From positions 1 through 64,000 of the IMG/VR virus record IMGVR_UViG_3300042386_001233: a DNA stretch of 64,000 nt, one strand, 5' to 3'. Made by a program: the position numbers and the translations under genes. This document shows, piece by piece, positions 1 through 64,000 of this stretch. A model generated the notes under the pieces. It was not told the DNA's origin and made no database searches. It worked only from the letters and a program-made list of their open reading frames with translations. Positions within the stretch are counted from its first letter, which is position 1. The number at the start of each line of letters is the position of its first letter.

Positions 1-1889
1 CTATCGCTATTCAAAGTGACGACAAAATAATATGCGGCGGAACTTTCACCTCTTACAACGGAACAACAAGAAATAGAATAATTCGCTTGAACGTAGATGG
101 AAGTTTGGATTCTTCTTTTAATGTTGGTACTGGATTTAATATTAATGTAAATGCTATTGCTATTCAGAGTGACGGAAAAATAATATGCGGAGGAACTTTC
201 ACCTCTTACAACGGAACAACAATAAATAGAATAATTCGCTTGAACGTAGATGGAAGTTTGGATTCTTCTTTTAATGTTGGCATCGGATTTTCCAGCACGG
301 TAAACTCTATCGCTATTCAGAGTGACGGCAAAATAATATGCGGAGGAACTTTCACCTCTTACAACGGAACAACAAGAAATAGGATAGTTCGCCTCAACTC
401 TGATGGCTCGCTAGATTCTACTTTTAGCGTGGGTAGCGGGTTCAACGCCGGTACGGTAAACTCTATCGCTATTCAAAGTGACGGCAAAATAATATGCGGA
501 GGAACTTTCACCTCTTACAACGGAACAACAAGAAATAGGATAGTTCGCCTCAACTCTGATGGCTCGCTAGATTCTACTTTTAGCGTGGGTAGCGGGTTCA
601 ACACCGGTACGGTAAACTCTATCGCTATTCAAAGTGACGACAAAATAATATGCGGCGGAACTTTCACCTCTTACAACGGAACAACAAGAAATAGAATAAT
701 TCGCTTGAACGTAGATGGAAGTTTGGATTCTTCTTTTAATGTTGGCATCGGATTTTCCAGCACGGTAAACTCTATCGCTATTCAGAGTGACGGCAAAATA
801 ATATGCGGCGGAGGTTTTGGCTCTTATAACGGAACTATGCTAAGAAGAGTAGTTAGATTAAATTCAGACGGAAATTTGGATTTGACTTTTTTTCCTGGGC
901 CTGACTTTGGGCTCAGTAACACCGTTAATAGAATAGTTATTCAAAGTGACGGTAAAATAATATTTGGAGGAACTTTTACTAGTTTTTCATTTGGTTATTA
1001 TTATGGTATTTATAGCATTAATTCTTATGGGATTAGAAATTATTATTACAGTCATGTTGAGATTTCTTCTGTTTATGCTTTAGTTAGACAGGTTGATGGT
1101 AAGATAGTATGTGGAGGATCTTTCGAGAGCTACAATATCGGTCTTAGTACTGCATATGTTTTTGGCATTGTTCGTTTTAACTCTGATGGAATTGTAGATT
1201 CTTCTTTTAACGCCGGTAGTGGACTTGATATCAACAATGGCGGCCAGATATTGAGTTTGGCTATTCAAAGTGATGGAAAAATAATATGTGCAGGAGGTTT
1301 TTCTACTTTTAATGGAATATCCAGAGAAGATATAGTGCGTCTCAATCCTGACGGCAGCGTAGACAGTTCTTTTAATTGTTTATTGTCTAGTGTTTTGAGC
1401 ACGATATATAAAGTTGTTATTCAAAGTGATGGAAAAATAATCATAGGTGGAAATTTTACAAAATGTGTTGCTCGTCTCAACAATGATGGAACTATAGACT
1501 CTTTTTTTAATGTGGGAAGCGGATTTAATGAGGTGGTGAATGATATAGCTATTCAAAGCGATGGTAAAATAATATGTGTCGGAAGCTTCACCTCTTACAA
1601 CGGGACAACAAGAAATAACATAATTCGCTTGAACGTAGATGGAAGTTTAGATTCTTCTTTTAATGTTGGAACTGGATTTAATGATTCTGTAAACACCATC
1701 GCTATTCAAAGTGATGGAAAAATAATGTGCGGAGGCTTCTTCAGTAGTTACAATGGAGTAGCAAGAAATAGAATAATTCGCTTGAACGTAGATGGAAGTT
1801 TAGATTCTTCTTTTAATGTTGGAACTGGATTTAATGATTCTGTAAACACCATCGCTATTCAAAGTGATGGAAAAATAATGTGCGGAGGC
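1..1889 (+). repeat. Near-identical 153-156 nt coding repeats within the delta-60 gene
   Basis: nt 1-127 is identical to 619-745; unit 297-452 is nearly identical to 453-608; 1620-1736 is identical to 1773-1889. Confidence 0.9.
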
Positions 1890-2021
1890 AACTTCTCTAG
1901 TTATAATGAAACTTCTAGGAATAAGATAGCTAGGCTAAACTCTGATGGATCTCTGGACGCAAACTTTATAATTTCAGCATCTGCAAGTTCTGGCCCTGCG
2001 CAAAGGATCATATTATTATAA
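3..2021 (+). CDS. Delta-60 repeat (DUF5122-like) beta-propeller protein, 5'-truncated; probable fibre/adhesin
   Basis: The frame is open from nt 3 (IAIQSDDKIICGG...), upstream of the TTG at 87 used by the track. There are 13 copies of the xAIQSDGKIIxGG...RLNxDGSLDxSF repeat. Confidence 0.88.
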   Translation: MAIQSDDKIICGGTFTSYNGTTRNRIIRLNVDGSLDSSFNVGTGFNINVNAIAIQSDGKIICGGTFTSYNGTTINRIIRLNVDGSLDSSFNVGIGFSSTVNSIAIQSDGKIICGGTFTSYNGTTRNRIVRLNSDGSLDSTFSVGSGFNAGTVNSIAIQSDGKIICGGTFTSYNGTTRNRIVRLNSDGSLDSTFSVGSGFNTGTVNSIAIQSDDKIICGGTFTSYNGTTRNRIIRLNVDGSLDSSFNVGIGFSSTVNSIAIQSDGKIICGGGFGSYNGTMLRRVVRLNSDGNLDLTFFPGPDFGLSNTVNRIVIQSDGKIIFGGTFTSFSFGYYYGIYSINSYGIRNYYYSHVEISSVYALVRQVDGKIVCGGSFESYNIGLSTAYVFGIVRFNSDGIVDSSFNAGSGLDINNGGQILSLAIQSDGKIICAGGFSTFNGISREDIVRLNPDGSVDSSFNCLLSSVLSTIYKVVIQSDGKIIIGGNFTKCVARLNNDGTIDSFFNVGSGFNEVVNDIAIQSDGKIICVGSFTSYNGTTRNNIIRLNVDGSLDSSFNVGTGFNDSVNTIAIQSDGKIMCGGFFSSYNGVARNRIIRLNVDGSLDSSFNVGTGFNDSVNTIAIQSDGKIMCGGNFSSYNETSRNKIARLNSDGSLDANFIISASASSGPAQRIILL

Positions 2022-2030
2022 GGAAAAAGT

Positions 2031-2555
2031 ATGTACATAGAAATAGAAAACGAACAAATAATTAAGCAACACACCACCCTCCCAAATTCTTACAAGAATA
2101 TTTCTAATTTTTTTGCTCTTGAGTCTGAACAACTAGCAGATTTATCCTGGAGCGGAAATCCGGGAATTAAATTTTATCCCTATGTTGAACAGCGTCCTGA
2201 AATCCCAGATAATAGTGTTCTTGTTGGTCCAACATATACGATAGATCATGAAAATCACCGTGTTTTAGGTAGTTTCGAAATTCAACAAGCTCCTCCGCAT
2301 GTTACTAATATTCCAAGATCCATCTCGGCTCGACAGATTCGCATGTGGCTCGTTAAGAACGGCTATTCATTAGCTCAGGTAGAAGCTCAAATTGAGTCTA
2401 TAGAAGATCCGTTACAACGCGATCTAATTAGGGTAGAATGGGAATATGCCCCATATATAGAACGCAATCATCCTTGGTTAGTTCCATTAGCTCAGTCATT
2501 AGGGCTTAGCGAACAACAGATAGATCAAGCTTTTATAGAGGCTTCAGTAATATAA
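2031..2555 (+). CDS. Putative tail fibre assembly/chaperone-like small protein
   Basis: 174 aa. The C-terminal SISARQIRMWL...EWEYAPYIERNHP..LGLSEQQIDQAF motif is typical of small proteins following phage fibre genes; it lies directly after the propeller gene. Confidence 0.6.
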   Translation: MYIEIENEQIIKQHTTLPNSYKNISNFFALESEQLADLSWSGNPGIKFYPYVEQRPEIPDNSVLVGPTYTIDHENHRVLGSFEIQQAPPHVTNIPRSISARQIRMWLVKNGYSLAQVEAQIESIEDPLQRDLIRVEWEYAPYIERNHPWLVPLAQSLGLSEQQIDQAFIEASVI

Positions 2556-2583
2556 AAACTATTTATTTTTATTAGTTGATTTT

Positions 2584-2763
2584 TTTAAAAGTATACACAC
2601 CACACATATTAATGGAGAAACTCCTTATCGTATGAATTATGCTGGCATAGGTTATATTTTTAGAGAAGATATTAACTCTCCAGAAGGAGCTTTTGTTCCT
2701 CCTTGTCCTGGAGATGATCATACCTTAAATGAGAATACTGGATTATGGGAACTTCTAAGTTAG
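2584..2763 (+). pseudogene. 5'-truncated remnant of a small tail-associated phage protein
   Basis: The frame reads ..THINGETPYRMNYAGIGYIFREDINSPEGAFVPPCPGDDHTLNENTGLWELLS*, resembling the common GGTPFRKNYAGIGY..DAFIPP..W.LNE.T..W family. The only ATG (2632) lies inside the conserved motif. Confidence 0.55.
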
Positions 2764-2797
2764 CCATTTAATTTAAAATCTATCCCCTTCACTATAA

Positions 2798-2803
2798 GGT
2801 GTA
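2798..2803 (+). promoter_or_regulatory. GGTGTA motif, candidate phage late-promoter element
   Basis: Intergenic, 46 nt before the ATG at 2844; the same hexamer occurs at 7532 and 40589 at similar distances. Confidence 0.4.
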
Positions 2804-2843
2804 TTAAAGACTAGACATTCTATCCTTATAAAAAGGTCAAAAT

Positions 2844-3353
2844 ATGAGTTGGAATATTGAAATTCCTATTATTGTTAGAACACTAATTAATGACTTAAGT
2901 GATAGTCCAACATATAGTGACGAAAGAATTCTTCAAACTATAGTTGTCGCATCTAAATATGTTCAATTTGACATTGTTTTAGATCAAACATATACTATTG
3001 ATGTTACTAATCCGAACATTTCTCCAGATCCAACTGTGAATAATGATAGTATTTTTATTAGTCTTGTGGGACTAAAAGCCGCTTGTATTATCGATCAAAG
3101 TACCTTAAGAACAAAAGCTGCTCTTGAGGGAATTAGGGCAGCACTAGGCCCAGCACAACTATCTGTTGCGGGTAGTTTATCTGGATTCAATCTAATTTTA
3201 GATAAAGGCCCTTGTGCAGCATATGAAGAGCTAACATCTCATTGGGACGTTAGAGAAGCTTCGGCCGTTAGAGCAATTCTTAGTCCGTTTGTTGGTAATA
3301 AATTTGACCCTCGTTCCCTTTATTCCGACAACCGTGGTCGAGATATGATATAG
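2844..3353 (+). CDS. Putative head-tail adaptor/connector protein
   Basis: 169 aa. N-terminal VRTLINDL...YSDERI pattern resembles head-tail adaptors; first gene of the neck block. Confidence 0.5.
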   Translation: MSWNIEIPIIVRTLINDLSDSPTYSDERILQTIVVASKYVQFDIVLDQTYTIDVTNPNISPDPTVNNDSIFISLVGLKAACIIDQSTLRTKAALEGIRAALGPAQLSVAGSLSGFNLILDKGPCAAYEELTSHWDVREASAVRAILSPFVGNKFDPRSLYSDNRGRDMI

Positions 3354-3363
3354 AAAGAATATT

Positions 3364-4371
3364 ATGCCAGCTGCTAATTACAATTTTATCATAGAACAAG
3401 GTTCTGATTTCGTATTAAATTTTCAATATAATGATCAGGAGAATAGGCCTATTGATTTAAGCTCCAAGTGTATAGTTTTACAATGGCTTACTGACGATGG
3501 GGCTAGTAAAGAGGTTTTTTCTAGTGGTGCTAATGCAAATTATGATATTAATGACTGGTCTATGGTTGGAGATAATACTGGATCTATTAGATTTAGACTA
3601 GCAGCAAATAGAACAAAAGATTTTGTATTTAATACTGCTGTTTATGATTTAGATATTATTACTGTTGGAGATAAACTACGAAACATAAGACTGGCTACCG
3701 GAGTTATTACTTTAGCAAAAAGAAACATCGGATTAGACTCTTGTCCAGTTAATTCTGATCCTAGTATAGATTTAACTACTCCAACAGTTACTATTCCAGG
3801 TACTACTCCTGGTATAACGCCAACTCCAACCATAACATCTGGTCAAGTTGAAGATTTGTGTTTACCAGAAGATTGTTTAAATCTAGATATATACTCAGTA
3901 GTATATACTGGTAGTGGATTAAATATACCAGATCTAGCAACAGTAAGCGGTTCTGTTATTACTACTGATACAAGAGAGATAGAGAATATAGAGATAGCAA
4001 TCAATAAGCTTCAGCACAATAGCCCATCCGATTTATGGTTGATGCTGAGTCCTCCTTCCGGAGACACGGTATTATTATCTGCTAATAGTAAAATACCGTC
4101 ATTTAATAATAATTTTAGCTTTATGTTCTCAAACAAAGCTAATCCTTCAGGATATTTGCATAATATATCTAATGGTGGATTGGCTAATATATATCCTAAA
4201 ACTGATATTATAAACTATAGCGATGAAACTTTAGTATCTGGTTTTGGACAGCTCTTAGGCACTTCTGTAACTGGAGTCTGGAATCTCATAGTCAAAGACA
4301 CAGACCCAATAGGATCAGGACTAATAGATTCTTGGAAACTAATAATAACATACGCAGCCCTATCAGAGTAA
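3364..4371 (+). CDS. Virion protein: N-terminal BppU/LtfC-like Ig domain plus C-terminal proprotein-convertase P-domain
   Basis: N-terminus YNFIIEQGSDF..PIDL...AVYDLDI..RLATG; Thr/Pro linker; C-terminus IENIEIAINKLQHNSPSDLWLMLSPPSG...GVWNLIVKD..GSGLIDSWKL matches the P-domain signature. Confidence 0.7.
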   Translation: MPAANYNFIIEQGSDFVLNFQYNDQENRPIDLSSKCIVLQWLTDDGASKEVFSSGANANYDINDWSMVGDNTGSIRFRLAANRTKDFVFNTAVYDLDIITVGDKLRNIRLATGVITLAKRNIGLDSCPVNSDPSIDLTTPTVTIPGTTPGITPTPTITSGQVEDLCLPEDCLNLDIYSVVYTGSGLNIPDLATVSGSVITTDTREIENIEIAINKLQHNSPSDLWLMLSPPSGDTVLLSANSKIPSFNNNFSFMFSNKANPSGYLHNISNGGLANIYPKTDIINYSDETLVSGFGQLLGTSVTGVWNLIVKDTDPIGSGLIDSWKLIITYAALSE

Positions 4372-4375
4372 TATA

Positions 4376-4585
4376 ATGATATTATTTGCAGAATTTAAAT
4401 ATGGATCAAACGTAACAATAACCACGCCTACTAGAGTAGTTTTCTCTACTCCAGCACCCGGAGACACTGGTGCTCAAAATGTTATCATAAAAAATGAGAA
4501 TATAGCATATTCTTCTAAACTATTTGAATCTGGATATGAGATAAGACAAGAGTCTCCACTATTCTATGGAATCAGGTCGTCATGA
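4376..4585 (+). CDS. Hypothetical protein (69 aa)
   Basis: Fills the gap between flanking genes; ATGA overlap with the next gene. Confidence 0.6.
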   Translation: MILFAEFKYGSNVTITTPTRVVFSTPAPGDTGAQNVIIKNENIAYSSKLFESGYEIRQESPLFYGIRSS

Positions 4586-5115
4586 GCAATAATCCATATA
4601 TCAATATAATTTCTCCAGAATTTAAAGGATTATTTAATAATGCCATAGATGCACTATTACAACAAACAGCGCTTACTGTTCAATGCCGATTAAGATACTC
4701 TGGACAACAAAACTCTACCTTTTGTCCAAATTGTGTGTTCGATGCGATATCCCAACTATCCTCAAATATTTACAACGGAACAGGATCTAATCCATTTCCA
4801 GAAGGATCAATTTGTCCAGTATGTATGGGCATGGGTATGATGTTAAGTGATAGTTCTGAGCTTGTATCTTTAGCTTGTATTTTTGATAGTAAATATTTTG
4901 TAAATCTATCATCCAAAACGCTCAATATTCCAGCCGGAACAATTCAAACTATTTGTCATACAACTCTACTCCCTAAAATTAGAAACGCCAACGATATTGT
5001 TGTAGACACTACTCTTGAACAGTATGGTAATTACGTATACCAAAGAGCTGGTGATCCAGAACCTATAGGATTTGGGGACAATAGATATATAGCTACGATA
5101 TGGAGCAGAAAATGA
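4582..5115 (+). CDS. Putative head-closure/neck protein with CxxC..CxxCxGxG zinc-ribbon insertion
   Basis: 177 aa; CPNC at 4723 and CPVCMGMG at 4813; beta-rich C-terminus; position in the neck block. Confidence 0.5.
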   Translation: MSNNPYINIISPEFKGLFNNAIDALLQQTALTVQCRLRYSGQQNSTFCPNCVFDAISQLSSNIYNGTGSNPFPEGSICPVCMGMGMMLSDSSELVSLACIFDSKYFVNLSSKTLNIPAGTIQTICHTTLLPKIRNANDIVVDTTLEQYGNYVYQRAGDPEPIGFGDNRYIATIWSRK

Positions 5116-5753
5116 GATTTGATATTACAATACTAGAGAACAATAGTCAGATAGCCTCCGCTATTATTCATAGCATAAAAGATGTTATTAGTGGGGCTAT
5201 TAAAAAGTCCATGAACAAGATTATAGACGGCGCTAAAGATATCGTATCAGAATCTTTAAGACAAGAACCAGAATACGGATCCTTAATGTCTGGTAAGCTT
5301 AAGGCAGATTTTGGAATACCTAATTCATCTGTTGTTCAAAGAGTGGTTGATGCTTTGGTTAATACTATAACTGTGGCTGATATTCCTATTACAGCCAATA
5401 AAAATGGATTACGTGGTGGATTTGTTTTAACCATGATGAAATCTAGTGATCTTAATGGGGTTATATATCAAGACATCGCTAATGTATCAGATGTTAAAGG
5501 CTATACTCTTCCGTGGTTAGAGTGGCTATTATTACAAAACAATTCTCCAATAATTAAAAACTATGAAGTCAAATATGGCCCATCTCCATACTCTAGATCT
5601 GGTTTAGGAATTATGGTGCCGTCAGATAGTGATTGGAGAGTTCCTCCAGAGTTCGCAGGATCACAAGACGATAACTGGACAACAAGAGCGGTTAATCGTT
5701 CAGAAGACAAAATATATAAACTCATTCAACAATCTATTGAGAAGAATATATGA
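5112..5753 (+). CDS. Putative neck/tail-completion protein (HK97 gp10-like position)
   Basis: Start placed at ATG 5112 (ATGA overlap with the upstream stop), in frame with the track ORF from 5100. Function inferred from synteny. Confidence 0.45.
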   Translation: MRFDITILENNSQIASAIIHSIKDVISGAIKKSMNKIIDGAKDIVSESLRQEPEYGSLMSGKLKADFGIPNSSVVQRVVDALVNTITVADIPITANKNGLRGGFVLTMMKSSDLNGVIYQDIANVSDVKGYTLPWLEWLLLQNNSPIIKNYEVKYGPSPYSRSGLGIMVPSDSDWRVPPEFAGSQDDNWTTRAVNRSEDKIYKLIQQSIEKNI

Positions 5754-6739
5754 CAACACAGTTTAACCATGTACAATCAATAGGTAAAAAAGATAGATTA
5801 TCAGGATTAGAAGATAATCTTAAAAGCTTTTTAGACTGGTCATTTTTACAAATTGGAGGATTTGTTAATGTAAATATACCAACTTCTGGTATTAGTGCCA
5901 CTAAAGGCACTGGATTTCATATTATGAAAAATGTTAACGAGCCATCTAAACCATCAAAAACCTGGGAAGCCCCAAGAAAAGATTGGGTATATGAGAATAG
6001 TTCATCGTTAAATAATCCGGCATCCATATCATATAATCCATATGGTTCGGTAGCGTCAGGACTAAATACTTCTCCAATAGCTTTTTCTGGAGTTTATCTT
6101 AATAGCACATTCTTACCAGCACCATCAGGAAGTGGCAATTATACATATTCTGTTAATTATCCACTGGGACATATAACTTTTCAAAATAACGTAGCATCAA
6201 CTAGTAACGTAACAGTATCCTATAGTCATAGATATATTCAAGTATATAAATCTAGTGATTCTGTATGGTGGAAAGAAATTCAGAAAGAGACATATACTCC
6301 ACAAATTAAACCTAATGGGGATTACAGTATAACTTCCAACCACAGAGCGCAACTTCCTTGCATAATTATTGAATTAATTCCTCGTACCGAGATGATACCA
6401 TACCAGCTAGGAACAACAGAGAATATTGTTATTCAAGATGTGTTTTTACATGTTTTTGCTCAAACGGCTAATCAAAGAAATAATATAATAGATACTTTAT
6501 TGCTTCAAAAGGATAATAGCTTTTGGTTATATGATGTTAGTGCAGTCGTAAAAAATAATGCTTATCCATTAAGTCGTAATGGAGATATTAATCCTGGCGG
6601 ACAGAACTATAATACTCTAGGTTCTAACTTTAAGGATCATTGGAGTACTATTAAAAATGCTACTCTTAGTGAACTAAATAATCTGAGTGCAAGCTTATAC
6701 AATGGTATAGTTAGATGGTCAGTAGAGATTTTTCCATAA
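5750..6739 (+). CDS. Putative tail terminator/completion protein with N-terminal insertion
   Basis: 329 aa. C-terminal QLPCIIIELIP..PYQLG..VIQDVFLHVFAQTANQRNNIIDTL resembles tail-terminator folds; synteny fits. Confidence 0.5.
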   Translation: MTTQFNHVQSIGKKDRLSGLEDNLKSFLDWSFLQIGGFVNVNIPTSGISATKGTGFHIMKNVNEPSKPSKTWEAPRKDWVYENSSSLNNPASISYNPYGSVASGLNTSPIAFSGVYLNSTFLPAPSGSGNYTYSVNYPLGHITFQNNVASTSNVTVSYSHRYIQVYKSSDSVWWKEIQKETYTPQIKPNGDYSITSNHRAQLPCIIIELIPRTEMIPYQLGTTENIVIQDVFLHVFAQTANQRNNIIDTLLLQKDNSFWLYDVSAVVKNNAYPLSRNGDINPGGQNYNTLGSNFKDHWSTIKNATLSELNNLSASLYNGIVRWSVEIFP

Positions 6740-6772
6740 TAGATATTTATTCAGGACAAGATAGGAATTATT

Positions 6773-7516
6773 ATGATTAATACAAAATGTAAAGAATGTA
6801 TGTTCTCACATTCTGATGGAGAAAAGAACGACAACCCAATATGCTCTAAGAATATTATAGAACAAATAAAGGACATTAAAAATATTAAACAAGAAGATGG
6901 ATTCAATATAATAGAAAATTATGCTTGTAGATATGGTTTTTCCAAGCAAATTTATGAACAGCATAAAGAACAGTGGGATCCGCAGGACTTTGAAAATAGA
7001 ATGTTGGAAAATAGTAGAATAAGGTATTATCTATTATTAGATTGCTATGATCCTGATCTAGATTTTAATCATATATTACAACAGATACCAAAGCTAAATA
7101 TGCCTCCTAAGTCTGTATCTTTTATGTTTCGGAGTTTAAACTTTAGGCCCTTTGTTCAAGAACATCAAGATTTTTTATTATCTAACTACAAGAATATTCG
7201 CTGGAAGGCTCATAACTTTTTGGAAGAAATGTCTTTAGAAGAAGGTATTGATCATATTTTATCTACGAATGCAAAAAATAATGACACATCAATTTTTTTG
7301 GTGTATAATGCTAAAGATTTACAATTTCTGGATCGTGACGTTAACACTATTAACAAAAATATGATTTTATATCAATCACCAATGATAGCGATTATTGACC
7401 GCAATAATACATTATATAGATTAGCTATGTCGTTTGATAATTATAAAGTGGCTAAAACTTTGGGTCCAAATTTGATCCCAGTACTGACTCAAGAAAGCAA
7501 CATAGTATACTATTAG
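6773..7516 (+). CDS. Hypothetical protein with N-terminal Cys cluster
   Basis: 247 aa; CKEC...C...C near the N-terminus; no family recognised. Confidence 0.6.
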   Translation: MINTKCKECMFSHSDGEKNDNPICSKNIIEQIKDIKNIKQEDGFNIIENYACRYGFSKQIYEQHKEQWDPQDFENRMLENSRIRYYLLLDCYDPDLDFNHILQQIPKLNMPPKSVSFMFRSLNFRPFVQEHQDFLLSNYKNIRWKAHNFLEEMSLEEGIDHILSTNAKNNDTSIFLVYNAKDLQFLDRDVNTINKNMILYQSPMIAIIDRNNTLYRLAMSFDNYKVAKTLGPNLIPVLTQESNIVYY

Positions 7517-7531
7517 TATTTCATATTATTT

Positions 7532-7537
7532 GGTGTA
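7532..7537 (+). promoter_or_regulatory. GGTGTA motif, candidate late-promoter element
   Basis: Intergenic, 43 nt before the first tube-like gene. Confidence 0.4.
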
Positions 7538-7574
7538 AAGTTCTAATACACGCACAATACAATGGGAGTTTCAA

Positions 7575-8789
7575 ATGTCTATTAATAACAGAGTTTATTA
7601 CGCATCACAAGCAGTACAACTAAGACCAGTTAGCCCAGAAGGAACATCATTTGGTTACTGGTATCATCCATTAGCAGTTCAAAGTGTTGGAATGACAACC
7701 AACTTCACTACTGAACAAACTTTCCAATTAGGTACAGTAGAACTTTACGACAATGTTGAAACTATTCCAGAAGTAGAAGTTACAATCAATAAGGTTATTG
7801 ATAGCACAGCACCCCTTTATCTGATGTGCATGGGTGGAAGCGCAGGAATACCAGGAGCACAGAATAAATCACTAGTATCATTATCAAATAATAGAGTTCA
7901 TTTTCGTTTAGGTATTTATGGTGATGATAAGCAATATATTTCAGGTAGTGCAGGAAGTAGCGTATTATGCTCTGGCATGTATCTATCCAGTTTTAACTAT
8001 ACCTTTCCAGTTGACGGTAATGCCACAGAAGAGGTTACATTAGTAGGAAATAGCAAGCTATGGAATACTGGCAATATTCCTGGTGTTCAAAGTGCTAATT
8101 TTGCTGCTGGAACAATGTTTGCTCCAAATGCTAATATTGGAGGAATAACTCCTTCACAGAATAGTGGTATTTTGCGCAGGCAATATCTTAATGTTCAAGG
8201 GTCTGTTCTTCCAACTGGTAGCGGCGGAATTAGAACCCCTAATGGATCAAACGTTCTTCCTCACGTTCAAAATATTACCATTAGTTCTGATCTTGGTCGT
8301 GAAAGTATTAATCAGTTAGGTAAGTTTGGACCATATTGTCGTTATGCTACTTTTCCAATTGAAGTAACAAGCGAATTCGAAATTATTGCCCAAGACGGAG
8401 ACGGAGTAGATGTCAACGACTTCAAGAACGATGTGTTCTGTGGAACCTTAAAGAAAAATCTAGTATACAAAACCATTAGTGTTGCTATATGTGATGATAA
8501 TCATACAAACAATAATAATACTATGATTTTTGATCTTGGAAGTAAAAACACTCTAACATCTGTTAACTATACTGGTGGAGATACCGGCGGCGGTAATGCT
8601 ACGGTGTCATATAGCTTTAGAAATTTTAATAATTTCTTCATAAACGCTAGTGGATCATACAGGTCCGGTATTGCTTTTGCCGATAATGGTGGCGCAGTAT
8701 CTGCTCAGTCTATAGATCTTGTAAACACTGAAGATTCGGCACCAGTCTCATATTTAGATTATAATTCTGGAGATAATAATAATGTCTAA
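7575..8789 (+). CDS. Tail tube-like protein, paralog 1 (two tandem tube-like domains)
   Basis: 404 aa. Shares FPVDGNATEEVTLVG, YATFPIEVTSEFE and LTSVNYTGGDTGGGNAT with the next two genes; lies between the neck and the TMP; internally duplicated. Confidence 0.65.
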   Translation: MSINNRVYYASQAVQLRPVSPEGTSFGYWYHPLAVQSVGMTTNFTTEQTFQLGTVELYDNVETIPEVEVTINKVIDSTAPLYLMCMGGSAGIPGAQNKSLVSLSNNRVHFRLGIYGDDKQYISGSAGSSVLCSGMYLSSFNYTFPVDGNATEEVTLVGNSKLWNTGNIPGVQSANFAAGTMFAPNANIGGITPSQNSGILRRQYLNVQGSVLPTGSGGIRTPNGSNVLPHVQNITISSDLGRESINQLGKFGPYCRYATFPIEVTSEFEIIAQDGDGVDVNDFKNDVFCGTLKKNLVYKTISVAICDDNHTNNNNTMIFDLGSKNTLTSVNYTGGDTGGGNATVSYSFRNFNNFFINASGSYRSGIAFADNGGAVSAQSIDLVNTEDSAPVSYLDYNSGDNNNV

Positions 8790-10020
8790 TAAAAGAATTT
8801 TTTACGCTTCACAAAGCATCAACCTTCAGCCTGTATCAACTGGCACTGCTAATCCAATAAATTATAGAAACGCTACTCATTATGTGAAGTATGGTGATGG
8901 AGATAGTTGGGTTGTTCCACTAGGTTTACAAAGCGCTGGTGTTTCAACAACGTTCAATTCTGAGCCAGTATCACAACTCGGTACCCTCCAGATTTATGCT
9001 CAAACAGAAACTTCTCCAGAAGTTGAAGTTACTTTATCAAAGATATTAGATGGCACAGCTCCATTATATTCTATTTGTACAGCTAAAGTTGATCCATCTG
9101 ATGATACAATATTAAGCTCAATCAATGCTGATCTTACTCAAGTGGCTACTAACATGGTTAATGTTCGCATAGCAGTAGCTAGCGATACGGGTGCAGCAGC
9201 AACCGGAACAGCAAAGCACCACACTCTTTGTGAGAGAATGTACCTATCCAGCGTTTCTTTCACATTTCCTGTTGACGGAAATGCCACAGAAGAGGTTACG
9301 CTTGTTGGAACAAATAAGTCGTGGGGCTCTTCGGTAACATTACCGGGAGATGATACTGCTACTCCTTATGGAACTGGTACTGATGCTATTGTTCGTAGAC
9401 AATATATTTCAGTAACAGGAACCGCAACATCTGCTACTCGTGATGAGTATGACAGAATAGACCAAAGCGATCTGCCAGATAATAGTATTTTACCAGTAAA
9501 GTTACCTAGATATAGTATTAATGGAGTTAGTCAGCCCCGCCTACAGAATATTACAGTTAATGCTAGCTTTAATCGTGAAAATATTAATGAGCTCGGTTTC
9601 TTTGGTCCATATTACAAATATACAACTTTCCCTCTTGAAGTTACCAGTGAGTTTGAAGTTATTGCTGTTAGCGGAGACCTCGTCAATGCTAATGATTTTG
9701 AATATCAAGACAACGAGGGGAACGCCGCCTCAGCATTCGATTGCACAACCAAGTATACCAATTTAGCAAATGAAGAAATCGTTATTAAAGTTTGTGGTAT
9801 TACAACAAATGATTCTTTATATCTTGATCTTGGTAAAAAGAACAAGCTAACATCTGTTAACTATACCGGAGGAGATACTGGTGGTGGCAATGCTACGATA
9901 ACTTATAGTTATCAAACATTTAATAAGTTAAACGTAATTCCAGTAGGAACATATGCCGAGTATGTTACCCACGACGGATCAACATCAACAACAGCTACAC
10001 TGCAAAATTATAATTCATAA
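8782..10020 (+). CDS. Tail tube-like protein, paralog 2
   Basis: 412 aa; same conserved blocks; 8-nt overlap with paralog 1. Confidence 0.65.
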   Translation: MSNKRIFYASQSINLQPVSTGTANPINYRNATHYVKYGDGDSWVVPLGLQSAGVSTTFNSEPVSQLGTLQIYAQTETSPEVEVTLSKILDGTAPLYSICTAKVDPSDDTILSSINADLTQVATNMVNVRIAVASDTGAAATGTAKHHTLCERMYLSSVSFTFPVDGNATEEVTLVGTNKSWGSSVTLPGDDTATPYGTGTDAIVRRQYISVTGTATSATRDEYDRIDQSDLPDNSILPVKLPRYSINGVSQPRLQNITVNASFNRENINELGFFGPYYKYTTFPLEVTSEFEVIAVSGDLVNANDFEYQDNEGNAASAFDCTTKYTNLANEEIVIKVCGITTNDSLYLDLGKKNKLTSVNYTGGDTGGGNATITYSYQTFNKLNVIPVGTYAEYVTHDGSTSTTATLQNYNS

Positions 10021-10037
10021 TTATAGGAGATTTTTAA

Positions 10038-11138
10038 ATGGCGAATAATAATAGAGTTTTTTACGGTTCGCAGGTAGCTCAACTAATGCCAGCCACTACT
10101 GGTAATAACTATACTAGATGGTATCAGCCACTAGGCGTACAAAGTGTTGGATTCACTAGCACTTTTGAAACAGAACAAACCTTTCAGCTTGGAGCTATTG
10201 ATATTTATTCCATTGCTGAGAATGTTCCTAATGTTGAAGCAACAATTTCCAAAGCTTTAGACGGAACATGTCCATTGTACTTAATGTGTATGGGTGGACA
10301 AAGTGGAGTTGCTGGTGCAAATCTAACTTCATTTTCAGCTACAGAAATGAATAATAAGGGTCTTGGTGCTTTAGCAAATAATACTGTTAATTTTAGACTC
10401 GGAATATATAATGATACATCTTCTAATGTTGCTGGAACAACTAGTGACTGGGTTCTATGCTCAGGAATGTATTTATCAAGTTTAAGCTTTACTTTTCCTG
10501 TTGATGGTAATGCAACTGAAGAAGTAACGTTAGTTGGTAATAATAAAAGATGGAGTCAGAACGGCGGCATAGGAGGCAACATGACTGCCGTTGCTCCAAC
10601 AGGCGAATATGCTACAGCCAAGAAACTAGCTCGTCGTCAATTCATTAATGTGAATGGTTCAGTTATGCCAACCGGTAGTGGTGGTCTCCCAACAGGACTA
10701 GCTACTAACATGGAATTGCATTTACAAAATATTAGTATCAATGCTGATCTTGGAAGAGATCAAATTCTTGAGCTAGGATCATTTGCTCCGTATCATAGAT
10801 ATGCTACATTCCCAATTGAAGTTACTAGCGAATTTGAAATTATCGCAACAGAGGGTGACTACGTTAGTGCTAATGACTTCCTATTCCAAAGCGGATGTTC
10901 AGTTCGTTACACCAACATTGGCAACTTCCCTATACAGCTACAAGTATGTGGCAGTGGTACCTCAGATGCTTTAGGCACTTTAGATATTTACCTTGGTAGT
11001 GGTAATCAATTAACATCTGTTAATTATACCGGTGGTGACACTGGTGGTGGTAATGCGTCAGTTTCATATAGCTTTAGAAATTATAATGATTTCTATATCA
11101 AGGCTGTTCATTCGTATTCTGGTGTTCCATCAGTATAA
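10038..11138 (+). CDS. Tail tube-like protein, paralog 3
   Basis: 366 aa; same conserved blocks; GGAG SD-like site upstream. Confidence 0.65.
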   Translation: MANNNRVFYGSQVAQLMPATTGNNYTRWYQPLGVQSVGFTSTFETEQTFQLGAIDIYSIAENVPNVEATISKALDGTCPLYLMCMGGQSGVAGANLTSFSATEMNNKGLGALANNTVNFRLGIYNDTSSNVAGTTSDWVLCSGMYLSSLSFTFPVDGNATEEVTLVGNNKRWSQNGGIGGNMTAVAPTGEYATAKKLARRQFINVNGSVMPTGSGGLPTGLATNMELHLQNISINADLGRDQILELGSFAPYHRYATFPIEVTSEFEIIATEGDYVSANDFLFQSGCSVRYTNIGNFPIQLQVCGSGTSDALGTLDIYLGSGNQLTSVNYTGGDTGGGNASVSYSFRNYNDFYIKAVHSYSGVPSV

Positions 11139-11214
11139 AGTTGGTTTACTATAAAAGACGAGTGGTTAATTAATTTATCAATATAGACTTATAGGATTAA
11201 TAAAGGACATAGGA

Positions 11215-11388
11215 ATGGAAGAATTATTGAGTGTGGTTGGTCGTTTGTATGTTGATATGCTTCATGCACAGAAGTATATTGAGAGTATGCAAAACCAACT
11301 CAAAGATAAAGATACGGAAATTATAGCATTAAAATCAAAATTAGCAGGTTCGCCAAAAGACAAGGATAAAAATGCTGAAGAGGTATGA
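11215..11388 (+). CDS. Small coiled-coil protein (57 aa), not in the ORF track
   Basis: MEELLSVVGRLYVDMLHAQKYIESMQNQLKDKDTEIIALKSKLAGSPKDKDKNAEEV*; AGGA-containing leader; ATGA overlap with 11385. Confidence 0.7.
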   Translation: MEELLSVVGRLYVDMLHAQKYIESMQNQLKDKDTEIIALKSKLAGSPKDKDKNAEEV

Positions 11389-12395
11389 GTCAGGAACTAG
11401 AACAGTTTATATATCGTATTATAAGTGGTAAGTTATTATTTAATCATAATAATAAGACATATATTCTTGTTCCTCCTAAGCCCATAGTAAAATATAGGGC
11501 TAATTTATTATATGTTTCTATCTTAAATGATGAAAAATACAATGAATGGATAAGAGCAGAAAATTTGGATAGATATATGACCTTTTTAGAAGTTTGGAAT
11601 AATGAGATGACTAGCTTTGTAGAGAGATCAGAGAAGCAGATAGAGGACTTGAAAGTATCTCTATTCAATAATAGACTTAATAATAAAATGACAACAAGAA
11701 CTCGTAATCAACTAGCTAATCTCAGAAGAAAACTATCCGAACTACAACTAATACGACAAACATACTATGCTCAAACCTTAGAGGGTTATGCTGAAAGCAT
11801 TAAGTATGAGTATATTATTACCAGTACATTATTCTATAATAAGAAAAAAGTATTTGGTAAATTTGGATCATTACAAACATCATATCAAGACTTTACATCA
11901 GTAGTATCAGAAATCAACACCCATGCTTTGCAAACACCAGATTATAGAAGAATTGCAAGATCAGAATTATGGAGATCATTTTGGACAATAGATAAAAACA
12001 ATATTTTTCCTGGGCCAGTTTCATTGTGGACAGAAGAACAACGAACATTAGCCGGATATAGTTCCATGTATGATAGTGTACATGAACATCCAGAAAAGCC
12101 CAACGACTCAGTAATTGATGATGACGATATGCTTGATGGTTGGATGATTAGTCAACGTCGCGCTATGGAGAAGAACAAACTACAAGAATCTATGCTTAAA
12201 ACTAATTCCAAGCTCGGTAAAGCACAAGAAGTATTTATCTTTACAGATAACGAGCAAGGAGTCAAAGAGGTTATGGGTATGAATTCAGAAGAGGCAAATT
12301 TAGCTATTGCACAACGATCTAACATACTAAATAAAGGGCAATCAATAGACCATGCCCGCTTGCCAGACGTTCAAAAAGATTTACTAAATAAATAG
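11385..12395 (+). CDS. Putative tail assembly chaperone (shared G-like domain plus extra C-terminal domain)
   Basis: 336 aa. The N-terminal ~165 aa align with the 12690 gene; lies between the tube genes and the TMP. Confidence 0.5.
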   Translation: MSQELEQFIYRIISGKLLFNHNNKTYILVPPKPIVKYRANLLYVSILNDEKYNEWIRAENLDRYMTFLEVWNNEMTSFVERSEKQIEDLKVSLFNNRLNNKMTTRTRNQLANLRRKLSELQLIRQTYYAQTLEGYAESIKYEYIITSTLFYNKKKVFGKFGSLQTSYQDFTSVVSEINTHALQTPDYRRIARSELWRSFWTIDKNNIFPGPVSLWTEEQRTLAGYSSMYDSVHEHPEKPNDSVIDDDDMLDGWMISQRRAMEKNKLQESMLKTNSKLGKAQEVFIFTDNEQGVKEVMGMNSEEANLAIAQRSNILNKGQSIDHARLPDVQKDLLNK

Positions 12396-12405
12396 GATAT
12401 AAAAT

Positions 12406-12693
12406 ATGACAAATTATCAACAGTTACTCTACGACGTAGAAACAAAGTTCAAAACAACAATGATTGGCTCATTAGCCAGATTTGAAGAAACATTTGGTCA
12501 TCTATGGGAAGAAGAAGGACCTGATCAGCAAGAATATTTGGAATCTTGGGAATATACTCGAAATGCTATTCTTAACAACGGGAACAAGCAAATGAGAGCA
12601 GCATTAGATGATTTGTCAGACGCTATATTGGGGTCATATAAAACAAAATATACTTACAAGTTCAACAATAGGAATCATGGAGATAAACAATGA
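12406..12693 (+). CDS. Hypothetical helical protein (95 aa)
   Basis: ATGA overlap with the next gene; no family recognised. Confidence 0.65.
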   Translation: MTNYQQLLYDVETKFKTTMIGSLARFEETFGHLWEEEGPDQQEYLESWEYTRNAILNNGNKQMRAALDDLSDAILGSYKTKYTYKFNNRNHGDKQ

Positions 12694-13592
12694 AGACAAA
12701 GACTTTCAAGGCCACTATCGACGGTAAGGAAAGAGAATTTTTAGTCAAGACACCATCTTTAACTGATCAGAGAGAAGGTCAAAAGGTTTATAATCAAGCC
12801 TTTACTGATGCTATCAAGAGTAAAAGTGTTGTTAGGGCTAAATTAGATGATTTATTAGAAGATCAAGGACTATGGAATGATGAGAAACAGGCTAAGTTCA
12901 CATCACTACAAAGAGATCTGCTAGACGGTGAAAAAAGACTAGCAAAGGGCGGGTTTAGTTTGAACGAAGCCAAAGACCTTGCTATTAAAATGAAGGGCGT
13001 AAGAGATGAAATCAGAGATCTAATCAGTGTTAGAACGTCTTTAGACAACCATAGTGCCGAAGGTCAAGCAGATAATGCTAGATTTAATTATCTGGTATCC
13101 GTATGCGTGGTGTATAGTGATAACAAAGAGCCATATTTTAGGAATATGGAAGACTATTTAAATCGAGCTACTGAAGAAGTTTCTTTATTAGGTGCTCAAA
13201 ATTTGGCTAACATGATTTATGGATTGGACAATGATTATGAGACTAATTTGCCAGAAAATAAATTTTTGAAAAAGTATAGATTCGTTGATGATAAGCTAAG
13301 ACTAATTGATAAGAAGGGCAGATTGGTAGATGCTGATGGCAGACTAATAGACAGCAGTGGCAGATTTATTGATGAAGAAGGCAATTTTGTTGATAAATAT
13401 GGCAATAAGGTTACTTCAGACGGAGATTATATTGTTGAAACAAAACCGTTTTTGGACGACAATGGAAATCCAGTTGTTCTAGAGGAAGAGAAAACAGATG
13501 CACCAGCAACCACTGAGACACCTCCAACACCTCCTCCTGCCCAACCATCTCCTACAGAGGCTCAACCCCCAGTTCAGCCAACTAATAGTTAG
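12690..13592 (+). CDS. Putative tail assembly chaperone with 7-residue DxxGxx repeats and Pro-rich tail
   Basis: 300 aa; immediately upstream of the TMP; paralogous to 11385. Confidence 0.55.
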   Translation: MKTKTFKATIDGKEREFLVKTPSLTDQREGQKVYNQAFTDAIKSKSVVRAKLDDLLEDQGLWNDEKQAKFTSLQRDLLDGEKRLAKGGFSLNEAKDLAIKMKGVRDEIRDLISVRTSLDNHSAEGQADNARFNYLVSVCVVYSDNKEPYFRNMEDYLNRATEEVSLLGAQNLANMIYGLDNDYETNLPENKFLKKYRFVDDKLRLIDKKGRLVDADGRLIDSSGRFIDEEGNFVDKYGNKVTSDGDYIVETKPFLDDNGNPVVLEEEKTDAPATTETPPTPPPAQPSPTEAQPPVQPTNS

Positions 13593-13620
13593 TGTTTTTT
13601 GTTTTATCTTGACTCCTAAA

Positions 13621-13664
13621 AGTATTCCCTGCTCAGACATTGTTTTGGGCCGGGAATATTTTTT
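13621..13664 (+). terminator. Intrinsic terminator-like hairpin
   Basis: AGTATTCCC-T-GCTCAGA...TTTTGGGC-C-GGGAATATT forms a ~16-bp imperfect stem with GU pairs, followed by a T tract, between the chaperone gene and the TMP. Confidence 0.65.
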
Positions 13665-13703
13665 ATTATTACCAATATCCATCTAACTTAATAATATAAT
13701 TTT

Positions 13704-16700
13704 ATGGCTACAGCTTTTAATTTGACAGCACAACTTAATTTACGCGGTCCAAATAATGTTAACAAGATTGTTGGAGACATTAAGAAACAACTATCTGGCA
13801 TAACTGCTAATGTTAACTTGAAGTTGGACCCTAATGTTGCCAAGAACGTTAAGGCTCTTGATGCTTCGTTAAAATCGTTAAATTCTACATTATCTAGAAC
13901 CTCTACGACAGCAACTTCTGCAGCATCTGCGATATCTTCTTTTGGTAGGGCTGTTAATTCTGTTAGCATAAAAAACATACCGTCACAAATTAATGCCACG
14001 GTATCTAGTATGAATAAGCTAAATAAATCTAGCGGAACCATTGGACAGTCTTTGAATGAAGCAGCAACGGAGATGCAGGAGTTCGGTAAACAAGCAGGAT
14101 TAGCAATTAGACGATTTGCTGCATTTACTGCTGTTACTGGAGTTATTTATAGTTTAACTAATAGTATTAATCAGGGTATTCAGGCTTTTATAGAATATGA
14201 CAAAGAATTAGTTCGTTTACAACAAGTCACAGGTCAAACTGCCGGAGGCTTAAAGCAACTACAAAATTCAATTTCTCAATTAGCAACTGGTTTGGGTGTT
14301 AGTTCAAAAGAATTAACAACAGTATCAGTTACACTAGCACAAGCCGGTTTAAGTGCAAAAGATACCGAAAGAGCCTTAAGAGCATTAGCATTAAGTTCAC
14401 TAGCCCCATCATTTGACGACATGAATGAAACGGTAGAAGGTTCTATTGCTTTGATGAGACAGTTCGGCATTAGTGCTGGACAATTAGAACAAGCCCTAGG
14501 TTCTGTCAACGCTGTTGCTGCTGCGTTCGCCGTAGAAGCCGATGACCTAATTACTGCTATTCAGCGTACCGGCGGTGTGTTTGCTACTGCTAGTAAAGGC
14601 GTTAGTGAAGGAACAGATGCTCTTAATGAATTTATCTCGGTGTTTACTAGCGTGAGAGCAACCACTCGTGAAAGTGCAGAAACTATTGCTACTGGTTTAC
14701 GTACTATCTTTACACGTATTCAGAGAGGTAGCACAATTGATGCCCTTAAGGAGTTCGGTGTTACTCTAACAGACTCAGAGGGCAAATTCGTTGGAGCCTA
14801 TAGAGCCGTACAATTACTAAGTGAAGGATTGTCTAAACTAGATCCAAGAGATATTAAATTTTCTAGAATTGTAGAAGAGTTGGGCGGCTTTAGGCAGATT
14901 GGTAAAGTTATTCCTCTTATCCAACAGTTTTCTGTTGCTCAGAACGCTCTTAAGATAGCACAAACAGGACAATCTTCTTTAGCTAAAGATGCAGCAACAG
15001 CACAATTGTCATTAGCAAATCAAATTCAAAAAGTTCGTGAAGAATTCTTTGCGCTGTTTCGTGAAATTGGACAAAGCAAAGGCTTTCAATCCTTACTCAC
15101 TGGAGTATTAACACTAACAAGAGGACTAATCAAGCTTGCTGATGTTTCAAAGAGTTTGCTACCTGCGTTGAGTGTCGTTTTAGCATTTAAGGGTGCTAGT
15201 GCTTTAACTCAATTTGCTAGCGGTTTCAGCAAGGGTTTCAGGCCGGGTGGTGGTAAACCAGAAAAAGAAAGACCACGATTCGCAGACGGCGGAAGGGTTA
15301 GAAGATTTGCTACTGGTGGTGTAGTGCCCGGTAGTGGTGACAGAGATACTGTTCCAGCTATGCTAACTCCTGGTGAGTTTGTGGTGAGAAAACAAGCAGT
15401 TAAAAGTATTGGAACAGCACATCTACATAGAATAAATAAGCGAGCTAAGGGTGGCCCAATTACAGTAGAAAAATTAAAAGATATTAATCCCAATGCTGTT
15501 CAGCCTGACTATAGAAATACAGAAGAAGCAAAAAATAAAGTAGGAGAAAAAGACCAAACTTGGAGCACATACAGAGATCAAGGCAGGAGAGGGAAGGTCA
15601 GGTCAACAGCTGTTAAATATATGCAGCCAAGAGACGAAGTATACGGAGATGTAGAATACGTACCTATTCCTGATCCTAATAGGTCAGAAGTTGAAAAATA
15701 TTTTGGCAAGATAGTTCTTAAAAAAGGAATTAAGTCTATCAATCCAAAAGATAAGAGAATAAGTACTGCTTATGAAAATTATGCTCAGGATAAAGTAAAA
15801 ACAATAGGAGCTCGGTATAGTGGAGATTATGATCCTTTAGATTTTGAAACCGGAGATGTTAAATTCTATAGTTCTGAAGAAAATATTCAAAAATATGTTT
15901 CGATAAATAAAGTTCTTTCAAAAAGACTCAGACATCAAAATAAAGATAATAGAATTAAATGGCAACCAAACTCTCCAGAACAAAAAGAGTTAGAGCCAAC
16001 AACAATATATCATCCAACAGACTTAACGGAAAATAATAATTTAAAGAAAAGAATTTCAGACTGGATTTTATTATCACAAAATCAAAGAACAACTCAGGCG
16101 ATTAGAGAGGGTGACTCTTTTAGTTTTGGTGGATTAGTTCAAAAATTTGCCGAAGGAGGAGAGGCTGCTAGGATTAGGAGAGTTGGAATTATAGATAGTG
16201 ACGTATTGCGAGATAAGATTAACGCTGAAAAAGTTGCTCAAGGAATGGAGTCAATCGGATCAGATAGTATACAAGACTATACCATACAACTAGCCAAGCT
16301 AGGCGTACAAAAAAGAAAGTCTGGTGACCTCAAAAAGTTTAGAGTTATTGCTGGAGCTGCTGGTAGTGGAAAGAGCAGCTTAGCTACTGGAGTATCTGCT
16401 AATGATAACGCTACTTTGCGAAAAACTATTAGATCTCATATTATAACTCCACAAGATCTGGATAGTGTAGATGAAATTTTAACTATCACAGCAAATGTTA
16501 GTGATGCAAAATTAGAGGGCTATCTTAGAGATGCAGATAGAACATATACCGTCTCATCCTCTACTAAGGCCGAGCAAGATCTAATAAAAAGAAATAAAGA
16601 ATCCAGAGACATCACTGGACAAGGACTTTACGGCAGAGAACCAGGGAAAACAAAGGGCGTTCCTGCAGATTTTGGAGTAGAAGAAGCAACACTAATCGAT

Positions 16701-19700
16701 CAACTAGGATCAAAAAATGTTGTACTAGGAAGAAAAGAAGATGCTGAAGGTAATCTTACAAATAGATTTAGAAGAAAAAGAGAAGATGAATTACCAGAAA
16801 TAGTACAAGCAGAAGGCTTCTATACTGGTGGTTTTGCTCCTCCAACAAGAGGTCACAGAGGCGCTTTTGATACATTGCTAGCAAATGTAATTGCCAAAAA
16901 TCCAAAGGCAACACTAAAAGATATTTTGGTTTCAGTAGCTCCTAATGTTGCGATGGTCGAAGGAAAAGAAGGACTAGAGCACGCTGCTAGATATGGTATT
17001 TTTGATGCTGATTTTAGATCATTATTAGCAGATGTAAACTTTAAAGGAGCTATGATCTCTCAGGATGCACAGTCTACTCCTGGAATACTTCCCAAGGTTA
17101 TGGAAGTTCCTAGCGAAAACAATCGTAGAAAATTTGCTCGACTCAAAGGAGCGATGGCTATTACTTCCGGAAAAGAACAGGGAGTTTTAGGAAAATACGA
17201 GAGAGCAGGAATTGAGGTTACTGACATTCCAAGAATAGAGGATATTAGTGCTACTAAAGTAAGAGAATTATTATTTAGTCAAAATTATACTGAACTTGAT
17301 AAAATAGTTAATCCTGAAGTTGGGGCAATACTTAAAGGTAATCAACCACAGCTTAAAAATAGATCAGTAATGGTTCCTGTTTTATTAGAAGAGCTTCATA
17401 AAGCAGCCGAAGCTAATACTGTTTTAGCTAACCAAAAAGCAGATGATATACTTGCTAATGCTCCTGGCGGTCCATATGCTAATGTTAGTAAAAAATTAAA
17501 AACAGAACACCCAGATATTGCAGCACAAGTTAAGTCTATTAGAGAACAAAGAGATCAGTTTAAGAAGTCTATTTCTGGAGCTAAAGCCCATTCTATTATT
17601 AGTGAATTAGCAGCTGCCTATCCTGAAATTTATGGTATTGATCCTTCTCGTAGAGCAGCAACAGCAGCCGCTAGCATATCAGCAGAAGACGCTAGGTCTC
17701 ATCTAGGAGATAGAGTAAAATCGCTAGTGTCAGGAAGAGGCGCAGCAACTCCAGAACCTTCTCTGCTAGAGAGTATCAAGCAAAATGTTACCAAACAATT
17801 AGCAATTCCAAAGGGTTCAGGTACTTTACCCACAGACTCTAAGACAATTACTAGCGCCTTCTTAAATACCAAGATACCGTCTGATCCAACATTCGGTATG
17901 TTTTCAGGCAAGACTATAGATCCTGGTATAGTAAAGAAAGTTTGGAGACAAACATATCCAGGACTATCAGAAGATAAGACAGCAAGCTATATTGCTTTAA
18001 AAGAATGGCTAGAAGCACAATATAATACTCGTACCGGCGCCAAAACTGAAAAACTGTCTCAGGCCATTCAAGAATCTAAAATGGTTGGATTGGTTGGTAT
18101 GCTACCAATCGGACACGAAAAACTATCTGGCCCATTTACATGGATGCTGGGTAAAAATGCTGCTGGCGAGGATGTTTCCGTTACTGCTTCAATTATAGAA
18201 AGAGGATTGGGCAAACAATACGAGGAAGAGATTAAAAAAGCACAGAGTCACGCTGAACAAGGATCAGAACTTCTAGCTTCTGGACTAGCGTCTAAGATGA
18301 AAAAACGACCAGAGTCTTTAAGATCTCTTGATAAAGCTCAGCTTGAAACTTTAGGTCAGGGAAATATTGAAGGAGCATATGTTGAACAGGCATTAGCCAG
18401 ACTATGGGCCAATTTAGACAATGTTAGTACCAGAACTCGACCAATAGACTACCCAGACGGTCTCGGAGAATCTGCTGAACTATTTCCTGGCATATCTCCA
18501 ACTATGCCGACAGAAGTTAAGAGAACAATTAATAGTGATAGTAGAAGTGATGCCATAGAAGAATTCCAAAGGTATTTCAGACTTATTCATGCAATACCAG
18601 AACCAAAAGCCAAGAAAGAAGCAGTTAAAGCATTAGCTTCAGGCGGAGAAGTACAAAGATTCATGGCTGGTGGAGTAGCAACCAAAACCAGAAAACCAAA
18701 AGAAGTTTTTGGAACTGGAGAAACAGCATTCCCATCAAGAATATCAAAAAAATATGCCGAAGAACAACATTCAGCTAGTGAAAGCTTAAGAGCTAAATTA
18801 TCATGGGATAAGTATCCTAAAGATGAAAGAATAATGGTTAACGAAGATAAGGTACAAGAAGCCTATCAACAACCATTTGATAGAGATAGGTTTACCTCAT
18901 CATTTAAAGAAAAAATTAGTCGTGACTCGCTCTTTGAGAGAATGTCAGATTTTGCTAAGTTTATAGGACTGCCACAAGAAGACTTATCTCTAGCACTACC
19001 ATTACAATTGGATTTTGGAGCAAGCTCAAGAGGGGGTGGGTTGGGAATGTTCTCTGCTGCTGAATTCGGAAAAGGAGCATCTGGAATTAGGCCATATGAA
19101 GGCTATGATCTATCTAAATTTGGATATGGAGAAAAAGAAAAGCAAGAATCTTATGGATTAGAAAAACTTATAGCAGCAAAAGAAAAAGAAATAAAAAAGA
19201 TTAGAAAAACTCCTACTGAAACTTTTGATGATGGTAGTTTCTCTTTTGACAGTGAGGCATTTCAGAAGACTTATATTGAGTTAGATAATCTTAAAAATAG
19301 ATTTTTTAGATTAAAAGACCTAAAACGTGAAGCAGAAAAGGCGGCCCTTGCTGAACAAAATACCATTTCCTCAGCTACTGGTCGTGGAACCATCGGCTTT
19401 GCTCCTTCTATGGGATATGCTTCCACCACACAGAATCACTCGCTATATCATGAAATGACACATCAGCTATTTGAAGGATTAAGAACAAGATCAGCAGAAA
19501 GCTTTACTAAATATAGAGATAGAGTATCGTCTTTATTCTCTGGAGATAATGACGATTTAGCAGATGCTTTTGACTCTTTAACGGCAGTAACAGCAGGCGG
19601 CGGATATACTAGTGCTGATGTTGTATATGGTAGAAGTTATAAGTCAAATAACTTAAGTCAAATACTTTCAAGCTATTATCGTCAGAATCTTGATTCTTCT

Positions 19701-22700
19701 AGGGGCACTACTCCTATTCCTGAAGATATAACAAAAAATCTTGCTAGTTTAAGTACTCAAAGTACAGCTGCTAAAAGAGCTAGAGAGTATAGGCCAATAA
19801 ATCCTCAAGTTAACGAAGCTTTACTTCAAGGAGGTGCTAAGTTTGGAATGACTCAAGAGAAGATTAATAGAATGGAAGATAATGGTAAAGAAGAATTCTT
19901 AACAACTTTAATAGAAAAAGCTCCTCAGCTTGATCAAAATTTACAAGGGATTTTAGATTCTACCTTAACAGAACTATTAAGTGGTGCTGGAATTCAAAGA
20001 CAAAAATATGCTTCAGGAGGCAAAGCTTCAAGAAGAGTAGACTTTGAAGCCGGAGTAGGGCAGTCACCATTCGGAGGTTCGGTATCAAAAAGATTAAGTC
20101 AATCCATTTACAATCTGCAAAAGAACACCGGACTAAGTGATTCAGAATTCAATGAAATTAAAAAGACGGCAGATACATACGGATACAATGAAGAAGAATT
20201 TAAAGAATATTTAGCAAAAAGAATACAAGAGAAGAAGAACAAAGAGGGGTTAAGAACTAATCCATCAGCACTAGCACAGCAGTTGATGCCACAAACAAGG
20301 GTGTCAACACCTAGACAGCTAGCATTAGCACAAGCATTAAAAGACACCTCTAATGATATCGGATATAGACCATCTACTTTAGAAACAATAGCTCAAGCAA
20401 GAACAGACGTTGGTAACGCTACTAGATATGCCGTCGGCGGTATTGCTAAAGTTGGCAAGAAGGAAGACAAACAGTACGGTCAAATTAGCATCACTGAAGA
20501 CGCCGGAATGATTAATGTTGGATATCAAAAGGGTGATAATAGACAAGGATATGCTACTGGTTACAAGATGAGGAATAATCTATATTATGTTGGATTGTCT
20601 AAAGCGACAAAAGGCTATGGACCAAGATTGTATGACGTACTGATGGAAGCTGTAACAGAAAAGGGCGCCATGCTGACATCCGATAGGTCATCAGTCAGTG
20701 AGGATGCAAAACGAGTATGGGAATATTATTTTAAAAATAGGGGTGATGTTAAGAAAACTCCACTTAAACCATCTGATTGGACTGTTAATTCGAATTTAAT
20801 AGATCCAAAACTTTACGGCAAAAAAGAAACTTGGCCCCCAGCAACTGATCCAGCTTGGACATTACAGACAGGTTATAGTAAATCTCCTAAATTAATAACT
20901 AATACTAATGAGGTTATAAGAAAGAGATCAGGTGGTCGCCTTAGTTTTGAAACTGGTGGCACTGTTCCAGCTTTAGTTAGTAATGGAGAAGCTTATATTC
21001 CTCCTAAGATTGCTAAAAGAATTGGTTATAGTAATCTTAATCGTATGAATCAAGCTGACCGTAACGGAATGAGCAAGTTCTCTAGTGGTGGTATTAGTGT
21101 GTTTAAAGGCCCTGGTACCGGTACTAGCGATAGCATTCCTGCTAATTTGCCAGTTGGTAGTTTTATTCTTAGAGAGAAAGCTACTAAGGCTTTGGGTTTT
21201 AATAAAGGAGGTGCTGTACCAGCACAAAGATTTGCTACTGGAGGTGGCGTAACAAGCATGATTATGGAATGGCTGTCATCAGACATGACTGCTAGAACCA
21301 AACCCAAAATGGCTCCAAGACCTGATGTTGTAAACAGGGCGAGTGTTGTTGCTTCTAATGATACCACCAAAGCTTTAGATATTCTTGTTAAATCTCTTAA
21401 TCAATTAGGTTTAAGTGCTGCTAATTCTGCAGATATTTTAAATAAGGGTGGGCAAGTTAGTTATAAAACTATACAAAAGGCTTTAGCTGAAGATATTAAA
21501 AGATTAAAAATTTCAGGAGCAAGCATACAAAGCATAGTTGCAGCAGAAACTACACTTGCTAATATTCGTAAAAAGAGTAAAGAAGAAGTTACTAAACAAA
21601 AAAATATACAAGGATTAACCAGTGCTAGAGGCAACTCTTCTACTAAGATTGTTGGAGGTCAAACAATTGGGGACCTACAAGCTGGTTCTGGTGCTGGACA
21701 ACAAGCAATAGAGACACAAGCCCAGATGCTTGCTGCAGCAAGAATCAGAAGAAGAGGAGGAAAGGTAACAGAAAAACAACGATCTGAAATAATGGAATCA
21801 TCGTACATTGATTCTGCTTCTAGAATTACTGGAATTAAAAAGAAAGAATTTAAAGCTGCTGGAATTAGTGGTGGAGATATTCAAAAATATATAGCTGAAT
21901 CCATGAAGGATCGCAAGAGCTTGGCGCAGATGGATAAGCAGCTAATAGCACTCAAAACTAATGAGTTGACGAATAGCGCTGCCTACATAGCCGCCTCTAA
22001 CGCAGAACAAAAAAGAATGTTGACAGAAGTTCAACAAGCAACGAAAGAAGAAATATCAACTCGCAGAAAGATTATCAACGATCTAGCTGCTCAAAATGGA
22101 ACTAAGGGAGTTGGTGCTGCTGGGTTGAGAGATACTAGAAATAGTCCCATACTTAATCAGATAAAAGGATTTATAAAATCTCCTGGTAAAGTGATGGGTG
22201 GAATATCTGCTGCTGCTGGACTAACTGCTGGTGCTTCTGATATGATTGCGAAAAATATTTATAATATGAGCACAACAGAAGGCCAAGGTAAAGCAGCAAA
22301 AACATCAGCAGCTATTCAATCTTCTGGTACAATTCTTAGCACCGGAATGGCAGCAGCATCACAGATGGCAGCTATACCAGTTATTGGTCCCTATGTTGCT
22401 GCTCTTACTGCTGTTGGAACAGCTGCTGCGGCTGCTGCTGATTATTTTTATGATTTTACCGGTGCTCAAAAGGCTGCCACAGTAGAATTTGAAAGATCAG
22501 TAAGAGCTAAAGAAATTGGAATTGCTATGGATGGTTTGGATAGAGCATTCCAAAATTTTGAAAAAGATATGGGTAATATAACCTTACAAAAGGCTCTAGA
22601 ACAAGCTATTGGTAATACTTCTTCTTTACAAATTAAAGATAATATGGCAGAAAGAGATAATGCCAAAGCAGAGTTTTCTCTAAAGAATAGAAGTTGGTCG

Positions 22701-25700
22701 GATATTTTTAGTGGTAACTTTAAGGGTTCTGCGCAGATGGATGCTCTTGAACAAGGAGCTATGGATAGTGAAATGTCTCAAAAATTATCGCCAATATCCG
22801 ATAAGGCTATGGCGTTATATGATAAACAAATTAGTAGCGGAAAAAGTATAGAAGATATTGTTAATAATGTTCGCACAGGAAATAAAGACGCTGTTAATGC
22901 TGGCGCTGCCGTTGCTTTTAATGCTAATCCCAAATTGTGGTCAGAGTTAGAACAAAAGGTTAAAGCATCAGGAGACGCTTCAGAAGCTAATGTTCTGAAG
23001 ATTAAACGAGGAATTGTTGCTAGAGAACTCTTAACCAATGCAGAATTACAAGCAGCTGTAAAGAGATCCAAATTAGAAAGAGATATGGAGGCTTCTAATA
23101 GAGCTGGTCGTAGATTAGCTGAGACTTTTGATCATATAAGTGAAACTATTGATCAGTCAATTCAGAGAATGCAACGAGAGTCTGAAATTCGTCAAGCACA
23201 AGCTAATGACAGAGTAGAAGCTAGAAGAGGAAATGCCGGTTTTGATGAAAGAGCTGTTAATAATAGAAACGTTGGAGTATTAACAAATCCAAAAGCATAC
23301 CAAAATGATCCTAGACGCATAGAAGAAGCTATTAGAGCAGGAAGCAGTGGTATGTCCCCAGAGCTTGCTCAAAAAATGGCTGGCGGAGCTAGACTAGAAG
23401 CTACTTTGCCTAATGTAATGAGAAATGCGATATCTACAGAACTTAAGAGTAATGCTAGTTTAGGTCTTGATGAAGCAGCTGATGCTGCCAGAAGAAAGGG
23501 AACAGAAGCGATTAGAAATTCTGGATTATCAGAAGCTGATCAAAAAGTTGCTATAGATAAATTAAACGCAAGAATAGAAGATGAAAAAAAGAAAGTACAA
23601 GATAATGAAAAGGGAACCCCAGCAGAACAAGTTGATTCTTTTACTGACTCTATAAGTGATCTTGGTCCAGAAATAGCTAATATATTTGGTAATGCAGGCA
23701 AAAAATTAGATGATATTATCCAAGCCAGACAAGGAATCTATGATACTTTTGCAAAGAATCTTCAAGCCGCTTCAGAAGCTGCTAAAAAAGCACGAGAATT
23801 TTTCAGTAAAGCAAGAGATATAAGATATGACGCTGGAATGGACTTGAGAGAAGCCCAAACTGGCGTAGGAGAAAGCTTCTCTGAGGCAAAAGCTAAATCT
23901 GATAGTAGTATTGCAAGATTAACTGGCGGGGTTACTGATCCTCAAGCTATTGGTAGAAATATTGATGCTTTAATGGCACGGCGTGACCAGCAAATGAAGG
24001 ATAGGGATGCTGCACTATCAAATCCCAATTTAACACAAGATCAACAGAAAGATGCTGCGACTAAATTTGCTAAAGATATTCAGGCTACTAATAATGCATT
24101 AAACGATAATAGAGAAGCATTAGACAAGTTGGCTAATAGCGCTGAAGTAGCGCAAAAAGCTCTAGACGAAGTTAAGAATATTAGAGGATTACAACAAGAT
24201 AGAGAAAACTTTGTTAATCAATTGCTTACAAACACTCCAGAAGAAGCAGACAAACTTAATCAAACCTTTATTAGACTTCAGCGCAACTTGTCTGGTGGAT
24301 TAAATAATGCCTCTAATCAAAGAGATGCCCGCAATGCTTTTAATGATACATTACGTCGCACAGGAAATCTGAGAGAAGCTACTCGCGCCGGAAATACTGT
24401 ATTAGCAGACCAAAGAAAACAAACCCTTCAGTTGATGCAAGATCCTGGATTTAGGGGCATGATGACCCTTAATATGAAGAACCAGGGAATGAATGATCAA
24501 CAGATAGACAAGCGATTCAGAGACCAAGAAGGTATGTTGATGCAGCAAATGGCTATTGAGAGTGGATTGATCAATAATCCAATGGTTAGACAAGCCCTTG
24601 CTGCAAAACAAGACCCTAATGCTGATCCGGCCATGAAACGTGCTGCCGATCAATTCTTGCAGGCCACTGGTTTACAGGCCAAAGCTTCTGAGGAACAAGG
24701 TCGATTAGAATTAGCTAATGTACAGAACTTGCTCGTAACAGCTACCGACGAATTAAGAATGTCTATAGATACCTTAACAACAACCATTAATGGTTCGTTG
24801 GGTAAAGATGGAGAAAGAGTTCCCGGTGTTGCTGGGCCTGTGGTTCCTGTTCCAGCCGGGGCCAGAGGGGTGGCGAGACCACCTCGTCCCATGGCTACTG
24901 GTGGAAAAGTTAAGACTCAGTATGCTAGTACTGGTCAATTAATAGACTTTTCTCCCAAGGGGACTGATACTGTTCCTGCCATGTTAACTCCTGGAGAATT
25001 TGTTGTTAATGCCAGATCGACCGCCAAACATCTACCATTACTAAAAGCTATTAATAGTGGGGCTGGAGTTGATGCTACTTCTAACATGAGTAAAGGTGGA
25101 GTTGTTTATTTGGATAATGGTGGATTAATAGACGAGTTTAGAAAAATAGATGCTAATAAATCCAATTTTTTAGAAGTTGGCGAAATAGATCTTAAAATGA
25201 TTCAATTATTAGATAGAGATAAAGATAATAAAGTTTCCTTTGGAGAATATTCTTCAAGAGTAAAGAGCGATGGTAGTAGTGGATCTTCAAGATCTGGTTC
25301 AGGATCATCGGTTAAGAGTGGATTTAAAGCTCAAGATATGAGTTTTGAACAGTACTATAATAATAGAGCACAAAAATATGCAAAAAGATATCAAGGTACT
25401 GGAGACGAAGTACCAAGAGACACAGATAAATTCGCTAACGGAGGTATGGTTACTCCATATTATTTAGCAGAAGGAACAAATAGACCGCTATCACGACCCG
25501 TTATGGTAGCACTACCTCCCAAAAAAGATCCTATTGAGACTGCAAGAGCTGCTCGTAAACAAGGAGTACCAACTAAGAGAAGGCCATCTTTAGTTCCTGG
25601 AGATCCTAGAGCAAAAGATGCTGAACCTAGCTTTTTTAGATTAGACCTCAATGAAGACGGTATTTTGGACAGAAAAGAAGGATATCCATACCAAGACTTA

Positions 25701-28700
25701 GATAAAGATAAAGATGGAAATATAACACAAGAGGAATGGAAAAATAATGTATTAGCACGAGCAAAGGTTCGTAAGCTAGAAAATACCATAAAAATAATTG
25801 AAAAAGAAATAGCTGAAGGAAAACCTGTTCCTGTAAACTTTGAAGCAATGAAAAGAACACTAGGTTTCGCCAAAATAGATGCAGGTATGGCCGCTGCTCC
25901 TGGTGACAATAAGGCTTTTATCGCTAGACAAAAACGTATTGATGATAATATGAATAAAAGATTATTGGGGGGTGGTTCTATTAATAATCCTGATGGTTCT
26001 TATGTTTTTAATAGAGAACTTAATAAGATTTATGATCGTAGATCAGCTTTTGAAGAAGAAAGAAGAGCACAGAGAGCTAAGGACGAAAACGCAACGGACG
26101 AAGAAATATTTGATCGCACAGTAGAGGCCTATGGGGCTGGAGACTCTAACTATTGGCGCAACAGTATGGGAGTCACCGAACTGCCAAATGTTTATGATAA
26201 TTCTAGAACTTTAGACGTTATTCGCAATGAGAGTGATCTCTCCAGTAAGGGAGATCCTAATGGAGAAAAAACTAGAGCATATATAGACGGATATATACAA
26301 TCACAAGGAGCAAGACAACAAGCGGACAGAGTGGCTCGTGGTATTGGGGCAGAGATTGATTCTCCAGATATTGCCGTAACAGGAACTCAGGGACCAGTAG
26401 ATAATCTTAACTATTTAATAGACCAAAAAGAAAAGGGCAGAGTAGCAGAAAAAGCAGCAAGAGACGAAAACTTTAAACAAGAGAATAAAAATAGAGAAGG
26501 CGCTGATGCAAGACAGGCAAAATTGGATCAAAGAGATAAAGAACTAGGTATAGATACTAGCGGCATTAATCGAGATATATATGAGAGTGGTGGAGGTTTT
26601 TCAAATCAGCCAGGAAGTGGCAGAAAAGTTACGATAGAAGAACAAAAACAAAGAAAAAGAGAAAAGGCTATAGCTGCTAGGTTTTCATTTACAGATAAAA
26701 CAGGTAAATACTCCACTACTGGAACTATTGACAAAGTGGATTTTGAAAAAGGTACTGTTAGAATAGCTAAAATTGATCCAAAAACTGGTGAGCCTATTAC
26801 TAGAACCGTTCCGGTTTTTGCCGATGGCCAAACAGAAGAAGAGATTAAAGCTTCTGGTAGAGATCCCGAAAGATTTAAGGTTGGAGAGAAAGAAGAACAA
26901 GTATACACTACTGTACCCCTAGACAAACTTAGTGACCAGTCCAGAGACAAGGCCAGATCCCATGGTTTGGAAAAAGAAGCAGACAAAGCCAAGGCTGGTG
27001 AAAACTTCTCAATAGGGGAGGCTACTGGCAAAAAGCGTACAATATCTGGTAAAATATTCAGAGTAGACGAAAAGGCCGGAACAGCTGTCGTACAAAGAGA
27101 TAGTGGTAAGCTGGTCACTATACCATTAGAGAAACTTGCTCCAGAGTCTAGAAATATAGCACTAGATCAAGCCAAGACAGCTACTACTGTTACTGATTTA
27201 ACGCAGAAACAAATGGATGCTGATGTTGGTAATATTGATGTTACTTCATCATTACCAGAACCACCAATTCCATTAGCTGAAGACTTTACTGATAGAGCAA
27301 ATGAAGTTCGTCAAGAGACGATGAATAATGCTGCTTTAGAACAGACAAAGATGGATCAGTTGCCGATGATGTCTGAGCCGGTACCAACTTCGGGCACTAT
27401 TGATCCTATTACTGGCAAGGTTGTTGGAAATAATGTTTCTATGGACTTGAATCCAGATGGAACTCGTACACCAGAACAATTAAACATATTAAGTCAGCAA
27501 GCTACCAGAGATGCCGATAGGCGTAATTCTAACGCAAGATATGAGGAGCTTAGAGGTCGATCAAAAGCAGAGGATGCATACGACAGATCATGGCTTGGAG
27601 AAAACTGGCCCAAAGAATGGGGAGGAGTACAAAAACCAAAACGAAGATTAACTACAAAAGAACTAGAAGAACTTGGAGCGATGGAAAGCGAGAGAGGTGT
27701 TCCTGCATTATCAAGATTAGGAGCTAATACACGAGCAGAACAAACAAGAAGATCAGCAGGATTAGACGAAGCACAAATTGAAAGTTTGAGTCAACAAAAA
27801 ACAGAACAGTTTAAAGCTGAACTTGAGAAAAAAAATGACGCAGAAGGTGGGGTGGCTGTTGGACTAGCTGCTCAAAGAGCAGTAGTTCCATTATTGGCTG
27901 GTGCTACAGCTATTGCCGCCGCTCCTGCTTTAGTTCCAGCAGGAATAATTGGGGCTGGACTTACTATTGCTGGGGGTGTTACTGCTAGTTTGGGCGCTAA
28001 TAAATTACAAGATATGGCATTAGAAGGTACGGATTTTGATAAGAGACAAAGAGAATTGGCAGAAAAAAGGCCAGGAGCAACTGCTGTTGGTTCTTTATTG
28101 CCAGGATTACTAACGGGCAATCCACTGACTGGTGCAACCACTATGGGTCGAGCACTAGCAACAAGAGCTGCTAGCGGAGCTACTGAAGCAGCATTAGGGG
28201 CCGGTATCAGAGGAGCAACTAGTGGTGGGGATTTTGGTACTTATGAAGATTTCCGGAATGACTTTCTTTCTGGAGTTATTCTTCCAACGTCTAATTTTGG
28301 AAGTAAGGGATCCAGAAATTATAGTCGTCCAGAAGGTCCAGCAAAACCTACGTCTTTAAAGGATGTTGCAGCAACAGTTAGAGATGAACAACTAGCAATC
28401 AGAGAAGAAAACGTTCTTGCTGGTAATGAGAGAATAGCAACTAAACGAAAACAAGACGAAGTTAGAAAAGCGGCACAAGCAGAACAAAGAATCAAAGATG
28501 AAGTAGAAGCAGTGAAAGAATCAGGAAGAGAAAAGGCTGTTTTTGATTTTATGAAGCCACTCATTACTCGTCCAGATAAGAGTAATAGCCCTATAGTAAA
28601 GGGCGTAGCAGACATGGTACTTAATCATCATAGAGATTTGATGGCTAGAGTAAAATCTAAGGATATATTAGAAAAAGGTCGTGGTCTGAATGATGAGCAG

Positions 28701-31700
28701 ATTACAACACAGCTTACAGATGCTGGAATAGATCCTGAACGAGCAGCAGCTATAGTTAGAAAAAGAACAGAAGCCAATAATAAAGCACAATCTGATCTTG
28801 CTTTGGAAAGAGGAACAAGAAGAGCGGAAGCTAAAGAGAGACTAGATGCTGAATATAGAAAAGAAGTTGAAGGAGTTACAGATCCTAAAGAAACAGCAAA
28901 AATAAAGGCTAGATTCCAAGAACAATTAAATAAAGAAGCTTCTTTGATTGATGTCGATATTAACGACAAGACGTCAGCAAATAAAGCCGGTATAACAGTT
29001 CAAGAGCTGAAACAACAAAGAGCAGCAGAAGCTCAAGCCAAAGATAAAGCAGAGTCTGATAAACTAATACAAGAGTTTGATTCTACTCTAGGATCAAGTA
29101 AGCCAACAACTATTGATAATCTTCCTATGGGAGAACCTCTTGATTTAGGTGTGGACCCGCTTGCGCCAATAACATCTGCCAAAGATAATGCTGCTACTAC
29201 GGCAGCTAGTACAAAACCAGTCGATGCTGCAACAGTAGCAGCAAAAAACCAGACAGTAGTCAAGGCAGCAGAACAAGAAAATACATCTTCGCTACAAACA
29301 TCAGCGATACCGCAGCCCAAACCCTATAATCCTACAGATTATCCTATTATGGATAGTATTATGAGAGGAGGAAAGAACGGCCATTATGGTCCGATGGGTA
29401 CTACTAATATAACAGGTAAACAAAATATTCATGGAATAAGCGGATGGAAAACTAGACTCATACCAAAAGACGACGCGTCTGCAGCAAAAATTAAAGAATT
29501 TTTAGATACTCATCCAGATATAGGGGAATATAAGTTAGCATTAAATGAGGGACCAGTACCAGTATTTAGTGTCTATTTCAAAAAGGGCACCAAAGATGAA
29601 GCACTATCTTTTGCACAAGCTAGTGAAAAAGGACTAAAAGATAGTTTAGATCCTCGTTTATATCAGGGTGCTGATACTCTGCTAGAAGGGACAAATATTT
29701 CCGCAAGATTTGATGCTAGAGATCTAAAGTATGAATCAGCATCATCAATTATAGATAGACAACTAGAGAATTCTCCTTTTAGTAGAGGATTTTTAAAAGC
29801 TGAAGAACTGAATCTACAAATACCTGCATCAAATACGGCAGCTGGGTCAACGGCTAGCAGAGCAATGCCAAGCATTACTGCTGGCACCAGAGGAGTACCA
29901 GATACTGGGTATGTTGATTGGTTAAAAACAAAAAAGTTTTTGGCGAAAGATCCTAAAAAGATAGCTAGTCTAGATGCAGAGATACAAAGAGCTACTAACG
30001 TAGCAGATGATTGGCTAAAAGAAAATATGTCAGACCTCTACAGCTCATCTGCTGAACGAACAACTAGAGAATCAACTACTCAAACCGGTGGGGTAAAACC
30101 ACAACAACAAGCAGTAGTTGAAACAGCAATCAGAGATGCCACAAGCACACCAACCAAATCCGGTTTTGTTCGAGACAAATCGTTATCGACAGACAAAGTA
30201 GATGATCTAGCTTCTGCCGGATTTGGAGTTATAAGTCCAGACCAAGAAGTAGAAAGTGTTATAAGAGGAGCAAGAGAAAATTCTCTTGGCGTTTTAACTA
30301 AACCAGCAGCGTTATTACAGCCAGAAACATACCAAAAATATGCAGACCAACTATTAGAACTAGAAAAATCAGGAAAAATAAAAATAACCAAAGGCGCTTC
30401 ATTTGGTACTAGTGGCCAACCAAGTATATTTGTAGGAAAACCAGAAAATGTAGATACTCTTGCAAAAGCTTTTGAATCTGAAACAGCAAGAACACGAGAA
30501 ATGGGGGTTCCAGCATCAGATGAATTTCACGAAACGGTAGGAAAGGCACTAGGATATAGTAAAGATAGTAGAGAACTATTTAGATTAAGAAAAGATTGGG
30601 ATAAAGCAGGATTAGATATAGATACTATTCAAGATAGATTACAAACTAGCCGTGGTGCTGCTGCTAGATATATGGTATCAGAAATTAATAAGGCCAAAGA
30701 ACAAGCATCAGTCGAGCAAGGAGTAAAAGAATCAACAAACCCGCCCATCAAACCTCCTATTGATGGAGATGAATTTGAATTAGGAAACTTGGGAGATGAA
30801 ACCCCAGAAGAAAAGGCTCGACTAGACGCACTATATCCTCCGGGTTCTGAGGGATTTTTGGGCCCAATAAAGCCAGATAATGTATTACCTGAAGCAAGAG
30901 CAGAATCACAAGCTCGCACAGTCGAAACCAAACCATCCTCTTTTGAACAAAATCCAGAAGACTTTACAAAGCTTATTGATGAAACTCTTTCTCCATTCCC
31001 AGAAGACTTTTTCCCAGATGGTTCTTCAAAACCAAATGCTAGAGTAGAAGCAGAAATTGATAGTAATACAGTAAACGCTTCTTCTCCAGAAGCTTTAAAA
31101 GCCTCTGCAGAAGCTCAACAAAAACTAGCAGCACAAAAATTAGCAGCAAAATCTCCAGAACAAATATCTGTAGAAAAAACATATGGTCCTTTATATAGAG
31201 AAGCTAAAAAAGCCAACGATACAGCAGAGATGGCCAGAATACGATCAGAAGCTAATGCAGAATTTAAGAAACGCTCTCAAGAAGCTTCAACCAGAGCTGA
31301 AGATAAAAAGAATAGTTTCCTTCCTGTTATGGGTAAGGTCTTAAAGATAGCTGCCCCCATTGGAACTGCTATAGGTTATGGATTAGGATCATTATTAACC
31401 AGGGATAAGAGAAAAGAAGAACCTCAAGATCCAGCCTCTAAACTAAAAAATGCCTCTAGTTTACAGGAAGTCTACGATTTAATAAGCGCAAACGATAGGG
31501 GAACAAAAGGCTTTAGCGCAGTAGAAATTGCCATGAAGCTTAGAGAAATAGACCCTAAAGCATATGACAAGAGCGGTGATGAGTATGTTAATCTAGGAGA
31601 ATTGGCAGGAATGCCAGATAGTGCATATGATGCATACTTAGACAGATTGAAAGACAGGGCAGCAACAGCAAAACCCGTCAACTATCCAGATGTTCCATCT

Positions 31701-33068
31701 TTAGACAAAGATAAAAATATTAAACCATCTTTTGGCGCATATATACCATCTCTAGAGAGTACAATGGCTCCTCAACAGTATGGGGCCGGAGTTTATCAGG
31801 GTCCGTCATCCATGCCCACATTTGATTTAACAAAAACTAAGACCGATGCTGCAGCAATGCCAGAAGTTAATGTCAAAGATAATAATGCTGCTCCGATGCC
31901 AGGAACTAAGAAACCAGTAAAGAAAGCTCTCGGGGGTTTAATCTATGCTTCTGAAGGAATGAAGATTCCTAGACCTAATACAATACTATCTAGTTCACAA
32001 TCTAATAGTGGACTATATGATAGATATGCCTCTTCAGTATCACAACCAATAGATATTGGCAAGTCTTCAGAAAATTCTTTTTCAAGATATATAAAATCTG
32101 GTGGTAGAAGAATGTCTGACAACGTCGAGGTTAGACCCAAATTAACAACAGATGAAGTACTACAGTATTTTGAAAACAAAGAAGCAAAAGAACGTCGTGA
32201 AGGTGCTCCTCCTGCTGGCGGTAGGGTTCAATATGCAACTGGTGGAATAGTATACGCAAATAATGGAGCACTAATAAATGCCCAACCAATGGGAACTGAC
32301 ACTGTTCCAGCAATGTTAACTCCTGGCGAGTTTGTTGTCAAAAAAGAACAAGCTCAAAAACACGCTCCAATACTACATGCTATAAATAGTGGAGCATATA
32401 GTAGGGGTGGTATTGTTAATTATTTGGCTAATGGTGGTGTTGTTAATCCAAACTATTTATCGTATGGCGGTTATCCCGACATGGGAGATTTACAAAATCG
32501 TCGCAATCCTTTAAAGGAGATGAGTCAGAGAGTAGCCGAATATAATGCTTCTATGGCTCCTCAACCAGTACCAATGCCCGCTCCAGCACCGGTTCAAGCA
32601 CCCTCTCCAGCACCAGCGGGTGGTGTATCTAGTAATGTTGGTATAGATGTAGCTAATTTACAGTCCATAGTAACTAATTTGCAGAAAACGGTCAATGACT
32701 TTGGAGCATCGATACCTTCACTTTCACAAGTGGCAGAAAGTATGAATACTGGTTTTAGTTCTTTCGTAACAGGAGGATCCCAAATAGGACAAATGTTAAA
32801 TAGCGCTACAGCGGGTCTACAACAAGTTAATCTTCCTGATAGGATTAGACTAGAAGGTTCAGTAAGCAATAACGTAAATATTAACGGTGCTGAAGCAGCC
32901 GCTAGAGTTATGGATACTATGGGTGGGGCTATTCAACAGGGAGCAAATGAACAAATAGGCAGATTCGCAGGAGCTATTAATCGAGGTATTGGTAATTTGG
33001 GTGAAGGAGCATTAGGTCCAGATACTGGTCAAATTATGGGTCAAATAGGTGGTTCAAATTATGTTTAA
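13704..33068 (+). CDS. Giant tape measure protein (6454 aa) with TP901-type core and many inserted domains
   Basis: N-terminal TMP core (LQQVTG..VSVTLAQAG..AVAAAFAVEADDL..TIATGLRTIFTRIQ); repeated AxGG and DTVPAMLTPGEFVV TMP motifs; long helical segments; position after tube and chaperone genes. Confidence 0.9.
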   Translation: MATAFNLTAQLNLRGPNNVNKIVGDIKKQLSGITANVNLKLDPNVAKNVKALDASLKSLNSTLSRTSTTATSAASAISSFGRAVNSVSIKNIPSQINATVSSMNKLNKSSGTIGQSLNEAATEMQEFGKQAGLAIRRFAAFTAVTGVIYSLTNSINQGIQAFIEYDKELVRLQQVTGQTAGGLKQLQNSISQLATGLGVSSKELTTVSVTLAQAGLSAKDTERALRALALSSLAPSFDDMNETVEGSIALMRQFGISAGQLEQALGSVNAVAAAFAVEADDLITAIQRTGGVFATASKGVSEGTDALNEFISVFTSVRATTRESAETIATGLRTIFTRIQRGSTIDALKEFGVTLTDSEGKFVGAYRAVQLLSEGLSKLDPRDIKFSRIVEELGGFRQIGKVIPLIQQFSVAQNALKIAQTGQSSLAKDAATAQLSLANQIQKVREEFFALFREIGQSKGFQSLLTGVLTLTRGLIKLADVSKSLLPALSVVLAFKGASALTQFASGFSKGFRPGGGKPEKERPRFADGGRVRRFATGGVVPGSGDRDTVPAMLTPGEFVVRKQAVKSIGTAHLHRINKRAKGGPITVEKLKDINPNAVQPDYRNTEEAKNKVGEKDQTWSTYRDQGRRGKVRSTAVKYMQPRDEVYGDVEYVPIPDPNRSEVEKYFGKIVLKKGIKSINPKDKRISTAYENYAQDKVKTIGARYSGDYDPLDFETGDVKFYSSEENIQKYVSINKVLSKRLRHQNKDNRIKWQPNSPEQKELEPTTIYHPTDLTENNNLKKRISDWILLSQNQRTTQAIREGDSFSFGGLVQKFAEGGEAARIRRVGIIDSDVLRDKINAEKVAQGMESIGSDSIQDYTIQLAKLGVQKRKSGDLKKFRVIAGAAGSGKSSLATGVSANDNATLRKTIRSHIITPQDLDSVDEILTITANVSDAKLEGYLRDADRTYTVSSSTKAEQDLIKRNKESRDITGQGLYGREPGKTKGVPADFGVEEATLIDQLGSKNVVLGRKEDAEGNLTNRFRRKREDELPEIVQAEGFYTGGFAPPTRGHRGAFDTLLANVIAKNPKATLKDILVSVAPNVAMVEGKEGLEHAARYGIFDADFRSLLADVNFKGAMISQDAQSTPGILPKVMEVPSENNRRKFARLKGAMAITSGKEQGVLGKYERAGIEVTDIPRIEDISATKVRELLFSQNYTELDKIVNPEVGAILKGNQPQLKNRSVMVPVLLEELHKAAEANTVLANQKADDILANAPGGPYANVSKKLKTEHPDIAAQVKSIREQRDQFKKSISGAKAHSIISELAAAYPEIYGIDPSRRAATAAASISAEDARSHLGDRVKSLVSGRGAATPEPSLLESIKQNVTKQLAIPKGSGTLPTDSKTITSAFLNTKIPSDPTFGMFSGKTIDPGIVKKVWRQTYPGLSEDKTASYIALKEWLEAQYNTRTGAKTEKLSQAIQESKMVGLVGMLPIGHEKLSGPFTWMLGKNAAGEDVSVTASIIERGLGKQYEEEIKKAQSHAEQGSELLASGLASKMKKRPESLRSLDKAQLETLGQGNIEGAYVEQALARLWANLDNVSTRTRPIDYPDGLGESAELFPGISPTMPTEVKRTINSDSRSDAIEEFQRYFRLIHAIPEPKAKKEAVKALASGGEVQRFMAGGVATKTRKPKEVFGTGETAFPSRISKKYAEEQHSASESLRAKLSWDKYPKDERIMVNEDKVQEAYQQPFDRDRFTSSFKEKISRDSLFERMSDFAKFIGLPQEDLSLALPLQLDFGASSRGGGLGMFSAAEFGKGASGIRPYEGYDLSKFGYGEKEKQESYGLEKLIAAKEKEIKKIRKTPTETFDDGSFSFDSEAFQKTYIELDNLKNRFFRLKDLKREAEKAALAEQNTISSATGRGTIGFAPSMGYASTTQNHSLYHEMTHQLFEGLRTRSAESFTKYRDRVSSLFSGDNDDLADAFDSLTAVTAGGGYTSADVVYGRSYKSNNLSQILSSYYRQNLDSSRGTTPIPEDITKNLASLSTQSTAAKRAREYRPINPQVNEALLQGGAKFGMTQEKINRMEDNGKEEFLTTLIEKAPQLDQNLQGILDSTLTELLSGAGIQRQKYASGGKASRRVDFEAGVGQSPFGGSVSKRLSQSIYNLQKNTGLSDSEFNEIKKTADTYGYNEEEFKEYLAKRIQEKKNKEGLRTNPSALAQQLMPQTRVSTPRQLALAQALKDTSNDIGYRPSTLETIAQARTDVGNATRYAVGGIAKVGKKEDKQYGQISITEDAGMINVGYQKGDNRQGYATGYKMRNNLYYVGLSKATKGYGPRLYDVLMEAVTEKGAMLTSDRSSVSEDAKRVWEYYFKNRGDVKKTPLKPSDWTVNSNLIDPKLYGKKETWPPATDPAWTLQTGYSKSPKLITNTNEVIRKRSGGRLSFETGGTVPALVSNGEAYIPPKIAKRIGYSNLNRMNQADRNGMSKFSSGGISVFKGPGTGTSDSIPANLPVGSFILREKATKALGFNKGGAVPAQRFATGGGVTSMIMEWLSSDMTARTKPKMAPRPDVVNRASVVASNDTTKALDILVKSLNQLGLSAANSADILNKGGQVSYKTIQKALAEDIKRLKISGASIQSIVAAETTLANIRKKSKEEVTKQKNIQGLTSARGNSSTKIVGGQTIGDLQAGSGAGQQAIETQAQMLAAARIRRRGGKVTEKQRSEIMESSYIDSASRITGIKKKEFKAAGISGGDIQKYIAESMKDRKSLAQMDKQLIALKTNELTNSAAYIAASNAEQKRMLTEVQQATKEEISTRRKIINDLAAQNGTKGVGAAGLRDTRNSPILNQIKGFIKSPGKVMGGISAAAGLTAGASDMIAKNIYNMSTTEGQGKAAKTSAAIQSSGTILSTGMAAASQMAAIPVIGPYVAALTAVGTAAAAAADYFYDFTGAQKAATVEFERSVRAKEIGIAMDGLDRAFQNFEKDMGNITLQKALEQAIGNTSSLQIKDNMAERDNAKAEFSLKNRSWSDIFSGNFKGSAQMDALEQGAMDSEMSQKLSPISDKAMALYDKQISSGKSIEDIVNNVRTGNKDAVNAGAAVAFNANPKLWSELEQKVKASGDASEANVLKIKRGIVARELLTNAELQAAVKRSKLERDMEASNRAGRRLAETFDHISETIDQSIQRMQRESEIRQAQANDRVEARRGNAGFDERAVNNRNVGVLTNPKAYQNDPRRIEEAIRAGSSGMSPELAQKMAGGARLEATLPNVMRNAISTELKSNASLGLDEAADAARRKGTEAIRNSGLSEADQKVAIDKLNARIEDEKKKVQDNEKGTPAEQVDSFTDSISDLGPEIANIFGNAGKKLDDIIQARQGIYDTFAKNLQAASEAAKKAREFFSKARDIRYDAGMDLREAQTGVGESFSEAKAKSDSSIARLTGGVTDPQAIGRNIDALMARRDQQMKDRDAALSNPNLTQDQQKDAATKFAKDIQATNNALNDNREALDKLANSAEVAQKALDEVKNIRGLQQDRENFVNQLLTNTPEEADKLNQTFIRLQRNLSGGLNNASNQRDARNAFNDTLRRTGNLREATRAGNTVLADQRKQTLQLMQDPGFRGMMTLNMKNQGMNDQQIDKRFRDQEGMLMQQMAIESGLINNPMVRQALAAKQDPNADPAMKRAADQFLQATGLQAKASEEQGRLELANVQNLLVTATDELRMSIDTLTTTINGSLGKDGERVPGVAGPVVPVPAGARGVARPPRPMATGGKVKTQYASTGQLIDFSPKGTDTVPAMLTPGEFVVNARSTAKHLPLLKAINSGAGVDATSNMSKGGVVYLDNGGLIDEFRKIDANKSNFLEVGEIDLKMIQLLDRDKDNKVSFGEYSSRVKSDGSSGSSRSGSGSSVKSGFKAQDMSFEQYYNNRAQKYAKRYQGTGDEVPRDTDKFANGGMVTPYYLAEGTNRPLSRPVMVALPPKKDPIETARAARKQGVPTKRRPSLVPGDPRAKDAEPSFFRLDLNEDGILDRKEGYPYQDLDKDKDGNITQEEWKNNVLARAKVRKLENTIKIIEKEIAEGKPVPVNFEAMKRTLGFAKIDAGMAAAPGDNKAFIARQKRIDDNMNKRLLGGGSINNPDGSYVFNRELNKIYDRRSAFEEERRAQRAKDENATDEEIFDRTVEAYGAGDSNYWRNSMGVTELPNVYDNSRTLDVIRNESDLSSKGDPNGEKTRAYIDGYIQSQGARQQADRVARGIGAEIDSPDIAVTGTQGPVDNLNYLIDQKEKGRVAEKAARDENFKQENKNREGADARQAKLDQRDKELGIDTSGINRDIYESGGGFSNQPGSGRKVTIEEQKQRKREKAIAARFSFTDKTGKYSTTGTIDKVDFEKGTVRIAKIDPKTGEPITRTVPVFADGQTEEEIKASGRDPERFKVGEKEEQVYTTVPLDKLSDQSRDKARSHGLEKEADKAKAGENFSIGEATGKKRTISGKIFRVDEKAGTAVVQRDSGKLVTIPLEKLAPESRNIALDQAKTATTVTDLTQKQMDADVGNIDVTSSLPEPPIPLAEDFTDRANEVRQETMNNAALEQTKMDQLPMMSEPVPTSGTIDPITGKVVGNNVSMDLNPDGTRTPEQLNILSQQATRDADRRNSNARYEELRGRSKAEDAYDRSWLGENWPKEWGGVQKPKRRLTTKELEELGAMESERGVPALSRLGANTRAEQTRRSAGLDEAQIESLSQQKTEQFKAELEKKNDAEGGVAVGLAAQRAVVPLLAGATAIAAAPALVPAGIIGAGLTIAGGVTASLGANKLQDMALEGTDFDKRQRELAEKRPGATAVGSLLPGLLTGNPLTGATTMGRALATRAASGATEAALGAGIRGATSGGDFGTYEDFRNDFLSGVILPTSNFGSKGSRNYSRPEGPAKPTSLKDVAATVRDEQLAIREENVLAGNERIATKRKQDEVRKAAQAEQRIKDEVEAVKESGREKAVFDFMKPLITRPDKSNSPIVKGVADMVLNHHRDLMARVKSKDILEKGRGLNDEQITTQLTDAGIDPERAAAIVRKRTEANNKAQSDLALERGTRRAEAKERLDAEYRKEVEGVTDPKETAKIKARFQEQLNKEASLIDVDINDKTSANKAGITVQELKQQRAAEAQAKDKAESDKLIQEFDSTLGSSKPTTIDNLPMGEPLDLGVDPLAPITSAKDNAATTAASTKPVDAATVAAKNQTVVKAAEQENTSSLQTSAIPQPKPYNPTDYPIMDSIMRGGKNGHYGPMGTTNITGKQNIHGISGWKTRLIPKDDASAAKIKEFLDTHPDIGEYKLALNEGPVPVFSVYFKKGTKDEALSFAQASEKGLKDSLDPRLYQGADTLLEGTNISARFDARDLKYESASSIIDRQLENSPFSRGFLKAEELNLQIPASNTAAGSTASRAMPSITAGTRGVPDTGYVDWLKTKKFLAKDPKKIASLDAEIQRATNVADDWLKENMSDLYSSSAERTTRESTTQTGGVKPQQQAVVETAIRDATSTPTKSGFVRDKSLSTDKVDDLASAGFGVISPDQEVESVIRGARENSLGVLTKPAALLQPETYQKYADQLLELEKSGKIKITKGASFGTSGQPSIFVGKPENVDTLAKAFESETARTREMGVPASDEFHETVGKALGYSKDSRELFRLRKDWDKAGLDIDTIQDRLQTSRGAAARYMVSEINKAKEQASVEQGVKESTNPPIKPPIDGDEFELGNLGDETPEEKARLDALYPPGSEGFLGPIKPDNVLPEARAESQARTVETKPSSFEQNPEDFTKLIDETLSPFPEDFFPDGSSKPNARVEAEIDSNTVNASSPEALKASAEAQQKLAAQKLAAKSPEQISVEKTYGPLYREAKKANDTAEMARIRSEANAEFKKRSQEASTRAEDKKNSFLPVMGKVLKIAAPIGTAIGYGLGSLLTRDKRKEEPQDPASKLKNASSLQEVYDLISANDRGTKGFSAVEIAMKLREIDPKAYDKSGDEYVNLGELAGMPDSAYDAYLDRLKDRAATAKPVNYPDVPSLDKDKNIKPSFGAYIPSLESTMAPQQYGAGVYQGPSSMPTFDLTKTKTDAAAMPEVNVKDNNAAPMPGTKKPVKKALGGLIYASEGMKIPRPNTILSSSQSNSGLYDRYASSVSQPIDIGKSSENSFSRYIKSGGRRMSDNVEVRPKLTTDEVLQYFENKEAKERREGAPPAGGRVQYATGGIVYANNGALINAQPMGTDTVPAMLTPGEFVVKKEQAQKHAPILHAINSGAYSRGGIVNYLANGGVVNPNYLSYGGYPDMGDLQNRRNPLKEMSQRVAEYNASMAPQPVPMPAPAPVQAPSPAPAGGVSSNVGIDVANLQSIVTNLQKTVNDFGASIPSLSQVAESMNTGFSSFVTGGSQIGQMLNSATAGLQQVNLPDRIRLEGSVSNNVNINGAEAAARVMDTMGGAIQQGANEQIGRFAGAINRGIGNLGEGALGPDTGQIMGQIGGSNYV

Positions 33069-33088
33069 TCAATATATGAGAATTTATT

Positions 33089-36000
33089 ATGGCAAATAAA
33101 CTGGTAAAAGTTTTTGATAATATAGGATTTAATTTTCAAACCATTAATGGTAAGATTAGTCCTATAAAAATCCTATCTGGATTTAATGGATTAAACCAAA
33201 ATCATGTCGGGTACTATATACCATATATTTGTCGTAACAAAAAACTAGGCCTATTAGAAATTGGTATAGGAGATGTTCAAAATGATGATACCGGCAATGT
33301 AGTAATTAATAAGCATAAAATAGTAGTATCTTCAAACAATAATAATGATGTTAACTTTGGTAACGAAAAAGATAATGAGTTTTTTGTTTTTGCTAATCAA
33401 AATATCTTTAATAGCAGTATCAGCAATGTTGTGGTAATAGATTCAAATACGGTCATAGACAACGTATCCGCTATCTATTTAGCAGATTGCTCGAATCAAC
33501 CAATATCTGTTACACTACCAGAAATATCAAACTCAGAGAATATTGTATTAGAATTTAAAAATATTTCACCAAATTATAATTTATCTATTAGAGACAGTAA
33601 GGATGGTTCGGTATCGATATTAGACGATCAAAAGAGCTATGCTAAACTAGTTCCAACTAATGATTCTTGGGTGTCTTTGGCGGACAATAATACAGAATAC
33701 GTTGGCATCCAATCATCAGACCAGCAGATCTCTGCTCAAAGTTCTCCAACAGGAGACGACTTTTCACTACAATACAAAGAAGGTAGCGACCTTGTTGGGT
33801 CTAATATTTACTGGGATTCAGTTAATAACGACTTATTATTAGGCGCAGACAATAGTACTGACGCTTACTCAGTTATTCCAACATCTGGTAATAGGCCTCT
33901 ATATATTAATCAGAAAAAATTAAATAGCGATTTTGTTGTTTATGGTAGTGGTAATAGGAATTTATTCTTTTCTTATGATGGTAGATTAGGTTTGAATATG
34001 CCTTCGGGATCTCGACCATCTACTATATTTCATATTGTAAATACCGTATGTCAAGAAGGTCTCAGACTAGAAAATCGTAACGCTTGTCACCCAGCAGATA
34101 TCACTTTATTTCATAAGCCTAACTCGGCTATCAACAATGGATCTGTTGTATCACAAATTAACTTGGCTGGTAAAAATACTAGTGGTAATAAAGTAGACTA
34201 CGGAGCTATAGAAGCACTAGCAATTAATACCACATCATCTCTAGAAGAAGGTGGACTACAATTTAAGATTGCTGCCGCATCTACCGGAATAAAAGTTTTT
34301 GATAGTAATTATTCAGCCACTACAGTGGGTTATAGCGGAAATAATTTAACTATTAATCGCACAGGATCAACAGTGGTAAGAAATAACAGTGCCGCTGTTA
34401 GTTTATCTTCTAATAGTGTGAATATAAGTGGATCATCAGTAGCCTTAAGTGCACCTAGTCTAGTATTTGGTAATGCCTCATCCTCCATCAGTGCTCCTGG
34501 TGCTATCTCTGCTGGAGCAATATCTGCAACGTCATTACAGTCAAATAATATAGTCGCCCCAAATATTGGTAGTGGTAGCTTTATTACTACTAACGGAAAT
34601 AATCAATTAGTCGGCAGTACCACAATGTCTGTTAATTCTTTGGGCACCTTAAATCTCCCTATTGCATCAAATAAACTATTGCAAACTACTACTAATGGTG
34701 CAATTACTGGTATTTATTCTACGGATGACTATTTCAGAACAGACGGAGATATTGTCTGGAATAAGTATACGCACAGACTAGTTTCTGCTTGTTTGAAGCA
34801 GATAACATTTATTAATCCTGTTTCTGTTGAAGAATATAGTATTGGGGATCAATTAGCAGTAGTGTTATCGTCATCTACTGTTTATAGAAGAATTGTAGAT
34901 GTTTATATTAATAACAATCTTATTACTGGACTATTAGTTGATCAAGATGTCTCGTCCTCAGATGTTGACGGTATAACAGTATACTCTGTTACTAAGGGTG
35001 GATATCTTGATATGCAAATATCTACCGAGGGTGGAGTAATATCTGACTCTACAAAAAATGTTTTAAGTGCTAGAGCAGGAACAAGCACAACATTTAATAC
35101 ATTACAAAAAGATATAGATTTTTCTGTATACGGTATAGACTCTGTTCCAGCTTTAAAGGTTAAAGCCAATTCTGGTAAAATCAGTATCATTTCTGGCATG
35201 TATCGACCATTTTCGCCCAAGCATGAATTGCCCGCATTTCCAATTGTGGTAACTACTGGCGGCGTTGGTTTATCTAATCTATATTCTTCAGCTAATTTTA
35301 ATTATAGTAATACTCAGAATCTATTTTCTGGTATAGTATCTGATGTTGGGTCTAATGGATTGCCTTCTCATTATGGAACGTATGATCAGAACGGTAATGC
35401 TTCGGAATGGGTAGAAAAACCATACATGCTAGAAAGTAGAGATAAAGAAGAATACGCTGCTGGTGGTTCGTATTCTACTTCAAATGCTTTAGGAGGAAGC
35501 GGTCTCAAACATATTGAGACGTTAACAAGAGCATCTGGCTATTCTTACGTTGGTTTTAGAGTTGCTTCTCTCTACAACACAACAGACCCAACAACCATCT
35601 CTTCAACAGACCAACTATCTATGAGTTTTGTTGGCGTTATTGATCCTCAAAATACCGAAGACGTTTCTACAACATATATAAAAAATGGTGAAACATTTAA
35701 TTCAATAATTATTAATAACCTTGGTGTTGTTGATAATATGTATAGAATTGGTAGATATGAAGTAACTAATAAACAATACTGTCGATTCCTAAATGCTGTG
35801 GCTAAAAATAACGATAGAGGCTTGTATGACTCTAGAATGAGCAGTCAAAATGTTGGTGGTATTAGTCGAATATTTGATGCAGAGTATATCTATACTACTA
35901 AGCCTAATATGGACAATAAGCCCGTATTATTTGTAAACTATTTAAGTGTTATAAGGTTTATAAATTGGCTTCATAATGGAGCTTCTGTAACTATTAGTGA

Positions 36001-36598
36001 GTCAAATATTGACTATAATTTGGATATGGGTGCATATTCCATAATACCTATTGGTACAGACTCATATAATGTTGTTCAATCCTCTTATAGAAAATACTGG
36101 CTACCTAATCTAAATGAGTGGCATAAAGCGGCTTATTTTGAACCAGTAGATGTTAATGCTTATACTGGAACATCAACCGTAATGGTTAAGAGAGAAGATC
36201 CTTATCTTGTTGCCTCTGGTCTAGATTCAGACACTAATAAATTTAAGGAATTATTTGCGAATTTAAGTGTTAGTGGATGGTTATATGTTGATCATTTAAT
36301 TGTCGGAGACGGAACAATACGGTCATCCAAGAGATTTACTGGACTAATTCCATCTACTGGTACTACTACTAATACTCAAAATGTCACAACACAAACTACT
36401 AATAATATTAATTTGCCACCAACCTCATTGGACGATATTATTAATAGCGATAATAATGCTGTAGAAACAACAGCTTCAACAGTATCTGTTGGAACTAGCA
36501 TATCTGGTATCCCACTAAGAAGAGCTCAAGATACTGATTGTGTTGAAAATCCACCTTGGTTCTGCAATCCTAATAATACTGGTCCAAGTTTATTTTAG
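33089..36598 (+). CDS. Tail fibre-like protein with C-terminal circularly permuted FGE-sulfatase/CLec-fold domain
   Basis: 1169 aa; beta-rich fibre motifs (N..DFxVYG). YGTYDQNGNASEW..GFRVA precedes YRIGRYEVTN..EWHKAAYF. Confidence 0.7.
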   Translation: MANKLVKVFDNIGFNFQTINGKISPIKILSGFNGLNQNHVGYYIPYICRNKKLGLLEIGIGDVQNDDTGNVVINKHKIVVSSNNNNDVNFGNEKDNEFFVFANQNIFNSSISNVVVIDSNTVIDNVSAIYLADCSNQPISVTLPEISNSENIVLEFKNISPNYNLSIRDSKDGSVSILDDQKSYAKLVPTNDSWVSLADNNTEYVGIQSSDQQISAQSSPTGDDFSLQYKEGSDLVGSNIYWDSVNNDLLLGADNSTDAYSVIPTSGNRPLYINQKKLNSDFVVYGSGNRNLFFSYDGRLGLNMPSGSRPSTIFHIVNTVCQEGLRLENRNACHPADITLFHKPNSAINNGSVVSQINLAGKNTSGNKVDYGAIEALAINTTSSLEEGGLQFKIAAASTGIKVFDSNYSATTVGYSGNNLTINRTGSTVVRNNSAAVSLSSNSVNISGSSVALSAPSLVFGNASSSISAPGAISAGAISATSLQSNNIVAPNIGSGSFITTNGNNQLVGSTTMSVNSLGTLNLPIASNKLLQTTTNGAITGIYSTDDYFRTDGDIVWNKYTHRLVSACLKQITFINPVSVEEYSIGDQLAVVLSSSTVYRRIVDVYINNNLITGLLVDQDVSSSDVDGITVYSVTKGGYLDMQISTEGGVISDSTKNVLSARAGTSTTFNTLQKDIDFSVYGIDSVPALKVKANSGKISIISGMYRPFSPKHELPAFPIVVTTGGVGLSNLYSSANFNYSNTQNLFSGIVSDVGSNGLPSHYGTYDQNGNASEWVEKPYMLESRDKEEYAAGGSYSTSNALGGSGLKHIETLTRASGYSYVGFRVASLYNTTDPTTISSTDQLSMSFVGVIDPQNTEDVSTTYIKNGETFNSIIINNLGVVDNMYRIGRYEVTNKQYCRFLNAVAKNNDRGLYDSRMSSQNVGGISRIFDAEYIYTTKPNMDNKPVLFVNYLSVIRFINWLHNGASVTISESNIDYNLDMGAYSIIPIGTDSYNVVQSSYRKYWLPNLNEWHKAAYFEPVDVNAYTGTSTVMVKREDPYLVASGLDSDTNKFKELFANLSVSGWLYVDHLIVGDGTIRSSKRFTGLIPSTGTTTNTQNVTTQTTNNINLPPTSLDDIINSDNNAVETTASTVSVGTSISGIPLRRAQDTDCVENPPWFCNPNNTGPSLF

Positions 36599-36617
36599 AA
36601 AAAATTAAGGAATAATT

Positions 36618-39110
36618 ATGAGTACGCCATGGTACACAATATTCGGTCCTAGGTCTTGGCCAGGAGTAGAAATCAATACCGGCAATAAAAAGATAGATGC
36701 CGTATACTATAATTTATTGAGCAACAACAATGTTCAGTTAGCTGCTAGCGGAGTTATGTGGCTAGTTGCTGGTACTGGGATTAGAATGATTACTCCTGGT
36801 TATGTTGATGTTAGTGGGCTAAGAGCACATACTCTCCTTTTTAAGGACTCAAAGAGAATTGACAATAGTGGAAATATTATACCAACATATAGTGGAAGTA
36901 TAGGATCTGTAGCATATAAATACGATGATCATAATCTTGCTGGTATTCCTAGTGACGAATTAGTGTATAATAGCGGTCTTGGTAAGTTAACTATGCCATC
37001 TAAAGACATTGGTTTATTATATGTCAGTAGAGGTAATGTTGACGATGGAGCAGCCCCAACAAAAGAGTTTGGCTCATTCTCAGATATTGTTCCAGTGCCA
37101 AGAAAAGTTATTACAAGTACAGAGCCGGGTGTTCCTCCAACAATTATTCCTTCTTATGTTGCTGTAAATACTCATGCTATATTTAGTAGCGGAGTATCTA
37201 TTTATCCTAATTTAGAAAGCTATAAAGGAAGCATTCTGACCCATATGGGTTCTGGTAATAAGGTAGAGTGGACAAGTGCTCCGTATTTGAAAGCAGATGG
37301 AGCAACGTGGACTAGATTTCCAAAGAGGCCAATATATATTGATGGAGACAGAGTAATCTTCTATACAACAAGGCCTTCGTGGGCGCAAGACTGGGTTAAT
37401 AGTCCAACACTTGAAAGTCTGGCAACAGAATTTGGCAATGGCGAAGATACCATAGAACTAATAACATCGCTAGATAGATCTGTTACACATGTGAAGTTCG
37501 CAACAACTATTCTCTACGGTGTTGGAGATGTTCAGTCAGGAGATGGTCCAGATTTATTAACTCCACTCAACTCGCTATTTACTCCTGTAACATTTACAGA
37601 TCCTGACGAAACAGACCCAGACGCTCCGCAAGCAGCAGGATATGCTGTTAAAATTTGTAGTCCAAAACCTTGGGATGGCTCATCATCAAAAGTTGATGTT
37701 AATGGATATGCGTTTTCTGTTACCAAGGGCGCTTATCTAAGTATGCAACTATCTCCAGATGCTACCGATAGATTTAATTGTATTGATAATTTCCCTAATA
37801 GTCCATTTAGATTTAAGCCAAGTACATCTAATAATATCAGTATAAGGCCTAATGTTAATACTGGTTTTAATTTACTAGCAGAGAATATTGACTTTATGGT
37901 TTTTGGCCAGCGGAAGACAAGCTTTAATAATTATGAAGAAGGAGTATTTGGTCTAGATAATAGTCTAACTCCAACTGGTTTGACACCAGCTTTTAAGGTA
38001 GATGCTAATATTCCTAATGCCGCAAGTGGCAGTATAGAGTCTGGCATTTATTATATTAAATATTTAGATAGAGCAAGACTAAATCCTTCTGGATGGAATT
38101 ATGATACTAATCCCAAGATTACGATAAACGCTAACTCTGCACATAGGATATCGTCGTTAGCTACTGGCATTAATACTGGGTTGGGATTATATGCTGATTT
38201 AACAGTAAGCGGAATAACATATAGTACTCAGGTTATGGCTGATAAAATTTTCTTGAATCCTAAGCCAACAGATGACAACTCTAGTATTTATATTGCTAAT
38301 TCTTTACTTACTCTTGATAGGTCTGGTAGGATTATTTCTCGTATTCCAAGACAAAATCCAACAGTCCCATCAGCACCAAGTGGCATAAGGTTAGACCCAG
38401 GTCACACCAACGGTATAGGCAACACAGAAGTTTCTCTAGTATGGACAGCACCAGAAAGCGACGGTAGAAGTGCTTTATTAGACTATGTTTTACAATTTTC
38501 TAGTAATAATGGAGAAACGTGGACAGACTTACCCAATAATTTATATAGTATAGATAGAGCATCAGATATTACTCCATTAGCAACAATTGTTGGACTATCT
38601 CCATTAGTCTCATACCGATTCAGAGTGGCTGCACAAAACGGTATTGGCCTTGGAGATTACTCAAATGCTTCAACTTCAATTACTCCTGGTTCTGAAGTTC
38701 CAAAACGACCAGATAGTTTAGTTGCTAGTAGAGCATTTGATGAAACTTTGTATTCAAACATAACGCTATCTTGGGATGCTCCTCAAGCAGGAGCAGACGA
38801 TGTATTAGGATATGTTATTGAAGAATCAACAGACAATGGAGCCACTTGGCAATATTATAACCTTCTAACTGCCTTAATATCTTCAACGTCAGAATTAATA
38901 TCTGGAACTGAGTCTGCGTTAGATTATGCTTATAGAGTATCAGCATGGAATTCTTATGGTCAAAGTGCTTTCTCTTATGTTTATGTTCAAGGTAATGTTA
39001 TTGACGAAGTTGATCCAGAAGAAGCTGCTAGACAAGAAGAAAAAGCTAATGACGTTTTAAGTAATTGGGATTTCGGTAAAGTACTATTCACAGGAGTATG
39101 CCCCACATGA
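36618..39110 (+). CDS. Tail fibre-like protein with two C-terminal fibronectin type III domains
   Basis: 830 aa. PSAPSG..LVWTAP..DY..YRFRVAAQNGIG and PKRP..LSWDAP..GY..YRVSAWNSYG are FN3 signatures; the middle domain is shared with the 33089 protein. Confidence 0.75.
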   Translation: MSTPWYTIFGPRSWPGVEINTGNKKIDAVYYNLLSNNNVQLAASGVMWLVAGTGIRMITPGYVDVSGLRAHTLLFKDSKRIDNSGNIIPTYSGSIGSVAYKYDDHNLAGIPSDELVYNSGLGKLTMPSKDIGLLYVSRGNVDDGAAPTKEFGSFSDIVPVPRKVITSTEPGVPPTIIPSYVAVNTHAIFSSGVSIYPNLESYKGSILTHMGSGNKVEWTSAPYLKADGATWTRFPKRPIYIDGDRVIFYTTRPSWAQDWVNSPTLESLATEFGNGEDTIELITSLDRSVTHVKFATTILYGVGDVQSGDGPDLLTPLNSLFTPVTFTDPDETDPDAPQAAGYAVKICSPKPWDGSSSKVDVNGYAFSVTKGAYLSMQLSPDATDRFNCIDNFPNSPFRFKPSTSNNISIRPNVNTGFNLLAENIDFMVFGQRKTSFNNYEEGVFGLDNSLTPTGLTPAFKVDANIPNAASGSIESGIYYIKYLDRARLNPSGWNYDTNPKITINANSAHRISSLATGINTGLGLYADLTVSGITYSTQVMADKIFLNPKPTDDNSSIYIANSLLTLDRSGRIISRIPRQNPTVPSAPSGIRLDPGHTNGIGNTEVSLVWTAPESDGRSALLDYVLQFSSNNGETWTDLPNNLYSIDRASDITPLATIVGLSPLVSYRFRVAAQNGIGLGDYSNASTSITPGSEVPKRPDSLVASRAFDETLYSNITLSWDAPQAGADDVLGYVIEESTDNGATWQYYNLLTALISSTSELISGTESALDYAYRVSAWNSYGQSAFSYVYVQGNVIDEVDPEEAARQEEKANDVLSNWDFGKVLFTGVCPT

Positions 39111-39676
39111 GCCTTTTATTATTCAAAAGAGACGAAACAGGATTAGGCCACCCAGCACCAGAGCAATTATCTATTGGAGAAATTGTTATTAATAGTGTTA
39201 CTGGTAAGTTATATACCAAGCTAGTAGATGGTTCTGTTATAGAATTTATAGGACAAAAAATTTGCTTTGATCCTCTTCCAGAAATATTAACATATTATGA
39301 AAATGCTCTTATTTCTAATGATATAGTGAATAGTTTTTGTTGCACTGGTGCGTTATTAGAATTTGAGGTTAAAAAATTAAAGTTAGAGCCGTCCCCGTAT
39401 TCTTTTAGATTAACAGAACTAACAAGTAATGCTGCTCCACAAGATATTGCTATACAGGATGCCAAATTTTCAGTGTATACAGAATCCACTCCAGCTGTAC
39501 CACCAAGTACAACTCCAACTTCTATAACCTATAGAAAAGCTATTGTGCCAATTAATTTAGCAATAACTCTAAATACCCAAGGTATTAGTTTATTTAAATT
39601 TGCTGTTATAGGAGATCCTGGTAGACCACCACTAATAGAAAAAATTATCACCATCAGATGCCAAGAAGCCGTATAG
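39107..39676 (+). CDS. Virion protein with Mtd/hyaluronidase-type N-terminal fibre motif
   Basis: Start moved to ATG 39107 (AGGAG 10 nt upstream, ATGA overlap). FKRDETG..P..LSIGEIVINSVTGKLY matches the KR...L..GE..IN..DGKLY motif. Confidence 0.55.
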   Translation: MSLLLFKRDETGLGHPAPEQLSIGEIVINSVTGKLYTKLVDGSVIEFIGQKICFDPLPEILTYYENALISNDIVNSFCCTGALLEFEVKKLKLEPSPYSFRLTELTSNAAPQDIAIQDAKFSVYTESTPAVPPSTTPTSITYRKAIVPINLAITLNTQGISLFKFAVIGDPGRPPLIEKIITIRCQEAV

Positions 39677-39686
39677 GATAACTCTT

Positions 39687-40574
39687 ATGATAAATACTAT
39701 TAATCATAGTTTAGAAGAAGGCGAGGCCGGATTATTGCTTCGCTTTAATGTTGACTTAGCACAGCTCAAAAAAAGAGATCAGTATATTGTACAGTTTGAC
39801 TCTCCGGTTTCTTTACCATATGATCCTCCTATTTCTCTGTCCTATACGCCAGATCCTCCGTCATATTCTATTATTAATAGTGGAGGAATTATTCCTCAAA
39901 TTTTTGTTAAGATCAAATCTCTTCATAGAGCAGAGACTAAGACCTTGCTTAGATTAACTATTAAAGATATCTATAATACTATATTGTATGTTGATTACTT
40001 ATTAATAATTTGCTCTCCACAGTCTACACTTAAATTTGAAGCATCACTACTACCATCAAATATCTCAGGAAATGTTGGAGATAATGGTGGTAGTAAAATA
40101 AAGTTAGCACAACCCAATACCATTAGATTAGATGTTGGAATGTCAGTTACCGGTCCTGGTCTATCAAGTACTATATCTTATGCTATCAAGAGAATAGAAA
40201 CTGCTGATACTATTGAATTAGATAAATTAGTACCAACATTTGACAACAGAACAATAAGTGGAACATTTACTTTTACCAGAACCACAGGATGCGTAGACCC
40301 TAGCTCATTGGCGCTAAGGTCATCTCAGCCAGTATATACGATCTTAGATTTTAGTAATAATTGGACATATGAAATTGGTAATAGAATTATTGCTCAATTT
40401 ATTGTGGAAAATAAAGAAGATAATTTAGATACTATAGTATTATTGCCAATTAAAAATGCTTCTTTATTAAATAATCCTGATAACTCGGCTGCTATACCAA
40501 GTGTTTCCATAATTAAGGCTGGTGGCAGAGTTATGAATGATTCTCAGTGTTTATCTGGACTGGTTTTTAGTTAA
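39687..40574 (+). CDS. Hypothetical beta-rich virion protein
   Basis: 295 aa; in the operon; no family recognised. Confidence 0.6.
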   Translation: MINTINHSLEEGEAGLLLRFNVDLAQLKKRDQYIVQFDSPVSLPYDPPISLSYTPDPPSYSIINSGGIIPQIFVKIKSLHRAETKTLLRLTIKDIYNTILYVDYLLIICSPQSTLKFEASLLPSNISGNVGDNGGSKIKLAQPNTIRLDVGMSVTGPGLSSTISYAIKRIETADTIELDKLVPTFDNRTISGTFTFTRTTGCVDPSSLALRSSQPVYTILDFSNNWTYEIGNRIIAQFIVENKEDNLDTIVLLPIKNASLLNNPDNSAAIPSVSIIKAGGRVMNDSQCLSGLVFS

Positions 40575-40588
40575 TTGACAAATAGCAT

Positions 40589-40594
40589 GGTGTA
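40589..40594 (+). promoter_or_regulatory. GGTGTA motif, candidate late-promoter element
   Basis: Intergenic, 41 nt before the ATG at 40630; the context TGGTGTAAT resembles an extended -10. Confidence 0.4.
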
Positions 40595-40629
40595 ATTAAT
40601 TATGAGTTTCCATATTTTGAGTAAATAAT

Positions 40630-41829
40630 ATGATTATAAATAGCCAATTTTTTATTACATACTACATCGGCCAAGAACCTCTGCCGCTTAAAACCATACC
40701 AGCGTCTTTGGCTCCTAATAGTATCGGACGCATAGAGTACGACACTTTTATGCAGGCCATAGACACTATTTATGGAAGTCAGACTCTTGATGGTTCTATA
40801 CCTAAATTTTGGACAAGAAGAACCCAGGCTGTTGATATACTAGGAAATATTAAATACTTTTATGAGCCACACCCAGATTCTACATTATCACAATTAGATA
40901 GTAAGTCATCTTATTATTTTATTGTTAGAGACACTACAGCAATTCCTGTGAGAGTTCCTTCTATTGGTGGGCTGTTATTAGGATTTACAGACGCTAATAA
41001 GCTACCCAACGTACTAGCAGAAAGCATACCAAATACTAAACTCTCTGATGATAGTAAATACTCATTCTCTCCAAGGATTGAAAATTTACAGCCTTATGAA
41101 GAATATAAATATGAGTTTAAAACAGTTAATGCAAATTGGCCGGTAAGCATTAGCACAATATCCGGTATAATCAAACCGTCAACAGATAAAATTTCAATTC
41201 AAAGTAATGTTGGTTTTTGTCCCAGTACTGGCAATTGTGACACTAATGTTATGCCCTTTTCATTACCAGAAGTGTGTGCTCTTTCTAGTTCTGACAATAA
41301 GAGCATCACAATGCAGCTATCAGTAGTTCCACTGTCCTATGTCGGCATGGAGGTATTAAGTAATCAGTTTACTGTTGAATGTCAAGACTGTTTACCCAAA
41401 CCGTTCATAGCAATTTCTGGGAAATCTCCCTCTTTGGTGCTAGAGCCTGTAGCAGACGATGCCGAGCCCGCATCATATTCTTTTGAATTGATTACTAAGA
41501 ATTTAGAATTAGACAAAGAATATTCTTATAGTATTGAAGTATTAAGATCAGAGTGGCCTTTTGTATTTACCAATCCAACATCTGGCAATATTACGGTAAA
41601 ATCATCAACAGATAAGCCTCTATTAGATGGTAAAATGTTTTTCTGTCCAGCAACAGGGCTATGTCCACCAAATACAAATGGTGTCCTCCCCTATACTGTT
41701 CCATCATATCCAAAGTTTTTAACTGGAGCAGCAACCTATAGTGTTACTCTAAGGGCTGTATTAGATTCTTCTGAGTGCGACACAGAAACTGTGTATAGTT
41801 TACCCATCACCATATCTTATAAAAATTAA
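40630..41829 (+). CDS. Cys/NWP-repeat protein 1 (2 modules)
   Basis: 399 aa; modules with xWP..SG, FCPxxGxC and CxDCLP. Confidence 0.7.
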   Translation: MIINSQFFITYYIGQEPLPLKTIPASLAPNSIGRIEYDTFMQAIDTIYGSQTLDGSIPKFWTRRTQAVDILGNIKYFYEPHPDSTLSQLDSKSSYYFIVRDTTAIPVRVPSIGGLLLGFTDANKLPNVLAESIPNTKLSDDSKYSFSPRIENLQPYEEYKYEFKTVNANWPVSISTISGIIKPSTDKISIQSNVGFCPSTGNCDTNVMPFSLPEVCALSSSDNKSITMQLSVVPLSYVGMEVLSNQFTVECQDCLPKPFIAISGKSPSLVLEPVADDAEPASYSFELITKNLELDKEYSYSIEVLRSEWPFVFTNPTSGNITVKSSTDKPLLDGKMFFCPATGLCPPNTNGVLPYTVPSYPKFLTGAATYSVTLRAVLDSSECDTETVYSLPITISYKN

Positions 41830-41835
41830 ATTATC

Positions 41836-43125
41836 ATGAGTACAGAAAATTATCCATCAAACGATCCCAGACTTGAGAGTTTAGCTGATACTAACCCGTC
41901 TCCTTCGGTACCGCCAACACCAACTGAAAATCATATCAGAGACGTTGCTCTTTCAGTAAAGGGATTAATTAAAAGATTGGAATATAAATATGTTGTAGAG
42001 AGTCTTGGGGCCAACTGGCCCGTAGCTATTGTTCCTGTGTCCGGATCTTTTGTAGCAGAGTCGAAGACAGAAACACTTAATGTCAAAGCTATTTTTTGTC
42101 CCAACTTTATTTTATGTCCATCTGGTAGTGCTGATGTTCTTCCATATAATCGTAATTATAGTTATGGAGTAGAAAATAAATTATTATTCACAACTATCAG
42201 GCTTAAAGTTTCAGAGCTAGATTCAAATACTGACTTTATATACGGTACCCCAGTAGCTTTGTCATGTGCTAATTGTCTGCCTGAAGTTGGTCCCAAAATA
42301 ACATTACCTGATAGTATAACCCTTGATAATAAAACCCAAAACAGTATTATGGTTAGTGGACTAGCTAGTGGCATATCTCCAGACACCCGGTATTCTTATC
42401 GTTATAAAGTATTAGACGCAACATGGCCAGTTTCGCTTTATCCTTTAAGTGGAACTATTAAGAGCGCCACAGAAACAGTATCTGTACCAAGTCAATTAGT
42501 GTTTTGTGAAACATCAGGAAATTATCAAACTGACATGTGTGGAACTCCTAAAGAAAAGAGAGCAACACTAAGCTTAGAACTAACACCATTAGCAGCAGAT
42601 ACTGAAACAGTATCGATTCTATCTGTTAATAGTAGTAAAATTATTAGTAACGATATGATTGCGAATTGTGATGATTGTATTCCGTATCCAGAATTACAAA
42701 TATCAGCCTCACCATTAAATACTAGTAAATCTGATAGAATTAGTATTAGCGGATCCATAAAAAATCTGAAAGTAAACCATCTATATAACTATAGTTTAGA
42801 AAATATTGATTCTAATTGGCCATTATATGTCGGATCCAGATCAGGAACAATAACACCAACATCGCCTGAAGATATATCTCTGAGTTTTGTCGGAGAATTT
42901 TGCAAAACGCCAGCTCTTTGTCCTTCTGGATCATCGGCTGTAATACCATATTCTACAGTTGTTAATGGTACTAACGCCTATACGTCATTTAAGCTTAAGC
43001 TGGTTGACCCGGCGATTACAGGCTCCTATTATAGTAATAACATTAGGGTCTACTGTAGCGACTGCTCTCAGAGTTTTATGCCTGTTTTAGTATCATCCCA
43101 GGTTTCAGATAACCCCACTTGTTAA
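41836..43125 (+). CDS. Cys/NWP-repeat protein 2 (3 modules)
   Basis: 429 aa; xWP at 42013, 42421 and 42814. Confidence 0.7.
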   Translation: MSTENYPSNDPRLESLADTNPSPSVPPTPTENHIRDVALSVKGLIKRLEYKYVVESLGANWPVAIVPVSGSFVAESKTETLNVKAIFCPNFILCPSGSADVLPYNRNYSYGVENKLLFTTIRLKVSELDSNTDFIYGTPVALSCANCLPEVGPKITLPDSITLDNKTQNSIMVSGLASGISPDTRYSYRYKVLDATWPVSLYPLSGTIKSATETVSVPSQLVFCETSGNYQTDMCGTPKEKRATLSLELTPLAADTETVSILSVNSSKIISNDMIANCDDCIPYPELQISASPLNTSKSDRISISGSIKNLKVNHLYNYSLENIDSNWPLYVGSRSGTITPTSPEDISLSFVGEFCKTPALCPSGSSAVIPYSTVVNGTNAYTSFKLKLVDPAITGSYYSNNIRVYCSDCSQSFMPVLVSSQVSDNPTC

Positions 43126-43138
43126 TAAGGTATAATAA

Positions 43139-45454
43139 ATGTCAAATGTTAAAAGCATAGGAATTAAAGTTAGTGGATTAAGTCCACTAGATACATATAA
43201 TTATACATTTTCAAATAAGGGAGGAAATTGGCCAGTTAAACTATCTCCATTATCTGGATCTTTCAAGTCCAATTCTATAGGCAACGTATATGAGATTAGA
43301 TCATATGTAGAATTTTGTGCAACAACGGGGCTATGTCCTCCGGGAGCAACTAACGTTTTATACAATGCTCCATATATTGATAGTAATGCTGGTGCCTCTG
43401 TAGACAGAACAACACTGTATTCTGTAATAGGCTTATCTCTAGTATCAGCAGCAACGTCTGAAAAAGTCTTAGATACTCAAGCACTAATAGAGTGCGAAAA
43501 TTGCTTACCAAACATCTCTCTAACAGCAGAAGAAAATATCGTGTTAGATGAGTCATCATTAAATACCAGACAAATAGCTACAGCAGTCAATGGTTTGATT
43601 CCCAACCAATCTTATACATATGTCTTTACATCAATCGATAGTAATTGGCCAGTAAAAGTAACTCCAGTTTCTGGCACTATTCGCTCATCAGCCGATTCTG
43701 CTAATATTAAGAGTCTAGTAACTCTTTGTGCCAATTCTGGAGATTGTGCTAATGGATTGTTTTTTGTTCCAACACAAAATTGTGATGCTGGTCAGAGCCC
43801 GTTCTCAGCTATCAAGCTTACAGTATCTCCAGTAAATAGTAGCCTACAAGAGCCCGTATCCGCTGATTTTACCGTATCTTGTGATAATTGTATTCCTAAA
43901 TTATCATTAATTTTACCATCTACCGTTAAACTTGATAGATTATCTAAGAATAAAACTTCTATAAATTTAGTAGCATCCAATCTTAAGCTTGGAAAACAAT
44001 ATGTTTATCATATTAATAGTGTAGATGCTAATTGGCCAGCTATTGTTACCCCCATTAGTGGTAAGCTAACTGCACATTATGATAGTATGAACATCCCACT
44101 GACTGTTACATTATGTCCATCAACAGGACTATGCCCATCAGCCAGCAGCGACGTAATAGACTATAGTATAGACAGTAACTGCTTATTAGGCTATTCAAAT
44201 ATGGAGAGGTATGTTAGATTTAATGCTGATATTTCTGGAAATGAGTGTGATAGCGGATACGACAAAACCTATAGCAATGATGTAACGGTATCTTGTGTTG
44301 ATTGTTTGCCAAGAGCCAAAGTCTCTATTCCAAGCATAATGCTCTTATCTTCTGAGGATAAAAACGTAAATACCTTTACTTCTGATATAACCGATCTAGC
44401 TCCTGGACAAAAATATGAATATTCATTTAAATCAGTAGATAGTAACTGGCCCACACTGGTATATCCTATAACTGGTATTATTAGCACAGAATCAACATCA
44501 ATATCATTATCATCTAGAATAACATTTTGCAGATCAACGGGTCTATGTGAGAATGCTGAAAATCTTTTAGATTATACCTTTGATAATAGCAGTTTATATA
44601 GTGAGGGTCTTGAGAGATATTCTTCCATCGTTTTAGAGATTAAACCAGTAGACTGTTCATCTATACCGGTTTCTACAAGCAATACCATGCTAGTTAGATG
44701 TGACGGCTGTTTGCCAGTAGCATCTCTAACTCACTCATCCAATAGTGCTATTCTCTCTAGTCCAGGAATAAACAGATTCCAACTATCAACATCTGCTCAA
44801 AACCTAATTCCCGGAGAAACTTATTCATACGGAGTTAACTATGTTGATAGTAACTGGCCAACAATTGTGTCTAAACAATCTGGTGAATTTGTAGCTGTAT
44901 CTTCTAATAAAAATATCTTAACTGAATTGCAGTTCTGTTTTCCTAGCGGTACTTGTTCTCAAAATCCTGTTGATGTGATGCCATATAGAGTTAGTCCGAT
45001 TACTGCTAATACTAATAAATATGCTGTTATTAATCTTTCTATTACTGACACTACTAGCTCAAGTAGTCCTACTATTAGCGATGACTTCACACTAACCTGT
45101 TCAAATTGCCTACCAAATATTAATTACACTATGGCATTTTCTGGCAGTCCAACATTAGTACTACCAAGCAATTGTTGTTCTGGTAATCAAGTTATGAGAG
45201 TAAATATTGGCGGAGCTATTGCTGGAGATATTCATAATTATGTTCTATCTTCATCTTCTCCAAACGTATCATTCATGCCAACCAGCGGACAGATAATTTT
45301 CAAACAAGGCGGTTCTGGTACTATTGTTAGCATGATGAGCACATCACTAAGTAGTGAAACATCAGCAATAGCACAATGCAAGTTAACTAATGTTAGTTCT
45401 AATATTGAGACTGTAGACTTTTTGGTTATCAAATGCGGAACGAATGCCTGCTAA
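43139..45454 (+). CDS. Cys/NWP-repeat protein 3 (5 modules plus a degenerate sixth)
   Basis: 771 aa; NWP at 43226, 43643, 44030, 44444 and 44852. Confidence 0.7.
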   Translation: MSNVKSIGIKVSGLSPLDTYNYTFSNKGGNWPVKLSPLSGSFKSNSIGNVYEIRSYVEFCATTGLCPPGATNVLYNAPYIDSNAGASVDRTTLYSVIGLSLVSAATSEKVLDTQALIECENCLPNISLTAEENIVLDESSLNTRQIATAVNGLIPNQSYTYVFTSIDSNWPVKVTPVSGTIRSSADSANIKSLVTLCANSGDCANGLFFVPTQNCDAGQSPFSAIKLTVSPVNSSLQEPVSADFTVSCDNCIPKLSLILPSTVKLDRLSKNKTSINLVASNLKLGKQYVYHINSVDANWPAIVTPISGKLTAHYDSMNIPLTVTLCPSTGLCPSASSDVIDYSIDSNCLLGYSNMERYVRFNADISGNECDSGYDKTYSNDVTVSCVDCLPRAKVSIPSIMLLSSEDKNVNTFTSDITDLAPGQKYEYSFKSVDSNWPTLVYPITGIISTESTSISLSSRITFCRSTGLCENAENLLDYTFDNSSLYSEGLERYSSIVLEIKPVDCSSIPVSTSNTMLVRCDGCLPVASLTHSSNSAILSSPGINRFQLSTSAQNLIPGETYSYGVNYVDSNWPTIVSKQSGEFVAVSSNKNILTELQFCFPSGTCSQNPVDVMPYRVSPITANTNKYAVINLSITDTTSSSSPTISDDFTLTCSNCLPNINYTMAFSGSPTLVLPSNCCSGNQVMRVNIGGAIAGDIHNYVLSSSSPNVSFMPTSGQIIFKQGGSGTIVSMMSTSLSSETSAIAQCKLTNVSSNIETVDFLVIKCGTNAC

Positions 45455-45481
45455 TTATATAGACACAAGAGGATTTTGATA

Positions 45482-48400
45482 ATGCTAGATATTATAGGAT
45501 TAAATTCCGCAAACTATAACAATTGTATAGAATGGAGATATATCCCAGGAGATTTAACTACTGTTGGATATAACGGAGGTCCAAGTCAATACAATACATA
45601 TGATCAGTCTGGTAATATCTGGGAGTGGACAGAAGAGTTTGATACTATCAGTGTTGGCGGAAACGATTACTATTATAGAAGAATTCGAGGAGGTTCTTTT
45701 AGGGATAGTGCTCAAACTTTATCTTCTTTGTATACTCATTCAAGACATATTCCCGGTAGTGCCGAAGCAGACAATAATCTTGTTATTAAGGATAATATTG
45801 GTTTTAGGTTGATTTCTAGTGGAAATCCTTTATCTCTACAGCATTTTGTTAATGTTGGAGATATCAACAATTCTCCTCTGGTATTGACCGGAGATTATGC
45901 TGGTTCATATGGTTCTGTTAATTACGAGTATTTAATAAATCAAATACCTGTAACTAATGATGATTATGTAGTTTTTTTAAATACTGTTGATTCTAATGGG
46001 ACTAGGATTCAACTAAGCGAAACCTTCAATGCCTCTGGTCAATCTACTGCAAATAATCAAAATGTATTATATCATTTTTATATGTCTTCTGATCAAAGAG
46101 GTGGCATAGAGTTTAATAGTGGTGAAGTTGTTGGTAGAAAATATAAATCTAAAAGTAATATGGGCAATAAGCCTGTAAATTTTATTACTTGGTATATGGC
46201 TGCAAGTTATTGCAACTGGCTACATAACAAGGTTTCTGATCCAGATACTACCACAACTAATACGGGGGCTTATGACTTATCGTTAGATGATAATCTTATA
46301 GTTCGCGCTAATGATAGTTATTATAGCTTGCCGTCGGACAATGAATGGTTCAAAGCCGCTTATTACAAGGGCGGTTCATCAGATGCCGGTTATTGGACTT
46401 ATGCAACAAGGTCAGATTCTGATCCAACATGTATTGATGTTGACGAAAACGGAATAGGCCCATGGCAAAAATCTCAAGATTATGTTAGTATACCATTAAA
46501 TAATTTGGTTATCGGTAATAGTTATACTGTTAATTTCGAAATATCAAAAACATCACCGTATTCTGTAGATCTAGATAAGAATAGCTATTCTTTCATCGCT
46601 TCTGCTCCTACTGAGAGTGTTGTTGTTTGTGTCACTAAATATTTAATAGTAGATTTTGCTATTATAATATACTCATTAACAAATAATAATTCTGGACTAC
46701 TTGAATCTGTTGATTCTGTAGTTTTACAATGCTCTTCTAGAAATTCTTGTAAACTTACTCGCACCCCAACTCCTACTAAAACTGTTACTCCAACACCAGC
46801 AGCTAGTCAGAGTCCTACTCCAACAATAACTCCTACTCCGTCGAGAACTCCAACAATAACGCCAACAATTACAGTTACCTCAACTGCTACTCCAACAGTT
46901 ACTCGAACAGTAACGCCCACCCCGTCTCTTACAGCTTCTGAAACTGCTACTCCGACAGCCACAAGAACATCCACTCCCACGCCAACACCAACAATTACTG
47001 TAACAAGAACAGTAACCCCAACCATAACAGTAACTAGAAGCGAAACACCAACTCCAACAGTAACTAAAACAACAACACCAACTCCAACAGTAACTAAAAC
47101 AACAACACCAACCCCAGCAGCTAGTCAAACACCAACGCCAACTGTTACTCCAACAATAACAGCATCTAGAACCCCAACCACTACAGCTACTCCAACCATT
47201 ACCATTACTCCTAGTATTACTATAACTAGAAGCGAAACACCGACTCCAACAGTTACTAGAACAAATACTAGAACTCCAACAGTAACACCATCAGTAACAG
47301 CTTCATTAACTCCAACTATAACAGTAACTAAAACAACAACACCAACAGTTACTCCAACAGTCACCCCTACTCCATCAAGACCATTTGCTTTTGTCAGCAC
47401 ATGGAATACATTAAGTACTAGTACTGGTAGTAGTACGACTAGTCGAATTAAACTACCATTAATATTAGGTGGTACTTATAACTTTATTGTTAACTGGGGA
47501 GATGGAAATAGTAATAATATAACATCTTGGAACCAATCCGAGGTGACTCATACGTATGCTAGTACTGGTATTAAAACCATAACTATTACTGGAACTATCA
47601 AAGGATGGGAATTTAATAATAGTGGAGATAGATTAAAGATTACTAATATTAGCAATTGGGGTCCGTTGGATATGAATGTGACTGGCAGTTCCAGAAACTT
47701 TAATGGTTGTGCTAATTTAAATATTACTACTGGAGGATCTCCAGTTATGCCAACCAATTGTACTGGTATGTTTGAGGGTTGTAGTGCTCTTGTTGGAGTT
47801 GGCATTAACGATTTTAATATGGCGACCGTAACCAATACTTCATATATGTTCTCTTCTTGTTCGCTTTTTAATGCTCCAATTAATAATTGGAATACTAGTA
47901 GCGTAACTAATATGAGTGGCATGTTCTTTGAAGCTATTAGCTTTAATCAGCAAATAGGAACTTGGAATACTAGTAGAGTTACTAATATGAGCAGCATGTT
48001 TAATGGGGCTTCAGGTTTTAATCAGCCATTAAATACTTGGAATACTTCAGCAGTAACTAATATGAGTAGCATGTTTACTAGTACAGGGCAGTATAATCAA
48101 AGCATGAGCAGTTGGGACACCAGCAAGGTTACTAATATGAGTAGCATGTTTCTCAATGCTTTATCTTTTAATCAAGATATTAGTATGTGGAATATATCAT
48201 TAGTGGTATCTATGAATGATATGTTAAGAGGTACCAGTTTTAATCAAACCAACTACCATGCTTTACTTACTTCTTGGGGTAGTAGTACTACCCCCACTCA
48301 AAACAATGTTACTCTTGCTGTTGATCAAGAATATTCTTCAATAAATGCTACAATAGTAAGTAGAAGACTATATTTAATAAATACTAAGGGTTGGAATATT

Positions 48401-49228
48401 ATTGATTATGGTAATGAAACTAGTATGATAGTTAGATATAATAGTACAAATATTACTTGGCAGGTTAATAACGGTTGGCAATGGACGAATGAATTATACT
48501 CTATATTAAAACCACAAAATGATACCATAGTAGAAGTTAACTGGGGAAATGGACAAAATTTTGTATATAATTCGAGTAATGCTATATTAGCAGGAGTCTA
48601 TTCTCCTACTTATGCTGCTAGTACTACATATACCATTAGAATAACAAAAAGGAGTGGTACTGGACTTATTGAACTTGGCCCTTCTGCAAATCATACTGCC
48701 GGTCAGACGTATGGTATGCCACAATATTATACTCCATTTCAAAATAGCGTAACTGCCATAGATAGATTTGGTAGTAATATTAAACTTAGATCTGGAGAAA
48801 ATCACTTCGCCTATTATAATAATCTGGTTTCTGTTTCTAGTACGGACGCACCTATTAATCCATCAGATAATTCCTACCGTAATATCTTTCTTAACTGTTC
48901 AAACTTTGTTGGAACTGGTTTGAACAATTGGAATACTAGCTCTATAACTAATATGTTTGGTGCATTTCAGAATAATTCTAGTTTCACTTTTGATTTGAGA
49001 AACTGGAATTTATCTAATGTTACAGATATGGGTCAGATGCTGTTGAACGCTACTAGTTTTGGTACCGGCAACTACAGTTTTCTGTTGCAGCACTTAAATG
49101 ACAATAATACTAAAAATAATGTTCCTTTAAGAAGTAGTTCTAGATATTTTAATCAAGCCAGCGTAACTTCTGCAAGAGCGTCTTTGGTGGCAAGAGGATG
49201 GACTATTATCGATTTAGGAGCAATATAA
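45482..49228 (+). CDS. Adhesin-like protein: permuted FGE/CLec domain, Thr/Pro linker, PKD-like domain, BspA/DUF285 repeats
   Basis: Start preferred at ATG 45482 (GAGGA upstream; the track starts at TTG 45476). Repeats WNTSxVTNMSxMF..FNQ; VNWGDG PKD-like motif. Confidence 0.8.
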   Translation: MLDIIGLNSANYNNCIEWRYIPGDLTTVGYNGGPSQYNTYDQSGNIWEWTEEFDTISVGGNDYYYRRIRGGSFRDSAQTLSSLYTHSRHIPGSAEADNNLVIKDNIGFRLISSGNPLSLQHFVNVGDINNSPLVLTGDYAGSYGSVNYEYLINQIPVTNDDYVVFLNTVDSNGTRIQLSETFNASGQSTANNQNVLYHFYMSSDQRGGIEFNSGEVVGRKYKSKSNMGNKPVNFITWYMAASYCNWLHNKVSDPDTTTTNTGAYDLSLDDNLIVRANDSYYSLPSDNEWFKAAYYKGGSSDAGYWTYATRSDSDPTCIDVDENGIGPWQKSQDYVSIPLNNLVIGNSYTVNFEISKTSPYSVDLDKNSYSFIASAPTESVVVCVTKYLIVDFAIIIYSLTNNNSGLLESVDSVVLQCSSRNSCKLTRTPTPTKTVTPTPAASQSPTPTITPTPSRTPTITPTITVTSTATPTVTRTVTPTPSLTASETATPTATRTSTPTPTPTITVTRTVTPTITVTRSETPTPTVTKTTTPTPTVTKTTTPTPAASQTPTPTVTPTITASRTPTTTATPTITITPSITITRSETPTPTVTRTNTRTPTVTPSVTASLTPTITVTKTTTPTVTPTVTPTPSRPFAFVSTWNTLSTSTGSSTTSRIKLPLILGGTYNFIVNWGDGNSNNITSWNQSEVTHTYASTGIKTITITGTIKGWEFNNSGDRLKITNISNWGPLDMNVTGSSRNFNGCANLNITTGGSPVMPTNCTGMFEGCSALVGVGINDFNMATVTNTSYMFSSCSLFNAPINNWNTSSVTNMSGMFFEAISFNQQIGTWNTSRVTNMSSMFNGASGFNQPLNTWNTSAVTNMSSMFTSTGQYNQSMSSWDTSKVTNMSSMFLNALSFNQDISMWNISLVVSMNDMLRGTSFNQTNYHALLTSWGSSTTPTQNNVTLAVDQEYSSINATIVSRRLYLINTKGWNIIDYGNETSMIVRYNSTNITWQVNNGWQWTNELYSILKPQNDTIVEVNWGNGQNFVYNSSNAILAGVYSPTYAASTTYTIRITKRSGTGLIELGPSANHTAGQTYGMPQYYTPFQNSVTAIDRFGSNIKLRSGENHFAYYNNLVSVSSTDAPINPSDNSYRNIFLNCSNFVGTGLNNWNTSSITNMFGAFQNNSSFTFDLRNWNLSNVTDMGQMLLNATSFGTGNYSFLLQHLNDNNTKNNVPLRSSSRYFNQASVTSARASLVARGWTIIDLGAI
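46760..47375 (+). repeat. Thr/Pro-rich low-complexity coding repeat including an exact 30-nt tandem duplication
   Basis: TPTxTxT units; ACACCAACTCCAACAGTAACTAAAACAACA at 47045-47074 and 47075-47104. Confidence 0.9.
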
Positions 49229-49674
49229 TGAGATTAATAAACAATATTAGCAAATACATGTATTACTATATATCGGAGAATCAAAGCTACGGGTTTCTTA
49301 ATTTTGGACAACAACTAGAGACAAATAAAAATATTGTTTCTTTTTTATCAGTTGAAGAATGGAAAAATCATATTAATACTGAACTAGCAACAGATATTTG
49401 GCTGAATGAAGATTTAAAAAAGGAACTAGAAGAGCAAACTAAAGATACAGCAAAACATAGCGATGTTGGATATTTAACAGCTTACAACTTTAGACTACCA
49501 GTAAATGAAGAAACTGATTCTAAGCTTAATCAACTATTATCGTCCAACACAGATCCTGTGCGGATAACTGCTATGTCGGGTGACGTTTATACTCTAAGCA
49601 AAGCCGATCTAATATCTTTGATTGATCAATATACAAAAGACAAACCCTTATATCTAGCTATGGTAGAGAAATAA
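49228..49674 (+). CDS. Hypothetical protein, possible fibre chaperone
   Basis: Start moved to ATG 49228 (TAATG overlap, AGGAG 7 nt upstream); follows the adhesin gene. Confidence 0.55.
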   Translation: MRLINNISKYMYYYISENQSYGFLNFGQQLETNKNIVSFLSVEEWKNHINTELATDIWLNEDLKKELEEQTKDTAKHSDVGYLTAYNFRLPVNEETDSKLNQLLSSNTDPVRITAMSGDVYTLSKADLISLIDQYTKDKPLYLAMVEK

Positions 49675-49675
49675 T

Positions 49676-51226
49676 ATGTTATTAACTTGCAATAGTGCTA
49701 ATTACGGAAGCAGAGCAGACTGGAATACGTTAGATGGCAACGTATCAACAGTTGGCTCTAATGGTAAAAGTAGCTACTATGGCACTTTTGATCAAACTGG
49801 AAATGTTAATGAGCTATTAGACACTATTAGCGGTAGCTATCCTGTGGTCCGTGGAGGCTCTTTTAATAACGACCAAACCTATCTAACTAAAACATGGTTT
49901 AGCACCCAGGCTCTGGATGGGAAAAGTAGCAATATAGGATTCAGAATAGCAAAAGCATCTTCAAGCATAGATTCCACAAACTACGTATTAGTTGAAAATG
50001 CTGAAAATAATGGAGATAGTAGCAATAATGATTTTGGTAGAGTTAATTATAGTTATCAAATAAAAAAATATTTAGTAACAAATAGTGAATATGTAGAGTT
50101 TTTGAATGCCATTTCTACTAAACCAAATGGATTAGAATTATGGCGTGCTGATATGGGAGACCCTAATAGGAGAGGTGGTATAAGCCGCACTTTAGTTAAC
50201 ACATCATATGTCTATGCCGCTCTGCCAAACATGGGAAACAAGCCAGTCAATTATATCAATTGGTTTAATGCTGTTAGGTACATCAACTGGCTTCATAATG
50301 GTAAGCTTACTGGAACACCAACAGCTGGAACCACAGAAAGTGGTGTTTATACATTATCTAATAATATAATTCAGGGTACTAATAAGCCATCACCAGCTAA
50401 TAAAAATTCATACTGGCTTCCTTCTGAAGATGAGTGGTATAAAGCAGCATACTATGACCCTAATAAAAACGGACTTGGTTTACCAGGATACTGGACTTAT
50501 GCAACAATGTCTGATTCTGTTCCTGATGCTGCTGTTGTTGATGCGGCAGGAACAGCAAACAATACATATAGTAATCCTAATATTTGTATTAGCCCCACAC
50601 CAACCCCAACAGTTACGCCGTCTATTACGGCGTCTCCAACAGTTACTCCTAGTATAACGGTGTCGTTATCTTCAACAGCAACTGTTACTCCAACAGTAAC
50701 TCCAACTATAACTATTACATCTAGTGTTACTCCTACTAAAACACCTACTAAAACACCAACCATGACTCGCAGTTTAACTCCAACACCAAGCCTAACTGCT
50801 AGTGTTAGTCCTAGTATTACTGTTTCAATATCTCCGACCAGAACCCCTACAATGACTAGGACTCTAACTCCAACAGTTACTCCTACTGCTAGTGTCACGG
50901 TTACTCCTTCAAAAAGTTTATGTGCTCAGAAGAAATTAGGAGAATTATTATATCAAAGTGCTGTTTATGTAAATGATGACATTCAAGTATTACATAAAGG
51001 ATTTTTATTACAAGGTAAATTATCTCCAAACGTTAGTTTACTATCTGAGCAACCTAATGCTTCTCCAACGCCGACCAATACTGTTAGTCCAACGAATACT
51101 CCAACCATAACAGTTACCAGAACGTTAACGGCAACCCCTACCCTAACTAGAACATTAACGCCAACTCCTACCACAACAAGTACACTGACACCAACACCAA
51201 CTCCTACTCCGTCATCTAGCGGTTAG
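49676..51226 (+). CDS. Permuted FGE/CLec-domain protein with Thr/Pro-rich C-terminal half
   Basis: 516 aa. YGTFDQTGNV..RGGSF..GFRIA is followed by YQIKKYLVTN..EWYKAAYYDP; PT-rich tracts run to the C-terminus. Confidence 0.8.
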   Translation: MLLTCNSANYGSRADWNTLDGNVSTVGSNGKSSYYGTFDQTGNVNELLDTISGSYPVVRGGSFNNDQTYLTKTWFSTQALDGKSSNIGFRIAKASSSIDSTNYVLVENAENNGDSSNNDFGRVNYSYQIKKYLVTNSEYVEFLNAISTKPNGLELWRADMGDPNRRGGISRTLVNTSYVYAALPNMGNKPVNYINWFNAVRYINWLHNGKLTGTPTAGTTESGVYTLSNNIIQGTNKPSPANKNSYWLPSEDEWYKAAYYDPNKNGLGLPGYWTYATMSDSVPDAAVVDAAGTANNTYSNPNICISPTPTPTVTPSITASPTVTPSITVSLSSTATVTPTVTPTITITSSVTPTKTPTKTPTMTRSLTPTPSLTASVSPSITVSISPTRTPTMTRTLTPTVTPTASVTVTPSKSLCAQKKLGELLYQSAVYVNDDIQVLHKGFLLQGKLSPNVSLLSEQPNASPTPTNTVSPTNTPTITVTRTLTATPTLTRTLTPTPTTTSTLTPTPTPTPSSSG

Positions 51227-51251
51227 TATTTATACAAGGACTTAGGACTTT

Positions 51252-53282
51252 ATGGTATATTCTCAAGACTTTTTAGACGCTACATTAGATAATATTAATA
51301 ATATAACAGCTATGACTGCAGGATCAACATCGAATGGTCCGGTCGTACAGGTGTTGTTCAATGGTAGCGGGGTTCATAGTGTGGGCGGACCAACACCATT
51401 TGTTGAAATATCAACATCTGTTGAAAGCAATTCTGTTGGTATTCCAGAATCAACAACTACCAAAATAACACTAACTGGTAAAATTGTTAGACCACAAGCA
51501 GCTAGTGCCACAGGTAGTGGTATTAGTCATGTATTGAGCGGTATTAAGGGTTTAGAGAATTTATTTAAACCAGATTCTTTTGGTAACTTTGAAATTACAT
51601 GTAATTCTAGTAGTGCTGGATCAAGTTCATCTACTCCTAGTAATCTTTATGGTATTAGTGGAGTTAAGGTTGTTAGTATAGATATTGGTAAAACTAGTGA
51701 TAATTGGGTACAGACAGCTGACTATACGATAGTATTAGAAGGATACAAAAGCGCAATATCAGGTTATTCTGTAAAGGGATTAGTCGATTCATGGAGTGTA
51801 GAATCATTAGAAGACTATACATATAGTAATTTTACAATTAATGGAATAACACAAAAACTAGAATATCATAACCCCAACTTAAAACCGACAGCACCATCAC
51901 CTAGTGCTCCACAACCAGTTCAAACCCAATCTGGAGGATCTAGTGGAGGAATGAGTCCGAATATTAATAATGCTACATTAAATGTTGTTAGTATTCCACA
52001 ATTTAAAGTTAGTCATACTGTTAGCGCGATTGGAATACCAAGTGGCACTGGTTCTAATACTGGTTTAATGAATTCGGTCTATTTAAATGCTAAAAACTGG
52101 GTAGAATCTAGACTAAATCTTAGTTTAACAGCCAATACCAGCATCCCTAGTGGCGTAATTTCTCTTAACGGATCGTCTACCCCTCCGTATCATTTAGCTA
52201 CAGGATATCTATATAATCATATTCGTAATACTAATTTTAGTATAATGGAAGGCAAATATGAAGTAGTAGATAATTGGATAGCTATGCCAACAGGTATTGG
52301 TTTCGTAGAAGACTACTCTATAGATATGTCTACTGACGAAAAATATCTTCATACTATTAGTGTTAAAGGAGAAATTAGAGGATTATCTTTAGGCGGTCTT
52401 TTTGGTGGTTCTGGTCATACTCATGTGACTACAGGAAATCAGATTAATATTCCTCTGATAACAGGATATGGAGGAACCGCAGGTGGTGCACTAAGTCATA
52501 CTGTTCCAGATGTTACACCATTAACAGGAAGTCAAGCAGGAACTATAACATCAAATAAATATCAAAACGCATTAAGTGGATGGATATATGATATTAAACC
52601 ATATTTATATCGTAGAGCTTGCGTAGCTATGAGTACTGCTGATAGAACTGTTGGATATGTTGCTCCATACAGCGTCGGCTCGGCTGCTCAACCACCCAAT
52701 AATCCTGTTTATGCTAAGCACGGTTTATTAAATATTATTCCAGTATCAACTTCAGAATCTCATAATACTCGTAAAGGTACTATTTCTTATTCTTATGATT
52801 TTAATAATAAGTTCACTATGATTAGTGGAGTAATTGCAGAAAGCGTAAACATAGAAGATAGTGGTCCGGTTGATGTTATAGGAGAAGCTTTCGTATTAGG
52901 TCGTGCTCTTGGGCCGGTTTTACAAAACCTTGGAACAAAAACCACAGCAAAAAAGAGCGTATCTATAGAAGTTACTGTTGTTCCACCATCTAGTTTGGCC
53001 GGATTTTTCATGCAGAATAATGTTTGTCCATTGTGGACAGGAGGAACAATATTTACTACTATTACAGGCATATTGGAGGCTTTAAAACCATTCGGAGATA
53101 GAGCATCATCATTTATTGGAAGTTCTGCTGTTACTCGTGTGGGAAGCGCAACCAACGCCGAGGGACAAGTATTCGTATCTCAAGACAACCAAAGTTGGGA
53201 TCCTACTAATGGGAAATATGTTCGCTCTGTTGCTTGGAATTATCAACAATGTACAAATTCTAGGAACTGGTTAAATCACTAA
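51252..53282 (+). CDS. Putative distal-tail/baseplate structural protein
   Basis: 676 aa; beta-rich and Ser/Thr/Gly-rich; called from synteny only. Confidence 0.45.
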   Translation: MVYSQDFLDATLDNINNITAMTAGSTSNGPVVQVLFNGSGVHSVGGPTPFVEISTSVESNSVGIPESTTTKITLTGKIVRPQAASATGSGISHVLSGIKGLENLFKPDSFGNFEITCNSSSAGSSSSTPSNLYGISGVKVVSIDIGKTSDNWVQTADYTIVLEGYKSAISGYSVKGLVDSWSVESLEDYTYSNFTINGITQKLEYHNPNLKPTAPSPSAPQPVQTQSGGSSGGMSPNINNATLNVVSIPQFKVSHTVSAIGIPSGTGSNTGLMNSVYLNAKNWVESRLNLSLTANTSIPSGVISLNGSSTPPYHLATGYLYNHIRNTNFSIMEGKYEVVDNWIAMPTGIGFVEDYSIDMSTDEKYLHTISVKGEIRGLSLGGLFGGSGHTHVTTGNQINIPLITGYGGTAGGALSHTVPDVTPLTGSQAGTITSNKYQNALSGWIYDIKPYLYRRACVAMSTADRTVGYVAPYSVGSAAQPPNNPVYAKHGLLNIIPVSTSESHNTRKGTISYSYDFNNKFTMISGVIAESVNIEDSGPVDVIGEAFVLGRALGPVLQNLGTKTTAKKSVSIEVTVVPPSSLAGFFMQNNVCPLWTGGTIFTTITGILEALKPFGDRASSFIGSSAVTRVGSATNAEGQVFVSQDNQSWDPTNGKYVRSVAWNYQQCTNSRNWLNH

Positions 53283-53284
53283 TT

Positions 53285-56200
53285 ATGCCAACAAGACCGT
53301 GTAGTTCTGAACCTAAACAGATTGCTCAAACATTATTTTTAGGAGCTAGCGTAGCCAGCTATAGCACTAATATTGGTTGGGGTAGTCAACCATCTCAAAT
53401 TACTGTTAATCTTATAGAGGATGAAGTTGCACCAAAATGTTTGCCAAATACGAATGGAAATCCTACTGGTCAAACATATAATCAGTTTGTTGCGTCGTCT
53501 CATGGCAGTACAGATGATCATTATCATACTTGTGCTGGTGCGAGTAACATTGATTGTTATATTGACAAGTATACTGGAGCAGCCGCTACTTCAACTACTC
53601 CTGTTGAAAATCGTATTTTACCAGGAAAAGTTTACTATAATTTAGACTCTACTACTGGCACCTTAAAATCTCGCTATTGGAAAAAGCCAGATCCAGGATT
53701 TTTTGGAAATAGCACAAAAATAGACAGAGCAGGAGCTGATCAAACTGCTGGAACAATAACCTATAAATATGATATTATTGATACTCCTGTTTATTTTAAA
53801 ATGGGTAATTTTACTTTTGGTGGTTTTGTACAATCTTGGTCAAGAAATTTAAATAGTGGAGGAAAACAATACAGTGTTATAATTAATGGTCCATCAGCTA
53901 TTTTAAAATCTTGTTATGTCATAGTAGATAAATTTACTGGAGCTATTTTTAGCAGAAACACAAATTCATATTATGGTACTCCTAAAAATTATACCAAAGT
54001 TAATTCTGATGTTACTTATGATAGTACCCTTTTACAAAGGGGGATTTTGCCTAATGTTTTTAATGCTTATGGTTTTTTAGAGTCTTTTGGAATAAATAGC
54101 TTTGGTGGTTCTGGCAAAAACGAAAATGGTATTAGTATCAACTATATTTTAGGGGCACTATCAGTATTAACATCAGTTGCTCCAGGAACTAGTCAAACAT
54201 TATGGGCTACTGGAACAGTTCTACCACGATCAGCCTTTTCACCATTTGGACGAATAGTGTCAAAATGTATGGCAAAAGACAAAGCAGATACTGAGTTATA
54301 TGACAATATAACAAATGGTTTTTCTTCATTTGGAGTTATTCCACCCCAACCGGCTAACATGGGCGCTCCTAATACTGAAGGTCGTGATAGATGTCAATTT
54401 GTTTTGGATTTAAATGATCTAATTTACTCAGATACTAACAGAACAATCAAAAGACTTCCGGATGATATTAGAATAACTGGGCCAGTAATGAGTATCATGG
54501 ACCTGATCGATACTGTTGCTGAAAAAACAGGACAAGACATTTTTATAGAAATGGTTCCCACTATTTTTAATAGTGTTGTTACCCATGTTATTAAAGTCAA
54601 GACTATATCTCGTTTACAACAACCTAGGCCCAACATTATTGAAAACACAATAAAAAAAATGGAATGTGAGGGATATTATATATCCTCAAACTCTTTTGGA
54701 AAAGAAAAAAATGAAACTCCAGCACGAGCCATGATTATTGGTGGACAACAACAAAGGTTATATCAGGTTAAAAGCTATAGATTAGCATATTCTCAATCTA
54801 ATTTTATTTATAATCCTAAAACTGGTTCTTTTGTCAACTATAGAGTATATAACCAGCCAGTTACTACTGCTTCTTCATTAGCACCATTTAATAATGCTAA
54901 TCAGTATGGTCATGGGAAAATAAAACCTGCAAATTTTTGTACTACTCGTAATAAGCCGTTAACAGATTATCTAAATAGCGACTACGATTTTTCTTATCAC
55001 GATATTGTTAACGACGAAGATAAGATTGTTGGAGCATCGGCTACTTTTACGTCTGGAGATAGTACATGGGCAGATACAAACGAAACAGGTAGTGGACTAA
55101 ATTGCATTCACGGTAATTATGCTAGCACTATAAAACTAAGACCTAACAATGCTCCGACCGCAAGTGAAGATAGATGGATACCATTATATATGGATACTAT
55201 CTGTCCATTTTTTGGATTTGTGAACGACGACACTGCTACAATTTCTGTTAATTCAACAAATTCTGATACAAATACTGATCAGAGAAGAATTCGTCCAGTA
55301 TGGTTAGATGCATGGACCGGACAAATCAATGTTGTAATCAATGTTAGCGAATTACCAGAACTAAACGTAAGTTTAACCAAAGCTAGTCTTGGCTCAAGTT
55401 TTACCCTACCATATAGCAACACCCGTTCTATACCCGGTGGGCAAAAAATATTTAATAGTACCGGAGAACTTAGTTCTCTACCAAATACTGAATATTTTTA
55501 TATCACAGAATCTGAAATAAGAGCAGCATTAGCTGGTTTTGATAATTTTTTAGTTTATTGTTTATCTAAAACATACAAGCCAGATCTTATAGAAATGGTT
55601 AGAAGGGCGTATTTTTTACAAACAAAAAACAAACTTACAGGATTGGGAGTTAGTGCTGCTGAAGCTGATTCAATAGCACATAAAGAAACAGATTGGTATT
55701 GGAAATTAATGGGTGGGAATATAGGCGGCGACTCATTATATCCAGTGCCTATTAGTCCAGATAAAAGCGATGGAAGTCAGTATATTCAAGAAAAGGCATT
55801 ACAAGATCTAAAGTTATTACATAAATTTGTAAGCGAAGTTGGTAAGCATTATGGTAAAAAATACATGGTTACAGCATGGAATTTACAAGCTTATAAAGAC
55901 GAAAGTTTATTTGGCGCTGCTTTTAGTACAACCCAGGGATATGGTTATATTTTTTCTGGAGATGGTAAGCTAACATATAACTATACTCCAACCAACGATG
56001 GAGCTTGGGAAGAATATGGTAATATTATTGATGATAGTATTGTTGTTGGAAGTCCAGAGTGGTATTCTATAACAGATGAACAGGGAAAAATTAAGCCATT
56101 ACTAGGATATAATAATAATTATAATTTTGATCATGTTAGATATGCAAAATGTGTAACTGCTAATAATGCTAATTTTAGGAATGTCAACAATGAGTGGAAT

Positions 56201-59200
56201 CAGTCAAAAGCTAATCCATATTTTAGCTTTAATACTTGGCTTACTTTACAAGAGGCTAAGAGAACAAATTGTTCTGACACTTATGTTTTCCCATCATTGG
56301 ATACATCGTCATTATCTAGTTCTGATTATATTGTGGTTAATCAAAAGGGCCAACAAACAGCTACTCATAGTATTGTGCCGAGAAATGCTGGCGGATCATT
56401 TGGCACAATCACATTAAGCAACGAGCTGCGTTCTTATAATGCTTGGGGAGAGGAGCTTAAAACAAGAAACTCAGATGGGGCAGCGGTGCCGTTACCAAAA
56501 TCTAAAATATATCTACCAACAACAGTAGAAGAAGATTATGTTTTCTTGGACCCTGTAAATAGAGAGTATGCAAAAATACTTATTGATTCTCCTGGTTTAA
56601 ATCTATATTTATCTAGTGAGGAAAATGCAAAAGATCCCAACAGAACAGTAATTGCTAATGTTGCGGCAGAAGATCTTATTGTTTATTTAAAAACCCACTC
56701 AGTTTATGATTATGAGTGGATAAGGTTCATGTTGAGTTATATTGTTCCTATGAGTCCTACTCAGACAATTTTGGGAGGAGATATATTGTATGGCACCTTA
56801 GCTGCTTCCAGTAATACTACGGCTAATAATGTTGAACTAGCGCCCAAAGCTGCTCACCCATTTTTTGCAGCAATACCTATTAAGTCAAATGTATGTGTTT
56901 ATGGTCCATGGACAAATTATCCAAACATATTAGGAACGGCTATTTTCCCCACGGCTTCCAGTTTTGATCAAAGTACTTCTCTGCCACCCACCTGCACAGT
57001 TAGTACTTTTTCTACAACAGCAGACGCAGCAGGGAAAGCAGTTAATAATATGATTACTGCTACTGAAATTGAGGTTCAGGATGATTTTGTGCCATGGAAC
57101 TATGGAGGTATGTATAATCTAGATATTGCAGCATTTAAAGAGATTGAAACCAAGGTTAATTATCAGACTATCATAGAGACCGCACAGGTAGAAATGCCAG
57201 GACTCCCATTATTTAATTTGGGCGGATCTTTCGTTTATGCCAATATAAACCTAAATTATCAAACATTAACAACCGGCACTTTTGCCTATACCCAAACTAC
57301 CTATAATCCATCTGTTTTGGTTGATTTAACATATGCTGGCGGTACTATGGTTTATAATCCTAATTCAACTAGCGATGTCACTTTCGCATATGCTGTTATA
57401 GACCTAAAACAAAATACTGGTTATACTGAAGGTCCAATTATTAGCAGTATTCAAACTTCTATTGGACAACAGGGTATTAGCACAACATATACGTTTAGAA
57501 CATATACTAGAAAAATTGGATTGTTCAATAAAGAAGAAAATGATCGATTAAAAAAATTAGCTAAAATAAACATGCAAAGAAATAAACAAATAGCTAATCT
57601 TAGTGTTCAAATGCAAAACATTAAGCAACAACAGCTTAAATTCATGACCGACGAAAGACTTAATAAAGCAGAGTTTGGTAGTGGGGACTTATCATCCAAA
57701 CTATATGGTTGGAGTCCTAGCATGGTTATTATTGCACAAGCTAGGCCCTATATCGAAGAACCATTAAGAACTCCTAAATATATTGAAGACTTTACTTTAA
57801 ATAGCAATCCCGGAGGTTTGGGTACTCAACCAGGAACCCCTACTAACTGGAATGTGCCACACGGAAGTGATGATGGAGATTCGTCATCAGAAAAACAAGG
57901 ATTTTTAACAACTAGTAATAATGACACTTTTTTAAAGAGTACTGGACGCATTACTTCTACAGTTCAACTCTATGAAAGAAAAGAAGTTAATGGACAGCTA
58001 GACAAAGATTATGGTATGCAATCTGCTATGAGTTTGGATGGACTATTATCTCCAATATCTTTTTATCCAACAGATAAAAATGCAACGTTTAATTACTCAT
58101 TACACGATACTGCTCGATGTCCATTTTGCAAAGGAACCAAAATTAGAAAAATTGAGCTTGTTCATTATGTAAGTGATGGAACAAAAAGCAAAGGAATCAT
58201 AGATATAACATGCGACAAATGCACATATCTGAATAAAAAATTAAATGCTGTTTTGAATGTGGAAAATAGTGATGTTCCAATTAATCTAATTACTTTAAAT
58301 CCTATTGTTGTTCCAAAAGGAGAATTTAAGAATAGCAATAGTCAGAATTATAGCGGCAACCATCCTGATAATTTACATGGAGACCTATCTAATGTCGGAG
58401 GATATAGTGGCAAAACAAGATATTTCAGAGACAGATTACGACATTGTATAGAAATTGTAGCAAGAGGGTCTGTTCCTCAGTCAAAAGCCGGGTATGCTTT
58501 AGAAACTAGCCGTAACGTTAATGAGGCTAGTAGCAATATTACTACTGATAAATATAATTTAGATTATCATCATCAAGATATTATGCTTAGTCATATGAGA
58601 AGTAAATATGGAGATAATATTAATAATACTTTAGTACATGAAACTAATCAAAGATTTATTGGTTTGCGTGGTCCTCTAGTATTACATTCTTGGGGATATG
58701 ATCAAGATGGATATCCAGCCCCAAATGCTTCTGACGAACCATATGAATTTGACTCTTATGGTCGTCCTATGAGATTTAAGATAAAGATTAATCGTGGAAC
58801 AACGCCTAAAAAATATAAATCACTAAATATTGGAGATGCTTTTTCATTATCAGCAGCAAATACAGAACCTATCTATGCTAAAACGTTTAATAGACAATAT
58901 ATTCCAAGTACAGTATCAGACAATACTGATGTTTATCCTGTAGAAGTAACAAATGACTTGAGGGTTAATGGCGGGTTTGATCCCGCTCAAGGATATACTG
59001 GAGATATTATTGGTAAAACACAAAAGTGGAACGGTAGCCGTTGGAGTGACAAGGTTGTTACTAATGACTTTTATTTAAACTGGGCAGAAAGACCCGATTT
59101 GTGGAAAGTTGGTCCAATTGATTTAGTGTGGGACGAAGAAAGAAAAGTTTGGGCTGGAGGTAGCGGAGGAGAGGAGTTAATGCCTCCATACGTTATGACG

Positions 59201-59698
59201 AACAGTAATGACATTAGTTCACTAGATGACTTTTTAAAAAAACGCAAAAAGAAAAAGGCCTCATACCAGCATATTTATGCAACACTAGAAGAAGATTTAA
59301 TTAAACAAACAGATTTTGATGAAACTTATGCTACAAGAGCTTTTATTGATGATATAGAATATTCGAAAGATCCATTGCTTAGTGGATATAGGCGCTTAAT
59401 ATATATTAAAGATAAATGTGGATATACTGCTCCAAGAGGAACAAAGCTTCTGTGCAGATATAATAGAATCACTGGATTTTATGAACCAATCAGTAAACCT
59501 GTTATTATGGCTAAAGGATCAATCGCTAGCAGCAACAAAGCAACAATAGAGTTACACTATGTTCAAGGCAGAAGATCAAGCACAGTACCAACAGTTTTGA
59601 TGGACTATACAAACCCAATGGCATTTACAACAAACACAGGATCAGTAGGAATGTTTACTTTTATTAATGGAATGTGGACTTTAATTTCTATCAAATAA
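53285..59698 (+). CDS. Large putative tail-tip/hub protein with a CxxC..CxxC motif
   Basis: 2137 aa; CPFCKG at 58118 and CDKC at 58211; function from size and synteny only. Confidence 0.45.
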   Translation: MPTRPCSSEPKQIAQTLFLGASVASYSTNIGWGSQPSQITVNLIEDEVAPKCLPNTNGNPTGQTYNQFVASSHGSTDDHYHTCAGASNIDCYIDKYTGAAATSTTPVENRILPGKVYYNLDSTTGTLKSRYWKKPDPGFFGNSTKIDRAGADQTAGTITYKYDIIDTPVYFKMGNFTFGGFVQSWSRNLNSGGKQYSVIINGPSAILKSCYVIVDKFTGAIFSRNTNSYYGTPKNYTKVNSDVTYDSTLLQRGILPNVFNAYGFLESFGINSFGGSGKNENGISINYILGALSVLTSVAPGTSQTLWATGTVLPRSAFSPFGRIVSKCMAKDKADTELYDNITNGFSSFGVIPPQPANMGAPNTEGRDRCQFVLDLNDLIYSDTNRTIKRLPDDIRITGPVMSIMDLIDTVAEKTGQDIFIEMVPTIFNSVVTHVIKVKTISRLQQPRPNIIENTIKKMECEGYYISSNSFGKEKNETPARAMIIGGQQQRLYQVKSYRLAYSQSNFIYNPKTGSFVNYRVYNQPVTTASSLAPFNNANQYGHGKIKPANFCTTRNKPLTDYLNSDYDFSYHDIVNDEDKIVGASATFTSGDSTWADTNETGSGLNCIHGNYASTIKLRPNNAPTASEDRWIPLYMDTICPFFGFVNDDTATISVNSTNSDTNTDQRRIRPVWLDAWTGQINVVINVSELPELNVSLTKASLGSSFTLPYSNTRSIPGGQKIFNSTGELSSLPNTEYFYITESEIRAALAGFDNFLVYCLSKTYKPDLIEMVRRAYFLQTKNKLTGLGVSAAEADSIAHKETDWYWKLMGGNIGGDSLYPVPISPDKSDGSQYIQEKALQDLKLLHKFVSEVGKHYGKKYMVTAWNLQAYKDESLFGAAFSTTQGYGYIFSGDGKLTYNYTPTNDGAWEEYGNIIDDSIVVGSPEWYSITDEQGKIKPLLGYNNNYNFDHVRYAKCVTANNANFRNVNNEWNQSKANPYFSFNTWLTLQEAKRTNCSDTYVFPSLDTSSLSSSDYIVVNQKGQQTATHSIVPRNAGGSFGTITLSNELRSYNAWGEELKTRNSDGAAVPLPKSKIYLPTTVEEDYVFLDPVNREYAKILIDSPGLNLYLSSEENAKDPNRTVIANVAAEDLIVYLKTHSVYDYEWIRFMLSYIVPMSPTQTILGGDILYGTLAASSNTTANNVELAPKAAHPFFAAIPIKSNVCVYGPWTNYPNILGTAIFPTASSFDQSTSLPPTCTVSTFSTTADAAGKAVNNMITATEIEVQDDFVPWNYGGMYNLDIAAFKEIETKVNYQTIIETAQVEMPGLPLFNLGGSFVYANINLNYQTLTTGTFAYTQTTYNPSVLVDLTYAGGTMVYNPNSTSDVTFAYAVIDLKQNTGYTEGPIISSIQTSIGQQGISTTYTFRTYTRKIGLFNKEENDRLKKLAKINMQRNKQIANLSVQMQNIKQQQLKFMTDERLNKAEFGSGDLSSKLYGWSPSMVIIAQARPYIEEPLRTPKYIEDFTLNSNPGGLGTQPGTPTNWNVPHGSDDGDSSSEKQGFLTTSNNDTFLKSTGRITSTVQLYERKEVNGQLDKDYGMQSAMSLDGLLSPISFYPTDKNATFNYSLHDTARCPFCKGTKIRKIELVHYVSDGTKSKGIIDITCDKCTYLNKKLNAVLNVENSDVPINLITLNPIVVPKGEFKNSNSQNYSGNHPDNLHGDLSNVGGYSGKTRYFRDRLRHCIEIVARGSVPQSKAGYALETSRNVNEASSNITTDKYNLDYHHQDIMLSHMRSKYGDNINNTLVHETNQRFIGLRGPLVLHSWGYDQDGYPAPNASDEPYEFDSYGRPMRFKIKINRGTTPKKYKSLNIGDAFSLSAANTEPIYAKTFNRQYIPSTVSDNTDVYPVEVTNDLRVNGGFDPAQGYTGDIIGKTQKWNGSRWSDKVVTNDFYLNWAERPDLWKVGPIDLVWDEERKVWAGGSGGEELMPPYVMTNSNDISSLDDFLKKRKKKKASYQHIYATLEEDLIKQTDFDETYATRAFIDDIEYSKDPLLSGYRRLIYIKDKCGYTAPRGTKLLCRYNRITGFYEPISKPVIMAKGSIASSNKATIELHYVQGRRSSTVPTVLMDYTNPMAFTTNTGSVGMFTFINGMWTLISIK

Positions 59699-59701
59699 TC
59701 A

Positions 59702-62700
59702 ATGCTATCATCTAGACTAATAGATACGACTGATAAATGTAATATTATTCAAACATCGTTAATAGACGACTTGTACCCATATACAATATCTTCTGATGGA
59801 TCCACTATTGACTATAGTAGTGCGACTCCTCCATTAAGTCCTAGTCAGACAATATCTTACAATAGGCTGCCAGCAATAGGAACTTTAGCGACTCAGTCTT
59901 ATTCAGATATTAATAGCGATGGTATGGTCGATTGTTGGTTACCAGTTATAGTAGATAGTGATACCTATGTTGATAATAAGATGCTCTCTGATGATGGTAG
60001 CTATGCAAACGCTAATCCTGCTTTGTCAAGTGGTCGTTTGGGAATAGAAAACTTTCTGTCTTTTACTCCAAATTTTCGTAATTTTTCTAGTCCTGGACAA
60101 ATGTCGATTGATTGGTTGTTGAATCGTCACAATATACCATATGCTGTATACTATGGCATAATGTGCTGGGTCAGACGTAATGGTACTGCTAATGTTATGA
60201 CCATAGGGGGTTCTTCAGCAAAACTAGAAACATTCCCTAAAGGAACAAGACTAAAACATTCATCAAGACCAAATGATATATTAATTAAAATTGATAATAA
60301 TACACTATATCTTGTTAATAGTCAAAGATATACTATTGGTACATCAATAACATATAATGATGAAAACACCTTTATACTTGAAGCTGGTACTATATCTCCT
60401 GATAGTTATTCATTAGCAGATAAAACAATAAGAGAAACATGGACATCGTCATCCACCACAACCTCAACAGAAAATGTTGATGGTTTTTCAATATCTGGCT
60501 TAACTAATAATGTTAGACTATGGATTCCCGACGGAGATTGTATTTTTTACTATGAATCAGACTCAGAAAAAACAATAGCAGAACTTGCTGGTGTGCCAAC
60601 AAATGGTTTCATTTCTCCTTGCTTAACAAGATATTATACTAATATATATCGCATATTAACATTAGATCAACCAAGAAGTTTTGCCAGAAAGAATTTGAAA
60701 ACTTCGAGATGTTATAGAAAATTAGCCCATGCACTAAGCACTAGTCCATTTATTGGGGAGTTTGCCATAAGAGCACTAGATTGCAGTACTGTCAAAACTA
60801 TTGTTAACACATATATAGCCGACAGTGCATCGTCAAATAATATTGATAGAGAAAAAACTCTTTTAAAAACCGCACTTAAAGATATTAGCTTATATTTACA
60901 AAAAACAATAACAACTGGCAGTGGAACCTCTAATACTGGAGTATATGTCGATACTAAGCCTTCCCCATATAGTTTAAATAATAATTTAATATGTAATAAA
61001 AATCAGCTATTTAATAAACTAATAACAAAATATGGTGCAAGCCTTTTGATATCGTCCGGTCCTGCCACAATCAGCGCAAAGAGTTCTTTGTTTAAAGATA
61101 ATTCTGGAGTAGCAATTACTCAGGGTATGGATTACTATTGTCCTAAAAATACTACTAATTCCATAATATCTAATAATCAAAAAATAGTTTATGATGGTAC
61201 CACAATACAAACAGTAATGAGTAGTACAAACTCTAGCATATCTATACGAGATACCGTTAGTGGAAGAGAAACCGTATCGATACCACTTTATGATATGGCA
61301 AAACCAGATGTCAATGGAAATAGTACTTTGTTTCGTCCAAAACTAACTCATTTAGGCTATATTGATAGACAATTTATGTCCAATGGAGCGTTATACAATC
61401 CAGAGAACAATTTGAGTAATCGTAGTTTGGTATACAAGTATGCTATGAAAACTAATTCTTTTTTAGATGAGTCAGCAACTCTTAAGCCAGATCCATCTTT
61501 AGTAAAAGGAGAAGAAGCCGGTCCAGAATTAGATGCTATGGATTTGGTATTAAACGTAAGAGATACAGACAGCTTATTGTTGCCTGAGCCGTATGTAGAG
61601 AATCAGATGTCTTTTTATTGGGAAAAACTATCTGGCCCAGAAGAATGTGAATTTATAGAGAACAATGGAGGATTTACTAATACCGCTAGACCCTCCAATA
61701 CTACTGCTAATAGTAGATATATACAGCTTAAAATTAAAAATTGTGGTAAATATATTCTACAATGTACTATTAATTCTCCCTTTGGAACATTTAAAAAACA
61801 AAAGACGATTTATGTCTATGATGGTGCTGATCTGATGGAGCAGCGATTTGCTATTAGTGGAGGAGGATATAGAGTAGCATATGTGAATAATCAGATGGTC
61901 AATCAATGGTATGACCAAAATACTCAAACATGGAGTCTTGTTCCAACCATAGCAGCGAATAACCCAGAATTTCAACCTATCTATATTAATAAAGACAATT
62001 TAAGAGTGAGATGTAGTAAATTTAATAGGGTTGCTATTAGTCAGATAGGTGCGGTATTTGTTCCAATTAGTACGGGTTTTACAGTTAGGGAATTTATTGG
62101 GATGATAGGATCAGTACCTGAAACAGAGGTTGTTAAATTAGATGAGCTGTATAAATTCTCAACAAAAAGAGCATTTACACAAACAGCCTCTGCAAATTTA
62201 AGCATAACTTATAATTTAGAATCTAACACAATAGCCAAAATTTCATCAATATATATTGAAAAAATACGAAGTAATATCTCTGGATGTGAACAGTGCTATA
62301 GTTTGTATGAGCCTAAATTACGAGCAGTAAAAACTATGGTATTTACCGGCGCTAGTAGAGTTAGGGCTGTTAGGTATAGTCGTATTAATAAAGCCCCAGA
62401 GGGTTTCTTGTTCTATAAATATAAAAGTCAGGCCGGACCAGGACTAATATCTGCTGCTACGATTGAGACGGTAAGTTTTGGATATCCAGATATAACAACA
62501 GCACAATCTCCACCCGTAAAAACATACGGAGGGTATAATAATAATGTTATTAATAGTTTTAATATTCAAAATAATATTAATAGCACTGTTTATAGCTCTA
62601 CCATTCCTGGTTTATCAAGGCCAACATCAAATACTGGAGATTCTATATCGTTGGCTGCCGCACAACCATCAACACTCCCTCCTGTAACGGGTTTTCCTTT

Positions 62701-64000
62701 GGATGCGGTTAATGATCAAAGTTCAGCTAAGCACAAACTATGTTATCAACGACAATTGCCATATGTTGGCGGTGGGCCTATAACATTTAATAAAGGAGTT
62801 TTACACCCCAACAGCGGATGGATACCACATACCTCTAGTGATTATGCTATTCACGCTAATCGTAGTAGTGTTTTAAAATTTAATCCAGGAGCCAGAAGCA
62901 CCTTTAGTTTTATTGGTCCAAAATTATCTAATATTAGCTCAACATCGGCAAATATTTCTGATAATGTTGTTGAGCCAAATACTTTGTCTAGCTCTGTTGA
63001 ACTAAGAATAGCTCCAAATGTTCAATGGAACCCCGCATGCGAATGTGAAGCAAGTGAGGGGGCTGATATAGAACTGTATAACAATAATCAAAAGCATAAA
63101 GAGTCTATCGATACAACAACAAATAGATCATCTCATGGTTATAGATACTTGAACGGAGGACAACCAAAACCGATAGAACGAACAGCACTAACTAATGAAG
63201 CAACATATAATGATGAATTTGGAACAGATCAGGACGATGATACTTTTACGTATTCTTTTGCTGTAACCGGACCAGCATCAGTACCCAGCGAAGTTAATGG
63301 TAGCGACGGCAAAAAACATTTACGAATTCCAACGGTACAAGATTTTGGCATAAAAGATATTGAGGTCAAGCTAAATTTTTTGAACTATATCAATACTAAA
63401 AATCTCGTGATATGGCTTGAAGTTCAGCCTGATGGTACAGAGTTGCGGTCTCGCAAAGCGAATAACTTGGGAATATATCCTTCTCCAATAAGGGCTTCGC
63501 AAAAATTTTTAGATCAAACTATTCCATCTCCCATTGTTTCTGGAACTTCGTATCAACCAGGGTCGTCTTCTTCTCTACTATATAATAATATTCCCAATAC
63601 TAAAATAGCAAATTATTTAGATGGTTTACTTAATGCTGAAAATGATGTTCCTGGTGGACCATTAAGGCTATTATTATTGAATCAAGAACATATAGAAAAT
63701 AATGGATATAATTTTAGCGTTAAATTTACTGACAATGCTTCTAAATATAATGTTCTATATGATCAAAATATCGTAACTGGAACACCAGCAACTACAGCAA
63801 CATTCTTTCCATTAAACCAGCTCGCAGACATAGATAAACAACAAAATATAATTAGACATAACGGAACAGTTAAACCATCCCTAGCAGCCAATTCATACTC
63901 TGATAGACAATCTTGTGAATTTAGTAAAGTCTTGCGAAATAATAGATTAAATATTACAGCAGCTAGTTTTAGCAAATTCAATACTAACACTTTATTTAGA
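59702..64000 (+). CDS. Large virion protein, 3'-truncated (at least 1433 codons), with PKD-like and P-domain-like segments; not in the ORF track
   Basis: Manually translated: ATG 59702 (MLSSRLIDTTDK...) stays open to the window end (...SKFNTNTLFR). FYWEKLSGP..GKYILQCTI near 61610-61770; IKDIEVKLNF..NLVIWLEV near 63350-63424. Confidence 0.88.
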   Translation, partial: MLSSRLIDTTDKCNIIQTSLIDDLYPYTISSDGSTIDYSSATPPLSPSQTISYNRLPAIGTLATQSYSDINSDGMVDCWLPVIVDSDTYVDNKMLSDDGSYANANPALSSGRLGIENFLSFTPNFRNFSSPGQMSIDWLLNRHNIPYAVYYGIMCWVRRNGTANVMTIGGSSAKLETFPKGTRLKHSSRPNDILIKIDNNTLYLVNSQRYTIGTSITYNDENTFILEAGTISPDSYSLADKTIRETWTSSSTTTSTENVDGFSISGLTNNVRLWIPDGDCIFYYESDSEKTIAELAGVPTNGFISPCLTRYYTNIYRILTLDQPRSFARKNLKTSRCYRKLAHALSTSPFIGEFAIRALDCSTVKTIVNTYIADSASSNNIDREKTLLKTALKDISLYLQKTITTGSGTSNTGVYVDTKPSPYSLNNNLICNKNQLFNKLITKYGASLLISSGPATISAKSSLFKDNSGVAITQGMDYYCPKNTTNSIISNNQKIVYDGTTIQTVMSSTNSSISIRDTVSGRETVSIPLYDMAKPDVNGNSTLFRPKLTHLGYIDRQFMSNGALYNPENNLSNRSLVYKYAMKTNSFLDESATLKPDPSLVKGEEAGPELDAMDLVLNVRDTDSLLLPEPYVENQMSFYWEKLSGPEECEFIENNGGFTNTARPSNTTANSRYIQLKIKNCGKYILQCTINSPFGTFKKQKTIYVYDGADLMEQRFAISGGGYRVAYVNNQMVNQWYDQNTQTWSLVPTIAANNPEFQPIYINKDNLRVRCSKFNRVAISQIGAVFVPISTGFTVREFIGMIGSVPETEVVKLDELYKFSTKRAFTQTASANLSITYNLESNTIAKISSIYIEKIRSNISGCEQCYSLYEPKLRAVKTMVFTGASRVRAVRYSRINKAPEGFLFYKYKSQAGPGLISAATIETVSFGYPDITTAQSPPVKTYGGYNNNVINSFNIQNNINSTVYSSTIPGLSRPTSNTGDSISLAAAQPSTLPPVTGFPLDAVNDQSSAKHKLCYQRQLPYVGGGPITFNKGVLHPNSGWIPHTSSDYAIHANRSSVLKFNPGARSTFSFIGPKLSNISSTSANISDNVVEPNTLSSSVELRIAPNVQWNPACECEASEGADIELYNNNQKHKESIDTTTNRSSHGYRYLNGGQPKPIERTALTNEATYNDEFGTDQDDDTFTYSFAVTGPASVPSEVNGSDGKKHLRIPTVQDFGIKDIEVKLNFLNYINTKNLVIWLEVQPDGTELRSRKANNLGIYPSPIRASQKFLDQTIPSPIVSGTSYQPGSSSSLLYNNIPNTKIANYLDGLLNAENDVPGGPLRLLLLNQEHIENNGYNFSVKFTDNASKYNVLYDQNIVTGTPATTATFFPLNQLADIDKQQNIIRHNGTVKPSLAANSYSDRQSCEFSKVLRNNRLNITAASFSKFNTNTLFR

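What the first reader, a model, noticed from the sequence alone, without database searches (positions are those of the whole stretch)
7575..11138. Three tandem tube paralogs, each internally duplicated: a possible heterotrimeric six-domain tail ring
Each protein contains two copies of the same unit. In paralog 1, VQSVGMTTNFTTEQTFQLGTVELY (7677) aligns in register with VQNITISSDLGRESINQLGKFGPY (8265), and YLSSFNYTFPVDGNATEEVT aligns with LTSVNYTGGDTGGGNATVSYS. Domain-duplicated tube proteins forming trimeric pseudo-hexameric rings are established for T5 pb6 and P74-26. Three different two-domain paralogs give exactly six tube domains, enough for one fully asymmetric ring, or for a segmented tail of three ring types. 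I do not know of a described example.
Basis: partly seen in the sequence, partly recalled or inferred. Interest (0 to 1): 0.85.

Follow-up and report, generated by a model that had tools for sequence, protein, structure and literature searches.

The report
Three paralogous double-domain tail tube genes
An uncultured jumbo phage with a tail predicted to be about one micron long carries three conserved sister copies of its two-domain tail-tube gene where its relatives carry one, which fits (but does not prove) a tube ring built from three different subunits.

Summary
ORFs 7575-8789, 8782-10020 and 10038-11138 are paralogs (41-52% identity). An AF2 model matches T5 pb6/p140, P74-26 gp93 and SH-Ab15497 MTP over its full length.

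The genes sit upstream of a 6454-aa tape measure in a genome of at least 244 kb.

- **Copy number.** In about 160 related loci it is 1 or 3, never 2.
- **Origin.** The three orthogroups form one clade nested among single-copy genes. Their subtrees are congruent across 11 genomes.
- **Selection and expression signals.** Purifying selection is similar on all three (dN/dS 0.06-0.25). Each gene has a GGAG site before its start, and the T1 stop overlaps the T2 start.
- **Tail length.** The triplication is not tied to it: a single-copy relative has a 6560-aa tape measure.
- **Co-gained gene.** A clade-specific 247-aa gene with a weak GT-A-like fold appears only where there are three copies.

Whether the three proteins form a 1:1:1 heterotrimeric ring, three kinds of homotrimeric ring, or one major and two minor species could not be tested. 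I favour the heterotrimer at about 0.4.

Multiple paralogous major tail proteins do exist in cultured actinobacteriophages (Damascus gp17/19/20), with no known explanation. I rate this a new variant of a known kind.

The parts
7575..8789 (+). T1, tail tube protein paralog 1 (404 aa). It has two tube domains plus a C-terminal tail of about 40 aa rich in S/T/N/D. Its post-duplication stem is the shortest, so it is closest to the single-copy state.
   Evidence: ORF; paralogy; orthogroup clade 100/99; GGGAG 6 nt before the ATG.
8782..10020 (+). T2, tail tube protein paralog 2 (412 aa). It is the most diverged: stem 0.82 substitutions per site and 13 fixed changes at ancestrally conserved sites. 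It carries three paralog-specific insertions.
   Evidence: Its start overlaps the T1 stop by 8 nt, with GGAG upstream.
10038..11138 (+). T3, tail tube protein paralog 3 (366 aa), the one modelled. Domain 1 is about aa 1-185 and domain 2 about aa 225-366. Each domain has a long beta-hairpin (aa 34-73 and 228-270).
   Evidence: AF2 pLDDT 78, pTM 0.80. Foldseek PDB: T5 p140 5.5e-10, SH-Ab15497 MTP 2e-9, T5 pb6 8e-8, P74-26 7e-7. Foldseek BFVD. ESM Atlas neighbours carry PF18906 or PF26461.
6773..7516 (+). g247, a clade-specific 247-aa gene directly upstream of T1. It has a Cys-rich N-terminus and a Rossmann-like alpha/beta domain with weak GT-A or nucleotidyltransferase fold resemblance. It is present only in genomes with three tube genes.
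   Evidence: Presence/absence. Only 52 homologue clusters, all at 41% identity or more. AF2 pLDDT 86. Foldseek E~2e-4, TM 0.35-0.46. No Pfam or PHROG family.
11215..13592 (+). Four conserved genes between the tube genes and the tape measure (57, 336, 95 and 300 aa). They occupy the position of tail assembly chaperones. Their function is inferred from position only.
   Evidence: ORFs. The same order is seen in 3-copy and 1-copy relatives. No family hits.
13704..33068 (+). Tape measure protein, 6454 aa.
   Evidence: PF10145 PhageMin_Tail, E 2e-21. Relatives have tape measures of 7279, 6560 and 3606 aa.

Best explanation
Shown:
- T1, T2 and T3 are the major tail tube proteins of an uncultured jumbo phage (at least 244 kb). 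No sheath gene was found in the window, so the tail is most likely non-contractile.
- Each protein is a fusion of two tail-tube beta-sandwich domains, like T5 pb6 and P74-26 gp93.
- They arose by two duplications in quick succession in one lineage of a family that otherwise has one such gene.
- All three have been kept since, in fixed order, under similar purifying selection.

Inferred:
- Solved tubes made of such two-domain proteins are C3 rings of three subunits.
- I therefore think the three paralogs most likely fill the three positions of each ring, as a T1-T2-T3 heterotrimer with six distinct tube domains.
- Assembly would be by sequential monomer addition around the tape measure, as proposed for P74-26.
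- The result would be a tube of about 240 rings, made of three different helical strands instead of three identical ones.
- Once lateral and loop-socket interfaces had diverged in a paralog-specific way, no copy could be lost. This is the kind of ratchet known from crenarchaeal PCNA1-2-3, cited from my own knowledge.

The confidence value applies to the heterotrimer step. That these are two-domain tube proteins I hold at about 0.9.
For: - **Fold and duplication:**
- **Position upstream of the tape measure:**
- **Three equals the subunit number of C3 tubes:** P74-26, T5 and phiCbK, per PMC10034513.
- **Copy number is 3 or 1, never 2, in about 160 loci:**
- **Tree:** the three orthogroups are each monophyletic (100/99 to 100/100) and together form one clade (93/95). 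Their subtrees are congruent over 11 genomes. The branch between the two duplications is short (0.09)..
- **Database counts:** orthogroup cluster counts among the best 120 hits are near equal, 46/38/36.
- **Selection:** dN and dN/dS are similar for the three, 0.06-0.25.
- **Expression signals:** there is a GGAG-type site before each start, the T1 stop overlaps the T2 start, and there is no internal terminator signal above chance. This is compatible with similar expression.
- **Paralog-specific changes:** long post-duplication stems and fixed changes at sites invariant in single-copy relatives. Several lie in the N-terminal arm and the two hairpins, which make intra- and inter-ring contacts in P74-26.
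Against: - There is no direct evidence of co-assembly or stoichiometry.
- The concentration of paralog-specific changes in the hairpins is not significant (Fisher p=0.08). It would fit stacked homotrimers equally well.
- No ring model or coordinates were available to map interfaces.
- RBS similarity is a weak proxy for protein abundance.
- Known precedents for tube and sheath paralogs are mostly positional specialists: T4 gp19/48/54/3 and Afp/PVC (my own knowledge), and T5 pb6 versus p140.
- A relative (L104) has a second tube-like gene fused to DUF285 repeats. That looks like a minor decorated subunit rather than a ring partner.
Confidence: 0.4

Rival explanations
1. Each paralog forms its own homotrimeric ring, and the tube is a stack of three ring kinds. 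The stack could be periodic (T1 on T2 on T3), in long segments, or mixed at random.
For: - Homotrimerisation is the ancestral state in the single-copy relatives.
- Fixed paralog-specific changes include hairpin-loop sites. In P74-26 these loops make nearly all the inter-ring contacts.
- All three genes are conserved and similarly constrained.
Against: - Nothing in this model requires exactly three copies, or explains why no 2-copy genome is seen.
- A periodic stack needs three specific ring-ring interfaces, while the hairpin tips (QLG..Y motifs) are among the best conserved blocks across the paralogs.
- No three-part organisation of the tape measure was found by self-BLAST.
Confidence: 0.25
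2. One paralog is the bulk tube protein. The other two are low-copy specialists, for example the first rings on the tail tip (as p140 is in T5) or the last rings under the terminator, or sparsely incorporated decorated subunits.
For: - The best PDB hit of T3 is the T5 baseplate-tube protein p140, a two-domain tube paralog used once per tail.
- T4 and eCIS use tube and sheath paralogs as initiators and terminators (my own knowledge).
- L104 carries an extra tube-domain protein fused to DUF285 repeats.
- T1 and T2 carry extra tails and insertions.
Against: - Single-copy relatives share the whole set of neighbouring tail genes and manage with one tube gene.
- All three paralogs have comparable ribosome-binding sites, tight gene spacing and near-identical dN.
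- The p140 match is hardly better than the matches to pb6 and gp93.
Confidence: 0.25
3. The copies are redundant or alternative tube proteins, kept for dosage or used under different conditions or hosts. There is no structural interdependence.
For: A tail of about one micron needs roughly 700 tube subunits, so extra gene dosage could help. This is inference from the tape measure length and the 40 A rise in P74-26.
Against: - Dosage copies would stay similar or be lost sporadically. Here the stems are long (0.29-0.82), there are fixed paralog-specific residues, and 11 genomes show no loss.
- Single-copy relatives with a 6560-aa tape measure need no extra copies.
- There is no sign of gene conversion.
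Confidence: 0.07

Closest known systems
P74-26 gp93 tail tube protein (PDB 8ED0; PMC10034513)
   Same: - One chain holds two tail-tube beta-sandwich domains, each with a long hairpin.
- The Foldseek match covers the full length (E 7e-7, TMq 0.51).
- It belongs to an extremely long non-contractile tail with a giant tape measure.
   Different: - Sequence identity is about 12%.
- P74-26 has a single tube gene forming homotrimeric C3 rings. Here there are three paralogs.
- The host and environment differ: a thermophile there, an uncultured source with 36% GC here.
T5 pb6 (tube) and p140 (baseplate tube protein) (PDB 5NGJ, 9INY, 7QG9)
   Same: - Both are duplicated tube domains forming trimeric pseudo-hexameric rings, and are top Foldseek hits (5.5e-10 to 1e-4).
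- T5 also uses more than one two-domain tube-fold protein in a single tail.
   Different: - pb6 and p140 are very distant from each other and have different positions and copy numbers.
- pb6 carries an Ig-like domain.
- The three proteins here are close paralogs (41-52% identity), adjacent and equally constrained.
Duplicated or triplicated major tail protein genes of actinobacteriophage clusters AU, AM, BI, DJ, CC and EL (e.g. Microbacterium phage Damascus gp17/gp19/gp20, OQ995438)
   Same: - Two or three paralogous 'major tail protein' genes lie in the tail module of a siphophage and are conserved across clusters.
- In Damascus they are 42-51% identical over about 215 aa, the same divergence range as here.
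   Different: - There is no detectable sequence relation to this family.
- The shared region is shorter, about 215 aa, and the C-terminal extensions are very unequal (286, 609 and 255 aa).
- The genes are separated by another gene.
- In the papers read here they are only annotated and flagged for further study. I found no structural or stoichiometric account in the searches run.
Crenarchaeal PCNA1-PCNA2-PCNA3 heterotrimer (own knowledge, not tested here)
   Same: A two-domain protein that forms a trimeric pseudo-hexameric ring became three paralogs, each taking one fixed place in the ring. PMC10034513 itself likens the tube ring to sliding clamps.
   Different: It is an unrelated fold and function, and a single ring rather than a stacked polymer. 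The analogy is evolutionary only.

Membership tests
Two-domain siphophage tail tube proteins (T5 pb6 / P74-26 gp93 type) | Two tandem tail-tube beta-sandwich domains in one polypeptide | tested here: met
   The N and C halves align by hhalign at P=3.4e-4. Foldseek matches to pb6, p140, gp93 and SH-Ab15497 MTP cover the full length with probability 1.0, while single-domain tubes cover only about half of the model.
Two-domain siphophage tail tube proteins (T5 pb6 / P74-26 gp93 type) | Gene in the tail module, upstream of the chaperone-position genes and the tape measure | tested here: met
   The order is T1-T3, then four small or medium ORFs, then a 6454-aa ORF carrying PF10145. The same order is found in relatives.
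Two-domain siphophage tail tube proteins (T5 pb6 / P74-26 gp93 type) | Assembly into trimeric C3 rings stacked into a tube | not testable with these tools
   No multimer prediction, model coordinates or virion data were available.
Pfam PF18906 Phage_tube_2 | Score above the family's gathering threshold | tested here: inconclusive
   T1, T2 and T3 give no Pfam hit even at E 0.1. A distant member of the same HMMER family (P0204) scores 30 bits against a cut-off of 27. The ESM Atlas neighbours are mostly PF18906 clusters.
Contractile-tail (myophage / eCIS) inner tube | A sheath gene adjacent to the tube gene, and baseplate wedge genes | tested here: not met
   No sheath or baseplate-wedge family appears in any large ORF of the 64-kb window by Pfam or PHROGs. 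Full-length structural matches are to siphophage tubes.
Obligate heteromeric ring made of paralogs (PCNA1-2-3-like logic) | All paralogs co-occur in every genome that has any of them | tested here: met
   All 3-copy loci carry T1, T2 and T3 in the same order. No 2-copy locus was found. The apparent partial sets (L039, L097, L117, L139) all sit on contigs that end before the full T1-T3 set could be read.
Obligate heteromeric ring made of paralogs (PCNA1-2-3-like logic) | 1:1:1 stoichiometry and direct lateral contacts between different paralogs | not testable with these tools
   This needs multimer modelling, virion proteomics or cryo-EM.
Actinobacteriophage duplicated major tail proteins | Sequence homology to that protein family | tested here: not met
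   hmmsearch with the TTP profile against Damascus gp17-gp21, with filters off, gives no hit better than E 0.4.
GT-A glycosyltransferases (for g247) | GT-A fold plus a conserved DXD or nucleotide-binding motif | tested here: inconclusive
   Fold resemblance is weak (Foldseek E~2e-4, TM 0.35-0.46). There is no Pfam hit. Only single Asp residues (D90, D189) are conserved, and no conserved DXD is seen in 47 sequences.

The most novel reading that the evidence does not exclude
Every ring of the tail tube is an obligate T1-T2-T3 heterotrimer, giving six non-equivalent tube domains and no rotational symmetry. This would be the first phage tail tube built from three different major subunits. It would have arisen by the same duplication ratchet that turned homotrimeric sliding clamps into PCNA1-2-3. 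The co-gained g247 may act on or with the new subunits.
Probability: 0.4. Interest if true: 0.8.

Novelty: new variant of a known kind. Interest (0 to 1): 0.6.

Why it matters
Tail tubes are textbook homo-oligomers. Symmetry, hexameric or pseudo-hexameric trimeric, underlies current models of how tubes assemble on the tape measure and how the ejection signal travels along them.

A clade that has kept exactly three diverged copies of a protein whose known relatives form three-subunit rings offers a natural test. It can show whether a viral polymer can become hetero-oligomeric by duplication and entrenchment, and what that does to assembly order, flexibility and surface decoration.

The single-copy sister lineages share the rest of the tail module, so they provide a clean comparison.

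The same phages encode tape measures of 6454-7279 aa. These predict tails as long as or longer than that of P74-26, which PMC10034513 describes as the longest known.

Tried and rejected
**Family and database searches that gave nothing**
- Pfam and PHROGs on T1-T3 and their neighbours: no family.
- Profile search of PDB sequences: no hit.
- tblastn of T3, and of a distant family member, against 50,697 GenBank phages: no hit. No cultured relative was found.

**Ideas tested and rejected**
- Three copies are needed for an extreme tail length. Rejected: a single-copy relative has a 6560-aa tape measure, and others have 3606, 2435 and 1958 aa.
- Conserved blocks reflect gene conversion. Rejected: they differ at synonymous sites.
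- Paralog-specific changes are enriched in the hairpins. Only a trend: odds ratio 2.4, p=0.08.
- Internal promoters or terminators point to unequal expression. The counts are no higher than in shuffles.
- The tape measure has a three-part repeat structure. Self-BLAST finds none, only a short motif recurring at irregular positions.

**Searches that failed or returned little**
- Locus search with a distant-member alignment failed for lack of a conserved stretch.
- The P0258 scan found nothing.
- The look-up of the L054 protein found no record.
- Literature hits for 'heterotrimer' together with 'tail tube' (Jabs, phiKZ, JBD30) concern fibres or baseplate wedges, not the tube.

**Not attempted**
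- Covariation (DCA) mapping of the inter-subunit interface. Model coordinates cannot be read and only 11 paired genomes exist.
Full report
**1. What is there**

The + strand between 7575 and 11138 holds three back-to-back ORFs: T1 7575-8789 (404 aa), T2 8782-10020 (412 aa) and T3 10038-11138 (366 aa). None has an internal stop.

The three proteins align over their full length at 41-52% identity, with BLASTP E values of 1e-90 to 1e-130. Differences are mostly insertions:
- 12 aa, about 20 aa and 9 aa in T2;
- about 10 aa in T3;
- about 13 aa in the linker of T1, plus a C-terminal tail of about 40 aa.

**2. The internal duplication**

One sequence compared with itself gives only E~4. When the N and C halves of a 119-sequence family alignment are compared as profiles, they match with P=3.4e-4.

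Structure supports this:
- An AlphaFold2 model of T3 (pLDDT 78, pTM 0.80) has two beta-sandwich units, each with a long hairpin (aa 34-73 and 228-270).
- Its best PDB matches are full-length alignments to the known two-domain tube proteins: T5 p140 (5.5e-10), SH-Ab15497 major tail protein (2e-9), T5 and DT57C pb6 (about 1e-7) and P74-26 gp93 (7e-7, TMq 0.51).
- Single-domain tubes (monocin, phage 812, SPP1, Sf11, eCIS) align to only about 160-175 columns.
- BFVD returns many other 300-400-aa viral tube proteins of the same build, at 10-16% identity.
- ESM Atlas neighbours are PF18906 and PF26461 tube clusters.

T1-T3 themselves hit no Pfam or PHROG family, no PDB sequence and no GenBank phage. 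One distant member of the same HMMER family does pass the PF18906 threshold.

**3. Context**

Downstream come four conserved ORFs (57, 336, 95 and 300 aa) and then a 6454-aa ORF carrying the PhageMin_Tail domain. This is the tape measure.

No sheath or baseplate-wedge family is found anywhere in the window.

Identical or near-identical sequence lies on contigs of 244-248 kb, so this is a jumbo phage. Given the absent sheath and the siphophage tube matches, the tail is most likely non-contractile.

At the usual 1.5 A per tape-measure residue (my own knowledge), the tail would be about 0.97 um. With a P74-26-like rise of 40 A per ring, that is about 240 rings, or about 720 tube subunits.

**4. 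Relatives**

A full-library HMMER search finds 751 clusters at 50% identity, almost all full-length at 300-450 aa. The two-domain build is therefore old and widespread.

I fetched 77 viral loci and 80 metagenome loci and counted tube homologues with a profile:
- Every locus has either three tandem copies or one. No locus with room for more has two. The only apparent partial sets (L039, L097, L117, L139) are on contigs that end before the full T1-T3 set could be read.
- The 120 best database clusters split 46/38/36 among the three orthogroups.
- One single-copy relative (L104) has an extra 1026-aa protein with an N-terminal tube double-domain fused to DUF285 repeats.

A careful ML tree of 61 proteins shows the following:
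- T1, T2 and T3 are each monophyletic (100/99, 100/100 and 100/100).
- T1 and T3 are sisters (95/84).
- All three together form one group against the single-copy genes (93/95).
- The three subtrees have the same shape over 11 distinct genomes.
- The branch between the two duplications is short (0.09). The stems after them are long (T2 0.82, T3 0.56, T1 0.29).

This points to two duplications in quick succession, a burst of change, and then stable retention.

Within the clade, all three paralogs evolve alike. dN is 0.10-0.33 and dN/dS is 0.06-0.25 for the same genome pairs. The invariant blocks differ at synonymous sites, so they reflect selection rather than gene conversion.

**5. What the triplication is not**

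It is not a requirement of tail length. A single-copy relative (L080) has a 6560-aa tape measure, another has 3606 aa, and two have complete tape measures of 2435 and 1958 aa. The rest of the tail module is shared gene for gene.

**6. A gene that came with it**

The 247-aa ORF at 6773-7516, directly upstream of T1, is present in every three-copy locus and in no single-copy locus. Its family has only 52 clusters, all from this clade.

Its model (pLDDT 86) has a Cys-rich N-terminus and a Rossmann-like domain. That domain weakly resembles GT-A glycosyltransferases and sugar nucleotidyltransferases (E~2e-4, TM 0.35-0.46). No conserved DXD motif is present.

Because the co-occurrence reflects a single evolutionary event, it is a lead rather than proof of a functional link.

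**7. Mechanism**

In P74-26 the ring has three subunits arranged head to tail. The N-terminus and Loop1 contribute to the lateral interface, Loop1 and Loop2 make nearly all the ring-to-ring contacts, and growth is by monomer addition.

Of the 123 columns conserved in 50 single-copy proteins, T1, T2 and T3 carry 5, 13 and 10 fixed paralog-specific changes. Eleven of the 20 mapped sites lie in the two hairpins and two lie in the N-terminal arm. The hairpin excess is not significant (p=0.08), and without coordinates I cannot assign the sites to lateral or axial contacts.

Each gene has a GGAG-type site before its start, and the T1 stop overlaps the T2 start. No internal promoter or terminator signal exceeds chance.

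These facts fit co-expression and interdependence. They do not decide between three models:
- one heterotrimer per ring (my preference, about 0.4, mainly because three is the ring's subunit number and no two-copy state survives);
- three kinds of homotrimeric ring (about 0.25);
- one major species plus two minor species (about 0.25).

**8. Comparison with what is known**

Two-domain tube proteins and C3 tubes are established for T5, phiCbK and P74-26.

Multiple paralogous 'major tail protein' genes are also on record. A duplicated major tail protein is conserved in actinobacteriophage clusters AU, AM, BI, DJ, CC and EL. In Microbacterium phage Damascus I find three such genes, gp17, gp19 and gp20, at 42-51% identity over about 215 aa. 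They are unrelated in sequence to the present family. In the papers I read they are only annotated and flagged for further study, and my literature searches turned up no structural account.

What is new here is a set of three close paralogs of the two-domain type, in a lineage where the single-copy ancestor state is still represented. I rate it a new variant of a known kind. It is of good but not exceptional interest until stoichiometry is measured.

Noticed in passing
window 6773-7516 (+): g247 is a clade-specific 247-aa gene found only in genomes with three tube genes. It has a Cys-rich N-terminus and a Rossmann-like domain that weakly resembles GT-A glycosyltransferases and nucleotidyltransferases. 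T1 and T2 have S/T/N-rich C-terminal tails that could be substrates, but that link is speculative.
   Followed up: partly
window 13704-33068 (+); L001 16152 onward; L080 13601 onward: The tape measure proteins are 6454 aa (window), 7279 aa (L001) and 6560 aa (L080). At 1.5 A per residue these predict tails of about 1.0-1.1 um. That equals or exceeds the P74-26 tail, which PMC10034513 calls the longest known.
   Followed up: partly
window 13704-33068, tape measure residues about 2475, 3754 and 6198 (plus a variant in the first 600 residues): A short motif (..TDTVPAMLTPGEFVV.. and variants), preceded by Gly-rich 'ATGG' stretches, recurs at irregular intervals along the tape measure. Self-BLAST finds no other internal repeat.
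   Followed up: partly
L104 8241-11321 (protein P0129): This is a single-copy relative that carries an extra 1026-aa protein after the chaperone-position genes. The protein has an N-terminal two-domain tube module fused to DUF285 repeats. It may be a decorated minor tube subunit.
   Followed up: partly
L167 (Microbacterium phage Damascus OQ995438) 5785-9874: Three genes annotated 'major tail protein' (gp17, gp19, gp20) are paralogs, 42-51% identical over about 215 aa, with very different C-terminal extensions. The genome announcement mentions only two.
   Followed up: partly
window 87-2021 (+): A 644-aa protein with 11 DUF5122 beta-propeller repeats (Pfam E 1e-156) lies at the head of the structural block. 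Its role is unknown.
   Followed up: no
window 33089-59698 (+): Downstream of the tape measure there is a run of very large ORFs (1169, 830, 771, 1250, 516, 676 and 2137 aa). Only scattered domains are recognisable (FGE-sulfatase-like, fn3). These are presumably tail-tip and fibre proteins, and most have no family.
   Followed up: no
T1-T3: FPVDGNATEE block in domain 1 and GGDTGGGNA(T/S) block in domain 2 (e.g. window 8001-8048 and 8553-8600): The most conserved block of each domain contains an Asn-Ala-Thr/Ser tripeptide, which has the form of an N-glycosylation sequon. It is also conserved in single-copy relatives that lack g247, so it is probably structural.
   Followed up: no

What the first reader, a model, noticed from the sequence alone, without database searches (positions are those of the whole stretch)
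15279..32471. Paired AxGG motifs and a five-copy DTVPAMLTPGEF box punctuate the TMP at module boundaries
About a dozen paired motifs occur: FADGG-FATGG (15279), FSFGG-FAEGG (16119), LASGG-FMAGG (18633), YASGG-FEAG (20007), RSGG-FETGG (20925), FNKGG-FATGG (21198), MATGG-YASTG (24891), MSKGG-LDNGG (25086), FANGG-LAEG (25431), ALGG-YASEG (31926), YATGG-YANNG (32232) and YSRGG-LANGG-LSYGG (32397). There are also singles at 15441, 20427 and 21078. The box recurs at 15345, 24966 and 32298 (conserved at DNA level) and degenerately at 20961 and 21129. The motif is common once or twice in TMPs; here many copies bracket the inserted domains. They may be protease sites releasing the cargo, assembly anchors, or microhomology for cassette exchange.
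Basis: partly seen in the sequence, partly recalled or inferred. Interest (0 to 1): 0.72.

Follow-up and report, generated by a model that had tools for sequence, protein, structure and literature searches.

The report
Glycine-pair joints delimit tape-measure cargo cassettes

Summary
Every motif sits in frame at the stated coordinates in one intact ORF (13704-33068, 6,454 aa) with a TP901-type tape measure (TMP) N-terminus. Phi-x-x-GG occurs 27 times against 6.6 expected, and only in this gene.

There are two elements:
- A roughly 80-aa module: Phi-A-x-GG, then the DTVPAMLTPGEFVV hairpin and helix, then Phi-x-x-GG. The window has five copies. No Pfam or NCBIfam model covers it. A profile finds it in 24,776 protein clusters. 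Ordinary siphophage TMPs carry it 50-150 aa from the C-terminus.
- A short Phi-A-x-GG-x-V joint, often doubled at a 9-aa spacing. Its count rises with TMP length (r=0.88).

Comparison with 119 giant homologues shows:
- The nine best-supported homology breakpoints all lie at GG motifs.
- Of 76 clean indels, 62 have GG at both ends (null 1.7).
- Cassette order is permuted in 36 homologues.
- A close relative lacks window aa 2107-2419, joined exactly at YA[ST]GG | TVPAL.

DNA identity between copies is no higher than protein conservation predicts. "Conserved at DNA level" and homology-driven exchange are therefore not supported. Cleavage and anchoring remain untested. My best reading is protein-level cassette delimiters, or joints. 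This is a new variant of known modular or polyvalent virion proteins.

The parts
13704..33068 (+). Single intact ORF of 6,454 aa: a giant tape measure protein (TMP) carrying cargo cassettes
   Evidence: PF10145 at aa 188-382, E 3.8e-21. TIGR01760 E 5.5e-26. Six PHROG TMP families. The same 6,454-aa protein is on record on 32 contigs.
14265..14849 (+). TP901-type TMP core domain (aa 188-382)
   Evidence: covered by 114 of 119 homologues
15249..15488 (+). Module A (aa 516-595): FADGG, FATGG, the DTVPAMLTPGEFVV box, a helix ending in IN, then AKGG. It marks the end of the conserved N-terminal core.
   Evidence: HMM i-E 2.9e-23. Homologue coverage falls from 109 to 38 just after it. Boundaries at aa 513 (35 homologues) and 586 (49).
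15489..16118 (+). Cassette B (aa 596-805), function unknown, present in 34 of 119 homologues
16119..16160 (+). Doubled GG joint FSFGG-LVQK-FAEGG (aa 806-819)
   Evidence: Boundary at aa 809 is supported by 90 HSP ends. The DNA homology block with relative L009 ends at 16166.
16161..18632 (+). Cassette C (aa 820-1643): P-loop (zeta-toxin/AAA_33-like) kinase plus an HxGH cytidylyltransferase-like domain and extra sequence
   Evidence: Walker-A-like and HxGH-like strings can be read. ESM Atlas leads score 0.86-0.88 to phage Zeta_toxin/AAA_33/CTP_transf_like clusters, which is a lead only. Order is swapped with cassette D in many homologues.
18633..18674 (+). Doubled GG joint LASGG-EVQR-FMAGG (aa 1644-1657)
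   Evidence: Boundary at aa 1650 has 81 HSP ends. L009 DNA homology resumes at 18618.
18675..20006 (+). Cassette D (aa 1658-2101), contains an HExxH string; possibly related to large-polyvalent-protein domains
   Evidence: Sequence. Atlas leads to LPD23/LPD1 score only 0.76-0.79, which is weak.
20007..20021 (+). Single GG joint YASGG (aa 2102-2106); left edge of a 313-aa insertion
   Evidence: boundary at aa 2112 has 71 HSP ends
20022..20960 (+). Cassettes E and F (aa 2107-2419), absent from relative L009. They hold a helical domain (aa 2133-2194) and a GNAT-like alpha/beta domain (aa 2255-2394), separated by YAVGG (20427-20441) and ending in FETGG.
   Evidence: L009 reads ...QRQK-YATGG-TVPALVSNGE..., joining the two flanks at the GG. 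AF2 pLDDT is 80-86 and 64-80 for the two domains. Foldseek matches to GNAT are weak but consistent, best E 7e-3.
20904..21260 (+). Two degenerate tandem modules B1 and B2 (aa 2401-2464 and 2453-2519) with RSGG, FETGG, FSSGG, FNKGG and FATGG
   Evidence: HMM i-E 3.6e-12 and 2.8e-11. Each box is modelled as a beta-hairpin plus helix. Boundaries at aa 2418 (78 ends) and 2519 (13 ends).
21261..24872 (+). Backbone segment (aa 2520-3723): long, largely helical and Ala/Gln/Lys-rich, with a hydrophobic stretch near aa 2830-2920. It has almost no GG joints (one in 1,200 aa).
   Evidence: Sequence. Coverage rises to 105-112 of 119 homologues over aa 3100-3800.
24873..25160 (+). Module C1 (aa 3724-3819): MATGG, YASTG, box, helix, MSKGG, LDNGG
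   Evidence: HMM i-E 5.9e-35. Coverage drops from 111 to 16 after it. Boundary at aa 3809 has 90 ends.
25161..31883 (+). Hypervariable C-terminal cargo region (aa 3820-6060), shared with only 2-16 of 119 homologues. It holds EF-hand-like loops (aa 3831-3851 and 3998-4014), the FANGG joint at 25431-25445, and hydrophobic segments at aa 4715-4830.
   Evidence: Coverage. EF-hand_5 E 9.9e-6, just under the Pfam cut-off, and a weak holin-like hit. A sub-cassette (aa 5095-5454) sits upstream of the backbone in P0030 and P0057.
31884..31967 (+). Partial module (aa 6061-6088): ALGG-LIYASEG, the N-terminal half of a type-C module without a box
   Evidence: HMM i-E 0.0025
32199..32471 (+). Module C2 (aa 6166-6256): AGG, YATGG, YANNG, box, helix, YSRGG, LANGG, LSYGG. 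It sits about 200 aa from the C-terminus, loosely comparable to the sub-C-terminal position of the module in ordinary TMPs (50-150 aa).
   Evidence: HMM i-E 7.5e-38. Boundary at aa 6176 has 60 ends.
32472..33065 (+). C-terminal end of the TMP (aa 6257-6454)
   Evidence: Homologues share a characteristic C-terminal end. In phage Douge the last 42 residues of the TMP plug the baseplate hub (PMC13033339).

Best explanation
The motifs are the visible parts of a two-tier junction system in a modular tape measure protein (TMP).

Tier 1 is a conserved module of roughly 80 aa. It runs Phi-A-x-GG(-I/V-I/V-Y-A-x-x-G), a linker, D-[ST]-[VI]-P-A-x-L-[ST]-x-G-E-F-V-V as a beta-hairpin, a helix ending in I-N, then one to three Phi-x-x-GG. 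It belongs to the TMP backbone:
- About four copies sit at fixed stations: the end of the N-terminal core, before the long helical segment, after it, and near the C-terminus.
- Ordinary siphophage TMPs carry a single copy just upstream of the C-terminal plug.

Tier 2 is a short joint, [KR]-[FLY]-A-x-G-G-x-V, that flanks each passenger cassette on both sides. Where recombination has merged them, one joint remains.

Shown here:
- Cassette gains, losses, replacements and order changes between related phages occur at these joints.
- The joints lie in predicted flexible linkers between folded units.
- Their conservation is at the protein level, not the DNA level.

Inferred:
- The joints persist because each passenger domain needs a standard, recognisable hinge or turn at both ends to be carried in an extended TMP and to fold on its own after ejection.
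- Exchange arises from illegitimate or very short (GGN-GGN) microhomology recombination, followed by selection for in-frame junctions at joints.
- I rank cleavage at the joints second and could not test it. It does not exclude the joint role.
For: - Enrichment: 27 against 6.6 +/- 2.5 in the window protein. The family mean is 23.8 against 7.0 in 120 giant homologues. The enrichment is specific to the TMP within the genome.
- Boundaries: 894 homology-block ends lie a median 14 aa from a motif against 167 in the null, and 51.6% are within 15 aa against a null maximum of 26%.
- The nine best-supported distinct boundaries all lie at GG motifs. Of 37 distinct boundaries, 9 are within 15 aa against 3.8 +/- 1.6, P about 0.002.
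- Indels: of 76 non-redundant clean indels of at least 80 aa, 62 have GG at both ends (null 1.7, maximum 6) and 53 have Phi-x-x-GG at both ends (null 0.36).
- Exact example: L009 joins YATGG directly to TVPALV where the window has 313 extra residues, running from just after YASGG through FETGG. DNA homology blocks end at 16166 and 20020 and begin at 18618 and 20952.
- Cassette order is permuted in 36 of 119 homologues.
- Scaling: joint count against length gives r=0.88, about 4.2 per 1000 aa. Box count stays near 4 (r=0.26). Minimal family members of 2.2-2.5 kaa have four modules at the same stations.
- Structure: all GG motifs in aa 2095-2525 lie in pLDDT<50 linkers, and each box is modelled as a hairpin plus helix.
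- Protein-level constraint: DNA identity among copies equals the synonymous-resampling expectation. Invariant G24, P38, A39 and G44, plus 12 near-invariant positions, across 143 modules.
- Generality: 24,776 clusters match the module profile. It occurs in annotated TMPs of Gordonia, Nodularia, Brevundimonas, Stenotrophomonas, Shewanella and Streptomyces phages. In Gordonia phage BoyNamedSue an SLT lytic transglycosylase domain lies between modules 1 and 2.
Against: - A plain hinge would not need a conserved aromatic, Ala and beta-branched residue. That pattern suggests recognition by a partner or a protease, which I could not identify.
- Not all boundaries are at motifs. Those at aa 1313, 1531, 2835, 3854 and 6376, supported by 16-28 homologues each, are not.
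- The 2,150-aa region aa 3925-6075 has only two Phi-x-x-GG although it probably holds several domains.
- Homologues are related, so boundary counts are not fully independent. Distinct-boundary and de-replicated indel counts reduce this but do not remove it.
- Conserved islands tend to attract HSP ends. The both-ends indel test and the exact L009 junction address this.
- Structure predictions of the isolated module were poor (pLDDT 63; trimer gave no answer). The fold and any partner are unknown.
Confidence: 0.55

Rival explanations
1. Processing sites. A phage or host protease, or an autoproteolytic activity of the module or of the HExxH cassette, cuts at or next to GG and releases individual cargo enzymes during tail maturation or after ejection, as in viral polyproteins.
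For: - The motif has the shape of a protease site: conserved positions before GG and at +2.
- One site flanks each cassette on both sides, and the sites lie in predicted exposed linkers.
- From established knowledge, GG|X cleavage is used by adenain, the ASFV protease, coronavirus PLpro and Ulp/DUB enzymes.
- From established knowledge, the TMPs of lambda (gpH to H*) and T5 (pb2) are C-terminally processed, and the module's usual place is sub-C-terminal.
- Polyvalent phage proteins are proposed to be auto-processed by embedded zincin-like peptidases (PMC5512222). Cassette D carries an HExxH string.
Against: - No C39, C48 or S78 protease family was found in the genome. These are weak negatives in a very divergent phage.
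- The motif is not enriched in any other protein of the phage, including the 2,137- and 2,660-aa ORFs.
- Doubled sites 9 aa apart are unusual for cleavage.
- The aromatic residue is at P5, not P4 as in LxGG sites.
- The TMP is never split into separate genes at joints in the 53 related loci examined.
- There are no cleavage data.
Confidence: 0.25
2. Assembly anchors or staples. The joints and modules are short binding elements. They might pair as beta-strands between the three TMP chains, or dock to the tail assembly chaperone, tail-tube lumen or distal tail ring, keeping the chains in register where bulky cargo is looped out.
For: - Strong protein-level conservation without an autonomous fold fits a fold-on-binding element.
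- The Gly-bounded I/V-I/V-Y-A strands look like beta-strand and turn units.
- Basic residues precede the aromatic.
- Backbone modules sit at fixed stations, including just upstream of the C-terminal plug.
- The TMP of phage Douge, which has two modules, is a trimer seated in the hub.
Against: - The trimer prediction gave no support, though that is not evidence against.
- The modules in Douge are not resolved in the map.
- Joints are nearly absent from the 1,200-aa helical backbone (one copy), so they are not spaced as regular chaperone or tube contacts would be.
- No partner was identified.
Confidence: 0.2
3. DNA-level recombination signal. The motif-coding DNA is kept similar so that homologous recombination between copies shuffles cassettes, and the peptide itself is incidental.
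For: - Breakpoints lie at the motifs.
- HSPs flanking indels overlap by 5-15 aa in the partner, so the repeat is present at both ends.
- GGT is somewhat over-used at motif glycines (54% against 36% gene-wide).
Against: - Nucleotide identity among copies is not above the synonymous-resampling expectation (P=0.07 and 0.14).
- 7 of 14 identical box codons differ between copies 1 and 2.
- The longest shared exact strings are about 8-11 nt.
- The same peptide is conserved across phages of different phyla with very different GC content, which points to selection on the protein.
Confidence: 0.08
4. Chance or compositional artefact of a Gly-rich giant protein.
For: About six of the 27 Phi-x-x-GG lie inside domains and match the chance expectation.
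Against: 27 against 6.6 +/- 2.5, and no shuffle above 15. The enrichment is family-wide, the spacing is fixed at 9 aa, and the motifs coincide with breakpoints.
Confidence: 0.01

Closest known systems
Enzyme motifs embedded in siphophage tape measure proteins (mycobacteriophage TMP motifs such as TM4 motif 3; T5 pb2 peptidase; P1 Sit transglycosylase). From established knowledge; Piuri & Hatfull 2006 is cited within PMC12619734.
   Same: A TMP carries passenger enzymatic domains that are delivered at infection. In Gordonia phage BoyNamedSue an SLT domain lies between two copies of the same module.
   Different: This protein carries about nine to ten cassettes instead of one or two, mostly non-muralytic (kinase/nucleotidyltransferase-like, GNAT-like, EF-hand). 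A standard flanking joint defines their boundaries. I found no description of such a joint.
Polyvalent proteins of phages and conjugative elements (Iyer et al. 2017, PMC5512222)
   Same: Very large virion-associated polypeptides stringing 2-15 conflict-related domains with extensive mosaicism. Auto-processing by an embedded metallopeptidase has been proposed. Cassette D gives weak leads to LPD domains.
   Different: Those proteins are mostly head-packaged or conjugation-delivered and are not built on a TMP chassis. That paper does not use the word 'linker' (0 occurrences), and no conserved inter-domain delimiter motif came up in the passages I read.
Junction motifs of polymorphic toxins (VENN in CdiA, PxxxxDPxGL in Rhs, pre-toxin domains; Zhang et al. 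2012, PMC3482391). Listed; details from established knowledge.
   Same: A short conserved peptide marks the border between a constant chassis and interchangeable cassettes, and recombination breakpoints coincide with it.
   Different: Those systems have one junction per protein ahead of a C-terminal toxin, with immunity genes and orphan cassettes. Here there are many internal junctions on both sides of each cassette, no immunity genes were seen, and there is no sequence similarity.
TMP-related modular effectors of actinobacterial contractile injection systems (Sle1; Nagakubo et al. 2026, PMC13277306)
   Same: A TMP-derived chassis with exchangeable functional domains is loaded into a tail-like tube. 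Domain swapping reprogrammes function.
   Different: Those are single C-terminal functional domains in a bacterial CIS, not a phage tail. No GG joint is mentioned in the abstract read here.
GG|X cleavage sites of viral polyproteins and Ubl precursors (adenain, ASFV pS273R, coronavirus PLpro LxGG, Ulp1). From established knowledge.
   Same: A hydrophobic residue upstream of Gly-Gly recurs between functional units of a large viral polypeptide.
   Different: The register differs (aromatic at P5, Ala at P4). No clan CE or C39 protease was detected. Cleavage has not been shown.

Membership tests
Phage tail tape measure protein, TP901 family (PF10145 / TIGR01760) | Significant match to the family's core domain above the curated cut-off | tested here: met
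   PF10145 76.3 bits (cut-off 33.2), aa 188-382. TIGR01760 91.4 bits (cut-off 28.8). Six PHROG TMP families.
Phage tail tape measure protein, TP901 family (PF10145 / TIGR01760) | Located in the tail morphogenesis block, upstream of distal and minor tail proteins | tested here: inconclusive
   The second ORF downstream (36618-39110) hits minor-tail PHROGs weakly, E 5e-9. Upstream ORFs have no recognisable tail tube or chaperone hits. No sheath family was found.
Phage tail tape measure protein, TP901 family (PF10145 / TIGR01760) | Its length determines tail length | not testable with these tools
   This needs electron microscopy of virions and deletion mutants. With about 4,000 aa of cargo, the simple 1.5 Angstrom-per-residue rule probably does not apply to the whole chain (inference).
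Polyvalent proteins (Iyer et al. 2017) | Two or more distinct effector or enzymatic domains in one phage polypeptide, with mosaic architectures between relatives | tested here: inconclusive
   Mosaicism and permutation are shown. Domain identities rest on leads only: kinase/NTase Atlas score 0.88, GNAT Foldseek E 7e-3, EF-hand just under the Pfam cut-off, LPD 0.79.
Polyvalent proteins (Iyer et al. 2017) | Delivered into the host with the DNA | not testable with these tools
   Inferred from established knowledge that TMPs are ejected ahead of the DNA.
Protease-processed polyprotein with GG|X sites | A cognate protease is encoded or identifiable | tested here: not met
   No Peptidase_C39, C48 or S78 match in the complete 243.8-kb genome. 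Only three families were tried in a very divergent genome, so this is a weak negative.
Protease-processed polyprotein with GG|X sites | Cleavage products with termini at the sites | not testable with these tools
   No proteomic data are available.
Polymorphic-toxin-type junction motif (VENN / DPxGL / pre-toxin domains) | A conserved short motif at the border of variable cassettes, coinciding with recombination breakpoints | tested here: met
Polymorphic-toxin-type junction motif (VENN / DPxGL / pre-toxin domains) | Sequence homology to a known pre-toxin domain, a C-terminal toxin with an adjacent immunity gene, and orphan cassettes | tested here: not met
   No Pfam or NCBIfam hit on the modules. 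Cassettes are internal. No small immunity-like ORF follows the gene; the next ORF is 1,169 aa.

The most novel reading that the evidence does not exclude
The Phi-A-x-GG joint and the DTVPAMLTPGEFVV module together form a general, portable 'cargo grammar' for tape measure proteins. Under this reading, any domain flanked by joints can be inserted at module stations, carried unfolded in the tail lumen, injected ahead of the DNA, and then released or activated at the joints by an as yet unknown processing or docking activity. That would make these TMPs a tail-lumen counterpart of polymorphic toxin or effector systems, used by a large uncultivated clade of jumbo siphophage-like viruses (inferred from the TMP family and the absence of a sheath-family hit) and, in reduced form, by ordinary siphophages of several bacterial phyla.
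Probability: 0.3. Interest if true: 0.85.

Novelty: new variant of a known kind. Interest (0 to 1): 0.7.

Why it matters
**An unannotated domain.** The work defines a very common TMP element. It occurs in 24,776 protein clusters at 50% identity, has no Pfam or NCBIfam model, and is unresolved in the only solved phage that has it.

**A rule for how giant TMPs grow.** Cassettes are added, lost and reordered at a standard joint. This gives three practical uses:
- Annotators can segment multi-thousand-residue 'hypothetical' TMPs into cargo domains.
- It suggests where foreign domains are likely to be tolerated in a TMP, which is of interest for phage engineering in laboratory systems.
- It makes an open question testable: how bulky enzymes are carried in, and released from, a 4-nm tail lumen.

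**Tail-length prediction.** TMP length cannot be converted naively into tail length for these phages.

Tried and rejected
- Megablast of the whole gene against 50,697 phage records: no match. tblastn of the N-terminal 599 aa found only one distant Rhodococcus phage TMP. No cultured relative is available, or its record is masked.
- A first self-BLASTP for internal repeats printed nothing. I replaced it with a module HMM.
- Pfam, NCBIfam and PHROGs on the modules: no named family. Only PHROG 13338 and 35029 ('unknown') hit.
- AF2 of one module with 143 aligned copies: pLDDT 63, no confident fold. Homotrimer prediction: 'no answer', pLDDT about 30. Neither counts as evidence.
- Profile against PDB sequences: only the Douge TMP matched, and its modules are not modelled in the map.
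- Search for small stand-alone module proteins: 15 hits, mostly fragments on tiny contigs, so the module is essentially TMP-embedded.
I used the search for related loci instead.
- Protease families C39, C48 and S78, and the tail sheath PF04984: no hits.
- Gene fission at joints: none in 53 loci.
- Literature searches for a described TMP GG motif or giant cargo TMP found nothing specific. The 'moraphage' jumbo lineage paper is a different clade with no TMP found.
- I rejected the idea that the boxes are kept similar at the DNA level, and the idea that all 27 motifs are meaningful (about six are background).


Full report
**Setting.** The window is the first 64 kb of a complete 243,821-bp virus record with direct terminal repeats and 35.6% GC.
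- The finding lies in one uninterrupted ORF, 13704-33068 (+), of 6,454 aa. The same protein is on record on about 32 contigs.
- Its N-terminus is a TP901-type tape measure core (PF10145 E 3.8e-21; TIGR01760 E 5.5e-26; six PHROG TMP families).
- The neighbours are very divergent. No sheath family was found. No cultured relative appeared.

**Check of the observation.**
- All 20 coordinates are in frame and read as stated.
- [FYLMW]-x-x-GG occurs 27 times against 6.6 +/- 2.5 in shuffles, and a stricter form 23 times against 3.0 +/- 1.7.
- The excess is confined to this gene. The other 233 ORFs of the genome show 49 against 50.8 expected.
- A module HMM finds three strong and two degenerate copies of the box, plus partial matches at the doubled GG sites.
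- The 'pairing' is a family-wide property. Consecutive motifs are most often exactly 9 aa apart (368 cases), with a logo of [KR]-[FLY]-A-x-G-G-x-V.
- The claim of DNA-level conservation does not hold. The boxes are 64-80% identical over 61 nt. Half of the identical codons differ synonymously, and identity equals what protein sequence plus codon usage predicts.

**What the elements are.** A search restricted to giant proteins returned 332 relatives of 3.6-7.9 kaa from contigs of up to about 250 kb, with mosaic coverage of the query.
- They share the enrichment: a mean of 23.8 motifs against 7.0 expected, and about four boxes each.
- Aligning 143 non-redundant modules gives invariant G24, P38, A39 and G44. 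Near-invariant are A21, D35, T36, L41, P43, E45, F46, V47, L60, N64, G71 and G72.
- A profile of that alignment matches 24,776 of 1.84 billion representative proteins at E<=1e-3, with up to 12 copies per protein.
- No Pfam or NCBIfam model covers the module.

The module also occurs in annotated TMPs of isolated phages of Actinobacteria, Cyanobacteria and Proteobacteria.
- The single copy sits 50-75 aa from the C-terminus in Shewanella S0112, Brevundimonas MaInes, Stenotrophomonas Jojan60 and Streptomyces Frankenweenie.
- Gordonia BoyNamedSue has three copies, with an SLT transglycosylase domain between the first two.
- The only solved phage with the module is mycobacteriophage Douge. There only TMP residues 1658-1699 are modelled, not the modules at 960-1042 and 1412-1462.
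- Small family members of 2.2-2.5 kaa have four modules at fixed stations.
- Across 243 proteins the box count stays near four (r=0.26 with length), whereas the GG-joint count rises linearly (r=0.88, about 4.2 per 1000 aa).

Boxes are therefore backbone features, and short joints come with cargo.

**Do the motifs mark module boundaries?** Yes.
- Coverage of the window protein by 119 homologues steps at aa ~590, 806, 1650, 2102, 2405, 2520, 3805, 6160 and 6260, all of them motif sites.
- The 894 block ends lie a median 14 aa from a motif against 167 aa in 2000 circular shifts. 51.6% are within 15 aa against a null mean of 9.7% and maximum of 26%.
- I then used only HSPs of at least 150 aa and collapsed ends into 37 distinct boundaries. 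The nine best-supported (29-90 homologues each) all sit at GG motifs. Nine of the 37 are within 15 aa of Phi-x-x-GG against 3.8 +/- 1.6 (P about 0.002).
- Several weaker boundaries (aa 1313, 1531, 2835, 3854, 6376) are not at motifs.
- In an all-against-all comparison I extracted 76 non-redundant clean indels: an insert of at least 80 aa in one protein, with flanks at least 55% identical and abutting in the other. Of these, 62 have GG within 8 aa of both ends (null 1.7, maximum 6 in 500) and 53 have Phi-x-x-GG at both ends (null 0.36).
- Cassette order differs in 36 of 119 homologues. The window's cassettes C (aa ~806-1651) and D (aa ~1647-2112) are swapped in many, and a C-terminal sub-cassette (aa 5095-5454) lies upstream of the helical backbone in others.

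At DNA level the closest distinct relative is L009 (81-83% nt).
- It matches window 13704-16166, 18618-20020 and 20952-22831. These blocks end or begin at FAEGG, LASGG, YASGG and FETGG.
- L009 reads ...QRQK-YATGG-TVPALVSNGE.... The window's aa 2107-2419 is therefore a 313-aa insertion that starts right after YASGG and ends with FETGG.

**Structure.**
- An AF2 model of aa 2095-2525 (22-sequence alignment, mean pLDDT 58) has two folded units: aa 2133-2194 (helical, pLDDT 80-86) and aa 2255-2394 (alpha/beta, pLDDT 64-80).
- The alpha/beta unit gives weak but consistent Foldseek matches to GNAT acetyltransferases.
- Each box is modelled as a beta-hairpin plus helix, at only pLDDT 54-68.
- All seven GG motifs in the stretch fall in pLDDT<50 linkers.
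- The isolated module did not fold confidently, and a trimer prediction gave no answer.

**Cargo.** These assignments are leads only.
- Cassette C resembles phage zeta-toxin/AAA_33 kinase plus cytidylyltransferase proteins (Atlas 0.88; a P-loop and an HxGH string are visible).
- Cassette D contains HExxH and weakly resembles large-polyvalent-protein domains.
- EF-hand loops sit just below Pfam cut-offs.

**Mechanism.** What is shown: the motifs delimit exchangeable cassettes, and their conservation is on the protein.
- My preferred reading (0.55) is that the short joint is a standard hinge or turn that every passenger domain carries at both ends. Doubled joints would then be two cassette ends abutting, and single joints merged ones. 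Exchange would arise by illegitimate or GGN-GGN microhomology recombination filtered by selection.
- The full module would be a backbone element inherited from ordinary TMPs, where it lies just upstream of the C-terminal plug.
- Cleavage at the joints (0.25) is attractive because the motif looks like a recognition site and polyvalent proteins are thought to be auto-processed (PMC5512222). However, no protease was found, the motif is absent from other large proteins of the phage, and no gene fission occurs at joints.
- An anchoring or stapling role (0.2) fits an element that folds only on binding, but it has no direct support.
- A DNA-level recombination signal (0.08) is disfavoured.
- These roles are not mutually exclusive.

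**Comparison and novelty.**
- Embedded enzymes in TMPs, polyvalent virion proteins, polymorphic-toxin junction motifs and TMP-derived modular CIS effectors (PMC13277306) are the nearest known things.
- I found no description of a standard delimiter flanking multiple internal cassettes.
- I found no described family for the module in Pfam, NCBIfam or the held literature.
- I rate it a new variant of a known kind, with interest 0.7.

Noticed in passing
window 87-2021 (+): A 644-aa ORF made almost entirely of DUF5122 beta-propeller repeats (11 stretches, E 1e-156). It lies at the start of the record, just after the terminal repeat.
   Followed up: no
window 33089-36598 (+): The 1,169-aa ORF directly downstream of the TMP carries an FGE-sulfatase (formylglycine-generating-enzyme-like) domain at aa 883-1019 (E 8.9e-13). 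This is unusual for a presumed tail-tip protein.
   Followed up: no
window 53285-59698 (+) and genome 59702-67684 (+): Two further giant ORFs (2,137 and 2,660 aa) follow in the same block and have no family hits. They show a slight, non-significant excess of Phi-x-x-GG (5 and 6 against about 2 expected).
   Followed up: partly
window 25161-25430 and 25690-25750 (TMP aa 3831-3851 and 3998-4014): EF-hand-like calcium-binding loops lie inside the TMP cargo region. EF-hand_5 scores 25.2 bits against a cut-off of 25.9. Several homologues carry precomputed EF-hand Pfam hits.
   Followed up: partly
window 27846-28190 (TMP aa ~4715-4830) and 22190-22460 (aa ~2830-2920): Long Ala/Gly-rich hydrophobic stretches. 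The first gives a weak holin-superfamily-III hit (PF07332, E 0.001). They may be the membrane-inserting segments expected of TMPs.
   Followed up: no
window 26670-27170 (TMP aa ~4325-4490): Two similar beta-rich segments of about 45 aa (FSFTDKTGKY... and FSIGEATGKK...) look like a tandem small-domain repeat within the hypervariable cargo.
   Followed up: no
window 13704 versus 14010: One public gene call (P0001, 6,352 aa) starts 102 codons downstream of the first ATG. The 6,454-aa form (P0121) is also on record. Homologues align from residue 1, which favours the longer form.
   Followed up: partly
L002 (Gordonia phage BoyNamedSue TMP) aa 952-2027: An unrelated actinophage TMP has three copies of the module, and an SLT lytic transglycosylase domain (aa 1543-1633) lies between copies 1 and 2. 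The bracket pattern is therefore not confined to the jumbo clade.
   Followed up: partly
window 3364-4371 (+): A 335-aa ORF with a proprotein-convertase P-domain (PF01483, E 7e-8) lies in the upstream structural block.
   Followed up: no

What the first reader, a model, noticed from the sequence alone, without database searches (positions are those of the whole stretch)
13704..33068. Giant tape measure protein as a modular cargo polyprotein carrying enzymes and sensors
Between an N-terminal TMP core (to ~15250) and a central helical block (~21340-24780), and again after it, the single ORF carries many unrelated globular motifs. These are PD-(D/E)xK-like (15760, 18360), P-loop (16353), TxGH nucleotidyltransferase (16818), HExxH (19449), GNAT-like (20610), four EF-hands (25149-25736), two SHD1-like (26682-27165) and further unknown domains. 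TMPs are ejected during infection and some carry muralytic or peptidase domains, but an array of cytoplasm-type enzymes in one TMP would be a virion-delivered effector or anti-defence payload. Folded domains of this kind should not fit a tail lumen, so they must be unfolded, cleaved off or held outside the tube.
Basis: partly seen in the sequence, partly recalled or inferred. Interest (0 to 1): 0.92.

Follow-up and report, generated by a model that had tools for sequence, protein, structure and literature searches.

The report
Giant modular enzyme-carrying phage tape measure
One 6,454-residue phage tail tape measure gene is a string of swappable modules, several of them enzyme-like with conserved catalytic motifs, so it may carry a multi-enzyme payload into the host, though delivery is untested.

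Summary
Window 13704-33068 (+) is one uninterrupted 6,454-codon ORF. Its first ~520 residues are a TP901-type tape measure (TMP) core. It recurs in independent assemblies of a ~244-kb uncultured aquatic phage.

Module status:
- Supported: a P-loop domain (zeta-toxin-like kinase fold) fused to a PPAT-like HIGH nucleotidyltransferase, an HExxH domain, a GNAT-fold domain and EF-hands.
- Motif-level only: one PD-(D/E)xK-like minidomain.
- Not supported: the other PD-(D/E)xK site and the SHD1 repeats.

Catalytic motifs stay invariant in relatives down to ~31% identity.

At least 332 giant relatives (3.5-7.9 kaa) are mosaics. Modules are present, absent or reordered. Breakpoints cluster at a short [FY][AS]xGGxV linker and a longer junction element, found 3-9 times per protein. 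The family almost completely lacks cysteine.

Best reading: a polyvalent effector protein built on a TMP chassis. It would be ejected unfolded ahead of the DNA and might be cut at its linkers by its own HExxH domain. Virion presence, cleavage and delivery are all inferred. A pure very-long-tail ruler remains a live rival.

Verdict: new variant of a known kind, high interest.

The parts
13704..33068 (+). Whole giant TMP ORF, 6,454 aa, with 0 Cys, 29 His and 24 Trp
13704..15263 (+). M0: TP901-type tape measure core (aa 1-520) with a hydrophobic segment at aa 475-505
   Evidence: Pfam PF10145 and TIGR01760 above cutoff, PHROG TMP families. Present in ~114/119 relatives. Hydrophobic segment.
15264..15503 (+). 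J1: junction element (aa 521-600). It consists of FAxGG, the G-x-D-T-V-P-A-M-L-T-P-G-E-F-V-V stretch, a helix (L..IN) and xGG.
   Evidence: Internal repeat, PHROG 13338, junction HMM
15504..16121 (+). M1: variable module (aa 601-806).
   Evidence: In ~34/119 relatives. Only 3 close full-length homologues. No Pfam hit.
16146..16793 (+). M2a: P-loop kinase-like alpha/beta domain (aa 815-1030), Walker A at aa 884-891
   Evidence: AF2 pLDDT 70-89. Foldseek top hit is zeta toxin 6epg_F, prob 0.99, E 6.5e-3. GxAGxGK[ST] is invariant in 16 relatives.
16794..17303 (+). M2b: HIGH-signature (PPAT-like) nucleotidyltransferase domain (aa 1031-1200). Motifs are GGFAPPTRGH at aa 1042-1051 and DISATKVRE at ~aa 1180-1188.
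   Evidence: Both motifs are invariant. Sub-threshold HIGH_NTase1_ass in 12/16 members and CTP_transf_like in 4. PDB profile hit 3gmi, E 0.0025. Distant profile hits are Pfam CTP_transf_like proteins. The AF2 core has low confidence.
17304..18308 (+). M2c: mostly helical part of the M2 block (aa 1201-1535)
   Evidence: AF2 helices with pLDDT 70-85 for aa ~1181-1340 and low confidence after that. Moves together with M2a/b in relatives.
18309..18632 (+). M2d: PD-(D/E)xK-like minidomain (aa 1536-1643). Candidate residues are E1556, E1561, D1582 and E1604-x-K1606.
   Evidence: D and K invariant, E's at least 90% conserved in 20 relatives. The PT[ED]xK[RL] motif is found in 98/119 giants. AF2 pLDDT is only 53-62. 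No PDB profile hit.
18666..20003 (+). M3: HExxH (zincin-like) globular module (aa 1655-2100), HEMTH at aa 1916-1920
   Evidence: YHE[ML]THQL is invariant in 12 relatives. AF2 pLDDT ~87-97 over most of aa 1701-2100, with HExxH on a helix after a strand. No structural or sequence match.
20010..20423 (+). M4a: small helical bundle (aa 2103-2240), opened by YASGG and closed by YAVGG linkers
   Evidence: AF2 pLDDT 80-93 for aa ~2130-2190. Linker positions.
20436..20933 (+). M4b: GNAT-fold domain (aa 2245-2410). Motif-A-like K-G-Y-G-P-R-L-Y-D lies between a strand and a helix.
   Evidence: AF2 pLDDT 75-95 with order beta4-alpha-beta-alpha-beta. Foldseek top PDB hits are GNATs: 8iym at prob 0.98-1.00 (E 0.07-0.12) and weaker ones at prob 0.4-0.8 (1yx0, 2fl4, 5jph, 4pv6, 4xpk, 5z6n). 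BFVD gives N-acetyltransferase hits. Motif conserved in 16 relatives. No Pfam or PDB sequence hit.
20934..21263 (+). J2: double, degenerate junction element (aa 2411-2520)
   Evidence: AF2 gives beta-hairpin + helix units with pLDDT mostly 74-92.
21264..24863 (+). M5: conserved central block (aa 2521-3720). It is Ala-rich and Pro-poor with a hydrophobic segment at aa 2876-2913. It is the presumed helical ruler or channel part.
   Evidence: Present in 63-112 of 119 relatives. 2.2% Pro with a 274-residue Pro-free run. Structure not predicted here.
24864..25139 (+). J3: junction element (aa 3721-3812)
   Evidence: tblastn matches TMPs of Nodularia siphoviruses.
25140..25763 (+). M6a: EF-hand region (aa 3813-4020) with loops at aa 3816, 3837, 3981 and 4000
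   Evidence: Pfam EF-hand_5 39.2, EF-hand_1 37.6 and EF-hand_6 31.7 bits, all above cutoff
25764..32198 (+). M6b-f: hypervariable region (aa 4021-6165). It has charged and low-complexity linkers, small beta-rich repeats (aa ~4327-4490), an unknown aromatic/His-containing stretch (aa ~5200-5700) and a hydrophobic segment at aa 5872-5891.
   Evidence: Shared by only 2-16 of 119 relatives. No Pfam or stand-alone homologues. Its inter-junction segment falls in a cluster of 8.
27804..28283 (+). M6c: Gly/Ala-rich hydrophobic (glycine-zipper-like) membrane segment (aa 4701-4860)
   Evidence: Hydropathy peak 2.03 at aa 4725-4767. Sub-threshold Phage_holin_3_6 hit, E 2.4e-4.
32199..32453 (+). J4: last junction element (aa 6166-6250)
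   Evidence: Present in 112/119 relatives.
32454..33065 (+). M7: Gly-rich C-terminal tail (aa 6251-6454). It is the presumed tip-proximal end.
   Evidence: Conserved in 28-68 of 119 relatives. Weak PhageMin_Tail similarity, E 0.0017. Its placement at the tail tip is an inference from other siphoviruses.
12406..13592 (+). Two small overlapping ORFs (95 and 300 aa) just upstream, in the position of tail assembly chaperones
   Evidence: Position only. No family hit.

Best explanation
This is the tape measure protein of an uncultured aquatic phage with a genome of about 244 kb. The TMP has been expanded into a polyvalent protein.

Shown:
- A canonical TP901-type TMP core is followed by exchangeable modules.
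- The modules are separated by a short [FY][AS]xGGxV linker and by a longer junction element (beta-hairpin + helix).
- Modules with conserved motifs are a zeta-toxin-like P-loop kinase domain fused to a PPAT-like nucleotidyltransferase, a PD-(D/E)xK-like minidomain, a zincin-like HExxH domain, a GNAT-fold domain and EF-hands.
- There is also a conserved Pro-poor central block and several hydrophobic or glycine-zipper segments.

Inferred mechanism:
- The whole cysteine-free chain is loaded into the tail in an extended or unfolded state.
- It is expelled ahead of the DNA.
- Its hydrophobic segments insert into the host membrane, as in other TMPs.
- The soluble modules refold in the periplasm or cytoplasm and act in the first minutes of infection, in envelope remodelling, host takeover or counter-defence.
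- The HExxH domain may cut the chain at the double-glycine linkers to release them.
For: TMP identity. Gene position between small upstream ORFs and tail-fibre-like genes.

Family: 332 giant relatives, on contigs up to 248 kb.

Mosaicism: coverage by relatives falls from ~114/119 (aa 1-600) to 2-16/119 (aa 3850-6100). Module q1647-2112 lies before q813-1653 in 7 loci.

Linkers and junctions:
- The linker motif occurs 16 times against 1 expected. 53% of 867 homology breakpoints lie within 30 aa of a linker, while those windows cover 12.7% of the length.
- Relatives carry 6-22 linkers per giant, against a median of 1 in shuffles.
- The junction element occurs 3-9 times per giant.

Purifying selection on catalytic motifs down to ~31% identity.

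Folds: P-loop domain with zeta toxin as top hit. GNAT fold. Confident HExxH domain. EF-hands above Pfam cutoffs. NTase by consistent sub-threshold and transitive hits.

HExxH pervasiveness: 86/119 giants carry it and 37 carry more than one, in several distinct sequence families, although His is only 0.41% of residues. This mirrors the metallopeptidase hallmark of polyvalent proteins (PMC5512222, section 8). That paper also lists GNAT and zeta-like kinase domains.

Cysteine: 18 Cys in 691,300 aa of 120 giants, against 1.19% in the window's other ORFs. This fits a chain that must stay unfoldable and free of disulfides.
Against: - There is no direct evidence that the modules are in the virion, are cleaved, or enter the cell.
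- Several assignments are weak. The NTase core and the PD-(D/E)xK minidomain have low AF2 confidence. No enzyme module reaches a Pfam cutoff. Foldseek E-values are 0.003-0.07.
- The HExxH domain matches no known peptidase structure.
- The P-loop+NTase block is essentially confined to these TMPs, and no informative stand-alone relative of the HExxH module turned up, so no biochemical function can be transferred.
- A cultured relative at motif level, Nodularia phage 2AV2, has a 3,404-aa TMP and a 795-nm tail (PMC6293099, Table 1). Very long TMPs can therefore simply mean very long tails.
- About one quarter of the giants lack any HExxH, so self-cleavage cannot be universal.
- How three or more copies of such a chain fit in a tail tube is unsolved.
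Confidence: 0.5

Rival explanations
1. Pure ruler. The whole chain only sets the length of an extremely long tail, about 1 micrometre at 1.5 A per residue. The enzyme-like modules are exapted spacer material with no catalytic role.
For: Nodularia phage 2AV2 has a 3,404-aa TMP with the same junction element and a 795-nm tail (PMC6293099 Table 1). The P-loop+NTase block is essentially TMP-specific and no informative stand-alone relative of the HExxH module was found. AF2 gives low confidence for about half of aa 801-2000.
Against: Spacer material should not keep Walker A, TxGH, ISxTxVR, HExxH and GNAT motif-A residues invariant at 31-50% overall identity. Close relatives differ about two-fold in length through module gain and loss, which would mean wildly varying tails. 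Three domains fold confidently as globular units.
Confidence: 0.15
2. Penetration toolkit. The modules are delivered, but only to the envelope or periplasm, where they help breach or remodel it. They would act on cell-wall precursors or need Ca2+. They are not cytoplasmic takeover or anti-defence effectors.
For: Known TMP add-ons are muralytic (own knowledge: mycobacteriophage TM4, T5 pb2). Zeta-type kinases act on a peptidoglycan precursor, and polyvalent proteins carry them for this presumed purpose (PMC5512222, section 25). EF-hands fit a Ca2+-rich extracytoplasmic site. Total Cys avoidance fits an oxidising compartment.
Against: ATP/NTP-using kinase and nucleotidyltransferase domains and an acyl-CoA-using GNAT need cytoplasmic cofactors (established biochemistry). 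No lysozyme, transglycosylase or M23 domain was detected.
Confidence: 0.2
3. Assembly-phase enzymes. The modules act in the producing cell, for example by modifying tail or host components. They are trimmed off at the linkers before tail completion, so the virion carries only the core and central block.
For: Other TMPs are C-terminally trimmed during assembly (own knowledge: lambda gpH, T5 pb2). The linkers look like processing sites, and an in-cis HExxH domain exists.
Against: Fusing enzymes to a structural protein made late gives no obvious advantage. Cys avoidance across the enzyme modules is hard to explain for purely cytoplasmic function.
Confidence: 0.1
4. Assembly or annotation artefact: a chimeric contig, or fused genes read through a sequencing error.
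For: None, beyond the unusual length.
Against: The same ORF appears in independent ENA and IMG/VR assemblies. 332 relatives of 3.5-7.9 kaa have the same N-terminal core and the same junctions. There are no internal stops.
Confidence: 0.01

Closest known systems
Polyvalent proteins of phages and conjugative elements (Iyer et al. 2017, PMC5512222)
   Same: A very large single polypeptide encoded among late or structural genes. It combines unrelated catalytic domains, including GNAT, zeta-toxin-like kinase, nucleases and nucleotidyltransferases. Zincin-like HExxH peptidase domains are pervasive and often multiple, and are proposed to separate the parts. The domains are reshuffled repeatedly.
   Different: The described polyvalent proteins ride on MuF or portal-associated proteins, head proteins or conjugation substrates. 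The word 'tape' does not occur in that paper. Here the chassis is a tape measure protein. The NTase is a HIGH/PPAT type, not Pol-beta. The modules are delimited by a repeated linker and junction motif, and the chain is cysteine-free.
TP901-type tape measure proteins, including very long ones (Nodularia phage vB_NpeS-2AV2, 3,404 aa, 795-nm tail) and those with embedded lytic motifs
   Same: An N-terminal core above the Pfam and TIGRFAM cutoffs, the expected gene position, hydrophobic segments, and the same junction element (2 copies in 2AV2).
   Different: This protein is about twice as long. It carries several non-muralytic enzyme-like globular domains and EF-hands. It has a hypervariable 2.3-kaa region and 16 linker motifs against 2 in 2AV2.
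TMP-related modular effectors of actinobacterial contractile injection systems (Sle1 type; PMC13277306, PMC11126660)
   Same: A TMP-derived scaffold carries exchangeable functional domains. It is packed inside a tail-like tube and translocated to membranes.
   Different: Those belong to phage-tail-like nanomachines of Actinobacteria, not to phages. They are far smaller and carry one functional domain. No sequence relationship was tested here.
Ejection or cargo proteins of short-tailed phages (T7 gp16, crAss001 cargo proteins; own knowledge)
   Same: Large proteins with enzymatic parts that must pass a narrow channel unfolded and act at or inside the host envelope.
   Different: Those are stored in the capsid, not fused to a tail ruler.
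Zeta toxin / PezT kinases and phosphopantetheine adenylyltransferase (PPAT/CoaD)
   Same: The P-loop domain's best structural match is a zeta toxin. The NTase motifs GxFxPxTxGH and ISxTxVRE are the PPAT-type signatures (own knowledge, with weak hits).
   Different: No Pfam Zeta_toxin hit, and no CTP_transf_like hit above cutoff. The two domains are fused in one block found essentially only in TMPs. Substrates are unknown.

Membership tests
TP901-family phage tail tape measure protein | Core domain matching PF10145 / TIGR01760 above the curated cutoff | tested here: met
   PF10145 scores 75.8 bits (cutoff 33.2). TIGR01760 scores 90.9 bits (cutoff 28.8)..
TP901-family phage tail tape measure protein | Gene lies in the tail module, after tube and chaperone genes and before tip and fibre genes | tested here: inconclusive
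   Downstream genes carry fn3, FGE-sulfatase-like and DUF285 domains typical of fibres. Upstream ORFs have the right sizes but no family hit.
TP901-family phage tail tape measure protein | Protein length sets tail length | not testable with these tools
   No isolate or micrograph exists. 6,454 aa x 1.5 A gives about 970 nm (arithmetic).
Polyvalent proteins (Iyer et al. 2017) | One giant polypeptide combining several unrelated catalytic domains | tested here: met
   P-loop kinase-like, HIGH NTase, HExxH and GNAT-fold domains.
Polyvalent proteins (Iyer et al. 2017) | Zincin-like metallopeptidase domain(s) as the commonest component | tested here: inconclusive
   HExxH is invariant and lies on a helix in a confident model. 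86/119 relatives have at least one and 37 have more than one. No structural or sequence match to a known zincin was found.
Polyvalent proteins (Iyer et al. 2017) | Delivered into the recipient cell with the DNA | not testable with these tools
   Inferred only from the TMP chassis.
Zeta-toxin-like P-loop kinases | Walker A plus kinase-type P-loop fold | tested here: met
   Motif invariant. AF2 pLDDT 70-89. Foldseek top hit 6epg_F, prob 0.99, E 6.5e-3.
Zeta-toxin-like P-loop kinases | Sequence membership (Pfam Zeta_toxin) | tested here: not met
   No hit. Only generic P-loop families appear, at E > 0.006.
HIGH-signature (cytidylyltransferase-like) nucleotidyltransferases | N-terminal (H/T)xGH motif and C-terminal ISxTxxR motif at compatible spacing | tested here: met
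   TRGH at aa 1048-1051 and ISATKVR about 130 residues later. Both are invariant in 16 relatives.
HIGH-signature (cytidylyltransferase-like) nucleotidyltransferases | Profile match above the curated threshold, or a confident Rossmann-like fold | tested here: inconclusive
   HIGH_NTase1_ass in 12/16 members (best E 2e-4) and CTP_transf_like in 4, all below cutoff. PDB hit 3gmi at E 0.0025. Distant profile hits include a true CTP_transf_like protein. AF2 pLDDT < 50 for aa 1032-1181.
GNAT acetyltransferases | GNAT core fold with motif A (R/Q-x-x-G-x-G/A) between beta4 and alpha3 | tested here: met
   AF2 pLDDT 75-95 with the order beta-beta-beta-beta-alpha-beta-alpha-beta. K-G-Y-G-P-R-L lies at the beta4/alpha3 turn. 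GNATs head the PDB hit list (8iym prob 0.98-1.00, others 0.4-0.8) and appear among the top BFVD hits, but at E 0.003-0.07.
GNAT acetyltransferases | Sequence membership (Pfam or PDB profile) | tested here: not met
   No Pfam hit and no PDB profile hit.
PD-(D/E)xK nucleases | Conserved E...D...(D/E)xK residues | tested here: met
   For the site at 18360: D1582 and K1606 are invariant, and E1556, E1561 and E1604 are at least 90% conserved in 20 relatives.
PD-(D/E)xK nucleases | alpha-beta-beta-beta-alpha-beta restriction-endonuclease fold | tested here: inconclusive
   AF2 pLDDT 53-62 with mostly helices. No PDB profile hit. The site at 15760 is untestable.
EF-hand | Pfam EF-hand models above cutoff | tested here: met
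   EF-hand_5 39.2, EF-hand_1 37.6 and EF-hand_6 31.7 bits on aa 3800-4020.
SHD1 (SLA1 homology domain 1) | Pfam PF03983 match | tested here: not met
   No hit on aa 4300-4500 even at E <= 1. Relatives that carry PF03983 do not align to this region.

The most novel reading that the evidence does not exclude
Long-tailed phages of a widespread aquatic lineage use the tape measure protein as a programmable delivery rail. Enzyme cassettes are threaded unfolded through the tail, bounded by a universal double-glycine linker and junction element. They are released in the host by in-cis HExxH peptidases. If so, the first protein to enter the cell is a customised multi-enzyme takeover or counter-defence kit, and the P-loop-kinase + PPAT-like block performs a nucleotide or cofactor chemistry not yet described for phages.
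Probability: 0.3. Interest if true: 0.9.

Novelty: new variant of a known kind. Interest (0 to 1): 0.72.

Why it matters
Tape measure proteins are usually seen as helical rulers with, at most, a cell-wall-cutting add-on. Here hundreds of them carry conserved kinase-, nucleotidyltransferase-, peptidase-, acetyltransferase- and nuclease-like modules in shuffled combinations.

If these modules are delivered, the tail lumen becomes a second cargo compartment beside the capsid. The first minutes of infection by these abundant aquatic phages would then be shaped by injected enzymes.

The repeated linker and junction motif, together with the near-absolute lack of cysteine, give concrete and testable rules for what can travel through a tail tube. 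Those rules are also relevant for engineering phage-tail-like protein delivery devices. The finding also bears on the open question of how TMP length relates to tail length when the TMP is not all helix.

Tried and rejected
- Single-sequence PDB searches of both halves gave only coronavirus spike heptad-repeat constructs for aa 17-132 (E 4e-4) and noise. I read this as coiled-coil composition, not homology.
- Megablast of the left 12 kb against INPHARED phages found no match.
- Alignments A7 and A8 were discarded. MAFFT stacked unrelated module fragments on their shared FAxGG ends, and identities to the query fell to 13-30%. A9, built with multi-module scaffold rows, restored the expected identities.
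- PDB profile searches for the HExxH, GNAT-like and PD-(D/E)xK-like modules found nothing meaningful.
- Searches for stand-alone homologues of the HExxH module and of aa 5200-5700 returned only a few fragment-like proteins without annotation.
- IMG/VR scans for the hypervariable region found only two non-identical relatives. It was therefore not chosen for structure prediction.
- SHD1 was not detected.
- The PD-(D/E)xK site at 15760 has only three homologues, at 80-90% identity, so conservation is uninformative.
- P0067 was scanned for Pfam PF28597, seen in some relatives, but that model is not in the local Pfam copy.
- Direct DNA repeats at the junctions are short (29-61 nt at 64-90% identity, differing mainly at synonymous sites). 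A recent duplication or an assembly repeat is rejected.
- The hydrophobic-moment analysis gave only weak support that the central block is helical.


Full report
**What is there**

Window 13704-33068 (+) is one ORF of 6,454 codons without an internal stop. Its composition is unusual. It has no cysteine, 29 His and 24 Trp. Most of the His and about half of the Trp sit in aa 570-2520. The other ORFs of the window have 1.19% Cys.

The first ~520 residues are a bona fide tape measure core:
- Pfam PhageMin_Tail, E 5.5e-21.
- TIGR01760 tape_meas_TP901, 90.9 bits against a cutoff of 28.8.
- Five PHROG tape-measure families.

The start codon is supported by an N-terminus conserved in relatives. A public gene call (P0001) begins 102 codons too late.

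The gene follows two small overlapping ORFs. It precedes large proteins with fn3, FGE-sulfatase-like and DUF285 domains, which is the usual place of a TMP in a tail module. The upstream genes have no family hits.

**Not an artefact**

The neighbouring gene is indexed in 120 assembly blocks. An ENA contig of 243.7 kb carries the same 6,454-aa call. Two IMG/VR contigs from different samples are identical over the 5,336 aa held.

**Family and habitat**

A word-indexed search found 332 relatives of roughly 3,600-7,900 aa, nearly all with PF10145, on contigs up to 248 kb. None is in the INPHARED phage collection at DNA level. Genome-collection hits are misbinned contigs in lake and marine MAGs of inconsistent taxonomy. 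The lineage is therefore uncultured and aquatic, and the host is unknown.

**Modularity**

I mapped BLAST coverage of the query by 119 relatives:

| Region (aa) | Relatives covering it (of 119) |
|---|---|
| 1-600 | ~114 |
| 600-800 | 34 |
| 800-1300 | 91 |
| 1300-2100 | 60-96 |
| 2100-2400 | ~46 |
| 2400-3800 | 63-112 |
| 3850-6100 | 2-16 |
| 6200-6250 | 112 |

- In 29 fetched loci the homology blocks break at the same places. In seven loci the block equivalent to aa 1647-2112 lies before the block equivalent to aa 813-1653. Modules are thus gained, lost and reordered.
- The breakpoints coincide with a short motif, [FY][AS]xGGxV. It occurs 16 times in the query against 1.0 expected, with a maximum of 4 in 500 shuffles.
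- 461 of 867 breakpoints lie within 30 aa of a motif, although those windows cover only 12.7% of the protein. The breakpoints are not independent, so the binomial p-value overstates this.
- In 119 relatives the motif occurs 6-22 times (median 12) against a median of 1 in shuffles. It is often in tandem with a 9-residue period.

**Junction element**

A longer junction element recurs at aa ~521-600, 2411-2520 (double, degenerate), 3721-3812 and 6166-6250. It is made of the linker, a G-[TS]-D-[TS]-[VI]-P-A-x-L-x-x-G-E-F-V stretch, a helix ending L..IN, and another xGG.
- It occurs 3-9 times per relative.
- AF2 models the J2 copies as beta-hairpin plus helix with pLDDT mostly 74-92.
- The copies share only 29-61 nt at 64-90% DNA identity, so they are kept by selection on the protein, not by recent duplication.
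- The same element occurs in the TMPs of cultured Nodularia siphoviruses. vB_NpeS-2AV2 has two copies at aa 985-1109 of a 3,404-aa TMP, and its tail is 795 nm (PMC6293099, Table 1).

**Are the modules real domains?**

- **P-loop.** The literal Walker A match is chance level (1 observed, 1.16 expected). However, GxAGxGK[ST][ST] is invariant in 16 relatives down to ~33% identity. AF2 folds aa ~821-1030 as an alpha/beta domain with pLDDT 70-89. The best PDB match is a zeta toxin (6epg_F, prob 0.99, E 6.5e-3), followed by weak matches that include P-loop NTPases such as MinD, ParA and MeaB.
- **Nucleotidyltransferase.** GGF[AS]PxTxGH and [DG]IS[AG]TxVR[DEQ], about 130 residues apart, are invariant.
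  - From my own knowledge these are the PPAT-type versions of the HIGH and ISxTxxR signatures.
  - Support is consistent but sub-threshold. HIGH_NTase1_ass hits 12 of 16 members (best E 2e-4) and CTP_transf_like hits 4. A profile hit to UPF0348/HIGH_NTase1 structure 3gmi falls on the ISGT motif (E 0.0025), and an NMNAT hit falls on the HIGH motif (E 1.7).
  - The weakest hits of an exhaustive profile search include a protein that is a clear Pfam CTP_transf_like (9e-17).
  - AF2 did not fold the core confidently.
  - That exhaustive search of 1.84 billion representatives found only 108 proteins. Nearly all are giant TMP-like proteins or fragments. This 840-residue block is essentially TMP-specific.
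- **PD-(D/E)xK at 18360.** E1556, E1561, D1582 and E1604-x-K1606 are invariant or nearly so in 20 relatives. The minidomain is the most widespread small module, with PT[ED]xK[RL] in 98/119. AF2 confidence is only 53-62 and no profile hit exists. This is motif-level support only.
- **PD-(D/E)xK at 15760.** Untestable.
- **HExxH.** One occurrence against 0.01 expected. YHE[ML]THQL is invariant.
  - AF2 folds aa ~1701-2100 with pLDDT mostly 87-97. The motif lies on a helix that follows a strand. Invariant Asp residues lie on a following helix.
  - This matches the zincin core described in PMC5512222. That comparison is my inference and was not measured.
  - No PDB, BFVD or sequence match was found.
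  - Across the family, 86/119 giants have at least one HExxH and 37 have several, in at least four sequence types.
- **GNAT.** aa 2245-2410 fold with pLDDT 75-95 as beta4-alpha-beta-alpha-beta, with a motif-A-like K-G-Y-G-P-R-L at the right turn. The best PDB match is a GNAT acetyltransferase (8iym, prob 0.98-1.00), other GNATs follow at prob 0.4-0.8, and phage N-acetyltransferases are among the top BFVD hits. E-values are only 0.003-0.07, because a 1,000-residue multi-domain model was the query. No sequence-level hit exists.
- **EF-hands.** They pass Pfam cutoffs.
- **SHD1.** Not detected.

**Other features**
- Hydrophobic segments lie at aa 475-505, 2876-2913, 4715-4767 (Gly/Ala-rich, with a sub-threshold holin-like hit) and 5872-5891.
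- The central block aa 2521-3720 is Ala-rich with 2.2% Pro and a 274-residue Pro-free run. Its helical nature was not tested structurally.
- Some relatives carry staphylococcal-nuclease, SHD1 or further EF-hand Pfam domains.
- The 120 listed proteins of the family (including the window's own) contain 18 Cys in 691,300 residues, and 112 have none.

**Interpretation**

The closest described concept is the polyvalent protein of phages and conjugative elements (PMC5512222). These are giant late-gene products that combine GNAT, zeta-like kinase, nuclease, NTase and, above all, zincin-like HExxH peptidase domains. They are thought to be delivered with the DNA and separated by the peptidase. That paper never mentions tape measure proteins. 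TMP-derived modular effectors are known from actinobacterial contractile injection systems (PMC13277306, PMC11126660).

I therefore read this gene as a polyvalent protein built on a TMP chassis. Domain content, modular exchange, linkers and Cys avoidance are shown. Packaging in an extended state, ejection ahead of the DNA, membrane insertion through the hydrophobic segments, refolding, and cleavage at the double-glycine linkers by the HExxH domain are all inferred.

The main rival is a pure ruler for a tail of about 1 micrometre, made plausible by the 795-nm tail of 2AV2. That rival does not explain invariant catalytic residues or two-fold length differences among relatives.

**Verdict**

It is a new variant of a known kind.

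Noticed in passing
window 13704-33068 and 120 relatives (P0001-P0120): Near-absolute cysteine avoidance. There are 18 Cys in 691,300 residues and 112 of 120 giants have none, against 1.19% Cys in the window's other ORFs. His and Trp are also about 0.4% each.
   Followed up: partly
window 33089-36598, 45476-49228, 49676-51226: Three proteins downstream of the TMP each carry an FGE-sulfatase-like domain. The 1,250-aa one also has DUF285 repeats (E 2e-66). They are probably receptor-binding or fibre proteins.
   Followed up: no
window 53285-59698: A second very large ORF (2,137 aa) on the same strand has no Pfam hit at all.
   Followed up: no
window 87-2021 and 3364-4371: A 644-aa protein is made of 11 DUF5122 beta-propeller repeats (E 1e-156). 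A 335-aa protein ends in a proprotein-convertase P-domain.
   Followed up: no
window 13704-14009: The public gene call for this protein (P0001, 6,352 aa) starts 102 codons downstream. The conserved N-terminus in 13 relatives supports the ATG at 13704.
   Followed up: yes
window 12000-34000: AT skew of the + strand is 0.12-0.26 inside the giant ORF and at most 0.09 in the flanks. This reflects its Ala/Lys/Glu/Gly-rich, purine-rich coding strand.
   Followed up: no
L013-L015, L019-L021, L024: In these relatives the HExxH module precedes the P-loop/NTase block, the reverse of the window's order. In L041, L045, L050, L053 and L056 the PD-(D/E)xK-like minidomain lies ~100-1,300 nt upstream of the GNAT-like domain, with no HExxH-sized module between them.
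   Followed up: partly
L072 (Nodularia phage vB_NpeS-2AV2, 9046-19260): The TMP of this cultured siphovirus is 3,404 aa for a reported 795-nm tail. That is about 2.3 A per residue, more than a pure alpha-helix would give.
   Followed up: no
window aa 17-132 (13752-14099): The N-terminal stretch matches coronavirus spike S2 heptad-repeat constructs at E 4e-4. I read this as shared coiled-coil composition, not homology.
   Followed up: no
window 25460-25909, 26606-27118 (- strand): Antisense ORFs of 149-170 aa lie inside the giant gene. They are probably a by-product of its skewed composition.
   Followed up: no
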